Origin: Clostridia bacterium
Lineage (GTDB): Bacteria > Bacillota > Clostridia > Christensenellales > Aristaeellaceae
Direction: 5' to 3'
NCBI GenBank assembly: GCA_017620115.1
Contig: JAFZRB010000053.1
Span: forward strand, 1 to 40,739
Length of the DNA: 40,739 bases
Shown here: positions 1 to 40,739 of the stretch, in pieces
Numbering within the stretch: position 1 is the stretch's first letter
Layout of the letters: the number at the start of each line of letters is the position of its first letter
Notes under the pieces: model-generated
Seen by the model: the letters and a program-made list of their open reading frames with translations, nothing else
Told to the model about the DNA's origin: nothing
Databases searched by the model: none
Program-made: the position numbers and the translations under genes

Positions 1-102
1 ATGCTCCGTGCCCGCATATCTGCGCCGCATGGAAGCGGGTTCTTTCTGAGCGGCAAGCAGGGCCCGTTGCGCGCGTTCTGTAAATCTCGCAAAAAAAGCC
101 AT
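1..102 (-). CDS. clpC: ATP-dependent Clp protease ATP-binding subunit ClpC, 5' end only (runs off the window)
   Basis: Not in the ORF track. Minus-strand ATG at 102-100 is preceded by GAGGAGG. Translation is MAFFARFTERAQRALLAAQKEPASMRRRYAGTEH, matching the ClpC N-domain start (xFxRFTERAQ...GTEH). It follows ctsR-mcsA-mcsB as in the class III heat-shock operon. Confidence 0.8.
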   Translation of the reverse strand, partial: MAFFARFTERAQRALLAAQKEPASMRRRYAGTEH

Positions 103-115
103 AGATCCTCCTCAA

Positions 116-1150
116 TCAAACCATTTCACATTCGCCCAGCAGAGTGTCAACCGCCTCCCGCAGCGCCTCCGCGCGCATCGCGTCCCGCTGCCGCTCGGTC
201 ATTTTTTCCATGGAGCGGCATTCAATGGAGGCGTTCTGCATGTCCGCCATCAGCCGGTCAACCGCCTCGCCGGTCGTGTTTAAAAGCCCCAGCGCCGCGC
301 CTGTGCGGAGTTCGGAACAGCGCTGCATCATTTCCCTCTCGCTCATCAGCTTTGCCGCGCGGATCAGCGCCAGCGAACGGGCAACGCGGTCTTCTATCAA
401 CAGGGTATCCTGTTCGCGTATCTTGTTTCTCACACCGCGTTCACAGCCGATGATCCTCTCAGCCGCTTCGCTGATCGAACCCAGCATATCCTCTTCCGTG
501 CGGCCGATCACAGCCGAACCGCTCAGCTGATAGAGATTGCCCAGCACGTCGCCCTTTTCCTCGCGCCAAGGCGTCAGGCTCATGCCCTGTCCGGATAGCT
601 CCTGATGAATGCGGCCGATTTGTCCCGCCGCGCGCATCGTGGGCAGGTGCATGAGCACCACCGCCTTCATACCGGTTCCCGCGCAAGCCGGATCGGCCGT
701 CAGAAAGCCGAACTGCTCATCGTAAGCGTAAGCGCCCGCCGCGTCCAGCCAGCCGTCCGCCTGGCAGGCCAGGTCAGCCGCATGCTCCACCTGCAAGCCG
801 GGGAGCATGCCGTAGATGCGAACATGATCCTCTTCGTTCACGAGAATGCTCATCGTGGAGCCTTTTGAGAGGAAGGCCGCGCCGCGCGAAGGCCGCCTGA
901 GCAGCCCCCTGCTGATCAGATAATGATCGGCCAGCCGTCCCCGTTCCGATTCGTTCATGTCGGTAAGGCGCGCCAGCGTAAACGCATCTTTTTTGCCGGC
1001 CGCCTCAATCCCCTCCGCGACGCGCGTTATATTGTGCGCCGCTTCCTCGTCGCTCATGACGCTTTCGAAAGGGACGTCGGCGAAATTGCGCGCCAGCCGG
1101 ACGCGCGTCATGACGACGATATCCGAAGACGGCGCTTTCCATTCATTCAC
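116..1150 (-). CDS. mcsB: Protein arginine kinase McsB (ATP:guanido phosphotransferase)
   Basis: ORF 116-1264 has guanidino-kinase-like sequence (VMTRVRLARNFADVPF..., EEDHVRI, TADPACAGTGMKA). The likely start is GTG at 1150, with GGAGG 9 nt upstream, overlapping the mcsA stop (GTGAATGA). The track start at 1264 is an over-extension into mcsA. Confidence 0.9.
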   Translation of the reverse strand: MNEWKAPSSDIVVMTRVRLARNFADVPFESVMSDEEAAHNITRVAEGIEAAGKKDAFTLARLTDMNESERGRLADHYLISRGLLRRPSRGAAFLSKGSTMSILVNEEDHVRIYGMLPGLQVEHAADLACQADGWLDAAGAYAYDEQFGFLTADPACAGTGMKAVVLMHLPTMRAAGQIGRIHQELSGQGMSLTPWREEKGDVLGNLYQLSGSAVIGRTEEDMLGSISEAAERIIGCERGVRNKIREQDTLLIEDRVARSLALIRAAKLMSEREMMQRCSELRTGAALGLLNTTGEAVDRLMADMQNASIECRSMEKMTERQRDAMRAEALREAVDTLLGECEMV

Positions 1151-1670
1151 CGCGTTTCGCCTCCATTTCGGCCGACAGCGCGTGGATCTGGTCGCGCAGC
1201 GACGCCGCCTCTTCATAGGCCTCGTCGGCGATGGCGCGCTTCTGCCTGCGCCGGAGCTTTTCAAGCTGCATCCTCAGAGAAACGGCGCAAGCGACGCCGC
1301 CAGACGTCCGCCCAATGTGCTTCGACGCGCCGTAGGTTTTGTTCATCCACTCGGTCAACGGCTGCCGGAACGCTTCGTAGCACTGCGCGCAGCCCAGCCT
1401 CCGGCTGGCCCTGAATTGGGCGTAGGTCGTGCCGCACTGGGCGCAGCTGATATCCGGCACGGGCGCTTCGGCTTCCGGCGCGGCGGCCTTTTCCTGCTTC
1501 TGGCGGATCATCTGGCTCAGGCGGCTGGCGATGGCTCCAAAATCCAGGCTCAGCTCCTTCTTTCGGGCCAGGCACTCGCTGCACAGGTTGAAATCCCTCT
1601 TTTCGCCATCCACAATGGTCGTCAGATGAATGTTGGCCGGGCGGACGCCGCATTCGTCACACATGATCAT
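1143..1670 (-). CDS. mcsA: McsA, activator of McsB (zinc-finger and UvrB/C-motif protein)
   Basis: N-terminus MIMCDECGVRPANIHLTTIVDGEKRDFNLCSECL has paired CxxC motifs, and the C-terminus has a UVR-like motif (AIADEAYEEAASLRDQI). ATG at 1670 follows GGGGTGAG. ATGs at 1664 or 1691 are alternatives. Confidence 0.85.
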   Translation of the reverse strand: MIMCDECGVRPANIHLTTIVDGEKRDFNLCSECLARKKELSLDFGAIASRLSQMIRQKQEKAAAPEAEAPVPDISCAQCGTTYAQFRASRRLGCAQCYEAFRQPLTEWMNKTYGASKHIGRTSGGVACAVSLRMQLEKLRRRQKRAIADEAYEEAASLRDQIHALSAEMEAKRGE

Positions 1671-2142
1671 GTTGCTCACCCCGTTCGACATTTCGGAATA
1701 CCTGCTGCAGCATATTGCGCAGCACGGCCGCGCGCAGCACGTTTTTCGCGCTGATCGGCAGCGCCAGCGCGTTCTGAGCCACGGCGGAGCGCATGATCAG
1801 CGCTTCGTTGGCGGTGACCAGCTTGCAATCCAGCAGGTGTTTGATGATGGCCACGGCGCTGTCCTCGTCGATCTCCGTGCCCACGCGCTGCAGCAGTATG
1901 CTCAGCAGGTTGCCCTCCGAGCGCGGATGCATGCGCACGATGCGCACAAAGCCTCCGCCGCCGCGCCGGCTCTCGATCACGTAGCCGTGATCCACGGAAA
2001 AGCGCGTCGCCAGCACATAATTGATCTGCGACGGAGCGCACCCGAAATGCTGGGCCAGTTCATTGCGGCGGAGTTCGACCTGCGTGCCTTCCTCCATCAG
2101 ATCTTTGATGAATTTCTCTATCGTATCGCTCAACTGCGCCAT
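1657..2142 (-). CDS. ctsR: CtsR, transcriptional repressor of class III stress genes
   Basis: MAQLSDTIEKFIKDLM...NELAQHFGCAPSQINYVLATRFSVDHGYVIESRRGGGGFVRIV is the CtsR signature. It is the first gene of the operon and has its own operator upstream. Confidence 0.95.
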   Translation of the reverse strand: MAQLSDTIEKFIKDLMEEGTQVELRRNELAQHFGCAPSQINYVLATRFSVDHGYVIESRRGGGGFVRIVRMHPRSEGNLLSILLQRVGTEIDEDSAVAIIKHLLDCKLVTANEALIMRSAVAQNALALPISAKNVLRAAVLRNMLQQVFRNVERGEQHDHV

Positions 2143-2157
2143 AAATAACGCCTCGCT

Positions 2158-2203
2158 TTTGACTTTCTCTGACTATTTTAGCGCATTTATTTGACCTTTG
2201 CAA
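2158..2203 (-). promoter_or_regulatory. Sigma-A promoter plus CtsR operator of the ctsR operon
   Basis: The minus strand reads TTGCAA (2203-2198), 17 nt, TAAAAT (2180-2175). This is followed directly by AGTCAGAGAAAGTCAAA (2174-2158), matching the CtsR heptad direct repeat (A/G)GTCA(A/G)A-NAN-(A/G)GTCAAA. Confidence 0.7.
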
Positions 2204-2302
2204 TGCCCATACTCATCTTTTAACAGAAAATCCATAGCCGCGCCGATTCTTCTCCGTTCATTTTTCCTGAAACGCGCCCGGATTATTCCCGCATTCAGAC
2301 AG

Positions 2303-2338
2303 TCAAAAAGCAAGGCGCGGGGAAAAACGTCCCGCGCC
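2303..2338 (-). terminator. Rho-independent terminator after the NagB-like gene
   Basis: On the minus strand, GGCGCGGG / CCCGCGCC form an 8-bp GC stem (2331-2338 pairs with 2314-2321), followed by TTGCTTTTT. Confidence 0.6.
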
Positions 2339-2353
2339 CGTCTGATTCTGTGA

Positions 2354-3142
2354 TTATTCTTTTACAGCGTCCTCGTAGGTCTCCCACGATTCCAGGCATT
2401 CATTGAACCTCGCCGCGCCGTCGACGGTGACCTTTGAGGCGGAATCTCCGTCGAGATACAGCGTGAAATCGTCGTGTTCCTTCAGCATGGTCGCGGGAAC
2501 CCTGTTCGTTAGGGGACTCATGAGCGTCTTCTCCACGGCGTCCGCCTTCACGGCATACGGCACGCAGGAGATGATCTTTCTGCAGCGCATGATCTCCCGA
2601 ACCGTCATGGACACGGCCTGTTCCGGCACGTCGTTTACGCTTGCGAACCATCCCTCGCCCACCTGCTGACGGCGGCAGCGCTCGTCCAGTGACACGATGA
2701 TGTACGCCTCGTCCGTGTCGAAATCAGCCGGCGGATCGTTGAAAGCGATATGCCCGTTTTCCCCGATGCCGATCAGCCCCAGATCGACGGGCGCTTCGCG
2801 CAGTTTCTCCGTCAGCGCCGCGATGCCCCCGGCGGTCCCGTCCACGAAATGCGCCTTTTTCAGCGGCACGCGGCTGACGAAGCGTTCTTTCAGGTATTTC
2901 CGGAAGCTGGCCGGATGCGTTTCAGGGAGGTTTACATATTCGTCCAGATGAAACATCTCGACCTTTCCCCAGTCCACGTTTTCCTTCACCAGCGCGGCAA
3001 GCGTGTCGAACTGCGACGCGCCGGTCGAAAGCACGATGCGCGCGCCGCCCTGCCTTCGGATGGCGGCGTTGATGGCCGACGCGGCCTCCTTTGCGGCGAG
3101 GCGGCCCAGCATCGCCGGATCTCTGGCAACAATGACCCTCAT
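2354..3142 (-). CDS. Glucosamine-6-phosphate deaminase/isomerase family protein (NagB-like)
   Basis: ATG at 3142 (track start 3244 is over-extended into the upstream gene). MRVIVARD...RIVLSTGASQ...MFHLDEYV...LGLIGIGENGHIAFNDP matches the NagB/6-phosphogluconolactonase family. Confidence 0.8.
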   Translation of the reverse strand: MRVIVARDPAMLGRLAAKEAASAINAAIRRQGGARIVLSTGASQFDTLAALVKENVDWGKVEMFHLDEYVNLPETHPASFRKYLKERFVSRVPLKKAHFVDGTAGGIAALTEKLREAPVDLGLIGIGENGHIAFNDPPADFDTDEAYIIVSLDERCRRQQVGEGWFASVNDVPEQAVSMTVREIMRCRKIISCVPYAVKADAVEKTLMSPLTNRVPATMLKEHDDFTLYLDGDSASKVTVDGAARFNECLESWETYEDAVKE

Positions 3143-3147
3143 ATGGC

Positions 3148-4281
3148 TTACGCTCCTTTGAATTCCTCGCGAATGCCGGCCAGCAGCTCGATGATCGGGA
3201 AATGCTGGGGGCACTGGCCTTCGCAGGTGCCGCACGCCACGCACTGGCTCGCGTCGGCGTTTTCTTCAACCAGTTTGGCGTAGCGCGGGGCGAAATCCTT
3301 CGCGTCGCCGAACATGCAGGCGTTGTCAATTCCCTGGAAGATGCGCGGAATCTTCACGCCCATCGGGCAGGGCTGGCAGTATTCGCAGCCTGTGCAGCCC
3401 ACGCGCACGCGCTTCTCGTAGGCTTCGCGCACTTTGGTCAGCATGGCCTTATCCGCCTCGCTCAGGCAGCCCGCCTGCGCCTGATCGAATATGCGTAGAT
3501 TGTCGTCCAGCTGCTCCATCGCGGACATGCCCGAGAGGATCGTCACGAATTCCGGCTTATCGTAGAGCCAGCGGAACGCCCACTCGACCGCGCTGCGCTT
3601 CTCAGAGGCCGTGTCAAAGATAGCCTGAATCTCATCGGGCGTCCTGCGGGCCAGCGCGCCGCCGCGCAGCGGCTCCATGACCACCACGCCGATGCCCCTC
3701 TCGCCGCAGTACTTCTTGACGCCCGCATAGGTCGCCTGATTGAACTCGTCCAGCAGGTTCATCTGAACCTGAATCATCTTCCAGTCATGGGCCGTCGCGA
3801 TCTCCGCGAACGCCGCCGCATCATCATGGAATGAGAAACCCGGATAGCGGATCTTGCCCTTCTCGACCATCCTGTCGAGAAAATCCAGCGCGCCCAGATC
3901 GCGGATAAAATGCCAGCGATCGCCGTTCAGCGCGTGCAGCAGATAGAAATCGACGTGATCCGTTCTGAGCTTTGAAAGCTGCTCGTCCAGCGTCTGCTCC
4001 ATGTCCTCATAGGTCTTGACCTTCCATACGGGCAGCTTTGTGGTCAGCGTGACCTTTTCGCGCCAGCTGTCCGACAGCGCTTCGCCCACGACGACTTCGC
4101 TCTCGCCGCCGTGATAGGGGTAAGCGGTGTCGATGTAGGTGACGCCCTGATCGACGGCGTGGCGGATCATCCTGATTGCCTCGGCGCGATCCACCTGATT
4201 GTCCTTTGTGGGCAGGCGCATGCACCCCATGCCCAGCACGGAGGCTGTGATGTCGGTCCCGGGGAATTTTCTGTACTGCAT
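3148..4281 (-). CDS. Aldo/keto reductase with C-terminal 4Fe-4S cluster-binding domain
   Basis: AKR N-terminus (LGMGCMRLP...GVTYIDTAYPYHGGESE). The C-terminus has CTGCEYCQPCP and CVACGTCEGQCP ferredoxin-type motifs. Confidence 0.85.
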   Translation of the reverse strand: MQYRKFPGTDITASVLGMGCMRLPTKDNQVDRAEAIRMIRHAVDQGVTYIDTAYPYHGGESEVVVGEALSDSWREKVTLTTKLPVWKVKTYEDMEQTLDEQLSKLRTDHVDFYLLHALNGDRWHFIRDLGALDFLDRMVEKGKIRYPGFSFHDDAAAFAEIATAHDWKMIQVQMNLLDEFNQATYAGVKKYCGERGIGVVVMEPLRGGALARRTPDEIQAIFDTASEKRSAVEWAFRWLYDKPEFVTILSGMSAMEQLDDNLRIFDQAQAGCLSEADKAMLTKVREAYEKRVRVGCTGCEYCQPCPMGVKIPRIFQGIDNACMFGDAKDFAPRYAKLVEENADASQCVACGTCEGQCPQHFPIIELLAGIREEFKGA

Positions 4282-4284
4282 TCT

Positions 4285-6066
4285 CTACACTCCTTCACTC
4301 TCGAACTGGTCGTTTTCTTCCCCATTCTCCTCTTTGGCCACATAACGGGGCAATGTGACCGAGAACTCCGAGCCTTCCCCGAGCTTGGAGTGTACTTCGA
4401 CGGTGCCGCCCATGCTCACCGCGATGTGCTTGACGATGGCCAGGCCCAGGCCGGTGCCGCCCATCGAACGGGAACGGCCTTTATCCACGCGATAGAATCG
4501 CTCGAAGAGCCTGGGCAAATGCTCCTCGGCGATGCCTATGCCCGTATCGCTCACCAGGAAATAGGCGTTTTCGGCCGTTCCGTAAACGGACACGCGCACG
4601 CTGCCGCCGGGCTGGTTATACTTGATGGCGTTTTCGATCAGGTTCATGAGCAGCTGCTCCAGCCTGTCGGAATTGCCCCAAACATAAATCGGCTCGTCGT
4701 TTTCGTTGATGCTGAGGTCGATCTGCTTCTCGCGCGCGTGTATCTGCAGCACCTCGCACACGTCGGCCGCCATTTTGTCCAGGCGCAGGCGGCCCAGGCT
4801 CACTTCGGTATCGCCCGCCTCCAGCTTTGAGATCGACAGGATGTCGTTCACGAGGCGCGTGAGGCGGTTGGCCTCCATCATGATGATATTCAGGAATTTG
4901 CGCGCCATTTCGGGATTGTCGATCGCGCCGTCAAGGAGGGTTTCGACAAAGCCCCGAATCGAGGTGAGCGGCGTTTTCAGCTCGTGCGAGACGTTGGCCG
5001 TAAAGTCGGTGCGCATCTGTTCCAGGCGGCGCAGCTCCGTGATATCCTCGATCATGGCCATAGCGCCCACGACTTCGCCGTCGCGCTTCATGGGCGACAC
5101 ATAGAGCCTGAGGGGCGTGTGTCCGCGGCCGGTCGTGCCCTCGCGCACGGCGATTTCGCTGGTATACACGCCGGGCTGATTCATGCCCTCGCGGAAAAGC
5201 GGTTCAAGCTTAACGTCCTTGTTGAGCTCGGATACCGGCAGCCCCTCGGCCGGCACATGGACGCCGAGAAGCGTCTTGGCGACGGGCGTCATCAGGATGA
5301 CCTTCAAATCGCTGTCGACGGCCAGCATGCCGTTCTGCATTTGGTTCATGACCACGCTCAGCGCCTGATTGCGGCTGTTTCTTCGCTTGAGCTGGTCGCT
5401 GATGCGGTTCGCCACGGCATTGATCTTCGCCGCCGTCCGCGCGCTGCTGCCATGCACGCCCTCTATGCGCTCGTCGAAGCGTCCCTCCGCGAAGGCCTCG
5501 AGCACCTCTTTCGCGCCGCGCGTCAGGCGGTCGCTTTCCCTTGCCAGCAGACTGACGACCACATAGCAGAGCACCGTCAGCAGCAGGAGCAGGATGAACC
5601 GGTAACCGCTCACCATGTCCCAGAAACGCGGCGCCTCGCGCCACATGCGGGCAATCAGCCCGCATTCCGAACGAACCGAGACGAAGATCGTGAGGCCCTT
5701 TCCGTAGAGGCATATATCCGTCCCTGCGCCCTTCTCAATCGCTTCCTGAAAATCGTCGTTGGAGGCGTTTTTGAGAAGGACGGCTGTTCCTCCGCTGTGA
5801 TACAGAACCGTGCCGTCTCCATCCAGCACCGAAAGCCCCACTTCCAGCTCCGCGGCAAGCCCATCCAGCTCGTCCTTCGTCTCGCCCTCAAATGAGGAAA
5901 AAGCCGCAGTGTCCAGGTATTCTGCGGACATGCGGCATAATTGAAGGAGGTCTTCGATCTCGCTGGCCGTCAATCTCTCGAAGGCCGCGCGGGAATACAT
6001 CGCTGAAAAGACGATGCAGCATATGAGGGTGGCGCAGGCTGCTATGAGGGCAACCCGTCTTCTCAT
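4285..6066 (-). CDS. Sensor histidine kinase, PhoR-like (2 TM, HAMP, PAS, HisKA, HATPase)
   Basis: H-box FTANVSHELKTPLTSIRGFVETLLDGA; N/G boxes LIENAIKYN...DTGIGI...GGTGLGLAIVK. The start overlaps the regulator stop (ATGA). Confidence 0.9.
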   Translation of the reverse strand: MRRRVALIAACATLICCIVFSAMYSRAAFERLTASEIEDLLQLCRMSAEYLDTAAFSSFEGETKDELDGLAAELEVGLSVLDGDGTVLYHSGGTAVLLKNASNDDFQEAIEKGAGTDICLYGKGLTIFVSVRSECGLIARMWREAPRFWDMVSGYRFILLLLLTVLCYVVVSLLARESDRLTRGAKEVLEAFAEGRFDERIEGVHGSSARTAAKINAVANRISDQLKRRNSRNQALSVVMNQMQNGMLAVDSDLKVILMTPVAKTLLGVHVPAEGLPVSELNKDVKLEPLFREGMNQPGVYTSEIAVREGTTGRGHTPLRLYVSPMKRDGEVVGAMAMIEDITELRRLEQMRTDFTANVSHELKTPLTSIRGFVETLLDGAIDNPEMARKFLNIIMMEANRLTRLVNDILSISKLEAGDTEVSLGRLRLDKMAADVCEVLQIHAREKQIDLSINENDEPIYVWGNSDRLEQLLMNLIENAIKYNQPGGSVRVSVYGTAENAYFLVSDTGIGIAEEHLPRLFERFYRVDKGRSRSMGGTGLGLAIVKHIAVSMGGTVEVHSKLGEGSEFSVTLPRYVAKEENGEENDQFESEGV

Positions 6067-6764
6067 ATGCGGTTCTCCTGTCTGTCGTTGAACTTGTAGC
6101 CGACGCCGCGGATGGTCTCGATGTAATGCGCGTCGTCGCCCAGCTTCTGGCGGATGTGGCGGATATGGACGTCGACCGTTCTGGTCTCGCCATAGAACTC
6201 ATAGCCCCAGATGCGATCCAGCAGGAAATCGCGGGTGAGCACCTTGCCGCGGCTGATGACCAGCAGCTTCAGAAGCTCGAATTCCTTCAGCGTCAGCGAG
6301 AGCTTTTCGCCGTTGCGGAACGCCTCGTAGTTGCCCACGTCGATCGTGAGCCCGCCCACGTGCAGGATGCCCTCTTCCTCGTTCTGGGGAGCGGCCCGGC
6401 GCAGCAGAGCCTTGACGCGCGCGATCAGCTCGCGCACGCTGAACGGCTTGGTGATATAGTCGTCCGCGCCCATCTCCAGGCCCAGGATCTTATCCACCTC
6501 GTCGCCCTTGGCGGTCAGCATGATGATCGGGATATCGCTTGTCGTTGAAGTGCTCTTCAGACGGCGGCATACCTCAACGCCGTCGATGCCGGGCAGCATG
6601 ATGTCCAGCAGGATCATGGCCGGACGCTCATGGGCGCACACGACGAGCGCGTCCTCGCCGTTTGCGGCCGTCACCACGCGGTATCCGGACGCTTCCAGAT
6701 TGAAAGTCAGCAGTTCAAGAATATGAGCCTCGTCGTCCACGGCCAGAATAAGTTCGTTTGCCAT
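6063..6764 (-). CDS. OmpR/PhoB-family response regulator (PhoP-like)
   Basis: Receiver domain (LAVDDE...LLDIMLPGIDG...LTAK) plus winged-helix output domain (LTLKEFELLKLL...RTVDVHIRHIRQKL...IETIRGVGYKF). Confidence 0.9.
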   Translation of the reverse strand: MANELILAVDDEAHILELLTFNLEASGYRVVTAANGEDALVVCAHERPAMILLDIMLPGIDGVEVCRRLKSTSTTSDIPIIMLTAKGDEVDKILGLEMGADDYITKPFSVRELIARVKALLRRAAPQNEEEGILHVGGLTIDVGNYEAFRNGEKLSLTLKEFELLKLLVISRGKVLTRDFLLDRIWGYEFYGETRTVDVHIRHIRQKLGDDAHYIETIRGVGYKFNDRQENRI

Positions 6765-6835
6765 GCGCGTCTCCTTCTTTCTTCTGATATTTAATATGGA
6801 ACCGGATTCCCGACACCCTGCCGGGAGAATCCATA

Positions 6836-7288
6836 TTATCGGTTATTCAACAGTTTGTTCAGTTCCTCAATGAAGTTCTCCAGATCGGTGAACTGCCGGT
6901 ATACCGACGCGAACCGCACGTAAGAAACCTTGTCAAGCTCCTTCAGGCCGTCCATCACCATTTCGCCGATCTCGGCGCTGGTGATTTCCTGATCGTTGGC
7001 GTAGGCCCTCATCTCGATCCTGCTCGTCAGCTCGTCGATATCCGACATGGAAACCGGCCGCTTTTCGCAGGCTTTCAGGATGCCCTGGCGCAGCTTTTCC
7101 GAATCAAAGGGTTCGCGGCGCTTATCCTTCTTGACCACCATCAGCGGAATGGTGTCGACCTTTTCATACGTCGTGAAGCGCCTGCCGCATTTTTCGCACT
7201 CGCGGCGTCTGCGGATCGAATTGCCGTCTTCAACGGCCCGTGAATCGACCACACGGCTTTCCTCGCATCCGCAGTATATGCACCTCAT
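6836..7288 (-). CDS. nrdR: Transcriptional repressor NrdR
   Basis: MRCIYCGCEESRVVDSR...RRRRECEKCGRRFTTYE zinc ribbon plus ATP-cone. ATG at 7288; the track start at 7312 is over-extended. Confidence 0.9.
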   Translation of the reverse strand: MRCIYCGCEESRVVDSRAVEDGNSIRRRRECEKCGRRFTTYEKVDTIPLMVVKKDKRREPFDSEKLRQGILKACEKRPVSMSDIDELTSRIEMRAYANDQEITSAEIGEMVMDGLKELDKVSYVRFASVYRQFTDLENFIEELNKLLNNR

Positions 7289-7318
7289 CCATATGCCTCC
7301 CCTAAGATACATGTAAGT

Positions 7319-7347
7319 ATTTTACCGGCGACCGTTCATTTTGTCAA
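7319..7347 (-). promoter_or_regulatory. Sigma-A-type promoter for nrdR
   Basis: The minus strand reads TTGACA (7347-7342), 17 nt, TAAAAT (7324-7319), about 30 nt upstream of the nrdR ATG. Confidence 0.55.
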
Positions 7348-7387
7348 GTAGTTTACAGTAGATTTGTGTCTGATAACTAAATTTAGG

Positions 7388-7639
7388 TCAACAATTTTGA
7401 AAGAAGCTGGCATTGAGTTCAACTAAAATAACATCGTCCCCGATGCGCCTTACATAACTCCACGGTATCACAATGCCTTCCCGCACGCTGCGGAGCATTC
7501 CCTTCCAGCCCGTCTGGCTGGGCACGACCAGCGCCACGGCGCATGCCTGATCGTTCAGTTCGATGTCTATCGGATGTCCGTAGCGCTTGCCGTCGCATAT
7601 GTTTATGACTTCCTTTTCGCGCAGCTCAGAAAAACCCAT
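7388..7639 (-). CDS. ylmC: YlmC/YmxH-family sporulation protein (PRC-barrel)
   Basis: MGFSELREKEVINICDGKRYGHPIDIELN... is typical of YlmC/YmxH. ATG at 7639 follows GAGGTGA; the track start at 7657 is a TTG. Its position downstream of sigG matches Bacillus synteny. Confidence 0.8.
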   Translation of the reverse strand: MGFSELREKEVINICDGKRYGHPIDIELNDQACAVALVVPSQTGWKGMLRSVREGIVIPWSYVRRIGDDVILVELNASFFQNC

Positions 7640-7726
7640 AGCGATCACCTCGATCAATTCTATGTATTCTGGCCGCGGCGTGGTGACAACGTTTGCAAAA
7701 AACGGGAAAGAAGCGGATCGTCCCGG

Positions 7727-8221
7727 TCAGACGTAACGCTGCATCTGCCTGAGCGCCGCTTTTTCCAGGCGGGATACCTGCGCCTGGGAGATGCCGATTT
7801 CCTCGGCCACTTCCATCTGCGTCCGCCCTTCAAAATAGCGTCTTTCGATGATTCCCCGCTCACGTTCGCCCAGATGCTCCATAGCCTGCCGTAGCGACAG
7901 GCTGCGCACCCAGTCGTCCGCGTCCACCCGCTCGTCCTTCACCTGATCCATGACGCAGATCGGCTCGCCGCCATCCTGAAAGACCGGTTCAAAAAGCGAA
8001 ACGGGATCCTGAATGGCGTCCATGGCGAAAGCGACTTCCCTGTCGCCGCAGCCGACCTCCGCCGCGATTTCCGCGTTGTCCGGTTCGCGGCCCAGCTTAT
8101 AGGTCAGCGCCTCGCGCGCCTTGAGCGCCCTGTAGGCCAGATCGCGCAGCGACCGGCTCACGCGAATCTGGTTGTTGTCGCGCAGATACCGCCGTATTTC
8201 GCCGGCGATCATTGGCATGGC
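7727..8221 (-). pseudogene. sigG: 3' segment of split sporulation sigma factor sigma-G gene (part of region 2.4 through region 4.2); about 90-100 N-terminal codons absent
   Basis: ...PMIAGEIRRYLRDNNQIRVSRSLRD...DAIQDPVSLFEP...GRTQMEVAEEIGISQAQVSRLEKAA matches B. subtilis SigG (recalled from memory) almost motif for motif, and fits it better than SigF. Upstream of codon 8219-8221 the frame reads the unrelated ...SDRLFRQQT and reaches a stop at 8333-8335 with no start codon. Confidence 0.85.
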
Positions 8222-8243
8222 GGTCTGTTGTCGAAACAGTCGG

Positions 8244-9602
8244 TCACTGGCGGTAGTGAATGCTGACGGCTCCCCCGTCGATCTCCACCCGTTCGATGAG
8301 CTCCCGCGCCACCACGCGCTTTTCCTCAGCCGTCATCCGGTCCCACGCCTGGGCGAGGCGGCGTATTTCCCCGCGCTGCCGCTCCGATTCTTCCTCGCGC
8401 CGTCCGGCCTGCAGCGCTTTGCGCTCCTCCTCGCGCAGCGTGTCCAGCAGGCGTTTCTGCTCGGCGATACTGTCCGCGAGAAGCTCGTCTTCAGCCGCGG
8501 CGTAAAGCGCGTACAAACGCCTGAGCCGCCGCTCTGTTTCGCGGATCCGGCCGGCAAGCGCGTCGCGCTCCGTTTCGCGCGGTCGATCGCCGGTCTCCGG
8601 CGGCTGGGAAAGCGCCCTGTCCAGAAAATCATCCACAACTGCGGCCTCCACTTCGTCCGCCCATGCCTTTTCGTTGTCGCAATTCTCGTCGCGGATGAGA
8701 TAGCGCTTGCTCCGCTGCTGGGAATAGCAGGTCAGTTTATAGCCGTTTCTCCCCCATTTCTGATAGCGCATCCTCGCGCCGCACCGGCCGCAGTACACAA
8801 GGCCCGTGAGCAGGTGAACGCTTTTGAAGCTGCGCGCGCTGCTGCGGCGGCTTTTTTGTTCCTGCGCCGCCAGAAACGTGGCCTCGTCCACGATCGCCTC
8901 GTGCCGCCCGCGGTATTCCGCGCCGTTATACTCGATCAGCCCGATATTCGACTTTCTGCTCAATATGTCTCTGACCTGCTTCTCATGCTTCAGGCCGGTC
9001 ATTTCGGCGATGCGCGCCGTCGGGACGCCGTCCAGGTACAGGCGGTATATGAGCCGCACGGTCGCCGCGTCTTCATTGGGCGTCAGCACGCCCCGCGCTC
9101 TGTCATAGTCGTAGCCAAAGGGCGGATGACCGCCGCCCATCCAAAGCCCGTCTCGCACGCGCTCCTTCATGCCCATGCGCGTGCGTTCGCGGATGGTCTC
9201 GCGCTCGAGCTGCGCGAACGCCGACATGATGCCCAGCATGGCCCGGCCCATCGGCGTGCCCGTGTCCATGTTTTCGTTGAGCGAGGTAAAGCCGACGCCG
9301 GCCGGATTGAACACGTCCTCGATGAGATACAGCGTGTCCTTCTGGCTGCGCGAGAGCCGGTCCAGCTTGTAAACGACCACCTGCGATATGAAACCGGCCT
9401 TCACATCGTCGATGAGGCGTTTCATTTCGGGCCGATCGATATTGCTGCCGGTAAAGCCGCCGTCGACGTAGAACCGGTAGTCCGTCCAGCCCCGGCTGCG
9501 GCAATAGCCTTCCAGCATATCTTTCTGGGCGTCCACGGAATAACCCTCAAACTGGGCGTCCGTCGATACGCGGATGTAAAGCGCCGCGAGTTTTTTCTTC
9601 AT
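8244..9602 (-). CDS. Large serine recombinase (SpoIVCA/phage-integrase-like; resolvase catalytic domain, recombinase domain, zinc ribbon, coiled coil)
   Basis: LAALYIRVSTDAQ (catalytic Ser motif), VVVYKLDRLSRS, GGHPPFGYDY, zinc ribbon LVYCGRCGARMRY...LTCY, and a Glu/Arg-rich coiled-coil tail. 452 aa. Confidence 0.95.
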   Translation of the reverse strand: MKKKLAALYIRVSTDAQFEGYSVDAQKDMLEGYCRSRGWTDYRFYVDGGFTGSNIDRPEMKRLIDDVKAGFISQVVVYKLDRLSRSQKDTLYLIEDVFNPAGVGFTSLNENMDTGTPMGRAMLGIMSAFAQLERETIRERTRMGMKERVRDGLWMGGGHPPFGYDYDRARGVLTPNEDAATVRLIYRLYLDGVPTARIAEMTGLKHEKQVRDILSRKSNIGLIEYNGAEYRGRHEAIVDEATFLAAQEQKSRRSSARSFKSVHLLTGLVYCGRCGARMRYQKWGRNGYKLTCYSQQRSKRYLIRDENCDNEKAWADEVEAAVVDDFLDRALSQPPETGDRPRETERDALAGRIRETERRLRRLYALYAAAEDELLADSIAEQKRLLDTLREEERKALQAGRREEESERQRGEIRRLAQAWDRMTAEEKRVVARELIERVEIDGGAVSIHYRQ

Positions 9603-9727
9603 TTGCGCCCTCTCCGCCGCACATTTTCAACCACCCGCGCGACCCGTTCCGATCTTAACGGCGTCGCGTTGATCTCCTCATGCCGGACCGGCCGCCCGGC
9701 CAGAAAACGCCTCGTTACGGTTATCAT
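9599..9727 (-). CDS. Hypothetical 42-aa basic protein translationally coupled to the recombinase (speculative)
   Basis: Not in the ORF track (under 60 aa). ATG at 9727 follows GGAGGTGA by 7 nt. Translation is MITVTRRFLAGRPVRHEEINATPLRSERVARVVENVRRRGRK. Its TGA overlaps the recombinase ATG (AAATGA). I recognise no homology. Confidence 0.3.
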   Translation of the reverse strand: MITVTRRFLAGRPVRHEEINATPLRSERVARVVENVRRRGRK

Positions 9728-9750
9728 ATGCCGGATCACCTCCATATCGT

Positions 9751-9778
9751 CATTTTTCCCGCTTTCCGGCGCTTATAC
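9751..9778 (-). promoter_or_regulatory. Candidate forespore (sigma-F-like) promoter upstream of the recombinase module (weak call)
   Basis: The minus strand reads GTATA (9778-9774), 14 nt, GGAAAAATG (9759-9751). The textbook sigma-F consensus is GCATR-15-GGHRARHTX. The -10 fits fully, but the spacer is 1 nt short and the -35 uses T for C. Confidence 0.2.
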
Positions 9779-9823
9779 GCTTATGGCTTCTTCTCCGCTG
9801 CCGCGAATTTAATTTTCGCATGC

Positions 9824-9852
9824 TTGACAACGCCGCCGCCGTAATATATAAT
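9824..9852 (+). promoter_or_regulatory. Consensus sigma-A promoter of the aspS leader
   Basis: TTGACA (9824-9829), exactly 17 nt, TATAAT (9847-9852). Confidence 0.75.
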
Positions 9853-9859
9853 GGCTGCA

Positions 9860-10078
9860 GTTTCATAACAGGCGCTGACGGGAAGAGTAGGTTTATGCCC
9901 CGGCTGTCCAGAGAGAGCCGCGTTCGCTGAGAGCGGCTCAGCGGCATCTTCCGAACGACACCCCCGAGCCTCCGTCCCATCGGACGGCGCGACGCATGCG
10001 ATATCATGCGCAGAGCAGCAAGCAGGGTGGCACCACGAACGGCTTTTCGTCCCTACGGGACAGAAGCCGTCTTTTTAT
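9860..10078 (+). promoter_or_regulatory. T-box riboswitch leader, Asp specifier (GAC), with intrinsic terminator
   Basis: Stem I elements are GGGAAGAGTAG and CCAGAGAGAG. The specifier-loop candidate is GAC followed by A at 9957-9960. The T-box sequence AGCAGGGTGGCACCACG lies at 10021-10037. The terminator ACGGCTTTTCGTCCC/GGGACAGAAGCCGT plus CTTTTTATT lies at 10039-10078. It sits directly upstream of aspS. Confidence 0.85.
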
Positions 10079-10141
10079 TGCCGCCCAGGCGTCCCTTATG
10101 AAGATGATCCATGCAACCCATACAGTCAGGAGGCGAAACCC

Positions 10142-11905
10142 ATGTTCCAATCCCGCACCCATACCTGCAATGAGCTACGCCTCTCCAACGCCGGCGAAAA
10201 GGTCACGATCGTCGGCTGGATGGAGAATGTTCGAGAGGTCGGATCGACGCTGGCCTTCGTCATCGTGCGCGACTTTTACGGCACCACGCAGGTGGTCGTC
10301 GAAAACAACGACGCGCTCATGGCCGTGGTGAAGGGGCTCAACTGCGAGTCCACCATCTCCGTGACAGGCACCGTGCGCGAGCGCAGCAGCAAGAACCCCA
10401 AACTGCCCACAGGCGACATCGAGATCGTGCCCGAGGCCATCGAGGTGCTGGGCCGCTGCATCTACAACGAGCTGCCCTTCGAGATCAACCGCTCCCGAGA
10501 GGCCGACGAGAACACCCGCCTGCGCTACCGTTACCTCGACCTGCGCAATCCCGAGGTCAAGGCCAAGATCGTTCTGCGCAGCCGGATCGTGGCTGAGCTG
10601 CGCCGCTCCATGACGGATCACGGCTTCCTCGAAATCACCACGCCCATCCTCACCAGCTCTTCGCCCGAAGGCGCGCGCGACTATCTCGTGCCTTCCCGCC
10701 TGCATCCGGGCAAGTTCTACGCGCTGCCGCAGGCCCCCCAGCAGTTCAAGCAGCTGCTCATGACCTCCGGCTTCGACCGCTACTTCCAGATCGCCCCCTG
10801 CTTCCGCGACGAGGACGCCCGCGCGGACCGCTCGCCCGGCGAGTTCTACCAGCTGGACATGGAGATGGCGTTCGCCTCGCAGGAGGATGTGTTCGCCGTG
10901 CTCGAAGACGTGCTGCCGCCCATCTTCGCCAAATACGGCAAATACGACCGCGCTTCCTCCGCGCCCTTCCGCCGCATCGCCTACAACGAGGCCATGGACC
11001 GCTACGGCTCCGACAAGCCCGACCTGCGCATCAGCCTCGTGGTCGACGACCTCACCGACCTCTGCCAGGGCGTCGGCTTCGAACCCTTCGAGGGCAACGT
11101 GGTGAAGGCCGTCGTCGCCCCGAACTTCGACAAAACGCGCAAGTTCATCGACGGCCTGTGCAAGGACGTCGAAACCGCCACCGCCAGCAAGGCTTACTGG
11201 TTCAAGGTCAACGAGGACGGCTCTTTCGCGGGCGGCATCGCGAAATTCCTGGCGGATAAAAACGCGGCTGTCACCGCGGCGCTTTCGCTCAAGCCCGGCT
11301 GCGCCGTGTTCCTCGCCGCCGGCAAGAAGACCGCCGCCCAGAAGACCGCCGGCGTCATCCGCAAGCTGCTGGGCAACGCCGTGGACGCCTACATGGACAG
11401 GGATAAATACGAATTCTGCTGGATCGTGGATTTCCCGATGTACGAAATCGGCGAGGAATCCGGCGAGCTGGAATTCTGCCACAACCCCTTCTCCATGCCC
11501 CAGGGCGGTCTGAAGGCGCTCACGGAAAAGGATCCGCTGGATATCTACGCCTGGCAGTACGATCTGGTCTGCAACGGCGTGGAGCTCTCCTCCGGCGCGG
11601 TGCGCAATCACGATCCCGAAATCATGATCAAGGCGTTTGAAATCGTCGGCCTGGGTGAGGCCGATGTGAAGGCCAAATTCCCGGCCATGTACAACGCCTT
11701 CTGCTACGGCGCGCCGCCGCACGCGGGCATCGCTCCCGGCGTCGACCGCATGGTCATGCTCATCGCGGGCGAAGAGAGCATCCGCGAGATCATTCCCTTC
11801 CCGATGAACAAGAACGCGCAGGATCTGATGATGGGCGCTCCTTCGGCGGTCGAGCCGAAGCAGCTCAGCGACGTTCACATCGCCATCGTGGAAGACAAAA
11901 AGTAA
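10142..11905 (+). CDS. aspS: Aspartate--tRNA ligase (bacterial type)
   Basis: 587 aa. Class II motifs FYALPQAPQQFKQLLM, QIAPCFRDEDARADRSPGEFYQLDME and GAPPHAGIAPGVDRMVML. RBS AGGAGG. Confidence 0.97.
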   Translation: MFQSRTHTCNELRLSNAGEKVTIVGWMENVREVGSTLAFVIVRDFYGTTQVVVENNDALMAVVKGLNCESTISVTGTVRERSSKNPKLPTGDIEIVPEAIEVLGRCIYNELPFEINRSREADENTRLRYRYLDLRNPEVKAKIVLRSRIVAELRRSMTDHGFLEITTPILTSSSPEGARDYLVPSRLHPGKFYALPQAPQQFKQLLMTSGFDRYFQIAPCFRDEDARADRSPGEFYQLDMEMAFASQEDVFAVLEDVLPPIFAKYGKYDRASSAPFRRIAYNEAMDRYGSDKPDLRISLVVDDLTDLCQGVGFEPFEGNVVKAVVAPNFDKTRKFIDGLCKDVETATASKAYWFKVNEDGSFAGGIAKFLADKNAAVTAALSLKPGCAVFLAAGKKTAAQKTAGVIRKLLGNAVDAYMDRDKYEFCWIVDFPMYEIGEESGELEFCHNPFSMPQGGLKALTEKDPLDIYAWQYDLVCNGVELSSGAVRNHDPEIMIKAFEIVGLGEADVKAKFPAMYNAFCYGAPPHAGIAPGVDRMVMLIAGEESIREIIPFPMNKNAQDLMMGAPSAVEPKQLSDVHIAIVEDKK

Positions 11906-11922
11906 AACGGCATGCCGCAATC

Positions 11923-11957
11923 GCCGCCTCCCGGCAATGGGAGGCGGCCGCTTTTTG
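11923..11957 (+). terminator. Rho-independent terminator of aspS
   Basis: GCCGCCTCCC (11923-11932), loop GGCAAT, GGGAGGCGGC (11939-11948), then CGCTTTTTG. Confidence 0.8.
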
Positions 11958-11977
11958 AGATTGACCGTCAAAATCTA

Positions 11978-12006
11978 TTGCATTGCGGCGGAAAATCCAG
12001 TATAAT
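11978..12006 (+). promoter_or_regulatory. Sigma-A promoter of the alpha-galactosidase cluster
   Basis: TTGCAT (11978-11983), 17 nt, TATAAT (12001-12006). Confidence 0.6.
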
Positions 12007-12047
12007 GAATATGTAAAATCCAATGGGAACAACGAGGAGGAATGAAC

Positions 12048-13229
12048 ATGCTGGCACAGAGACCGCCCATGGGCTGGAACACCTGGAACACCTTCGGCGA
12101 GAAGATCAACGAGCAGCTGATCCGCGAAAGCACGGACGCCTTCGTGGACATCGGCCTGAAAGACGCCGGATACGAGTACATCGTCATTGACGACTGCTGG
12201 AGCGAGTACAACCGCGATCCGGTCACCGACCGCATCGTGCCCCACCATGAGAAGTTCCCCAACGGCATGAAGGTCGTGGCGGACTACGTGCACTCCAAGG
12301 GGCTGAAATTCGGCATGTATTCCTGCGACGGCGTGCGTACCTGCGGCGACTACCCGGGCTCCTTCGACCACGAGTTTCTGGACGCGCAGACCTTCGCCGA
12401 ATTCGGCATAGACTTCCTGAAGTACGACAACTGCTATAAGCCGACCTCCGCTCACGGCCCCACGCTGTATCACCGCATGGGCATGGCGCTGCGCTCAACC
12501 GGCCGGGATATCCTCTTCTCCGCCTGCAACTGGGGCACCGAAGACGTGTGGAGCTGGATCCGTTCCTCCGGCGCGCACATGTACCGCTCCACCGGCGACA
12601 TCGTGGACACGCCGGAATCCTATCGCAACATCGCCAAGAGCCAGATGGACAAGCTGGGTTATTCCGCGCCCGGCTGCTTCAACGACATCGACATGCTGAC
12701 CGTCGGCATGTATGGCAACGGCAACGTGGGCAGCGACGTTTTCAATCCTGAAAAGAAGTCCAACGCCAACACCGAAGCCGACTACCGCAGCCAGTTCGCG
12801 CTGTGGTGCATGTATTCCGCGCCGCTGATGCTTGGCAGCGATATCCGCAAGATGGATGAGAAGACCCTGAAGCTGGTCACCAATCCCGAGCTCATCCGCA
12901 TCGATCAGGACGCCGAAGCCCGCCCGCCGGTGATCGCCAAAGCCGGCTGGTTCGAGGACTGCAAGGTCATGTTCAAGTTCCTGGAGAACGGCGAATACGC
13001 GCTGGCCTTCTTCAACATGGGCGAGCCGAATCCCCGCTTCCCCGAACGCAGCTCCCTCGGCCTCAGCGCCATGTTCGCCGATTTCGGCCTCACCGCCAGT
13101 TCCGGCTACGCCCTGCAGCTGACCGATGTGTTCACCGGCGAGGACGTGGGATGCTACAGGGAATACTTCCGGACGAACGTGGCCTTCCACGATTGCGCCG
13201 TCTACCGGGCCAGGCTGGTGAAGGCATGA
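12048..13229 (+). CDS. GH27-family alpha-galactosidase / alpha-N-acetylgalactosaminidase
   Basis: PPMGWNTWNTFGEKINE...GYEYIVIDDCW...KFGMYS...DFLKYDNC are GH27 hallmarks. The second ATG (12048) is better spaced from GAGGAGG than the track start at 12042. Confidence 0.9.
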   Translation: MLAQRPPMGWNTWNTFGEKINEQLIRESTDAFVDIGLKDAGYEYIVIDDCWSEYNRDPVTDRIVPHHEKFPNGMKVVADYVHSKGLKFGMYSCDGVRTCGDYPGSFDHEFLDAQTFAEFGIDFLKYDNCYKPTSAHGPTLYHRMGMALRSTGRDILFSACNWGTEDVWSWIRSSGAHMYRSTGDIVDTPESYRNIAKSQMDKLGYSAPGCFNDIDMLTVGMYGNGNVGSDVFNPEKKSNANTEADYRSQFALWCMYSAPLMLGSDIRKMDEKTLKLVTNPELIRIDQDAEARPPVIAKAGWFEDCKVMFKFLENGEYALAFFNMGEPNPRFPERSSLGLSAMFADFGLTASSGYALQLTDVFTGEDVGCYREYFRTNVAFHDCAVYRARLVKA

Positions 13230-13414
13230 CCTGCGCCAAATGCGGCAAGGCCATCTGCCACGACGAAGCGGGTCTTACCTGCAAGCTGATCAATCGCGGC
13301 GCGACCGAGTTCTTCTGCTTCGACTGCCTGGGCGAGATGTTCCACGCCAGCCGTGAGCAGCTGGAGGACATGATCCGCGCCTTCCGGGATGCGGGCTGCA
13401 CCCTGTTTCTGTAA
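13226..13414 (+). CDS. Small Cys-rich (zinc-ribbon-like) protein, 62 aa, function unknown
   Basis: MTCAKCGKAICHDEAGLTCKLINRGATEFFCFDCLGEMF... contains CxxC and CxxC motifs. Its ATG overlaps the GH27 stop (ATGA), and a strong terminator follows it. Confidence 0.55.
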   Translation: MTCAKCGKAICHDEAGLTCKLINRGATEFFCFDCLGEMFHASREQLEDMIRAFRDAGCTLFL

Positions 13415-13421
13415 TACCAAA

Positions 13422-13461
13422 CTGCCGCCGCCCGTCAAACGGCGGCGGCAGAATGCTTTTT
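13422..13461 (+). terminator. Rho-independent terminator
   Basis: CTGCCGCCGCC / GGCGGCGGCAG stem followed by AATGCTTTTT. Confidence 0.8.
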
Positions 13462-13497
13462 AATCAAATCACAAAACGAGCATGGAGGAGAACGATT

Positions 13498-14430
13498 ATG
13501 CTGATTGGCATCGATGTCGGCGGCACGAAAAACGAGCTGGTGCTGTGCGACAATTCCGGGCGCGTGCTCAACCGCCTGCTCGCGCCGGGCAGCAACGCCT
13601 CGGAGTTCGGCGCGGAGACGGCTTCGCAGCGCGTCGCCGGGCAGGTGAAGGAGCTGATGGCCGATTGCCCCGACGCGCCGGTCGACGCGATGTACGCCGG
13701 CATGGCCGGGGGCTGCGCGCCGCGGACGCGCGAATCCATTCACCGAATCCTGACGGAAACCCTGCCCGGCGTAAGGCGTATCGAAAACGGCAGCGACGCG
13801 CTGAACGGGCTGTACGCCTGTGTGGGCGCGCGCGACGGCATGGTTGTCATCGCCGGAACGGGCACGAGCGCCTTTGTGCGCCGCGGCGGCCGGCTGACGC
13901 AGGTGGGCGGCTGGGGTTACCTCATCGACGACGCGGGCGGCGGCTACGCGCTGGGCAGGGGCGTGCTCAACGCCGCCTATCGCGATTTCGACGGACGCGG
14001 CCCGCGCACCATGCTCACCGATATGGCCGTAAAAAGGATCGGCATGCCCCTCGACGAGGCGATCTCCCCGCTTTACGAGGGCGGCAAGCGCACGGTCGCG
14101 AGCTTCGCCCTGCTGGCCTTTGAGGCCGCGGATCTGGGCGACGAAACGGCGCTCTCGCTGGTCGACTGGACCTGCGGCGAACTCGCGCTGCTCATCGCCA
14201 CCTGCGCGAAGCACCTCGCGGCGGCGCCCTACCTCGTGGCGCTGTCGGGCAGCATATGGAAGTCCGACCGCGTGAGAAACGGCGTGAAAGCCAGGCTGGG
14301 CGGCGATTATCAGCTGCTCATCGCCGATCTGCCCCCGGTGTTCGGCGCGGCCGTCGCCGCCGCGGAGCTGGCGGGCCTGGACAGCGGCGAAGCGTTTCAC
14401 GACGCGTTCAAGGCCAGCTATCCGGCGTGA
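13498..14430 (+). CDS. BadF/BadG/BcrA/BcrD-type ATPase (N-acetylglucosamine kinase-like)
   Basis: MLIGIDVGGTKNELVL..., VIAGTGTSAFV and GGWGYLIDDAGGGYALG motifs. ATG at 13498 follows GGAGGAG; the track start at 13453 is over-extended. Confidence 0.85.
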   Translation: MLIGIDVGGTKNELVLCDNSGRVLNRLLAPGSNASEFGAETASQRVAGQVKELMADCPDAPVDAMYAGMAGGCAPRTRESIHRILTETLPGVRRIENGSDALNGLYACVGARDGMVVIAGTGTSAFVRRGGRLTQVGGWGYLIDDAGGGYALGRGVLNAAYRDFDGRGPRTMLTDMAVKRIGMPLDEAISPLYEGGKRTVASFALLAFEAADLGDETALSLVDWTCGELALLIATCAKHLAAAPYLVALSGSIWKSDRVRNGVKARLGGDYQLLIADLPPVFGAAVAAAELAGLDSGEAFHDAFKASYPA

Positions 14431-14450
14431 TTGGCGCAGGGAGGGATTAC

Positions 14451-15401
14451 ATGAATCGTTCAACCAGCCTGCTCATCCATCCGGAGGAACTGGATACCGT
14501 CTGGCTCGATCAGCTGGAGGCGCTGGGCGTGAAGACGCTCGGGCTGCATCCCGTGGGCGGGAAGCGCGCCAATGAAACGCTGGCGGCCATGCTGAACCGC
14601 TTTGAAACGCCCGAATACCGCCGTCTGCTGGACGAAGCGGAACGCCGCGGCATCGAAGTCACCTGCGAGATGCACGCCCTGCGCTATCTCCTGCCCGCGG
14701 ACGCGCTGGCGGCGCATCCCCAATGGCGGCGCGTGAACGCTCAGGGCGAGCGCGCGGCGGACTGGAACCTGTGTCCTTCCTGCGGCGAAGCGCTCGACTA
14801 TCTCAGCGAAAGCGCCGCGCGGCTGTACGCCCGCCTTCCGGGCCGTCCGAAGCGCGTTTCACTCTGGCTGGACGACTCGCAGGACGCCTTCTGCCACTGC
14901 GATAAGTGCCGTTCCCTCTCCCCTTCCGACCAGCAGATGATCGTACTGAACGCGATGCTGAGGGGTATCCGCGCCGTGCGGCCCGACGCGAAGCTGGCCT
15001 ATCTGGCTTACTTTGAAACGCTGCCCGCGCCGACGCGGCCCGACCTGCGGGATGGGCTCTATCTCGAATTCGCGCCGTACAAGCGCGACCTGACGCGTCC
15101 GCTGGACGACCCCGACTGCGAGGCCAACCGGAGGGAAACGGAGCACCTTCGATCGCTGCTCGCCTTCTTCGGCGCGGAGGATGCCACCGCGCTGGATTAC
15201 TGGTTCGACAACTCGCTGCTTTCGCGTTACACGAAGCCCCCGCAAAGGCTCGTTCCGCATCCCGGCGTGGTAAAGGCCGACATGGCTTTCTACCGTCGGC
15301 TGGGCTTCGAGCGCATATCCTCTTTCGCCTGTTACCTGGGCGCGGACTACCGGGCGCTGTACGGCCTGCCGAAGCTGGATTCTTTCGCCGAAGGAGCGTG
15401 A
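14451..15401 (+). CDS. Hypothetical protein, possibly a glycosidase-like TIM-barrel (DUF4838-like), with a Cys cluster
   Basis: ATG at 14451 follows GGGAGGG. It has CPSCGE and WLDDSQDAFCHCDKC motifs. The family assignment is from memory and is weak; the coding call rests on operon context and length. Confidence 0.6.
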   Translation: MNRSTSLLIHPEELDTVWLDQLEALGVKTLGLHPVGGKRANETLAAMLNRFETPEYRRLLDEAERRGIEVTCEMHALRYLLPADALAAHPQWRRVNAQGERAADWNLCPSCGEALDYLSESAARLYARLPGRPKRVSLWLDDSQDAFCHCDKCRSLSPSDQQMIVLNAMLRGIRAVRPDAKLAYLAYFETLPAPTRPDLRDGLYLEFAPYKRDLTRPLDDPDCEANRRETEHLRSLLAFFGAEDATALDYWFDNSLLSRYTKPPQRLVPHPGVVKADMAFYRRLGFERISSFACYLGADYRALYGLPKLDSFAEGA

Positions 15402-15405
15402 CGCC

Positions 15406-16044
15406 ATGCGCTTTCTCTGGCTGCTTCTGCCCATCGCCATGGCCGCGCTGCGGCTGAAGACGAAAAAGTATATCTTCAGCGCGCTGGTCACGCTGACCTG
15501 CGCCGCCATCATTCCCTTCGGGAACGGATTCATGCTGCTCGGGCTGCTCCTGTCCGTGATCGGCGACTACCTGCTGGCGCATCAGAAGGGCCATCCGAAC
15601 CGCTTTCTCTTCGGCGTGGCTTTCTTCGCGCTGGCGCATCTGGCGTTCATCCTTCACGCCGGAACCAGCGTATTATGGTATCGCCATTTCTCGTTCCGCC
15701 CGCCCGCGCTTTTCTTTGCGCTCGCGCTGGCGGCGCTGTACGCCGTGTATCTGACGCGCCGCATCCTGCCCGGCCAGCCCGCCGCCATGAAGATCGCGCT
15801 AAGCGGCTACGCGCTCGTGAGCCTCGCGGGACTGTATTTCGCGCTGAGCATGCAGACGCCCGGCGCGCTGGAGTACTGGCTGTACGTCGCCGGCATCGCC
15901 GCCATCGTCTTTTCCGACACCATGATCGCCGAGGCGGAATTCGCCGGACGCCGCGAGGCGCATAAGCTCATCCTGCCAACCTATTACCTCTGCCACATCC
16001 TGCTGGCGGCCAGCCTGATCGCGTGCCGGTATAGCATGCCATGA
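15406..16044 (+). CDS. YhhN-family membrane protein (lysoplasmalogenase-like)
   Basis: Polytopic hydrophobic protein with YhhN-like GDYLLA, HLAFI and FSDTMIA motifs. RBS GAAGGAG. Confidence 0.7.
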   Translation: MRFLWLLLPIAMAALRLKTKKYIFSALVTLTCAAIIPFGNGFMLLGLLLSVIGDYLLAHQKGHPNRFLFGVAFFALAHLAFILHAGTSVLWYRHFSFRPPALFFALALAALYAVYLTRRILPGQPAAMKIALSGYALVSLAGLYFALSMQTPGALEYWLYVAGIAAIVFSDTMIAEAEFAGRREAHKLILPTYYLCHILLAASLIACRYSMP

Positions 16045-16050
16045 GAAAAC

Positions 16051-16073
16051 GCCCGCGGAGCCGTTCCGCGGGC
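16051..16073. terminator. Hairpin between convergent yhhN-like and MATE genes
   Basis: GCCCGCGGA (16051-16059), loop GCCGT, TCCGCGGGC (16065-16073), then GCTTTCC. Confidence 0.6.
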
Positions 16074-16083
16074 GCTTTCCGTA

Positions 16084-17478
16084 TCACACGTCGTCGCGCG
16101 TGATGTTTTTAAGCCATGTGAATTTGAAATAGTGCCGTATGATGACGGGCATCTTGACGAACTCGTCAAGACAAAGTATGAAATACACCCACATCGGCGG
16201 CAGCTTCAGCACGAACGCGCTGAAAAAGCCGATCGGCACGGCGTAAGCCCACATGGAGAACAGATCCGTAAAGAGGCCGAACTTCACGTCGCCGCCCGCG
16301 CGGTAAATACCGCAGATGAGCATGGTATTCACAGACTGGCCCAGCGCATAGTAGCTCGAGATAAACAGCATGATGCTGAAATATCCTCTCGCCTCGTCGG
16401 ACAGCTTGAAGTAACCGCTGCCCGTAAGCTGCAGGAGCAGGGGGCGCGTCGCCAGTATGATCAGCCCGCCGACGATGGCTGTATACGCGCTCAGGCGCGC
16501 AAGGCGTCCGGCATAGCGCCGGGCGTCTTCCAGCCGGTTGTCGCCCATGGCCTTGCCGAGGATGATGGCGGCGCTGCTCGAACAGCCGAAGCACACCACC
16601 GTGGCCAGACTGCGCACCGTGGCGTTGAGCGAATTGGCCGCCACCACGTCGCTGGAAAGATGCCCCAGGATCACCGAATACATGGTGAACGCCATGCCCC
16701 ATATCATGTCGTTGGCCATGGAAGGCAGCGCGTATTTGAGAAAATCCCGCGTCAGCGCGGCGTAACGCGCGAAGAAATCGCCGATGCGCAGACGGACCCT
16801 CCTGCACAGCCTGCTGTCGATCACACAGACGACCAGCTCGATCGCGCGCGTGATGGAAGTCGCCAGCGCCACGCCCACGATGCCCAGTTCGGGGAAAAAG
16901 CCCAGTCCGAAGATGAAGCAGGCGTTCAGCAGCACGTTGAGCGCCACCGCCGCGCCGTGAACCGCCGCGCTCATCACCACGCGCTCCACGCTGCGCATCG
17001 AGCACAGATAGATCGAGCAGAAGCCGTTGAACACGTAAGCGGCGCCTATCGCGCGCAGATACTGGCAGCCCGCGTCGATGAGCGCTTCATCCGCGGTGAA
17101 TATGCGCATGAGCCAGGCCGGCGCCAGCCAAGCGGCCAGCGCGAACGCCAAAGAGATGACGATGGTCATGCGGATCGCGATGGCCATGACCTTCTCGATG
17201 GTGCGCGTGTCGCCCTTGCCCCAGTACTGCGAGCACATCACCGCGGCGCCGCCCGACAGCCCGTAGAAGATCATCGAGAGCACAAACTGCACCTGGCCCG
17301 CCAGCGAAGAGGCCGACAGCGCCGTCTGGCTGACGAAGCTGAGCATCACCACGTCCGCCGCGTTGACGGCGGAATCCATCAGATTCTGCAGCACGATGGG
17401 CAGCGTGAGCCGCAGCGTCATCCTGTAAAAGCCGCGCCGTTCGAGCTTTCTGTCCTGCGCCGCCGCGATATCGTTCAT
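16084..17478 (-). CDS. MATE-family efflux transporter
   Basis: 12-TM-type sequence with LPIVLQNLMDSAVNAADVVMLS at the N-terminus. ATG at 17478; the track start at 17517 is over-extended. Confidence 0.9.
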   Translation of the reverse strand: MNDIAAAQDRKLERRGFYRMTLRLTLPIVLQNLMDSAVNAADVVMLSFVSQTALSASSLAGQVQFVLSMIFYGLSGGAAVMCSQYWGKGDTRTIEKVMAIAIRMTIVISLAFALAAWLAPAWLMRIFTADEALIDAGCQYLRAIGAAYVFNGFCSIYLCSMRSVERVVMSAAVHGAAVALNVLLNACFIFGLGFFPELGIVGVALATSITRAIELVVCVIDSRLCRRVRLRIGDFFARYAALTRDFLKYALPSMANDMIWGMAFTMYSVILGHLSSDVVAANSLNATVRSLATVVCFGCSSSAAIILGKAMGDNRLEDARRYAGRLARLSAYTAIVGGLIILATRPLLLQLTGSGYFKLSDEARGYFSIMLFISSYYALGQSVNTMLICGIYRAGGDVKFGLFTDLFSMWAYAVPIGFFSAFVLKLPPMWVYFILCLDEFVKMPVIIRHYFKFTWLKNITRDDV

Positions 17479-17491
17479 GAAAACCGTCCTT

Positions 17492-18397
17492 TCAGAGCGT
17501 CGTGGGCATCGGCACAAAGCGGGGCGCTTCCTCCGCGTCCTCCGCCGCCGCGAGGCTGAGCAGCGCCGCCTCCAGCTGGACGCCGAAACGCGGATCGGCG
17601 CCGCTCGCCACGCTGGCCTCGATCACGCGCCGCACAAAGCCGCCCGCCTGCCGCACGGCGTCCTTCATATTCGCGCCGCGCAGCAGCGCGCCGGTGAGCA
17701 CGGAGGTGAACAGGTCGCCCGTGCCGTGATACGCCGCGCCCACGCGGCGGTACGGGCACACCCAAAAGCCCGCTTCGCCCCTGGCTCGGCAGACGTTGGC
17801 GTGCTCTCCGTCCGCCAGGACGGCGCTGGTAATCACCACGTTTTCCGCCGAAAAGCCGTTCAGCAGCGCGAAAAGCGCCGCGTCGCTCATGGGGCCGTCG
17901 GAGCAGGATTCGTTCAGCATCAGCGCCGCTTCGGTCACGTTGGGCGTGATCACGTCGGCCTCGTCGCACAGCCGCTTCATGGCCTTCGGCATATCCGCCG
18001 GCACGCCGCTGTACAGCCGGCCGTTATCCGCCATCGCGGGATCGACCACGGCCAACGCGCTGTGAGCGGCGCGCTGCCAGGCGATGATCTCCTTCACCAG
18101 ATCGACCTGGCCCGTGTCGGCCAGATACCCGCTGTAGACCGCGTCCGCCGAGACACCCAGCTTCTTCCAGTGGGCCAGGCAGGCGGGCATGAATTCGTCC
18201 AGGCGCTGCACGGCGACGTCTGAAAAGCCCGTGTGGGCGCTCAGGATCGCCGTGGGCAGCGGCAGGGGCTGCACGCCCATCGCCGCCAGCGTGGGAATGA
18301 CCAGCGTCAGGGCGCACCGGCCAAAGCACGACAGATCGTGGACGGCGATGACGCTCTTTACGGGCAGGATTCCGGGATCGGTTTGTTTGTTATCCAT
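17492..18397 (-). CDS. pdxK: Pyridoxal/pyridoxamine kinase (PdxK/PdxY family)
   Basis: AVHDLSCFGRCALTLVIPTLAAMGVQPLPLPTAILSAHTG and GTGDLFTSVLTGALL are ribokinase-superfamily PdxK motifs. The ATG is at 18397; the codon at 18400 is TTG. Confidence 0.85.
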   Translation of the reverse strand: MDNKQTDPGILPVKSVIAVHDLSCFGRCALTLVIPTLAAMGVQPLPLPTAILSAHTGFSDVAVQRLDEFMPACLAHWKKLGVSADAVYSGYLADTGQVDLVKEIIAWQRAAHSALAVVDPAMADNGRLYSGVPADMPKAMKRLCDEADVITPNVTEAALMLNESCSDGPMSDAALFALLNGFSAENVVITSAVLADGEHANVCRARGEAGFWVCPYRRVGAAYHGTGDLFTSVLTGALLRGANMKDAVRQAGGFVRRVIEASVASGADPRFGVQLEAALLSLAAAEDAEEAPRFVPMPTTL

Positions 18398-18417
18398 CAA
18401 AATTACGCTTTCCTATA

Positions 18418-19602
18418 CTACTTTCTGAGCGATTCAACAAACGCCCGCATTCTTGCCATGGCCTCGATCACCTTGTCGGTGGCTGTGGCGTAGGAACGGC
18501 GCACATAGCCCTCGCCCGATTCGCCGAAGGCCGTGCCCGGCACGCAGGCCACCTTCTGCTCCCGGAGCAGCCGTTCGGCAAATTCCTGCGAGCTGAGGCC
18601 GGTGCTCCTGACGCAGGGAAAGGTGTAAAACGCGCCGCGCGGTTCAAAGCAGCTGAGGCCCATCTTCCGATAGGCGTCCAGCATGATGCGGCGGCGGCGG
18701 TCGTAGGTGCGCACCATCTCGCGCACATAGGCGTAGCCGGTCTCGCGGCCCACCTTCAGCGCCTCGAGCGCGGCGTACTGCCCCGCCGTAGGCGCGCACA
18801 GGATCGTGTACTGGTGCATTTTCAGCATCACGCGCAGGATCTCGGCGGGGGCGCAGGCGTAGCCCATGCGCCAGCCGGTCATGGCGAACGCCTTCGAAAA
18901 GCCGTTCAGCGTGATCGTGCGCTCCCGCATGCCGTCGATGGAGGCAAAGCTCACGTGCTTTTTGCCCTCATAGGTCAGCTCGGCGTAAATCTCGTCTGAA
19001 ATGACGATGATGTCCGTGCCCCGCAGCACGTCGGCCAGCGCCTCCAGATGCGTCCGCTCCATGATCGCGCCCGTGGGATTGTTGGGATACGGCAGGATCA
19101 GCGCCTTCGTGCGCGGCGTGATGGCCGCCCGCAGCGCCTCCGCCGTGAGGCGGAACTCATCCTCCTCGCGCGTGACGACGGGCCTGGGCACGCCGCCGGC
19201 GAAGATGACGCCCGGACTGTAGGACACGTAGCTCGGGTCGGGCATGAGCACCTCGTCGCCCGGCTCGATGAGCGCGCGCAGCGCCAGGTCGATGCCCTCG
19301 CTGGCGCCTACCGTCATGAATATTTCCGTCTTGGGATCATAGCGCACGCCGAAGCGCTCTTCACGGTAATCGCAGGCGGCTTCGCGCAGTTCGATCAGGC
19401 CGGCGTTCGCCGTGTAGTGCGTGCGGCCCTGCCGCATGGAATAGATGGCGGCGTCGTTTACGATCCACTGGCTGGTGAAATCCGGTTCGCCGACGCCCAG
19501 CGAAATGGCGTCCTTCATCGAACTGACCACGTCGAAGAACTTGCGGATGCCTGAAGGGGGGACGTCCTTGATGCGCCGGCACAGGATCCTGTCGTAATTC
19601 AT
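18418..19602 (-). CDS. Class I/II PLP-dependent aminotransferase (aspartate/aromatic type)
   Basis: LGVGEPDF..., NPTGA and SKAFAMTGWRMGY (PLP lysine motif). 394 aa. Confidence 0.9.
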   Translation of the reverse strand: MNYDRILCRRIKDVPPSGIRKFFDVVSSMKDAISLGVGEPDFTSQWIVNDAAIYSMRQGRTHYTANAGLIELREAACDYREERFGVRYDPKTEIFMTVGASEGIDLALRALIEPGDEVLMPDPSYVSYSPGVIFAGGVPRPVVTREEDEFRLTAEALRAAITPRTKALILPYPNNPTGAIMERTHLEALADVLRGTDIIVISDEIYAELTYEGKKHVSFASIDGMRERTITLNGFSKAFAMTGWRMGYACAPAEILRVMLKMHQYTILCAPTAGQYAALEALKVGRETGYAYVREMVRTYDRRRRIMLDAYRKMGLSCFEPRGAFYTFPCVRSTGLSSQEFAERLLREQKVACVPGTAFGESGEGYVRRSYATATDKVIEAMARMRAFVESLRK

Positions 19603-20093
19603 GGCGAGACCACCAGTCTTTCATCCTTCCTGCGCTCCTCGAAAATCACGCCTTCGAGCTTGTATTTTTTGAGCACGAAGTGCGTGGCCGTCGACAGCAC
19701 ATGGTCGAGCGTGGAGAGTTTTTCCGCCACGAACAGCGCCAGCTGTTTCATGCTGGACGCCTTCACCGTGACCATCAGATCGTACGCGCCGCTCATCAGG
19801 TAGACGGAAGACACCTCGTCGAAGCGATAGATTTCCTCCGCGATGGCGTCGAAGCCCTCGTCGCGCTGCGGCGTGACGCGCACCTCGATGACCGCCTCCA
19901 CCTGATCGACGTCCACGCGATCCCAGTTGATCATGGCGGGATATTTCAGGATGATTTTCTGAGCTTCGAGGCTGCGGATCACGGCCGTGACCTCCTCCTC
20001 GCTGTGCCCGGTCATCACGGCGATCTGAGCGGGCGAGGTGCGCGAATCGTTGTACAGGATTTCGAGGATCGAGAGTTCAAGATCACGAATCAT
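19599..20093 (-). CDS. Lrp/AsnC-family transcriptional regulator
   Basis: MIRDLELSILEILYNDSRTSPAQIAVMTG (HTH) plus a RAM-like domain. ATG at 20093 follows AAGGAGG. Its stop overlaps the aminotransferase ATG. Confidence 0.9.
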   Translation of the reverse strand: MIRDLELSILEILYNDSRTSPAQIAVMTGHSEEEVTAVIRSLEAQKIILKYPAMINWDRVDVDQVEAVIEVRVTPQRDEGFDAIAEEIYRFDEVSSVYLMSGAYDLMVTVKASSMKQLALFVAEKLSTLDHVLSTATHFVLKKYKLEGVIFEERRKDERLVVSP

Positions 20094-20228
20094 ATCTGAC
20101 GGCCTCCTTACTATGAGCCGGGAATGCCGGGCGCGCCTGTGAGCCATTCCCCTGCGGTAATGGCTCATATTATAGATGAAGTTGCGCGGCGGGTCAACGA
20201 AGGTTTGGGAAAATATCGGTGTTCGGAC

Positions 20229-20253
20229 AGAAAAAGCCGGATCGTTCCGGCTT
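20229..20253 (-). terminator. Rho-independent terminator after the MazG-like gene
   Basis: The minus strand reads AGCCGGA, loop ACGA, TCCGGCT, then TTTTTCTG. Confidence 0.7.
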
Positions 20254-20273
20254 TCCGTAAGAGGCGATCCCGC

Positions 20274-20630
20274 TTATTTTTCAAGATAGCGCGCGTGCTC
20301 GCCCACGAAATCGCGCTTGAGATTGCGGTCGGCCTTGGCGCGGTAGGCCTTCTCGAATTCCTCCGCCGTGACGCCGCAGCACAGCATCACATCGGTCAGG
20401 TACATGAACACGTCCGCCATTTCCTCGCAGAAATGCGCGCGCACGTTTTCATCCGCCACGACCGCCTCCGCGCCGCGCTTCTTGAGGATGGCCGATACCT
20501 CCCCGATCTCCTCCACCGCGTAGAGCAGGTGGTTTTTTGCCGTATCCGGACAGTCGCCCTCCCACACGCCGCGGTATTTCTCCTGCAGCGCCGTCTGGAT
20601 ATCCATAAGATCCCGGAACGTCAAGCTCAT
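20274..20630 (-). CDS. MazG-like nucleoside triphosphate pyrophosphohydrolase domain protein
   Basis: LLYAVEEIGEVSAILKKRG...FCEEMADVFMYLTDV matches the EExxE/ExxD MazG helices. ATG at 20630 has AGGAGG about 10 nt upstream. The track start at 20648 is an alternative. Confidence 0.8.
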   Translation of the reverse strand: MSLTFRDLMDIQTALQEKYRGVWEGDCPDTAKNHLLYAVEEIGEVSAILKKRGAEAVVADENVRAHFCEEMADVFMYLTDVMLCCGVTAEEFEKAYRAKADRNLKRDFVGEHARYLEK

Positions 20631-20644
20631 GCCTCTTTTCCTCC

Positions 20645-21445
20645 TCATGCGATCGTGCCGAAGAAATGCAGGATGTTCATGTCCTCGATCTGGCGGCTGC
20701 CATGCGCGCCGTGGCCGTCCATCGTGAGGTGCTGGCCATGGTCGGGCGAATAGGTCAGCAGCGTCCTGTGCTGCCCGCGGCGCCTTTCCATGGTTTCGGC
20801 CAGCCGGTGGAAGCCTTCGGCCTCCAGCGACACGGCGTTGAGGGCTTCCCTGGATTCCGGGCCGTAGGCGTGCGCGGCGTTGTCGTACTCGAAGGTATGG
20901 ATGCTGACCACGTCGTACCTGTCCGACTCGAGCAGCTCGAGCGACTTCTCCTGCACCTCCAGGCCGCTGGCCGCCTCGAAGTAATCGAGCGCGCGGCCCG
21001 CGAAGATGTGCAGGAAGGTCGAGTCAGCCTGCGCCACGATGGCGACCTTTTTGCCCGCGCGCAGCAGCGCGTCGAACAGCGTGTCGCAGTCCAGCCGCGG
21101 GCGCACATAGGTTCGGATGCCATGTCCCTCCGGCTCAAGGCCCGTATACATGGTGGCATGGGCCACGGGCGTCACCGACTCGACCGTGCTGACGAAGGGC
21201 ACGGCCAGCGAGGTGTGCCTGTAAACCGGCGCGAACAGGCCCGTGTACTGCTGCCAGATATACTGTCCAACCGCGTCCGCGTGATACAGCACGGCGCGGT
21301 CCGCCGCGCCGCCGAGGCGCTCGCGCAGCAGGCCGGACAGCCATCCGATCGGCGGCGCATAGGTCTCCGGCAGGGGCAGTTCCATGCAGTCGGCGACGAT
21401 GCCGGCAAAGTGTTTCAGACTGTAGAGGTTATAATGGTCCGCCAT
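20645..21445 (-). CDS. Alkaline-phosphatase-superfamily protein (nucleotide pyrophosphatase/phosphodiesterase-like)
   Basis: YHADAVG, the nucleophile-region motif VESVTPVAHATMYTGLEPEGHGI, and the C-terminal SPDHGQH...GAHGS are NPP-type metal and nucleophile motifs. Confidence 0.75.
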   Translation of the reverse strand: MADHYNLYSLKHFAGIVADCMELPLPETYAPPIGWLSGLLRERLGGAADRAVLYHADAVGQYIWQQYTGLFAPVYRHTSLAVPFVSTVESVTPVAHATMYTGLEPEGHGIRTYVRPRLDCDTLFDALLRAGKKVAIVAQADSTFLHIFAGRALDYFEAASGLEVQEKSLELLESDRYDVVSIHTFEYDNAAHAYGPESREALNAVSLEAEGFHRLAETMERRRGQHRTLLTYSPDHGQHLTMDGHGAHGSRQIEDMNILHFFGTIA

Positions 21446-21479
21446 GCAGATCCCTCCGTATGATCATTTGCTGGACAGT

Positions 21480-21508
21480 ATTATAGCACAAACCGGACGC
21501 GTATGCAA
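21480..21508 (-). promoter_or_regulatory. Sigma-A promoter (extended -10) of the phosphodiesterase/MazG operon
   Basis: The minus strand reads TTGCAT (21508-21503), 17 nt ending in TGC, TATAAT (21485-21480). Confidence 0.65.
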
Positions 21509-21509
21509 A

Positions 21510-21551
21510 GCAAAAAGGCCGCCCCGGCTTCAAAGACGCGCGAGGCAGCCT
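21510..21551 (-). terminator. Terminator of the amino-acid ABC operon
   Basis: The minus strand reads AGGCTGCCTCG, 13-nt loop, CGGGGCGGCCT (two G-U pairs), then TTTTGC. Confidence 0.55.
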
Positions 21552-21611
21552 CTTTTCGTTTTTCGCCCCCGGCGATAACAGCCGCGTTTTCGGATTGTTT
21601 TTGAATCCCGC

Positions 21612-22412
21612 TTATTCCGCTTCCGGCGCGACGGTGATGTCGATGCCGAAATACTTCTCGGAAATGGCGGTGAGGGTTCCGTCCTCGCGCAGGGCTTCGA
21701 TGGCGTCGTTCAGCGCGGCCAGCAGCGCGGCGTTGTCCTCGCCCTTGAGAAGCGGGAAGGCCACGAGGCTGGGCTCCGCGCTGATGGCGGCGATTTTCAG
21801 ATTGGCGTCGGGATGCTCCTTCATGAAATCGTAGAAGGACAGTTCGGCGTTCAGCGTGGCGTCGACGCGGCCGTTGAGCACTTCCTCCATCGTCTGAGCC
21901 AGGGTGCTCACCAGGCGGGTGTCCGCGCCGTAGGAAGATGCGATCTGCTCGTAGGTGCTGCCGCCGGAATTGGCCGTCACGCGGCCGTTCAGGTCTTCAA
22001 AGGCATTGATGCCGTCGTTGTCGCCGCGCACGATCAGCACGGTGTTCAGATAGGCGTAAGGCGCGGAGAAATCATACTTCTCCTCGCGTTCGGGCGTGAT
22101 CTCGACGCCGTTGGCCATGATGTCGTACATGCCATTGTCGAGGCCCATCAGAAGGCCCTCCCACACGCCTTCGATGAAATCCGGCTCAAGGCCGATCTTT
22201 TCAGCCACGGCGCGCGCGATCTCCACGTCGAAACCGACCAGATCCTCGGTCTCCGCGTCATGATAGGTCCAGGGCGCCCATTCGCCTTCGGTCGCGATGG
22301 TGATGGAACCGCGCGCCTGCAGCTCGGCGAGCCTGTCGCCGTCGGCGAAACCTGCGGCCGCCGTCGTCAGCAGAAGCAGTGCGGTCAGGAGAGAAATAAG
22401 CCTGCGGGTCAT
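21612..22412 (-). CDS. Amino-acid ABC transporter substrate-binding protein (PBP type 3)
   Basis: Signal peptide MTRRLISLLTALLLLTTAAAG, then ITIATEGEWAPWTY...GFDVEIA...DIMANGVEITPERE. Confidence 0.9.
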   Translation of the reverse strand: MTRRLISLLTALLLLTTAAAGFADGDRLAELQARGSITIATEGEWAPWTYHDAETEDLVGFDVEIARAVAEKIGLEPDFIEGVWEGLLMGLDNGMYDIMANGVEITPEREEKYDFSAPYAYLNTVLIVRGDNDGINAFEDLNGRVTANSGGSTYEQIASSYGADTRLVSTLAQTMEEVLNGRVDATLNAELSFYDFMKEHPDANLKIAAISAEPSLVAFPLLKGEDNAALLAALNDAIEALREDGTLTAISEKYFGIDITVAPEAE

Positions 22413-22457
22413 GATTCATCTTCCTTTCATTTCTTTTATCTATCTTTCGGGCGCGCC

Positions 22458-23201
22458 TCAGCGGTTTTCCTCGCTGATCGTGCGCAGGAAAGCGCGGGTT
22501 CGTTCCTCGCGGGGATGCGCGAAGAACTCGCGAGACGGCCCTTCCTCGGCGATGACGCCGTCCTCCATGAAAATCACGTGATTGGATACGTCGCGAGCGA
22601 AACGCATCTCGTGCGTCACCACCAGCATGGTCATGCCCGAGGAAGCCAGGTCGCGCATCACGGCCAGCACCTCGCCTATGAGCTCGGGATCGAGCGCCGA
22701 GGTGGGCTCGTCGAAATAGATGATATCCGGCCGGGTGGCCATGGCCCGCGCGATCGCCACGCGCTGCTGCTGGCCGCCGGACAGCTGGCTCGGATAGTGG
22801 CTGGCGCGATCCTCGAGCCCAACCTGCCTGAGCGCCGCCATGGCGACGCCGTTCGCCTCGTCCTTCTTCATCCGGCGCGCGACGATCAGGCCCTCCGTCA
22901 CGTTCTGCAGCGCCGTTTTGTTGCTGAAGAGGTTGAAATTCTGGAACACGAAACCCGTGCGCATGCGGATGGAAGCGATATCTTTCTTCGACATGCGGCC
23001 CAGGTCATAGCTGCGGTTCTCGAAAACCAGCTCGCCTTCGTCGGCCTTTTCCAGAAAATTAAGGCAGCGCAGGAGCGTGGTCTTGCCCGATCCGCTCGGC
23101 CCGATGACGGCGGTCACATCGCCGCGGTTGACTCTGAGCGAAAGATCCCTGAGCACCGTGAGCGCGCCGAACGACTTTTTCAGATGCCTGACCTCAAGCA
23201 T
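22458..23201 (-). CDS. Amino-acid ABC transporter ATP-binding protein
   Basis: Walker [10 protein letters not shown], signature [14 protein letters not shown], Walker [13 protein letters not shown]. Confidence 0.95.
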
Positions 23202-23877
23202 GGCGCGCCTCCTTTACGCCGTAGGCGCTCAGCTTCTTTTCGCCGGCGCGCTGCAGCCAGGTCAGCAGCGTCGAGAAGATGAGGTAAATCAGCGCCACCT
23301 CGAGGTAGAGCGCCAGCGGCTCGTAGGTGCGCGCCACCACGCGCTGCGTGGCCATGAACATCTCCGTCACCGTAATGTTCGCGGCCAGCGACGTGTCCTT
23401 CACCATCGAAATGAGCGAGTTGCTCAGCGGCGGGAAGGCCGTGCGCAGCGCCTGCGGCAGCACGATGCGCCGCATCACCTGAACGAAGCTGAGGCCGGCG
23501 CAGTAGCCCGCTTCGATCTGTCCGACCGGCACGGACTCCAGCGCGCCGCGCATGGTTTCCGCGCAATACGCGCCTTCATTGATGGAAAACACCAGAACCG
23601 CCGCCGGAAAGGCGTTCATCACGATACTCACCTTGGGCAGGCCGTAGTATACCACGAACAGCTGCACCAGCAGCGGCGTGCCCCGGATGACCCAGATGTA
23701 AAACCGGGCGAGCTGCGTGAGCACCTTCACATGAGCGAACTGGATCAGCGCCACCACGACGGCGATCACCATAGCCAGCGAAAAGGCGATCACCGTGAGC
23801 GGGATCGTCATCCTGAGGCCGGGCAGCAGAATCTTCGGGAACGAATCGATCAGAATGCCCCACAGTCTTTCCGTCAT
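23194..23877 (-). CDS. Amino-acid ABC transporter permease (His/Glu/Gln/Arg/opine family)
   Basis: Polytopic protein with the EAA-like loop [24 protein letters not shown]. It overlaps the ATPase start. Confidence 0.9.
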
Positions 23878-24026
23878 ACAGCCATTTCTTCCCTATTATT
23901 GTTTTGTTTGAGTGTAGCACAGCCATGCGAAAAAGGCAATGGCCGCAAGCGTAAAATGTGCTGTATTTTGCGGCGGGACGAAGGCGCTTCTGTAAAGTTA
24001 TCAGGCGCAGTTTTTTCACAAAGCCA

Positions 24027-24055
24027 TTGAATTTCTCCGGAAAAAGAGGTATCAT
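24027..24055 (+). promoter_or_regulatory. Sigma-A promoter for the PHP protein and glpK
   Basis: TTGAAT (24027-24032), 17 nt, TATCAT (24050-24055). Confidence 0.55.
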
Positions 24056-24080
24056 ATCACTTACAGGAGGTGTTTTTGTT

Positions 24081-24875
24081 ATGCCGTTCCCCATCGATCA
24101 CGATATGCACTGCCACTCATGCCTTTCATCCTGCTCGTCTGACCCGGCGCAGTCCGCGCAGGCCATCCTGGATCACGCAAAAGCCCACGGCTACACGCTT
24201 CAATGCATCACCGACCATCTGTGGGACAATCTCGTGCCCGGCGCAAGCGGCTGGTACGCGCCCCAGGACGTGGAGCACGTGAAAAAGAATCTGCCCCTGC
24301 CGAAGGACGATCAGGTGCGGATGGTATTCGGCTGCGAGACGGAGTTCCTCGGCGGCAGCCGGCTCGGACTCGATCCCCGCCACTACGACGATTTCGATTT
24401 CATCGTCATCCCGCCGAACCACTTTCACATGAAGAACTTCGTGCGCCCCGACACATATGATACCGAGGAAAAGATCGCGGATCTTTTCGTGCGGCGGCTG
24501 GAGGAGATTTCAAACCTCGACCTGCCGTGGCGCAAGGTAGGCATCGCGCACATGGTCTGCGGGCTTATCTTCAAGGAGGGCGATCAGTATCGCGTCTACG
24601 AGCTGATCGACGAGGCGCGATTCCGCGCGGTCATGCGCAAGTTCGCCCGGCTGGGCGCCGGCATCGAAATCAACCTCTCTTCCTTCTGGCCGGACTGGAA
24701 GGCGCATGAAGACGCCATGCTGCGCCTCTACCGCCTCGCGAAGGAGGAGGGCTGCAAATTCTACCTCGCCAGCGACGCGCACCACCCCAGGGAACTGGAA
24801 CTCGTGCCCGGCCTTGCGCCCGGCGTGGTGGAGGCGCTCGGCCTGACGGAGGCGGATCGCTTCATCCTGGAATAA
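24081..24875 (+). CDS. PHP-domain (polymerase/histidinol-phosphatase-like) metal-dependent phosphoesterase
   Basis: [21 protein letters not shown]...CITDH fits the PHP His/Asp motifs. ATG at 24081 follows AGGAGGTG; the track start at 23958 is over-extended. Confidence 0.75.
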
Positions 24876-24909
24876 GCCCCGGTCATCGCATACAGAAAAG
24901 GAGTTTATC

Positions 24910-26406
<1,497 letters not shown>

Positions 26407-26416
26407 CGATTCCAAC

Positions 26417-26454
26417 AAAACAGAGGAGAGCGCCCGCTCCCCTCTGTTTTGTCT
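26417..26454. terminator. Bidirectional terminator between glpK and the deacetylase gene
   Basis: AAAACAGAGGAGAGC / GCTCCCCTCTGTTTT stem with one mismatch and U-tracts on both strands. Confidence 0.65.
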
Positions 26455-26470
26455 GGGATTTCTTTTTTGG

Positions 26471-27529
26471 CTATTTGACGAGCTCCTCGTCGAAAAGCGC
26501 CGCCCAGGTCGCCGGGCCGCACACGCCGTCGGCGTCGAGGCCGCGGCTCTTCTGAAACGCCCGCACGGCCTCTGCGGTCTTCGCGCCATAGTAGCCGTTA
26601 TAGTTGCCGCTCAGGAAACCGAGTTCGCTCAGGCGCGCCTGAACGAGATAGACGTCGTGCAGGTAGTCCTCCAGATGCAGTATCTGCGGGAAGCGCTCGT
26701 ATTCGGTCAGCGGTTCCGGCTCCGTGTCTTCGTCCAGCTCCCAGGTTTCGTTGTCCGGCAGGCCGAACAGCTCGTTCATCGTCACAAAGGTATAGCCCAT
26801 TTTATACAGCTTCGGAACCAGCTCCTTCAGCTGAGCCAGATCGTCGGCCGTGGTGTGAAACAGCAGCACGTCGCCTGAGGCGATGTTCTGCGTGATGTAC
26901 GACGTGGACTGCAGAACGCCCACCTTGCTCCAGTACGCGATGCCGTAATAACCCAGCTGGCGCAGATAGGCGTGGGTGCGCTGGTCGTAGCGGTCGTCGC
27001 CGCCGCGCGGGCGCAGAAAGTGCATCTGGTAACTCACGCCCAGCGCCTCGCTCACCGCCCGGTTCTGCGACCAGATCTGGCGGCACATGCCCTCGTCGTC
27101 CTCATGATACAAGCCGCTGTGATCCCACGTGTGGTTTTCGATTTCAAAGCCGTCCTCCCAGGCGTCTTTCAGCGTTTCCTTCAGGAAGGAAATATTCTCG
27201 CCGATGGGAAAAATCGTCGCCGTGCCGCCGTATTTTTTAAAGAGCTTGATGATTTCGCGCAGGTTGTTCACCTGGTTGCAGTCGTCGATGGTGAACGCGA
27301 TCATCTTGCCGCGGGTTTTGGCCGAGTAAAACACCGGCAGGAATCCGTCCACGATTTCCGGCTGCACGCAGGAAGCCAGATGCTCCATGGTTTCATCGGA
27401 CGGATACACATGCGTCTGCGCCTCGGCGGGATTCACCAGATCCAGCGCGAGAAACGCTATGCTCAGCGCGCAGAGGAACGCCGCCGCGCGCCTCACCGCC
27501 CCGCGCGATACCTCTTTGATGCCATTCAT
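26471..27529 (-). CDS. Polysaccharide deacetylase (NodB domain) with C-terminal peptidoglycan-binding domain
   Basis: FTIDDC...FPIGENI...ENHTWDH NodB motifs. The C-terminus YNGYYGAKTAEAVRAFQKSRGLDADGVCGPATWAAL is a PG_binding_1-type domain. ATG at 27529; the track start at 27589 is a TTG. Confidence 0.85.
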   Translation of the reverse strand: MNGIKEVSRGAVRRAAAFLCALSIAFLALDLVNPAEAQTHVYPSDETMEHLASCVQPEIVDGFLPVFYSAKTRGKMIAFTIDDCNQVNNLREIIKLFKKYGGTATIFPIGENISFLKETLKDAWEDGFEIENHTWDHSGLYHEDDEGMCRQIWSQNRAVSEALGVSYQMHFLRPRGGDDRYDQRTHAYLRQLGYYGIAYWSKVGVLQSTSYITQNIASGDVLLFHTTADDLAQLKELVPKLYKMGYTFVTMNELFGLPDNETWELDEDTEPEPLTEYERFPQILHLEDYLHDVYLVQARLSELGFLSGNYNGYYGAKTAEAVRAFQKSRGLDADGVCGPATWAALFDEELVK

Positions 27530-27772
27530 AGAACAAGACCTCTTTTCATCGCCGCGTTTCCATTTGGTTTGACGTATATAATTCGACAAAGTTCATCATT
27601 GTCCTTTTTCATACATGTAAAAAGAAGGCGAACGCGCAAACGCCGCCGGAAACGCCGTAATGCCGGGGAAGTCTGCGCGCCCGTTTCTTTTTTTCATGCA
27701 AAACCGTATAATCGCCGCGCATTCGGTCCATGCTTGGCTTATAGGAATTCCTGTCAAATAGGAGGCAGAACT

Positions 27773-28318
27773 GTGAAAAGACGTCGAATTCTCGCGTGGC
27801 TGGCGCTGACAGCGGCCGGAATGCTGCTGAACATGCCGAAAACCCTCTCCGATACCCCCTGCAACGCCTATATCCGCCTGCATGTAGCAGCCAACAGCGA
27901 CAGCGCGTGGGATCAGGGCGTGAAGCTGGCCGTGCGCGACGCCGTGCGCGCGGAGGCCGCGGCCCTGCTGGCCGGCTGCGAAACAACGGAGGATGCCTGG
28001 CCGCTGCTGCAGGACAGCGCAGGCCAGATCGAAGAAGCGGCCCGCGCCGCGCTGCTCGAATGGGATCCGGACTGCGCGGCGTCCGTCTCAGCCGGCGTGT
28101 ATCCGTTTCCAGAGCGGGTTTATGACGGCGTGACGCTGCCCGCGGGCGAGTACCGGGCGATTCGCGTTTCGCTTGGCAAAGGAGAGGGCAAAAACTGGTG
28201 GTGCGTGCTGTTCCCTTCGCTTTGCCTGCCCGCGGGCGGCGACGGCGGGGAAACGGTCGTGTTTTACTCCGCCCTGGGCCGCTGGCTCGCGGGGCTGTTC
28301 GGGAGGGATGCCGCATGA
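27773..28318 (+). CDS. spoIIR: Stage II sporulation protein R
   Basis: GTG at 27773 lies 7 nt after GGAGG. IRLHVAANSDSAWDQGVKLAVRDAV...LPAGEYRAIRVSLGKGEGKNWWCVLFPSLC matches the SpoIIR signature. It is embedded in a longer artefactual track ORF (26972-28318). Confidence 0.9.
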   Translation: MKRRRILAWLALTAAGMLLNMPKTLSDTPCNAYIRLHVAANSDSAWDQGVKLAVRDAVRAEAAALLAGCETTEDAWPLLQDSAGQIEEAARAALLEWDPDCAASVSAGVYPFPERVYDGVTLPAGEYRAIRVSLGKGEGKNWWCVLFPSLCLPAGGDGGETVVFYSALGRWLAGLFGRDAA

Positions 28319-29004
28319 ACAGGCGCTCGATACTGGCGCTGACGGCGCTGATTTCAGCCGCGCTGGCCCTCTCCCTCTCTGTCCTGTTTCCGGCAAGCGC
28401 CGCGGTCGTGCTCGAGGTGGGCTCCAGCGGCAGCAACGTCGCGAAAGTACAGCAGCGTCTGATTCAATTCGGCTACCTGAAGGGCGAGGCGGACGGACGC
28501 TACGGCGAAGCGACGCGGGACGCCGTTATACTGTTTCAGAAGCGCAACGGCCTGACGGTGGACGGCCGCGTGGGCGCGAGCACGGCGGCGGCGCTGGGCG
28601 TAACGCTGTCCTCGTCCTCGAGCGCAGCGGTATCGGCAACGGCGTCGGTATCGTCCGATCAGTATCTGCTCGCGCGGCTGGTGTACGCCGAGGCGCGCGG
28701 CGAATCATACAAGGGCAAGGTCGCCGTGGCGGCTGTCGTGCTGAACCGGGTGTCCTCCGCCTCGTTTCCGAACACCATTTCGGGCGTCATCTACCAGAAA
28801 GGCGCGTTTGAGTCGGTCAGCAACGGTTCCATCAACCTCACGCCGGACAGCGATTCCATCCGGGCCGCCAGGGAAGCCATGAACGGATGGGATCCGACCG
28901 GAGGATGCCTCTACTTTTACAACGCCCGCACCGTCTCCTCGTCGTCGTGGATACTGTCCCGCACCGTCAAAACCGTCATCGGCAGCCACTCCTTCGCCAC
29001 CTGA
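28315..29004 (+). CDS. sleB: Spore cortex-lytic enzyme SleB (PG-binding domain plus Hydrolase_2 domain)
   Basis: Signal peptide; VAKVQQRLIQFGYLKGEADGRYGEATRDAVILFQKRNGLTVDG; LARLVYAEARGESYKGKVAVAAVVLNRV...GVIYQKGAFE. Its ATG overlaps the spoIIR stop (ATGA). Confidence 0.9.
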   Translation: MNRRSILALTALISAALALSLSVLFPASAAVVLEVGSSGSNVAKVQQRLIQFGYLKGEADGRYGEATRDAVILFQKRNGLTVDGRVGASTAAALGVTLSSSSSAAVSATASVSSDQYLLARLVYAEARGESYKGKVAVAAVVLNRVSSASFPNTISGVIYQKGAFESVSNGSINLTPDSDSIRAAREAMNGWDPTGGCLYFYNARTVSSSSWILSRTVKTVIGSHSFAT

Positions 29005-29045
29005 CAGGGGCGTAATACCGAATCGAGCTATCCGGGAGGTCTTTT

Positions 29046-30371
29046 ATGAAGCTGTTCGTCACGCGCCGTCGGGCGCTGCAAACGACGGCCGCCGCGCTGG
29101 CGGCGCTGCTCGTCGCCTTCGTCATCTATTCGCGGGCGCAGGCCGGGAAGATCAACGCGCTGCAAACCAGCATCAGCGCGTCGTATGAGCGCGCGTTCTA
29201 CGAGACGGCGTCGCTGCTGAACAACATCGAGGTGAATCTGGAAAAGGCGCAGGTCACGGGCAGCGGCGCGCGGCGGGTTTCGCTGCTCGGCCAGATCGGC
29301 CGCGACGCCGCGAGCGCGCAGAGCAATCTGACCGCCCTTCCCGCGTCGATGGCGGCCATATCGGAATCGCTGAAATTCGTCAATCAGGTCGGCGACATCG
29401 CCGCCACATTGAGCGAACGGCCGAACGGCGATCTCTCCGAAGAGGAGATCGAGCTGCTCGCCAGGCTGCACGGCAGCTGCGTGAATTTAAACAACCTCAT
29501 CGACGGCATCGTGTCCGATATCGAGGGAGGACTGAATCCGCTGGCGAAAGCCGCGGCGGGCGCGCCGGTCATGGCGGCGGAAAACGTCGAGCTGCAGGAA
29601 ACGGAAATCGACTACCCCATCCTGCTCTATGACGGCCCCTTCTCCGACGGCCGGGGCGACGCGGTGTTCCGGGCGCTGAGCGGCGATGATATCGGCGCGG
29701 ACGAGGCGCTGCGAATCGCGCGCAGATTCATCGGCGAGGATCGCATTTCCGGCGCGTGGATCGCCGGCGAAAGCGAGATTCCCATGCCCTGTTATGAGAT
29801 CAGCGCATACACCGGCGACGGGCTGCTTTCGCTGGCAGTGTCGAAGCAGGGCGGGCATGCCGTCTATATGATGGTAGACGGCGCGGCCCGGGAACGCCTG
29901 CACTCCCAGGCCTCCCTCATCGACATGGCGGCGTCGTTTCTGAAAAGCCGCGGTTATCCGCCCGTCGAAGTGAGCTACTGGATGACCTTCGACGGGTATC
30001 TCACCGTCAATTTTGCCGCCGTACAGGATGGCGTGCTGCTCTACCCCGATCTGATCAAGGTGCAGATGAGCATGGAGAGCGGCCTGCCCGTAGGGCTGGA
30101 GGCCGTCAATTACCTCGCCAACCATGCCGAGCGCCGCCTGCCGGAGCCGAAGCTTGACGAAAATGAGGCCCGCGAAAGACTCAATTCAGCGCTTACGGCG
30201 GAACGCGGCAGGCTGTGCGTCATCCCGCTGAACAATGGCGAGGCGTTCTGCTGGGAATTCTCCGCCTCGGCGGACGGAGCGCGTTATCTCGTCTACATCG
30301 ACGCGATGACAGGCGAGGAGCGCAATATCTACCGCGTGGTGGAAGATGAAAACGGCCAGCTGGTCATCTGA
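29046..30371 (+). CDS. ypeB: Germination protein YpeB (SleB partner; PepSY-type C-terminal repeats)
   Basis: N-terminal anchor, the SYERAFYETASLLNNIEVNLEKAQV region, position immediately after sleB, 441 aa. Confidence 0.85.
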   Translation: MKLFVTRRRALQTTAAALAALLVAFVIYSRAQAGKINALQTSISASYERAFYETASLLNNIEVNLEKAQVTGSGARRVSLLGQIGRDAASAQSNLTALPASMAAISESLKFVNQVGDIAATLSERPNGDLSEEEIELLARLHGSCVNLNNLIDGIVSDIEGGLNPLAKAAAGAPVMAAENVELQETEIDYPILLYDGPFSDGRGDAVFRALSGDDIGADEALRIARRFIGEDRISGAWIAGESEIPMPCYEISAYTGDGLLSLAVSKQGGHAVYMMVDGAARERLHSQASLIDMAASFLKSRGYPPVEVSYWMTFDGYLTVNFAAVQDGVLLYPDLIKVQMSMESGLPVGLEAVNYLANHAERRLPEPKLDENEARERLNSALTAERGRLCVIPLNNGEAFCWEFSASADGARYLVYIDAMTGEERNIYRVVEDENGQLVI

Positions 30372-30411
30372 TCGATCAGCGCGCTCATGAATCGCGGCGC
30401 AGCCCGTTGGA

Positions 30412-30495
30412 AGTACATATGTTCGGAATTTTACATGGCGTTCGGTTGATTTTTCCGCGCGTTGTGCTATAATCAATATATCGAACATATGTTCT
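30412..30495 (+). promoter_or_regulatory. SOS-type promoter: two LexA (Cheo) boxes flanking an extended -10 sigma-A promoter
   Basis: Box 1 is AGTACATATGTTCG (30412-30425), with one mismatch. The -35 is TTGATT (30446-30451) and the extended -10 is TGCTATAAT (30465-30473). Box 2 is CGAACATATGTTCT (30482-30495), a perfect GAAC-N4-GTTC overlapping the predicted transcription start. Confidence 0.75.
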
Positions 30496-30519
30496 TATCC
30501 CGAGCGGAGGCGATGTATC

Positions 30520-31812
30520 ATGACAGTCATGGAAAAGCTCAGCATACTGACCGACGCCGCCAAGTACGACGCGGCCTGCACGTCCAGCGGCGTCGGGCGC
30601 GCCGCGAAAGCGGGCGGCATCGGCAATTCCATGGCCTGCGGCATCTGCCACAGTTTTTCCGCGGATGGGCGATGCATATCGCTTTTGAAGGTGCTCATGA
30701 GCAACTCCTGCGCCTATGACTGCTCCTACTGCGTCAATCGCCGCTCGAACGACACGCCGCGCGCCACCTTCACCCCGCGCGAGCTGGCCGAGCTCACCAT
30801 GGCCTTCTACCGGCGCAACTACATCGAAGGGCTTTTCCTCAGCTCCGGCGTGCTCAAAAGCCCAGACCGCACCATGGAGCTGATGATCAGAACGCTCGAA
30901 CTCCTGCGCGGCGAATACCGTTTCGGCGGCTATATCCACGCCAAGGCCATTCCCGGCACGGACGAGCGGCTCGTGCGCCGGCTGGGGCAGCTGGCCGACC
31001 GCATGAGCGTCAACCTCGAACTGCCTTCCGGGCAGAGCCTCACGCTGCTCGCGCCGGACAAGAGCCGCGAGGCTGTGCTGCGCCCGATGAACCAGATCGC
31101 GCAGGGCATCCGGCAGACGCAGAACGAGCTGACCGTCTACCGCCACACGCCGCGGTTCGTGCCCGCCGGGCAGAGCACGCAGATGATCGTGGGCGCCTCG
31201 CCTGAAACCGACCGGCAGATACTCACGCTCACGGCCGCGCTGTACAAACAATACGGTCTGAAGCGCGTGTTCTTCTCGGCCTACATGCCCGTCGTGGCCG
31301 ACAGCCGGCTGCCCGCGCTCAACACGCGGCCGCCGCTGCTGCGCGAGCACAGGCTCTATCAGGCCGACTGGCTGCTGCGCTATTACGGCTTTTCCGTCGG
31401 GGAGATCCTGGATGAGCGCCAGCCCAACTTCCATCCCCTGCTCGATCCGAAATGCAACTGGGCGGTCAACCATCCCGAATTCTTCCCGGTGGAGGTCAAC
31501 CGTGCGGACTACGAAGCGCTGCTGCGCGTGCCGGGCATCGGCGTCACCAGCGCGCGGCGCATCCTGCAGGCCAGGCGCGGCGGCCCGCTCACAGCCGAGG
31601 GCCTCCGGCGGCTGGGCGTGGTCATGAAGCGCGCGCAGTACTTCCTCACGGCCGGCGGCCATATGCCCGCGCGCGCCTCGCTCAACCGGGCGCAGCTCAT
31701 CGGCGCGCTGGCGGCCGAACGGGGCATGCGCCTTCCGGAAAACGCGCGCCAGCTCTCCTTTTTCGACACGACGGAGGAGGATCTTTCAAAATGCCTGACA
31801 GGACAAATCTGA
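30520..31812 (+). CDS. Putative DNA modification/repair radical SAM protein (TIGR03916-like) with C-terminal helix-hairpin-helix
   Basis: CAYDCSYCVNR is a CxxxCxxC radical SAM motif. The C-terminus LLRVPGIGVTSARRILQARR is an HhH motif. The gene is paired with a DUF4130 gene, as this family always is. Confidence 0.9.
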   Translation: MTVMEKLSILTDAAKYDAACTSSGVGRAAKAGGIGNSMACGICHSFSADGRCISLLKVLMSNSCAYDCSYCVNRRSNDTPRATFTPRELAELTMAFYRRNYIEGLFLSSGVLKSPDRTMELMIRTLELLRGEYRFGGYIHAKAIPGTDERLVRRLGQLADRMSVNLELPSGQSLTLLAPDKSREAVLRPMNQIAQGIRQTQNELTVYRHTPRFVPAGQSTQMIVGASPETDRQILTLTAALYKQYGLKRVFFSAYMPVVADSRLPALNTRPPLLREHRLYQADWLLRYYGFSVGEILDERQPNFHPLLDPKCNWAVNHPEFFPVEVNRADYEALLRVPGIGVTSARRILQARRGGPLTAEGLRRLGVVMKRAQYFLTAGGHMPARASLNRAQLIGALAAERGMRLPENARQLSFFDTTEEDLSKCLTGQI

Positions 31813-32606
31813 TCTACCTTTACGACGGCAGCTTCGACGGGCTGCTCTCCTGCGTGTTTGAGAGCTATGCGCGGCACGAGCTGCCGGACGCCATCCTCTC
31901 CCCCGACGACGCGCAGACCATGCTGTTTGAATCGCGCCGCGTGGAGACGGACTATGCGAAATCCGAACGGGTTTTGCGCGGCATACAAATGAAGATTTCG
32001 CCCGAGGCGGCCGATTTCATCCGCATGGCGCACCTGAGCTGCGTCTTTGAGCGCGACCGGCGCATACTGATCTTCCTGAAGCTGGGTTTCTCCGTTGGCC
32101 CCGGCGTCATGAACAGGCTGGCCGACGCGCGCGTAAACGCGCTGATGAGCGGCGTGAGATACCTCGAGCGCGAGGCGCATCACTACATGGGCTTCGTGCG
32201 GTTCACGGAGATCGACGGCGTGCTGGCCTCGGTCATCCAGCCGAAGAACCGCGTGCTTCCCCTGCTCGACCCGCATTTTTCCGACCGCTTCAACGCCGAG
32301 CGCTTCATCATCCACGACGCCGCGCACCATTGCGCGCTGATGCACATGCCGGGCTGCAGCCGCATCGTGCCGATGGACGGGCTGCGCATGACGGCGTCCA
32401 GCCCGCGCGAGCTGCAAATACAGGCGCTGTGGCGCAAATTCCACCAGACCGTCGCCATCGAGGGGCGGCTGAATCCGCAGCTTCAAAGAAGCAACATGCC
32501 GCTGCGTTTCAGGCCGGAGATGACAGAATTTCAGGCGGAGCAATCCGTTGGAAGGGAGTTTGAGTATCATGAGGAAAGTGCCTGTCGGCGTCTTGGCGCA
32601 GTTTGA
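31791..32606 (+). CDS. DUF4130 / TIGR03915-family probable DNA metabolism protein (partner of the radical SAM protein)
   Basis: MPDRTNLIYLYDGSFDGLLSCVFESY...HHYMGFVRFTE...ERFIIHD. ATG at 31791 overlaps the radical SAM gene by 22 nt. The track ORF start at 31452 is over-extended. Confidence 0.85.
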   Translation: MPDRTNLIYLYDGSFDGLLSCVFESYARHELPDAILSPDDAQTMLFESRRVETDYAKSERVLRGIQMKISPEAADFIRMAHLSCVFERDRRILIFLKLGFSVGPGVMNRLADARVNALMSGVRYLEREAHHYMGFVRFTEIDGVLASVIQPKNRVLPLLDPHFSDRFNAERFIIHDAAHHCALMHMPGCSRIVPMDGLRMTASSPRELQIQALWRKFHQTVAIEGRLNPQLQRSNMPLRFRPEMTEFQAEQSVGREFEYHEESACRRLGAV

Positions 32607-32793
32607 CGCGGAGGGACGGCTGCTGCCCGTATCCGTAACATGGGAGAATGGGCGCGTCTACAGCATCGACCGCGTGCTGGGCATGCGCGTATCGCGCGCC
32701 AACAGCGAGAACCGCCGCTACGACGTGGTCATCCGCACAAAACCCGCTTATCTCTACCGCAGCGGCGACCGCTGGTACATGGAAGCCGATTAG
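32569..32793 (+). CDS. Small hypothetical protein (74 aa), third gene of the SOS-box operon
   Basis: ATG at 32569 follows GGAAGGGAG. It overlaps the DUF4130 gene end by 38 nt, and a strong terminator follows. I recognise no family. Confidence 0.5.
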   Translation: MRKVPVGVLAQFDAEGRLLPVSVTWENGRVYSIDRVLGMRVSRANSENRRYDVVIRTKPAYLYRSGDRWYMEAD

Positions 32794-32814
32794 GTCCTGC
32801 GCCCCGTCGGACAT

Positions 32815-32871
32815 AACAAAACCCCGTCCCGGCCGCTTTCGCGCTCTGGGATGAGGTTTTGTTGTTTTTTT
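32815..32871. terminator. Long-stem terminator between convergent genes
   Basis: AACAAAACCCCGTCCC (32815-32830) pairs with GGGATGAGGTTTTGTT (32848-32863), followed by GTTTTTTTT. Confidence 0.75.
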
Positions 32872-32894
32872 CAAACTGCGTCTGGAAGGGGTTC

Positions 32895-33557
32895 TCAAAA
32901 CCTGACGCACGCCAGAACAAGGCTCACCGCGGCGAAGAACACGCCCGTCGCCTGATTTGAGAAGATCGCCCAGTCCGTCGGCTCGCCGCCGCGCACGCTG
33001 AACTTGTGCTGAACGCGCCATGCGCTCTCCGGGAAGCACAGCATCGCGAGGCCCAGCAGCGCAATGCTGGCCATCAGGATATTCTTTCCGACATACCGCC
33101 AGACGGGATTGCCGCTCTCCAGATAGGCCTGCATTTTCCCAAACAGGTCGAACTCCGCTCGCTGGAGCTCCGTCATGCCGTCGCTCGCCGTTTGCCCGTC
33201 CGCCGTCACGGCAAAGAGCGATACCGACGCCTCCGAGCCGTCGCTGAACGTGTAGACATACGCGAAATCGCTTTCGTCGAAGCGCCGCCGGATCACCAGA
33301 TCCCCATACGTCAACTCGCCCTCCCGGCCGACTGTCGGTATTCTGCCCGGCCCGGTAAGCACCGCCTCACGGCCCAATGCGTCCGCCATGACGGCGCGGT
33401 TCTCTTCGATGCGCCGGAGCGCCAGCCGTTCGCCGCCGAATGAATAATGCGTCATCGACCAGCCAGCCAGCGCGGTGATCAGCGCCAACGCCGCCAGCGC
33501 GCAGGAGGCCGCCCATTTGAACGCGGTCCGGTCGTGATCGCGAATGAAACGGAACAT
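32895..33557 (-). CDS. Hypothetical membrane protein
   Basis: ATG at 33557 follows AGGGGA. It has an N-terminal TM segment (AASCALAALALITALAGW) and C-terminal TM segments. No family recognised. Confidence 0.5.
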   Translation of the reverse strand: MFRFIRDHDRTAFKWAASCALAALALITALAGWSMTHYSFGGERLALRRIEENRAVMADALGREAVLTGPGRIPTVGREGELTYGDLVIRRRFDESDFAYVYTFSDGSEASVSLFAVTADGQTASDGMTELQRAEFDLFGKMQAYLESGNPVWRYVGKNILMASIALLGLAMLCFPESAWRVQHKFSVRGGEPTDWAIFSNQATGVFFAAVSLVLACVRF

Positions 33558-33648
33558 CCGATCATCCCCTTTCTGGGGAGAGCGTATCACATACCGCGCC
33601 GCGCATCAAGCCGTTCCGCTCCAAAACCGCCTTTTCGCGTCTGAATTG

Positions 33649-34470
33649 TCAGCCGTCTATCTTCGCCATGAGCCATGCGGCCAGCGCGCCGGCGGCAAAG
33701 GGGATGAGGTATACAAGGCTTCTCCATGCCAGCGCCACATGGGGCAGGGATGAAATCATCGAGCCGATCATCAGCCCGATCACAAGGCAGTATGTGGGGC
33801 CGGGGTACTTCTTGATGAGCATCCGCATGAGACCGATCAGCGACACCGCCGCGATCAGCGCGCCCAGGCCCGCCCACAGCAGCAGCCCGACGTTCAGCGT
33901 CGTGAGCGCGGCCATCATCGGGCCGTACCAGCCCAGCCTGAACAGGATGAACGAGGTGGAAAACCCCGGCAGGATGGACCCCGCCGTGAGGATCGCGCCG
34001 GTGACGGCCGATTGCAGCGGCCCAACCGCCGCCTCCGCCGCGCCGCCGGGCTCACGTTCGACGAGCAGCAGCAGAAGGCTCAGCGCCAGTCCCGCCGCCG
34101 TCGCGATGAAATGCCTTCTCTTCAGGCCGCCGCTGGCCGCCTTCGCTTCGCGGACGAGCGCCGGCATGGAGCCCGCGATCAGCCCGCAGAACAGGAAAAT
34201 CAGCGGCGTTTCGTATTTGACCATCACGCGGTTGAGGATGACCGCCACGCCGTACAGCCCGACGAGGCTGCCCAGTCCTACGGGCAGCAGCAACCTGAGA
34301 TTCTCCTCCACGTTTTTGAAAAAGGTGGCGACGGCGTCCAGGATCGGGCCGTACAGGCCGAAAGCCACGGCCAGCACGCTGCCGCTCACGCCGGGCAGTA
34401 TGCCGCCCACGCCGATCATCGCGCCCGCCAGGAAGCGCTTTATATAGTGTTCGATCACGCTTTTGTCCAT
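33649..34470 (-). CDS. DUF368-family membrane protein (PopT-like polyprenyl-phosphate transporter family)
   Basis: GGILPGVSGSVLAVAFGLY and a second ILPGFSTSFIL repeat are characteristic of DUF368. ATG at 34470; the track start is over-extended. Confidence 0.8.
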   Translation of the reverse strand: MDKSVIEHYIKRFLAGAMIGVGGILPGVSGSVLAVAFGLYGPILDAVATFFKNVEENLRLLLPVGLGSLVGLYGVAVILNRVMVKYETPLIFLFCGLIAGSMPALVREAKAASGGLKRRHFIATAAGLALSLLLLLVEREPGGAAEAAVGPLQSAVTGAILTAGSILPGFSTSFILFRLGWYGPMMAALTTLNVGLLLWAGLGALIAAVSLIGLMRMLIKKYPGPTYCLVIGLMIGSMISSLPHVALAWRSLVYLIPFAAGALAAWLMAKIDG

Positions 34471-34580
34471 GCTTTTCCCCGTTCTTCCCGTTTGTTTCCC
34501 GCCTCCCATTATAAAAGGCGCCGCCGGGAATGTCAACGGATCTCAGACTGTTCTCATGATGATCTTCGGGAATGATAAAG

Positions 34581-34598
34581 TTTGTGCAATTTGTGCAT
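34581..34598 (+). repeat. Tandem direct 9-mer TTTGTGCAA/TTTGTGCAT in the promoter region of the oxidoreductase gene
   Basis: tttgtgcaa (34581-34589) is followed directly by tttgtgcat (34590-34598), about 20 nt upstream of TGCTATAGT, an extended -10 candidate. Confidence 0.4.
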
Positions 34599-34664
34599 TT
34601 CAAAAACGCGCCGCTTCTGCTATAGTAGACGTGGAAACAAAACGTGTGAAAGGGTGACATACCA

Positions 34665-35954
34665 ATGGCAGGCAAGGTTAAAATCGGCGTATTCGGCGCG
34701 TACCGCGGCATGACGATGATCAACGTTCTCCTGAGGCACCCCGACGCGGAACTGGTCGCCATCTGCGACAAGTACCGTCCCGCGCTGGAGAAAGCGGGCA
34801 AGGCCGCCGAGGAGGCGGGTCTGCAGCTGGCGCTGTATGAGAATTTCGAGGATTTCTTCCGGCACGACATGGACGCCGTGGTGCTGGCCAACTACGCCAA
34901 CGAGCACGCTACCTTCGCCATCCGGCTGCTCAGGAGCGGGCGGCACGTGCTCAGCGAGGTGCTGCCCTGCGAAACCATGGCGCAGGCCGTCGAGCTCATC
35001 GAAGCTGTCGAAGAGAGCGGCAAGGTATACGCCTACGCCGAGAACTACTGCTATATGTGGCACACGTTCGAGATGCGCGAGCGTTACGAGCGCGGCGAGA
35101 TCGGCGAAGTGATGTATGCCGAAGGCGAATACATCCACGACTGCTCCGCCATCTGGCCCGGCATCACCTACGGCGAAAAGGATCACTGGCGCAACAATAT
35201 GTTCCCCACATTCTACTGCACGCACTCCATCGGCCCGATGCTCTCCATCACCGGCCGCCGGCCCGTCCAGGTGGTCGGCTTCGTGACGCAGCGCAACGGC
35301 ACCGTGCGCCCGCTGGGGCTCAAGAGCGGGGAGTGCGCGGGCATCGAGCTGGTGACGCTGGACAACGGCGCCATCTGCAAGAGCGTGCACGGCCACCTCA
35401 AGCGCGAACCGGGCAGCATCAATTATGAGATCTACGGCACCAAGGGTTCGATGGAGTCCGAGCGCTTCACGCCCAGCTACGCGCCGGAAGGCCGGGAGCC
35501 CGAGCTGCAGGTCTATCGCGAAGGCGACAAGCTGTGCGTCGGCGAGACCGAGCGCTACCGGCCCGGCACGCCCGCCATCGCCGGCGATATGGCGAAGAAG
35601 TTCACCACCCACGGGGGCAGCGACTTCTACCCCACCCACTTCTTCATCGAGAAGATCCTCGGGAATCCCGACGGCGAGAAATACTCCATCGACGTGTATT
35701 CGGCCGTGGACATGGGCATCTGCGGCATACTGGCCTATCGCTCCATCCTGGCGGGCAACGCGCCCATGCGCGTGCCCAACCTGCGCGACAAGGCGGAGCG
35801 CGACGCCTGGCGCTGCGACAACAAGTGCACCAACCCAGCCGTGGCCCAGGGCGACGACCTGCTCCCCTGCTATCCGGGCGGCAGCATGGAGTATCCCGAC
35901 AGCGTATACGACGAGGTTCGGAAAATCTGGCTCTCCGGCAAGAACGCGGAATAA
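34665..35954 (+). CDS. Gfo/Idh/MocA-family NAD(P)-dependent oxidoreductase
   Basis: VKIGVFGAYRGMT Rossmann start and family-typical length (429 aa), including EGEYIHD. Confidence 0.9.
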   Translation: MAGKVKIGVFGAYRGMTMINVLLRHPDAELVAICDKYRPALEKAGKAAEEAGLQLALYENFEDFFRHDMDAVVLANYANEHATFAIRLLRSGRHVLSEVLPCETMAQAVELIEAVEESGKVYAYAENYCYMWHTFEMRERYERGEIGEVMYAEGEYIHDCSAIWPGITYGEKDHWRNNMFPTFYCTHSIGPMLSITGRRPVQVVGFVTQRNGTVRPLGLKSGECAGIELVTLDNGAICKSVHGHLKREPGSINYEIYGTKGSMESERFTPSYAPEGREPELQVYREGDKLCVGETERYRPGTPAIAGDMAKKFTTHGGSDFYPTHFFIEKILGNPDGEKYSIDVYSAVDMGICGILAYRSILAGNAPMRVPNLRDKAERDAWRCDNKCTNPAVAQGDDLLPCYPGGSMEYPDSVYDEVRKIWLSGKNAE

Positions 35955-35967
35955 CCCGGAACAGGCG

Positions 35968-36005
35968 GCGGGCGCGCATGACTCTCAGATGCCATGCGCG
36001 CCCGC
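35968..36005. terminator. Bidirectional hairpin terminator
   Basis: Perfect 13-bp stem GCGGGCGCGCATG (35968-35980) / CATGCGCGCCCGC (35993-36005), followed by TGTTTC. Confidence 0.75.
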
Positions 36006-36031
36006 TGTTTCAAATGAATTCGTCCGCCGGC

Positions 36032-36517
36032 TCAAACATCCGCCCGATCGTCCGAACGAAATACGCCGGGCTTCCTCTCTCCCGCGCGGCGCAGGCCGCG
36101 CGTCGTGGCCGTGACCACCGCGACCGCCAGCGCGATACCCGCGGAGATCAGCACGGTTTCCACGCCGATCTGCGCGGCTTGATCGTATTCCTCAAGCACC
36201 AGCGACAGCATCGTGCGGTACAGGCCCGCGCCGGGCACCAGCGGCACGATGCCGATCATCGAGAAGATGATCGCCGGAGCCTTCTTGCGCCGCGCCAGCC
36301 ATTCCGACATAAGCGCCACGACCAGCGCGCCGATGAAGCTCGCCCCCACCGTGGAGTTTATCAGCGCCATGCCCGCCAGGTAGCCCGCGTAGCCGGCCAG
36401 TCCCGTAAGCGCGGCGCCCAAAAGACAGTGCCGGGGCGTGTGGAACAGCAGCGCAAAGCACACGCACGCGCCAAAGCTCCCCACGAGGCCCTTCAGAACG
36501 CCGATCACATCAGCCAT
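36032..36517 (-). CDS. Threonine/serine exporter family protein, small subunit (DUF3815)
   Basis: Four-TM hydrophobic protein. ATG at 36517 follows GGGAGGTG and overlaps the upstream gene by 13 nt. This is the classic DUF1212/DUF3815 pair. Confidence 0.8.
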   Translation of the reverse strand: MADVIGVLKGLVGSFGACVCFALLFHTPRHCLLGAALTGLAGYAGYLAGMALINSTVGASFIGALVVALMSEWLARRKKAPAIIFSMIGIVPLVPGAGLYRTMLSLVLEEYDQAAQIGVETVLISAGIALAVAVVTATTRGLRRAGERKPGVFRSDDRADV

Positions 36518-37281
36518 GTCGCCGCACCTCCCAGGCGAAGGTAGCACCACATGGCGACGCCCGCGCCGCCGGCCAGCACCACGGCGCGCATCACCGCGTC
36601 GGTTATGCGCGCGCCGCCGGACACCATGTCGCCGCGCATGGAATCGCGGATGCCGTTGGTAAACGCCAGGCCAGGCAGCTGCGGCATCATGATCGACCAG
36701 ACGATCAGGCTTACGTTGCCCCGGCCGCAGACAGAGGCCGCGACGAGCGCCAGCGCCGCCGCGAGAAATCCGCCCAGAAGGCAGCCCAGCGGCACGCCGC
36801 CCTGATCGGGCACGAAGATCAGCAGCGCCTGTATCGCCGCGCTGACCAGCCCGGCCACGAGAAACTCAAACCATCCGCCCCCGAACATCACGGCGAACAT
36901 GGCCGCCGAGCCGCCGGCCGCCAGCACGCTGCCCCAGCCGCCGGGCGTCTTTGCGTCGCGAATCTTCTCCAGCCGCTTTGCGCCTTCGTCCAGATCGATG
37001 CTGTGCGCGGTCAGCGCGCGTGAGACCGCGTTTACCGCCTCCAGCTTGCTGAGATCCACCGTCCGGCGGCTGATCCTGGCGATGGAAGACGCGCTCTCTC
37101 CCCCTTTGGCCACCGTCATGGTGAGCCCGGTGGGCAGCGCTATGATATCCATATTGCAGCCGAACGCCTGGCCGATGCGCCCGGCCGTCTCCTCGGCGCG
37201 GTAGGTTTCGCCACCGTTTTCGAGAATCAGGCTGGCGGCCAGCTGCGCCGCAAAAATCACCCGCTGTATGTCTGTCGTCAT
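36505..37281 (-). CDS. Threonine/serine exporter family protein, large subunit (ThrE/DUF1212)
   Basis: LILENGGETYRAEET motif, typical of DUF1212 ThrE-family proteins. Confidence 0.85.
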   Translation of the reverse strand: MTTDIQRVIFAAQLAASLILENGGETYRAEETAGRIGQAFGCNMDIIALPTGLTMTVAKGGESASSIARISRRTVDLSKLEAVNAVSRALTAHSIDLDEGAKRLEKIRDAKTPGGWGSVLAAGGSAAMFAVMFGGGWFEFLVAGLVSAAIQALLIFVPDQGGVPLGCLLGGFLAAALALVAASVCGRGNVSLIVWSIMMPQLPGLAFTNGIRDSMRGDMVSGGARITDAVMRAVVLAGGAGVAMWCYLRLGGAATWLM

Positions 37282-37461
37282 CCGCTCATCCCCCTGCTGA
37301 TATTATAGCGTTCTTTTTCATTCCGTCAAGTTCCGTCCGGAAAAAAGGAAGCGGCGCGGCACCGGCCGAGGGATAAAAAAGCGCTTCCCTTTTTAACCGG
37401 AGTGCGCTATACTGATGATGAAGGTTTCCGCCGGATTATTCCATCAGTCGAGGTTGTTCCC

Positions 37462-38790
37462 ATGCAGGATATGTTCTCAGAAAACGCGCGGTCACAGGCC
37501 CCGCTGGCCGACCGGATGCGCCCCAGGACGCTGTCCGAATTCATCGGGCAGAGGCACATCGTGGGCGAAGGCCGGCTGCTGCGCCGCGCCATAGAGGCCG
37601 ACCGCCTCACCAGCTCTATCTTCTTCGGCCCGCCGGGCACAGGCAAGACCACGCTGGCCTCCATCATCGCCGAAACCACGTCGGCCGCCTTCATCCGCAT
37701 GAACGCCGTCACCAGCGGCGTGGGCGAGGTGCGAGAGGCCCTGAAGGAAGCCGAGAGCCGGCTGCGGCTGTACGGCAAGGCCACTTATCTGCTGCTTGAC
37801 GAGTGCCACCGCTGGTCGAAATCGCAGTCCGATTCCATCCTGCCCGCCATCGAGCAGGGCATCGTGCGCTTCATCGGCTCGACCACCGAAAACCCGATGG
37901 TGGCCATGACGCCGGCCATCGTGAGCCGCTGCCGGCTGTTCCAGTTCGAGGCGCTTTCACAGGCCGATGTGGAGACCGCCGTGCTGCGCGCCATCAAGGA
38001 CGAGGAGCGCGGCTACGGCAAGCAGCGCGTAACCATCGACGACGACGCGCTGCATCATATCGCGCAGGTGGCGGGCGGCGACGTGCGCAGCGCCCTCAAC
38101 GCGCTGGAGCTGGCCGTGCTCACCACGCCGGTGGACGCGGACGGCGGCATTCACATCACCCGCGAGATTGCCGAGGAGTCCATCCAGAAGCGCGTGCTGC
38201 GCTGCGACGAGTCCATGTATTACGACATGCTCAGCGCCTTCTGCAAATCGCTGCGCGGCTCCGACAGCGACGCCGCGCTGGCTTGGTTCGCGCGCATGAA
38301 CTACGCCGGGGTGGATCCGCGCATCATCGTCAGGCGCGTGATCGCCCACGCCAGCGAGGACGTAGGCCTCGCGAACCCCACCGCCATGCTGCAGGCCGTC
38401 GCCGCGGCGCAGGCGCTGGAGTTCAACGGCATGCCGGAAGCCCGGCTGTCCATCGCGCAGGCCATCATCGCCGTGTGCGAGAGTCCGAAATCGAACAGCG
38501 TCGTCATGGCCATCGACCGCGCCGCGGCGGACGCCGAGAAGGGCGGCTTCCAGCCCGTGCCCGTCCATCTCAGGGATACCTCCTACGCCGGCTATGAGAA
38601 GATCGGCTCGGGCGTGGGCTATAAATACCCCCACGATTATCCCGGCCACTGGGTGAAGCAGCAGTACGCGCCGCTGGAGGCGCGCGGCATGCCCTACTAC
38701 GTGCCCAGCGATCAGGGCCAGGAAGAAAAGCTGCGCGAGCGGCGCAGGGCGCGGGGCATTGACGACGCAAACCCGACAAAGGAGACTTGA
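37462..38790 (+). CDS. rarA: Replication-associated recombination protein A (AAA+ ATPase)
   Basis: PLADRMRPRTLSEFIGQ, Walker A GPPGTGKTT, LLDECHRWSK, and the MgsA C-terminal domain YYDMLSAFCKSLRGSD...YKYPHDY. Confidence 0.95.
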   Translation: MQDMFSENARSQAPLADRMRPRTLSEFIGQRHIVGEGRLLRRAIEADRLTSSIFFGPPGTGKTTLASIIAETTSAAFIRMNAVTSGVGEVREALKEAESRLRLYGKATYLLLDECHRWSKSQSDSILPAIEQGIVRFIGSTTENPMVAMTPAIVSRCRLFQFEALSQADVETAVLRAIKDEERGYGKQRVTIDDDALHHIAQVAGGDVRSALNALELAVLTTPVDADGGIHITREIAEESIQKRVLRCDESMYYDMLSAFCKSLRGSDSDAALAWFARMNYAGVDPRIIVRRVIAHASEDVGLANPTAMLQAVAAAQALEFNGMPEARLSIAQAIIAVCESPKSNSVVMAIDRAAADAEKGGFQPVPVHLRDTSYAGYEKIGSGVGYKYPHDYPGHWVKQQYAPLEARGMPYYVPSDQGQEEKLRERRRARGIDDANPTKET

Positions 38791-38792
38791 TC

Positions 38793-39611
38793 GTGGATAA
38801 GCCGAAAAAACAGCGCGCCGACGTGGCGCTGGTGGAGCGCGGCCTGGCGGAGAGTCGCGAGAAGGCGCAGGCGCTCATCATGGCGGGGCTGGTGTATATC
38901 GCCGAGGAGAAGGTGCTGAAGCCCTCCGAAGCCGTGAAGGCCGAAGACGACCTCACCGTGCGCGGCGCGGCGCACCCGTATGTGTCGCGCGGCGGCCTCA
39001 AGCTGGAGAAAGCGCTGCGGGTGTTCAACTATGACCCGGCGGGCGTCGTCGCCATGGATCTGGGCGCGTCCACCGGCGGCTTTACCGACGTGCTGCTCCG
39101 GAACGGCGCGGCGCATGTGTACGCCGTCGACGTGGGATTCGGCCAGCTCGACTGGCGCATCAGGGGCGACGCGCGCGTGACCGTGATGGAACGCACCAAC
39201 GCCCGCTCGATCACGGCGGACATGTTCGATCCCGTTCCCACGCTGGGCGTGATGGACGTGTCGTTCATCTCGATCAGGCTGATCCTTCCCGCGGCGTTTG
39301 AGATCCTCGGATCAAGCGGCCGGTTCATCTCGCTCATCAAGCCGCAGTTCGAGGCCGGGCGGGAGCGCGTGGGCAAAAAGGGCGTGGTGAGCGACCCGGA
39401 AACGCATGCGGACGTGGTCGAGTCCATCGTGCGCTTTGTGCCTTCTCTGGGCTGGAAAACCCGTGCCGTCGACTTCTCGCCCATCACCGGGCCGGAGGGC
39501 AACATCGAGTTCCTGGCCGATTTTCTGCCCGCGGAAAAGGTCGAAGGCGAGATCACGCGCGGAGATATCGAGGCCATGGTGAAAGCCGCGCACGAGGCGC
39601 ACAGGAAGTGA
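38793..39611 (+). CDS. tlyA: TlyA-family rRNA 2'-O-methyltransferase (hemolysin A family)
   Basis: S4-like RADVALVERGLAESREKAQALIMAG followed by the FtsJ-like DLGASTGGFTDVLL. GTG at 38793 lies 7 nt after AAGGAGA; the track's TTG at 38787 is too close to the RBS. Confidence 0.9.
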   Translation: MDKPKKQRADVALVERGLAESREKAQALIMAGLVYIAEEKVLKPSEAVKAEDDLTVRGAAHPYVSRGGLKLEKALRVFNYDPAGVVAMDLGASTGGFTDVLLRNGAAHVYAVDVGFGQLDWRIRGDARVTVMERTNARSITADMFDPVPTLGVMDVSFISIRLILPAAFEILGSSGRFISLIKPQFEAGRERVGKKGVVSDPETHADVVESIVRFVPSLGWKTRAVDFSPITGPEGNIEFLADFLPAEKVEGEITRGDIEAMVKAAHEAHRK

Positions 39612-39624
39612 GGGGGGAGATTCC

Positions 39625-40739
39625 ATGGCTGTCACGCTGGGAAAGCGGACGGCGGAAAACGTCGCCGTGTCTTTTGAGAAAACGCAGGCCGAACAGATCC
39701 GGCTTTTCCTGCCGCAGGAGGCAAAATCGCTCGACGAGGCGCTGGCGAAATACCGCGCGTCGCTGCTGCCCGGCGCGACCAGCTTCGGTCGCACGATTCT
39801 GAGCGACGGACGCCATGTGGGCGACGTTTGGTGCTACGGCATCGACGAGAGCGGCAATCCGCAGGCCATGGTGAGCTACTGCGTGTTTGACGCGGACTGC
39901 TGGAATCAGGGCATCGCCACGGAGGCGCTGCGTCTGTTCCTCGACGAGATTCGGGAGCGCTTCGATCTCCATGCGTTCGGCGCGTTTACCTGCGCGGACA
40001 ACACGGCCTCGCGCCGCGTGCTCGAGAAAAACGGCTTTACGATGATAAAACGCTTTGTGGAGGACGGGACGGAGTCCTGTTATTATGAGCGCGATTTCAG
40101 GCGGGAAAACGACAGGCTCGAGGAGATGAGCGCATTCTTCACCGCCCGCCTGGACGGCTATGACGAGCACATGCTGAAGGATGTGGGCGGCTGCCGCGAA
40201 TGCTATGAGGAAATGGCGCGCCTTGTTCCGGAAAGCGCGGAAGCCCTGCTCGATCTGGGCTGCGGTACGGGGCTGGAGCTAGATTTCATCTTTCCCCGCT
40301 TCCCCGCTCTCCGCGTGACGGGCGTAGACCTGACGCAGGCCATGCTGGACGAGCTGCGCCGCAAACACCCGGACAAGGCGCTGGATCTCGTCTGCGGCAG
40401 CTATTTCGACGTGGACTTCGGAAAAACCGCATTCGACGCGGCGATTTCCTTCCAGACCATGCACCATTTTGCGGCGGAGATGAAGCGCAGCCTGTACGAG
40501 CGCGTAAAGAAGGCGCTGAAACCGGGCGGCGTTTACATCGAATGCGACTATATGATCGAGGACGACGCCGAGGAGGCGCTCTATTTCGCGGAGCTTGACA
40601 GGATGCGCCGCGAGCAGGGGCTTTCGCCGGACAAGTTCGTGCACTACGACACGCCCCTCACCATCGCGCACCAGACAGCGGTGTTGAAAGAGGCTGGATT
40701 TGCGTCCGTCGAAAAGAAGCTGCGCGTGGAAAACACGAC
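39625..40739 (+). CDS. GNAT N-acetyltransferase fused to a class I SAM-dependent methyltransferase (3' end beyond the window)
   Basis: Absent from the ORF track because there is no stop codon in the window. I translated 371 codons by hand with no stop. The N-terminal half has GNAT-like motifs (WNQGIATEALRLFLDEI...NTASRRVLEKNGF). The C-terminal half has methyltransferase motif I LLDLGCGTGLE and the post-I motif VTGVDLTQAML. Confidence 0.75.
   Translation, partial: MAVTLGKRTAENVAVSFEKTQAEQIRLFLPQEAKSLDEALAKYRASLLPGATSFGRTILSDGRHVGDVWCYGIDESGNPQAMVSYCVFDADCWNQGIATEALRLFLDEIRERFDLHAFGAFTCADNTASRRVLEKNGFTMIKRFVEDGTESCYYERDFRRENDRLEEMSAFFTARLDGYDEHMLKDVGGCRECYEEMARLVPESAEALLDLGCGTGLELDFIFPRFPALRVTGVDLTQAMLDELRRKHPDKALDLVCGSYFDVDFGKTAFDAAISFQTMHHFAAEMKRSLYERVKKALKPGGVYIECDYMIEDDAEEALYFAELDRMRREQGLSPDKFVHYDTPLTIAHQTAVLKEAGFASVEKKLRVENT

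Follow-up and report, generated by a model that had tools for sequence, protein, structure and literature searches.

A split sigG gene joined to a large serine recombinase module in a Clostridia bacterium and its relatives

The window studied here is a stretch of 40,739 nucleotides from a Clostridia bacterium (assembly GCA_017620115.1, contig JAFZRB010000053.1). It contains the 3' part of sigG, the gene of the forespore sigma factor sigma-G, adjoining a module that encodes a large serine recombinase (LSR). The features of the locus and of its surroundings are as follows:

6836–7657, minus strand: native downstream neighbours of sigG, namely a PRC-barrel (ylmC/ymxH-like) gene and nrdR (Pfam PRC, Zn_ribbon_NrdR, ATP-cone)
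7727–8215, minus strand: 3' part of sigG, from the Pro96 equivalent to the stop codon, with SigG regions 2.4, 3 and 4 (tblastn, Pfam)
8214–8215, minus strand: inferred crossover dinucleotide CC, the first two bases of the Pro codon in ...YAVPMI... (junction comparison)
8216–8238, minus strand: element-side att arm (P arm), TGTTTCGACAACAGACCGCCATG (shared motif, fixed spacing)
8244–9602, minus strand: intact LSR gene, 452 aa (Pfam, alignment, PDB matches)
9599–9745, minus strand: small ORF, 42–48 aa, likely start at 9727 after GGAGG (conserved position)
9751–9778, minus strand: sigma-F-type promoter-like site, GTATA-N13-GGGAAAAATG (upstream of the small ORF–LSR operon)
10142–11905, plus strand: aspS, the first housekeeping gene past the LSR module, which marks the end of the conserved module (Pfam)
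27773–30371, plus strand: spoIIR, sleB and ypeB, all intact (Pfam)

A tblastn search of the window with the B. subtilis SigG sequence gave a sole match, in which residues 95–258 aligned to positions 8221–7730 of the minus strand (60% identity, E = 1e-64). No match to residues 1–94 was found on either strand of the 40.7 kb. In the 163-aa ORF at 7727–8218, Pfam detected Sigma70_r3 and Sigma70_r4 and did not detect Sigma70_r2. These results bore out the original prediction that sigG is split with a recombinase adjoining the break, that about 90–100 N-terminal residues are missing and that the same frame runs upstream to a stop at 8333–8335. The predicted native synteny downstream of sigG was also found, with the PRC-barrel gene at 7388–7657 and nrdR at 6836–7312, and this order recurs downstream of the intact sigG of the related sequence L025 and in L002, L020 and L197 downstream of the 3' half.

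The switch from sigG to element sequence takes place at the same CC in all N-side and C-side junctions. The original prediction had placed the limit of homology at codon 8219–8221, and the tblastn match does begin at 8221, but comparison of the junctions assigned the 'A-M' that had been counted as SigG (8221–8216) to the element arm and moved the crossover to the CC at 8215–8214. The motif TTTCGACA is common to the P arms of the window, L002, L007 and L197 with fixed spacing, and the P arm of the window is identical to that of L197 at 20 of 23 positions (87%), while synonymous sites differ by 51%. In L106, the attP rebuilt from the two junctions is a perfect inverted repeat (23-CC-23) centred on the CC. 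The stop codon of the LSR gene is separated by 5 nt from the arm and by 28 nt from the crossover dinucleotide; the recombinase adjoins the break as predicted, but at 28 nt from the crossover and not at 22 bp. Free attP palindromes were found directly 3' of homologous LSR genes in viral contigs; a search of viral contigs with the L007 LSR gave no match. An inverted partner arm was not detected in the window even when three mismatches were allowed, and repeats around the junction were at chance level only. Rfam and tRNA scans of the window found nothing, so the att site is not of the tRNA type and the 540-bp gap holds no T-box. The organization agrees with that of known att sites (about 40–50 bp, imperfect inverted arms and a central dinucleotide), although the window contains just one hybrid site of the pair. 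On sequence evidence, the break in sigG is an LSR attachment site with attL/attR anatomy. Joining the two halves at the CC gives ...STYAVPMIIGEI... in frame, as shown for the relatives; a joined sigG would read ...TAYGCNGTNCC/AATGATCGCCGGCGAA (the slash marks the junction), and the attP-type junction would be P arm-CC-P' arm.

A misassembly near 8220 was considered, as the source is apparently a metagenome-type assembly and many of the related contigs are short. This possibility, raised in the original prediction, was checked. The junction is identical in an independent ENA contig (L001), and the same architecture was seen in over 15 contigs that come from different samples and related species, as well as in a finished isolate genome, which makes an artefact extremely improbable.

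The LSR was confirmed as an intact protein of 452 aa, ending at 8244 in the same orientation as sigG, as predicted, with the Pfam domains Resolvase (PF00239, E = 3e-41), Recombinase (PF07508) and Zn_ribbon_recom (PF13408). An alignment of six relatives showed that the catalytic residues Ser12 (RVSTDAQ) and Arg10 and the DRLSR motif are invariant. Among PDB structures, the catalytic domain of the TP901-1 integrase was matched with E = 4e-34, and residues 138–450 aligned to the C-terminal domain of the A118 integrase, with its coiled coil and zinc ribbon (E = 2e-12). The phiFC1/EFC-1 integrase is about 41% identical to the LSR, and SprA is only distantly similar (E = 1e-6). The closest characterized relatives are therefore the TP901-1, A118 and phiFC1 phage integrases, which serve phage integration elsewhere and none of which is reported to target sigG. 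The PDB matches place the LSR in the TP901-1/A118 type.

The stop codon of the small ORF overlaps the LSR start codon (ATGA), and homologous small ORFs occupy the same place in L002, L117, L197–206, L104, L106, L007, L120 and L134. No Pfam or PHROG family and no known directionality factor was matched by this ORF, which is a candidate accessory or directionality factor. The promoter-like site at 9751–9778 is the only match to GYATA-N13-15-GGnnAnAHTR on both strands of the window, with 0.03 matches expected; its 13-nt spacer is 1–2 nt below that of the sigma-F consensus. A similar site, GAATA-N14-GGTCACATTG, was found at the aligned position in L002, L197 and L198, and the promoters of sigG in this clade look similar to the site. 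Upstream of the compact (L104, L106) and prophage-type LSRs, no pattern of a sigma-F, G, E or K promoter was found.

Database searches revealed that the split gene is widespread. About 50 protein clusters of 161–165 aa begin at the same SigG residue, none with a frameshift or stop, and dozens of matching N-terminal SigG fragments were found, which rules out an oddity or artefact of one genome. Both halves lie in register around a compact LSR element in L104/L105 (7.7 kb), L106 (6.8 kb) and L124 (7.7 kb); these 7–8 kb elements are non-phage, and L106 is the complete genome of a cultured isolate, Acidaminobacterium chupaoyuni (CP176394.1), where the halves occupy L106 positions 4290–4580 and 11390–11878. 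Prophage-type loci at the sigG site were found in different samples, on the LSR side in L007 and on the lysis-gene side in L015. In the HALE18 scaffold the halves are 38 kb apart in permuted order, with the sites in direct orientation, and an LSR adjoins neither half. An invertible-segment switch would have two sites in inverted orientation; HALE18 is the one lineage whose two sites share a contig in the permuted form, and in the window a second site was not found. The LSRs of L118 (57% identity) and L134 (50%) are not beside sigG, so the LSR family has other targets too. Two groups of candidates were rejected: L006/P0015, considered as the closest full-length relative, proved to be unrelated, a contig of low GC content in which 240 bp are duplicated internally, and L071, L084, L088 and L097, considered as matches to the C-terminal half only, are all intact sigG genes. 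The anatomy of the site, its conservation, the selection on its parts and the compact, prophage and permuted versions in relatives are all direct observations.

The original prediction had also considered that close relatives might encode the same short protein as a complete gene. The same short protein is indeed present in them, but it reads as a gene half. No Shine-Dalgarno sequence or conserved start codon was found ahead of the sigG 3' part in 10 lineages, apart from a native internal Met, and the arms upstream of the 3' halves are rich in pyrimidines. Because a conserved start and ribosome-binding site are absent, the ORF always lies at an att arm and N-terminal fragments exist, the 3' ORF is half of a gene and does not stand alone. 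The two halves could still be translated separately and assemble on RNA polymerase as a two-piece sigma-G, with no DNA rearrangement. SigO-RsoA of B. subtilis is a two-subunit sigma factor and provides a precedent; in addition, both halves are conserved ORFs, and those of HALE18 have no adjoining LSR. However, translation signals of its own, a trait of the SigO-RsoA type, were not found for the 3' part in the 10 lineages, the 5' halves end in tails whose length ranges between 2 and 30 codons, and the break would fall inside the region 2.3–2.4 helix according to the established structure of the sigma-70 family. This reading would also leave unexplained why the LSR and both att arms are under selection, and we consider a two-piece sigma factor quite improbable.

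Substitution analysis was used to evaluate how the module is maintained. For the sigG 3' half, dN/dS was 0.14 between the window and L002, 0.16 between the window and L197 and 0.08 between L002 and L197 (pS 0.37), which is similar to the value of 0.15 for the intact orthologues of L011 and L025. For the 5' half, dN/dS was 0.038 (L012 vs L016), for the LSR 0.13 (window vs L002) and 0.089 (L002 vs L197), and for the small ORF 0.175 (L002 vs L197). The order uraA-upp, small ORF, LSR, sigG 3' half, PRC and nrdR was found in lineages whose LSRs are 73%, 75% and 84% identical to that of the window. The 3' half, the LSR, the small ORF and the att arm of the window clade are inherited vertically under purifying selection (dN/dS 0.08–0.18). 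Since both sigG halves are under purifying selection, the gene is in use.

These values also bear on the possibility that the 3' fragment and the LSR are relics, left after sporulation was lost or kept beside an intact sigG elsewhere in the genome. The 5' half is missing from the 40.7 kb, and the LSR sits within housekeeping DNA with the second att arm absent from the window, as would be expected of a remnant. A scan of genome contigs with a permuted C+N SigG fusion matched only the intact sigG genes of other species. Among the matches to the half in the window, none that was a full-length SigG exceeded 76% identity. Against decay, the 3' half is constrained between split lineages to the same extent as intact sigG, some 50 clusters are free of frameshifts and stops, and the LSR, the small ORF and the att arm are likewise under selection. 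In addition, the window contains spoIIR (Spore_II_R, 1.5e-39), sleB (Hydrolase_2 and PG_binding_1) and ypeB (YpeB domains), and their intactness indicates that forespore-line sporulation genes are maintained. A decayed remnant is thus improbable.

Like sporulation intervening elements, the window has its own recombinase next to the att site. It does not contain a discrete element bounded by both halves, and neither the 5' half nor a partner arm was found within the 32.5 kb past the break. Housekeeping and sporulation genes occupy at least 31 kb beyond the LSR, beginning with aspS (tRNA-synt_2, anticodon-binding and GAD domains in Pfam), whose position is taken by upp-uraA in the relatives with LSRs 73–84% identical. 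The skin-like architecture of the original prediction therefore applies to relatives, in which both halves lie in register around an LSR element or prophage, but not to the window, where there is no discrete insertion.

LSR elements and prophages could also use sigG as a plain attachment site, so that the carriers would be asporogenous until stochastic or prophage-induced excision, and the halves would stay intact through selection on sigG in cured cells. Several LSR lineages only 35–50% identical to that of the window, including those of true prophages, target the same site, and such diversity at one site fits a plain choice of attB. The compact elements, which have no match to a developmental promoter, agree with this view, as does the failure to find a joined sigG: all 10 of 10 contexts of the L197-type LSR (P0270) were split, and neither a joined sigG nor an attP-type junction was found. 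It is, however, hard to reconcile with a window-clade module that has no mobility genes, has co-diverged with its host (dS >1) and has kept its flanking synteny. An element that left without returning would be lost, excision in the window or HALE18 lineage would part essential genes from the chromosome, and a sigma-F-type promoter-like site lies ahead of the LSR operon. We consider such a block of sporulation unlikely.

Reassembly of sigG from its separated halves by the LSR during sporulation is the reading that we propose, and we regard it as evenly poised. According to this model, positions 8216–9778 would be a domesticated LSR module, consisting of a promoter, the small ORF, the LSR and a 23-bp att arm, fused at the CC to the 3' two-thirds of sigG, and the 5' third, ending in the mirror-image arm, would lie elsewhere on the chromosome. 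The recombination, its timing, its compartment and its reversibility are what we infer. In sporulation, recombination between the hybrid sites at the CC would be carried out by the LSR, probably aided by a directionality factor for which the small ORF is the candidate, and this would rebuild an in-frame sigG. The LSR would probably be expressed in the forespore from the sigma-F-type promoter. The DNA beside the LSR is ordinary chromosome and not a disposable element, so the event would have to be reversible or an inversion. The chromosome may split into two circles, later rejoined by the LSR alone in its default integrative reaction; alternatively, a segment may be inverted. More tentatively, the forespore could be the place where a reversible reaction of the LSR assembles sigG, for a short time only, on the chromosome that is inherited. 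In lineages such as this one, the reaction would not serve to remove a parasite but would give two circles or a large inversion, and the chromosome would have to be rejoined before outgrowth; this fuller version is possible rather than probable.

Like skin, whose recombinase SpoIVCA rejoins sigK in B. subtilis and C. difficile, the system involves a sporulation sigma gene split in frame by LSR-bearing DNA, with a recombinase that would be expected to bring the halves together again. Cell-type control of skin in C. difficile comes from a separate directionality factor (PMC5025042). Unlike in skin, the LSR of the window lies among housekeeping genes, at a distance of more than 31 kb from the other half. 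Moreover, sigK belongs to the mother cell, a terminal cell with which the excised DNA is lost (PMC4191935, PMC13492144), whereas sigma-G, in the species that have been studied, is specific to the forespore (PMC4191935, PMC3789829) and acts in a cell whose genome is inherited. In the SPbeta system, SprA and SprB, an LSR and a directionality factor, rebuild the sporulation gene spsM, as is proposed here for sigG, and in the att sites of SPbeta, as at sigG, a short core is enclosed by inverted-repeat arms (PMC4191935, PMC5499854). However, the SPbeta excision is mother-cell-specific, SPbeta is retained in the spore genome, and a prophage is absent from the window. The gin element in gerE of B. 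cereus ATCC 10987 resembles L104, L106 and L124 in having non-phage cargo and a retained recombinase module (PMC5595907), but gerE is a mother-cell gene and the window version is not a bounded insertion.

Precedents for reversible excision are known from active lysogeny. In the Listeria comK prophage and in SpyCIM1 at mutL, excision restores the gene and is followed by reintegration, so that the element is kept (reviewed in PMC13492144); at sigG, reintegration would be an analogous step. Unlike the sigG case, these are discrete prophages unconnected to sporulation or to a developmental germ line. Developmentally timed site-specific excision also restores genes interrupted by the nifD, fdxN and hupL elements of heterocyst-forming cyanobacteria, similar to what is proposed here, and the fdxN element uses the serine recombinase XisF. 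Heterocyst excision, in contrast, takes place in a terminally differentiated cell without progeny.

The original prediction stated that all described sporulation intervening elements lie in mother-cell genes, and this held: the literature search gave no published case of a split or interrupted sigG or of an intervening element in any forespore gene, and a 2026 review gives only skin and SPbeta as sporulation examples (PMC13492144). This is usually explained by the fact that the genome that has been rearranged is not passed on (PMC4191935). Here the interrupted gene is, by its sequence, sigG and not a mother-cell-specific gene. A split sigG kept by selection breaks the mother-cell rule, because the compartment of sigma-G, the forespore, passes its genome on to progeny. 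Such a gene implies a reversible rearrangement of an inherited chromosome, an inversion or a two-piece sigma factor, none of which has been described for sigma-G. Together with the maintained recombinase, this suggests an undescribed DNA switch in an inherited cell line.

Split sigG is common in gut Clostridia, as the 3' halves form about 50 clusters and the site is used by several lineages of recombinases and by real prophages. It bears on the interaction between phages and spore formation and on annotation, as such genes may be scored as pseudogenes or as missing. The finished genome of the cultured carrier A. chupaoyuni makes the question directly testable. If the fuller version of the model is true, one circle of the HALE18 relative would be 38 kb in size and would carry ftsZ, ftsA, spoIIGA, sigE and nrdR, and sigG would be a case in which a bacterium rearranges its germ-line genome in a programmed and reversible way, by means of a phage integrase that has been domesticated.

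The window holds only the 3' half of sigG (the C-terminal piece), with a large serine recombinase (LSR) next to the break.

Features of the window at the sigG break and on both sides of it
8221–7730, minus strand: sigG 3' half, SigG residues ~95–258 (60% identity to B. subtilis SigG, E = 1e-64)
8215–8214, minus strand: CC, inferred crossover dinucleotide
8238–8216, minus strand: arm, the element-side att half-site
8246–8244, minus strand: LSR stop codon
8244–9602, minus strand: LSR, complete ORF (Pfam Resolvase, Recombinase, Zn_ribbon_recom)
Downstream of the 3' half: PRC-barrel gene, nrdR, then a two-component system and ctsR-mcsA-mcsB
10142 to window end: aspS, alpha-galactosidase, MATE pump, aminotransferase, amino-acid ABC transporter, glpK, polysaccharide deacetylase; later spoIIR, sleB, ypeB, a radical-SAM/DUF4130 pair, ThrE exporter, MgsA-type ATPase and tlyA

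Pfam detected regions 3 and 4 in the sigG fragment, with region 2 absent, and no counterpart of SigG residues 1–94 was found on either strand of the window. Upstream of the break, the sigG frame runs through unrelated sequence and closes at 8333–8335. The original prediction of a split sigG beside an LSR, with ylmC/ymxH (PRC-barrel) and nrdR downstream, was thus confirmed. Among solved structures, the LSR is closest to the catalytic domain of the TP901-1 integrase (4e-34) and to the C-terminal domain of the A118 integrase (2e-12). In annotated phages, integrases of the phiFC1/EFC-1/LR1 type match it best, at ~40% identity, and its similarity to SprA of SPbeta is only distant (1e-6).

The crossover dinucleotide was inferred by comparing junctions among loci from other genomes and viral contigs. 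The switch from sigG to element always occurs at the CC of a Pro codon in region 2.4 (...STYAVPMI(I/A)GEIRRY...). The 3'-side arm reads TTT(T)C(G)ACA...CAT(G/T), followed by CC; the 5' side reads CC(A/G)ATGA, followed by the mirror image of the 3'-side arm. The two arms of locus L106 are perfect 23-bp inverted repeats of each other about CC, as expected for a serine-integrase attP whose central dinucleotide is non-palindromic. Such palindromes occur in viral contigs immediately after homologous LSR genes, and that of L107 includes GATGATTATCGG, identical to the sigG site. In another viral contig (L213, 4001–4400), sigG-like sequence continues beyond the usual break (YAISMIIGEIRRYLRDNN) before diverging; a phage-encoded sigma factor or a different split point could account for this. 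A low-GC relative (L006, 10060–10540) has a sigG with an exact 240-bp tandem duplication from the same YAVPMI codons and a frameshift upstream; misassembly or a genuine duplication at the att-like site could explain the repeat.

The 163-aa window fragment matched ~50 clusters (90% identity level) of 161–165 aa with 69–100% identity, full-length SigG (256–262 aa) being interspersed among the matches. An N-terminal SigG query returned dozens of fragments of 96–130 aa. The split occurs in four contexts: the window type, true prophages, compact non-phage elements and a permuted form.

In the window type, a small ORF, LSR, 3' half, PRC, nrdR, response regulator and kinase are followed by genes onward to ctsR-mcsAB-clpC, with upp and uraA upstream of the small ORF. 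Its members are L002–L005 (LSR 75% identical to that of the window), L117 (84%) and L197–L206 (73%). Four independent assemblies of one species (L197, L199, L200, L202) all stop at a common point just past a 163-aa ORF (locus positions ~1–50), ~4.3 kb upstream of the 3' half; this suggests a repeat or structural variant there.

In the prophage type, small phage-like ORFs precede the LSR and 3' half (L007–L009), and on the other side the 5' half (the N-terminal piece) is followed by holin and lysin genes (L015). IMG/VR prophage borders show the same context (L113, L207, L210–212, L214, L216–217, L221). The compact elements (6.8–7.7 kb) have both sigG halves in register. In L104 and L105, spoIIGA, sigE and the 5' half precede genes for a nucleoside hydrolase, HTH regulator, GH31 and AraC, which are followed by a 46-aa ORF, LSR, an MNT/HepT pair and the 3' half. 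This nucleotidyltransferase/HepT toxin-antitoxin pair (L104 11363–11981; L105 2249–2867) separates the LSR from the att arm and could be an addiction module stabilising the element. L124 resembles them, except that its LSR lies at the opposite end in reverse orientation; L106 comes from the finished genome of cultured Acidaminobacterium chupaoyuni.

The permuted form was found on HALE18 scaffold_384 (ENA ERZ28573850; 130 kb), where the 3' half (62.2 kb; record L020, 52214–72672) and the 5' half (100.2 kb; record L016, 90175–110474) lie on a common strand, the 3' half being upstream by 38 kb. Both junctions were borne out by independent Logan assemblies and the att arms still mirror one another. 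No LSR adjoins either half on this scaffold, nor the 5' half in the L012 lineage. Directly after the 5' half and arm, both lineages encode a 421–422-aa protein (L016 10386–11651; L012 10386–11654; 87% identical) without a Pfam match.

A second LSR group, 37–50% identical to that of the window, adjoins the 5' half in reverse orientation (L119, L120, L124, L210–L212, L221), so different recombinase lineages have targeted sigG both ways round. The nearest lineages whose sigG is intact (L025, L011) have the gene downstream of tilS-hpt-ftsH and not adjacent to sigE, whereas in split lineages spoIIGA-sigE precedes the 5' half; rearrangement of the sigG neighbourhood has thus occurred repeatedly in the group.

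Both sigG pieces and the recombinase are under purifying selection.

dN/dS of the split sigG halves and associated genes
3' half, window vs L002: 0.14 (Fisher p = 3e-19)
3' half, L002 vs L197: 0.08 (pS = 0.37, unsaturated)
Same sigG region, intact orthologues L011 vs L025: 0.15
5' half, L012 vs L016: 0.038
LSR, several pairs: 0.09–0.13
Small ORF, L002 vs L197: 0.175

A dead gene would have lost such low values, which argues that the sigG pieces are in use. Window and L197 agree at 20/23 positions of the non-coding arm, against a 51% difference at synonymous sites. Flanks on both sides are shared by the lineages whose LSR is 73–84% identical to that of the window; the module was therefore inherited vertically and is older than their divergence. 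Apart from the native internal Met, no start codon is conserved in the 3' half, which also lacks a ribosome-binding site, and the 5' halves end in tails of variable length.

DNA beyond the window LSR is not prophage. No RNA or tRNA genes were found in the window, and neither GC content nor GC skew shifts at the sigG/element junction. Neither a second att arm nor the 5' half is present in the window, so the partner half lies >32 kb off or on the other side. The spoIIR, sleB and ypeB genes are clustered and intact (27773–30371); in B. subtilis, spoIIR depends on sigma-F and sleB-ypeB on sigma-G. The spoIIR frame overlaps the listed sleB start (28198) by ~115 nt, so sleB probably begins later than listed. 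At 30520–32606, genes for a radical-SAM/helix-hairpin-helix protein and a DUF4130 protein, which we take to be a putative DNA-repair or modification module, bear no relation to the sigG split.

The most economical reading of these loci is that the LSR would recombine attL with attR and rebuild sigG, the role that SpoIVCA plays for sigK. The difference from sigK is the compartment: sigma-G is active in the forespore (PMC4191935, PMC3789829), whose genome is inherited. The excised circle of a compact element would need to be retained and reintegrated, since otherwise each sporulation cycle would cost the element; yet the compact elements persist. In HALE18, recombination would release a 38-kb circle with the joined sigG, nrdR, tyrS, mur/fts genes, spoIIGA and sigE. 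The LSR-side DNA of the window is ordinary chromosome. In both arrangements the reaction would have to be reversed or be an inversion. For an LSR without a directionality factor, reintegration is the default reaction (PMC12286644).

The small ORF (42–48 aa) overlaps the LSR start with its stop codon, is kept across LSRs 47% to 100% identical and matches no known family; it is treated here as a candidate directionality or accessory factor. Across both strands, the window has a single match to GYATA-N13-15-GGnnAnAHTR, the B. subtilis sigma-F consensus with a relaxed spacer (9778–9751; 0.03 expected, the spacer having been widened after the site was seen), just upstream of the small ORF-LSR operon. 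The aligned position reads GAATA-N14-GGTCACATTG in L002, L197 and L198 and GCAGA-N15-GGGGAAGATA in L117; the clade's own sigG promoters read G(Y/A)AT(A/G)-N15-GG(C/T)AA.... No such match was found in compact and prophage-type elements, and sigma-F-type control of the operon is suggestive only.

Full-text literature searches found no split or interrupted sigG. The SPbeta paper restricts such excisions to the terminally differentiated mother cell, and a 2026 review gives skin and SPbeta as the sole sporulation cases, classed as non-reversible active lysogeny. The gin paper describes non-prophage intervening elements, but in gerE rather than sigG. The predicted skin-like intervening element in a forespore gene is supported in part: the germ-line gene split at an LSR site stands, with in-register halves in relatives; the window itself is not a bounded insertion, as ordinary chromosome continues beyond the LSR. 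Judged from the sequences compared, the sigG split is the intervening-element theme of sporulation, now in a germ-line gene and with unusual, non-insertional geometries.

Follow-up and report, generated by a model that had tools for sequence, protein, structure and literature searches.

Rearrangements of sporulation genes have been described for sigK, spsM, spoVFB, spoVR and gerE, and to our knowledge all of them take place in the mother cell. SPbeta, the prophage found in spsM, has a size of 134 kb. Active lysogeny, as in the Listeria comK prophage, is a related case where DNA interrupting a host gene is excised and reintegrated reversibly. How sigma-G activity stays held back after sigma-F is a long-standing question.

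By the accepted explanation, such cuts to the genome are restricted to the mother cell because it is terminal, and no other cell could afford them (PMC4191935). In the usual skin layout the recombinase gene lies immediately upstream of the 3' fragment of the interrupted gene (Galperin et al.). Direction is set by a small factor: integrase alone integrates and integrase plus factor excises, as documented for SprA/SprB, SprB having 58 aa (PMC5499854), and for CD1231/CD1234 (PMC5025042). The forespore specificity of sigG is also established (PMC3789822). We found no published description of a split sigG in the literature. The locus analyzed here carries such a split beside a phage-type integrase, and its conservation suggests a programmed DNA rejoining in the future spore cell.

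The sigG fragment, its integrase module and the flanks

The window, i.e. the whole stretch of DNA analyzed (40.7 kb), contains only the last 163 codons of sigG (codons ~96-258), with an integrase gene directly before them. Its features are distributed as follows:

116-6764: response regulator, histidine kinase, aldo-keto reductase, nagB-like, ctsR and mcsB genes, after nrdR
6836-7312, minus strand: nrdR (NCBIfam), conserved downstream neighbour of sigG
7388-7657, minus strand: ymxH (NCBIfam), conserved downstream neighbour of sigG
7727-8218, minus strand: sigG 3' fragment, 163 aa, beginning after ...A with MPMIAGEIRRYL (partial match to TIGR02850, E 5e-74)
8209-8215, minus strand: core CCAATGA, common to the 3' junction here and the 5' junctions of relatives (junction alignments)
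8216-8243, minus strand: attP-derived half-site (P arm), separating the core from the integrase stop codon, containing TTTCGACA (8229-8236)
8244-9602, minus strand: large serine integrase of TP901-1/A118 type, 452 aa, catalytic Ser in ...YIRVSTDAQ as read from the sequence
9599-9727, minus strand: conserved small ORF, 42 aa (MITVTRRFLAGRPVRHEEINATPLRSERVARVVENVRRRGRK), candidate directionality factor
9751-9778, minus strand: forespore (sigma-F-type) promoter-like motif, GTATA-N13-GGGAAAAATG, before the small ORF and the integrase
9779-40739: host chromosome flank on the integrase side (promoter, T-box, aspS, then ~28 ordinary genes)
9824-9852: sigma-A promoter of aspS, 12/12 consensus match
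9866-10057: Asp T-box, specifier GAC (75.2 bits, E 2e-16)
10142-11905: aspS (NCBIfam)
27743-28318: spoIIR

The sigG fragment covers positions 92-254 of the 254 positions of the SigG equivalog profile TIGR02850 (NCBIfam), and for this reason scores 249 bits against a cutoff of 457 for full-length SigG (TIGR02850 / PRK08215); the SigF model gives 178 bits. A tblastn search of both strands of the 40.7 kb, run with the ~105 N-terminal residues of each of three intact SigG proteins, gave no 5' half, its only match being the junction overlap; a first, sequence-only reading of this DNA had rightly reported its absence from the 32 kb to the right of the recombinase. The complementary SigG profile positions 1-99 are present in locus L011. 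The break lies inside the region 2.4 helix, between YAVP and MIIGEIRRYL, at an identical point across species; the interruption is precise and in frame, as in skin-like elements, and joining the B and B' arms restores ...FSTYAVPMIIGEIRRYL in frame.

Judging by homology, the integrase is closest to phage integrases and has all three large serine integrase domains: an N-terminal resolvase domain with the serine nucleophile, then a recombinase domain and a zinc-ribbon domain in the C-terminal part (PF00239, PF07508 and PF13408, found by Pfam on an identical protein). It matches the phrog_95 integrase (9e-119) and, in PDB, the catalytic domain of TP901-1 integrase (4e-34) and the C-terminal domain of A118 integrase (2e-12, residues 138-450). 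Its GC3 is host-like (0.80). It is predicted to catalyse attP x attB recombination, as well as attL x attR recombination with a directionality factor. The candidate for the latter function is the small ORF, whose stop overlaps the integrase ATG (ATGA) with GGAGG 10 nt upstream. Orthologues of 39-42 aa occupy the same position in L006, L017, L018, L020, L022, L024, L023/25 and L158-167, a similar peptide is present in the phage-type locus L002, and searches of Pfam and PHROG matched no family.

The putative promoter is a match to the B. subtilis consensus G[ACT]ATA-N13-15-GGNNANAHTR. It is the sole match in the window on both strands, for an expected number of 0.055. In L006-9, L018-20, L022 and L158-167 the same motif precedes the integrase start by ~145 nt, and the homology between the window and L018 starts exactly at its -35. 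Apart from this sigma-F-type motif, the module comprises just the conserved ORF of 42 aa, the integrase gene and an attP half-site of 25 nt, and is thus minimal.

The right flank is host chromosome and not mobile-element cargo. As the sequence-only reading had described, the module is followed by a sigma-A promoter, an Asp T-box and aspS, then by ordinary chromosomal genes. The analysis identified alpha-galactosidase, MatE, pyridoxamine kinase, aminotransferase, amino-acid ABC transporter, glpK, pdaB-like deacetylase, spoIIR, sleB, ypeB, radical-SAM protein, ThrE, rarA and tlyA; neither capsid, terminase or conjugation genes nor another integrase gene were detected among them. The aspS leader probably works like a T-box, all 219 model positions being aligned; its formal membership of RF00230 is borderline, at 75.2 bits for an Rfam gathering threshold of 93. 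GC content is uniform across the window (0.54-0.68 per kb), again as first judged, and GC3 skew, which is linked to replication, has the same value (-0.07) to the left and to the right of the junction. Synteny on the ymxH-nrdR side is common to L006, L017-21 and L158-167. Relatives carry pyrR-uraA-asnB at the position of the aspS flank, which is therefore lineage-specific; the integrase-to-aspS joint was found in no other assembly, and L001 ends ~160 bp upstream of the integrase start.

Split sigG and att half-sites in relatives

In this gut or rumen Clostridia lineage, and in many others, the sigG gene is maintained as two separate parts. Of the best 120 protein clusters, about 50 represent sigG fragments of 161-175 aa with the same first residue, and among these 120 clusters no intact SigG exceeds 76% identity to the window fragment. 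Matching N-terminal fragments are numerous (at least 96 aa, many of 99 or 128 aa) and end at YAVP(M). In relatives the 5' half (~97 codons) lies just after spoIIGA-sigE, where it had been expected, and is followed by a mirror-image half-site. The junction between integrase and sigG 3' half recurs in L001, L006-9, L017-22, L076-77 and L158-167, which come from various samples and were assembled with various programs. For a MAG contig such as the window, an assembly or binning chimera joining unrelated DNA at position 8219 had to be considered. This is extremely improbable, and refuted for the sigG junction, which is found in the independent contig L001, is identical in ten separate assemblies of one related species and occurs in about a dozen further species; moreover the homology break falls exactly at the module promoter.

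Crossover probably takes place at the dinucleotide CC (8214-8215), which belongs to the Val-Pro codons. When attP is reconstructed from scaffold_384, a contig of one relative, the dyad GATGTTCAT-CCCA-ATGAACATC and its centre can be seen. The P arm is kept beside all orthologous integrase stops. It agrees with the reverse complement of the P' arm adjoining the 5' halves of L070/L156 at 14-17 of 22 positions, against 12-13 for another clade; overall, P and P' arms agree in this way at 14-18 of 22 positions in the window's clade and at 17 of 22 on scaffold_384. P and P' arms are thus inverted repeats which co-vary by clade, and in free phage relatives the integrase gene is directly followed by a palindromic attP. 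The att sites accordingly appear to have imperfect dyad symmetry around a short non-palindromic centre, putatively CC.

Both halves and the integrase have low dN/dS. Where estimable (dS ~0.25-1.6, some distant pairs being saturated), dN/dS is 0.06-0.20 for the sigG 3' half, measured against orthologous fragments, 0.02-0.11 for the 5' half and 0.09-0.23 for the integrase; no frameshift was found in any of them in dozens of species. Together with the co-varying arms and the in-frame fit of the B and B' arms, these values make the split sigG and its integrase look functional. They weigh heavily against a non-functional remnant, in which an old rearrangement would have broken sigG, sporulation would have been lost and fragment and integrase would be decaying. 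The genomes are all uncultured MAGs, in which sporulation is putative, and no rejoined (attB) or attP molecule was seen, as a remnant would have it; spoIIR, sleB, ypeB and ymxH are nevertheless intact here, the half-sites are conserved, and the dead fragment proposed earlier is rejected as highly improbable.

Only scaffold_384 carries both halves on a single contig. The 3' half (62,175-62,672, plus strand) comes first and the 5' half (100,175-100,474, plus strand) second, as direct repeats 37.5 kb apart, and no integrase lies beside either site; it would act in trans there or be absent. The intervening DNA is sigG's own neighbourhood (nrdR ... cell-division (dcw) cluster-ftsZ-spoIIGA-sigE). 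Neither this DNA nor the 32 kb beside the integrase in the window is a discrete foreign element, and the locus is not an ordinary skin-like element, as the sequence-only reading had rightly suggested; it was also right to ask for the distance and orientation of the halves. Genuine prophage versions are found elsewhere, in the lineages of L002, L057 and L059. The proposal of a large element carrying housekeeping genes came closest in topology, the scaffold_384 layout being equivalent, on a circular chromosome, to a very large "element". Its framing did not hold, the intervening DNA being the sigG neighbourhood; and with the 3' half first, the 5' half need not lie to the right of the recombinase. 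In an abundant related species, a contig with flanks of 156 kb and 75 kb has a length found in none of the 5'-fragment entries listed, so that the halves may be far apart there. Flank gene order in L070 and L006 is also compatible with a 5' half on the integrase side.

The lack of an adjacent integrase in the scaffold_384 clade would suit a two-piece sigma factor, whose fragments would be translated separately and assemble on RNA polymerase, the DNA being left unrearranged. A two-subunit sigma factor, SigO-RsoA, is known in B. subtilis, and most 3' fragments of relatives begin with ATG. Little probability is nevertheless left to such a factor: the break would divide the region 2.4 helix, ATT or ACT replaces ATG in several clades, no ribosome-binding site precedes the 3' fragment of the window, and the conserved dyad half-sites and integrase would go unexplained.

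A proposed integrase switch in the forespore

We estimate at roughly 55% the probability that the window is one end (attR) of a domesticated serine-integrase switch keeping sigG split in the growing cell. Read on the minus strand, the order is sigma-F-type promoter, 42-aa ORF, integrase, 25-nt attP half-site and sigG codons ~96-258. In the early forespore, sigma-F RNA polymerase would express the integrase and the small protein, which may serve as directionality factor. The integrase would pair the two junctions, cut at CC of the core CCAATGA and rejoin the ends, giving an in-frame sigG (attB) and attP. After germination, integrase alone would recombine attB with attP and sigG would be split again. 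With the scaffold_384 geometry, rejoining would release a circle bearing the intact sigG, attP staying on the chromosome. Since the 3' half comes first there, the missing half of the window may lie beyond its left end and not its right; in the best explanation the right-hand 32 kb would simply be chromosome on the attP side, outside DNA.

A fuller claim is put forward more tentatively, as somewhat less probable than its contrary: a programmed, reversible germline rearrangement in which a sigma-F-controlled integrase rejoins the forespore sigG, with, in at least one lineage, a predicted ~38-kb circle (rejoined sigG, sigE, ftsZ, dcw) pasted back at germination. Such a circle would carry ftsZ and dcw genes and no replication origin, so that reintegration must be near-perfect, which counts against the best explanation. 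A second intact sigG may also exist elsewhere in the genome; this too is counted against that explanation, as are the failure to see attB or attP molecules and the nature of the promoter call, a consensus match.

In an inversion switch the halves would be oppositely oriented, for instance by lying on different replication arms, and the integrase would flip the segment between them; no DNA would be lost, which is safest for a germline chromosome. The orientation of both sigG halves and of all four flanks follows that of replication, which fits opposite arms as well as one arm, essential genes adjoin the integrase in several lineages (aspS here, dnaE in L054), and a skin integrase inverts DNA if attP is inverted (PMC5025042). 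The sole resolved relative, scaffold_384, has both halves on the plus strand as direct repeats, and its P-side asnB, shared with the window's clade, suggests a common ancestral layout. Inversion, also raised in the sequence-only reading, is not supported by this case and is unlikely for the window's genome.

A conserved split in a forespore sigma factor breaks the mother-cell rule, and implies either the reversible cut-and-paste or germline inversion. The DNA-rejoining step would offer a concrete, testable delay mechanism for sigma-G in these bacteria. In many MAGs from gut and rumen, the split leads annotation pipelines to label sigG as a fragment or as a pseudogene, and trait predictions from such genomes will wrongly score abundant Clostridia as non-sporulating. 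The family also constitutes a natural set of integrase/att-site pairs with clade-specific arms, which could become orthogonal recombination tools.

Comparison with described developmental rearrangements

The heterocyst fdxN element uses in development a large serine recombinase, XisF, in cells that are terminal. Residues 9-167 of the window integrase (N-terminal catalytic domain) match the XisF model at 4e-36, which falls far short of the family cutoff. In the Listeria comK prophage a whole phage is used, and neither system involves a spore germline or an arc of host genes. The gin element in gerE of B. cereus ATCC 10987 resembles the window in that its intervening element has no phage genes and is rearranged in sporulation by serine recombinases (PMC5595907); it differs as a discrete 28.6-kb foreign element with three recombinases in a mother-cell gene.

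SPbeta in spsM resembles the window in pairing a serine integrase, SprA, with a very small partner, SprB (58 aa); the sporulation-specific promoter of sprB times rejoining, as the putative forespore promoter would here. The attP of SPbeta is highly symmetric and its integrase alone reintegrates (PMC5499854). SPbeta is however an active phage with excision confined to the mother cell (PMC4191935). Moreover, sprB lies across attP from sprA, whereas the small ORF of the window is upstream of the integrase and predicted to be co-transcribed with it; sequence similarity between SprB and this ORF is undetectable.

The skin element in sigK (B. subtilis SpoIVCA; C. difficile CD1231 with directionality factor CD1234) likewise splits a sporulation sigma gene in its coding region; there too the gene of a large serine recombinase sits at the junction, just before the 3' fragment, and rejoining is in frame. 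In C. difficile a small accessory protein sets direction, for which the candidate here is the 42-aa ORF. Unlike skin, the window is devoid of element cargo, and in scaffold_384 the intervening DNA is the host dcw cluster-ftsZ-sigE region with the 3' half first. The skin promoter is sigma-E/SpoIIID-dependent, whereas the motif of the window is of forespore type. Skin-like elements have a mother-cell-specific target, whereas equivalog models identify the target here as sigG. Because the mother cell, in which sigK acts, dies, excision from sigK is never inherited; sigG, by contrast, acts in the forespore, that is, in the germline.

A conserved split in sigG

The sigG gene is split at a precise, conserved site. 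In the window, which is the entire contig of an NCBI MAG, its 3' part lies between an integrase module and a set of genes transcribed in the same direction, arranged as follows:

Left of 7727 (-): ymxH, nrdR, a PhoP/PhoR-like two-component pair, an aldo-keto reductase, a nagB-like gene, ctsR and mcsB, the canonical sigG downstream neighbours
7727-8218 (-): sigG 3' fragment, 163 residues, TIGR02850 positions 92-254 of 254, E 5e-74
8244-9602 (-): large serine recombinase (integrase), 452 aa, with resolvase, recombinase and zinc-ribbon domains
9599-9727 (-): small ORF, 42 aa, upstream of the integrase and overlapping its ATG, with a good ribosome-binding site
9778-9751 (-): forespore sigma-F-type promoter motif, GTATA-N13-GGGAAAAATG, a pattern match in front of the small ORF
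9824-9852: perfect sigma-A promoter, right of the integrase module
9866-10057: aspS T-box, E 2e-16, all 219 model positions aligned

The product of the fragment matches only the C-terminal two-thirds of SigG equivalog models, with a SigG score above its SigF score. The integrase gene, located upstream, ends 25 bases from the ATG of the fragment. The 5' half is absent from the 40.7 kb (tblastn; queries, about 105 N-terminal residues each from three intact SigG proteins): in this genome it is found neither within 32.5 kb on the integrase side nor within 7.7 kb on the other. Right of the T-box come aspS and then ordinary genes, including glpK, spoIIR, sleB, ypeB, rarA and tlyA. The sequence-only reading, which had reported a split sigG, a recombinase, no 5' half and ordinary right-hand genes, was right in every testable particular. 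The T-box scores 75 bits, below the Rfam gathering score of 93, so that a default Rfam scan misses it; at the gathering threshold nothing was found in the window, and the T-box surfaced only in E-value mode. A forespore promoter pattern with one mismatch (GAATA-N15-AGGAAAAATG, 2259-2288, minus strand) is present about 120 nt upstream of ctsR.

The same integrase-sigG3' junction was found in an independent metagenome contig (L001; L-numbers designate loci of relatives). Ten separate assemblies of an abundant related species (L158-L167) share it, as do rumen and gut MAGs representing about a dozen other species. An assembly artefact was rejected on these grounds, and with it the chimeric contig proposed earlier. 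Of the 120 protein clusters that match the fragment best, about 50 consist of proteins of 161-175 aa that share one starting residue, and the nearest intact SigG reaches only 76% identity to the window fragment. N-terminal fragments, of 96 aa and up (many of 99 or 128 aa), end in ...FSTYAVP(M) and are equally numerous. Pairwise dN/dS, obtained at dS 0.25-1.6 where estimable, lies at 0.06-0.20 in the 3' fragment and 0.02-0.11 in the 5' fragment; the integrase gives 0.09-0.23. Every lineage compared has a split gene, so the divergence built up while sigG was in two pieces. Selection on both halves and on the integrase is purifying, and the possibility of a relic, a dead fragment left by an old rearrangement, was rejected. 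All evidence comes from MAGs and metagenome contigs, in which no rejoined sigG molecule was seen; a second, intact sigG may be present.

The SigG-like protein P0015 (267 aa) carries a 78-residue tandem duplication starting exactly at YAVPMII, the recombination site, perhaps an assembly artefact, perhaps a product of recombination. In 58 of 169 collection blocks for P0130 and 55 of 113 for P0335, roughly a third to a half of those carrying either half, the longest contig is below 2 kb; perhaps the junction interrupts assemblies because both arrangements coexist in the samples. JGI metagenomes were scanned with a chimera of integrase and N-fragment as query; intact sigG of other taxa made up most of the output, and L077 was the one useful locus among the matches listed.

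The integrase module and its half-sites

The complete integrase, matching half-sites, small ORF (predicted to be co-transcribed) and forespore-type promoter motif are conserved together. Orthologues of the small ORF, 39-42 aa long, are found at this position in all close relatives, and a phage-type element encodes a similar peptide; no Pfam, NCBIfam or PHROG family could be assigned to the 42-aa product. SprB is a small directionality factor of 58 aa (PMC5499854), and by its size and position the small ORF is a candidate for the same role. The pattern G[ACT]ATA-N13-15-GGNNANAHTR has a single match in the window on both strands, for 0.055 expected under a first-order Markov model. Its letters follow the B. 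subtilis sigma-F-type consensus. In L006-9, L018-20, L022 and L158-167 the pattern recurs, again upstream of the integrase, at a distance of about 145 nt, and in each of L158-167 it is the sole match in about 20 kb. In an attempted calibration, no matching sigma-F motif was found upstream of spoIIR in the window. The window and L018 become homologous exactly at the -35 of the motif, so that the conserved unit, a minimal module that looks regulated, covers about 1.6 kb (8216-9778).

In every orthologue a conserved arm is present between the integrase stop and the sigG sequence. We call P and P' the attP-derived arms beside the 3' and 5' halves, and B and B' the sigG-side (attB) arms. The P arm of the window reads TTTCGACAACAGACCGCCAT, followed by the core GCCAATGA. 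In relatives the 5' halves are succeeded by ...GTGCCAATGA and then by the mirror image of the P arm; in L070 this arm is AAGGTCTGCTGTCGAAA, whose reverse complement is TTTCGACAGCAGACCTT. The core CCAATGA is common to 3' and 5' junctions, and joining B and B' restores ...FSTYAVPMIIGEIRRYL in frame. The predicted junctions are ...TTTTTCGACGTACGCNGTGCC / AATGATCGCCGGCGAAAT... for attB and ...TTTCGACAACAGACCGCCATGCC / AATGAAGGTCTGCTGTCGAAA... for attP. The attP rebuilt from scaffold_384, a relative's contig carrying both halves, is GATGTTCAT-CCCA-ATGAACATC, which places the crossover dinucleotide probably at CC, in the Val-Pro codons.

Matches between P arms and reverse-complemented P' arms, out of 22 positions
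Window clade versus L070/L156: 14-18
Window clade versus L011/L014: 11-15
L072 versus its own partner L014: 17
L072 versus L070/L156: 11-14

P and P' arms thus co-vary by clade, as expected if one integrase dimer binds both, and this co-variation designates the 128-aa fragment group (L070, L156, L157) as 5' partner of the window's clade. L010-L016 carry a perfect forespore promoter pattern directly behind the 5' junction (e.g. L011:10311-10340), from which a 422-aa protein is read beside the 5' half (L011:10386-11654). No Pfam, NCBIfam or PHROG family was found for it; given its several E..H motifs, it may be di-iron, ferritin-like.

The window integrase has a host-like GC3 and matches the phage integrase family phrog_95 (9e-119), its closest solved relatives being the TP901-1 and A118 integrases. 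In other lineages true prophages occupy the same sigG site (L057, with terminase and minor capsid protein; L059 and L002 are also phage-like), and in free phage relatives the integrase gene is immediately followed by a palindromic attP; a phage integrase is therefore the ancestor of the module. When viral contigs were scanned, the window and L057 integrases detected phage relatives, none adjoining sigG, and the L002 integrase detected nothing. A relative with 42% identity (L056:10001-11899) directly precedes a sigF that matches TIGR02885 only from profile position 67 and is interrupted at the corresponding (homologous) VP/MI site; this would be a second split forespore sigma gene, on a scaffold whose label, Bacteroides fragilis, makes the binning doubtful. 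A sister integrase group (~51-53% identity; L028, L031, L035, L037-L043, L046, L066) sits at a prophage end. In L038 (8373-11329), the one member in which ORFs were read, the integrase adjoins a terminase, and the insertion is upstream of a small ATPase-like gene and prmA, not sigG.

Position and orientation of the two halves

The 5' half had been expected downstream of spoIIGA-sigE, and this is its place in relatives. The 128-aa group is laid out as Mnh operon (-), spoIIGA, sigE, sigG5' / MFS, darA, holB, yaaT. Cluster look-ups placed a 3' fragment (P0258) and a 5' fragment (P0136) on one 130,197-bp contig; the fetched loci belong to the same record, ERZ28573850 scaffold_384, and neither is reversed:

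62,175-62,672 (+): sigG 3' half, in ABC transporter, P / sigG3'-sfsA-ahpC-ymxH-nrdR-RR-HK-AKR...tyrS
100,175-100,474 (+): sigG 5' half, in ...murD-ftsW-murA-ftsQ-ftsA-ftsZ-spoIIGA-sigE-sigG5' / P', 421-aa gene

Both halves being on the plus strand, the sites form direct repeats separated by 37.5 kb, and the 3' half precedes the 5' half. The loci are without N runs, and each junction is backed by further contigs (L015-16, L073-75). Of the orientations envisaged from sequence alone, this relative has the direct one, associated there with excision; the intervening DNA, read up to 72.7 kb and again from 90.2 kb, consists of host genes. For the window genome the main rival is inversion: were the repeats inverted there, recombination between them would turn a segment round. 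A skin integrase does invert DNA in E. coli (PMC5025042), and against this stands the direct-repeat geometry of scaffold_384, seen in one relative.

No integrase adjoins either site of scaffold_384. In L023 and L025 a pyrR-small ORF-integrase module is unlinked from sigG. These integrases (L023:423-1772, L025:10001-11350) are 65% identical to that of the window; their flank is likewise pyrR, and a homologous ORF of 39 aa lies upstream of each. Neither sigG nor a recognisable half-site follows, and they may be trans-acting copies or have another target. A P-side asnB is common to scaffold_384 and the window's clade, which suggests a common ancestral layout.

Pairing of halves through cluster look-ups succeeded only for the scaffold_384 clade and failed in the window's clade. 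One contig of the abundant related species extends 156 kb on the integrase side and 75 kb in the other direction; no listed 5'-fragment entry comes from a contig of this length, weak evidence that the halves are far apart in that species. Attempts to stitch synteny together via PGI (L024) or via gapdh (L002 with L067) led to no consistent path. The flanks of L070 and L006 are collinear with the origin-proximal gene order of B. subtilis, which hints, not decisively, that the opposite arc is short. Synteny was also compared with intact-sigG relatives, as proposed earlier; the closest intact genes (P0024, P0025, P0040) were rejected as ancestral reference, their neighbourhoods being rearranged. 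The sigG neighbourhood is unusually rearranged in this group: in L069 (3684-10783; P0040) the ymxH-nrdR-RR-HK-AKR block is inverted, upstream of spoIIGA-sigE-sigG, and in L067 and L068 the intact gene is not beside sigE.

On the integrase side, most members of the clade have pyrR(-), uraA(-) and asnB(-) and, farther, ispDF, yabO, hbs, mazG and spoVT. The flanks of the window (aspS...) and of L017 differ, so that the right-hand 32 kb of the window is a lineage-specific juxtaposition of ordinary chromosome. Housekeeping flanks beside the integrase arose more than once (dnaE in L054, DAHP synthase in L027). GC3 skew decomposition gave a replication term of -0.07 (plus strand) on either side of the junction, and the raw skew sign is unchanged across every junction examined; the split arrangement is therefore a long-term replicating state, which is all that skew shows, same-arm direct sites and opposite-arm inverted sites being alike in this respect.

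Proposed rejoining and comparison with known systems

We propose that sigma-F would drive the integrase operon in the forespore, that attL x attR recombination would restore sigG, and that the rejoined gene would be transcribed to give sigma-G. After germination, the integrase alone would recombine attB x attP and split sigG again, the default direction for such enzymes (PMC5499854, PMC5025042). Recombination of the scaffold_384 sites would yield a ~38-kb circle with sigG rejoined behind sigE, leaving attP on the chromosome. With direct repeats the chromosome would be resolved into two circles, presumably tolerable in a non-dividing, non-replicating spore.

Our full-text literature search found no report of an interrupted sigG; papers on sporulation gene rearrangement, including a survey of 180 Firmicute genomes, describe interruptions in mother-cell genes only. 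The split-sigG system would work like skin/SpoIVCA, skinCd/CD1231-CD1234 and SPbeta/SprA-SprB. Unlike this class, it has no foreign element between the halves, and its target gene is not mother-cell-specific.
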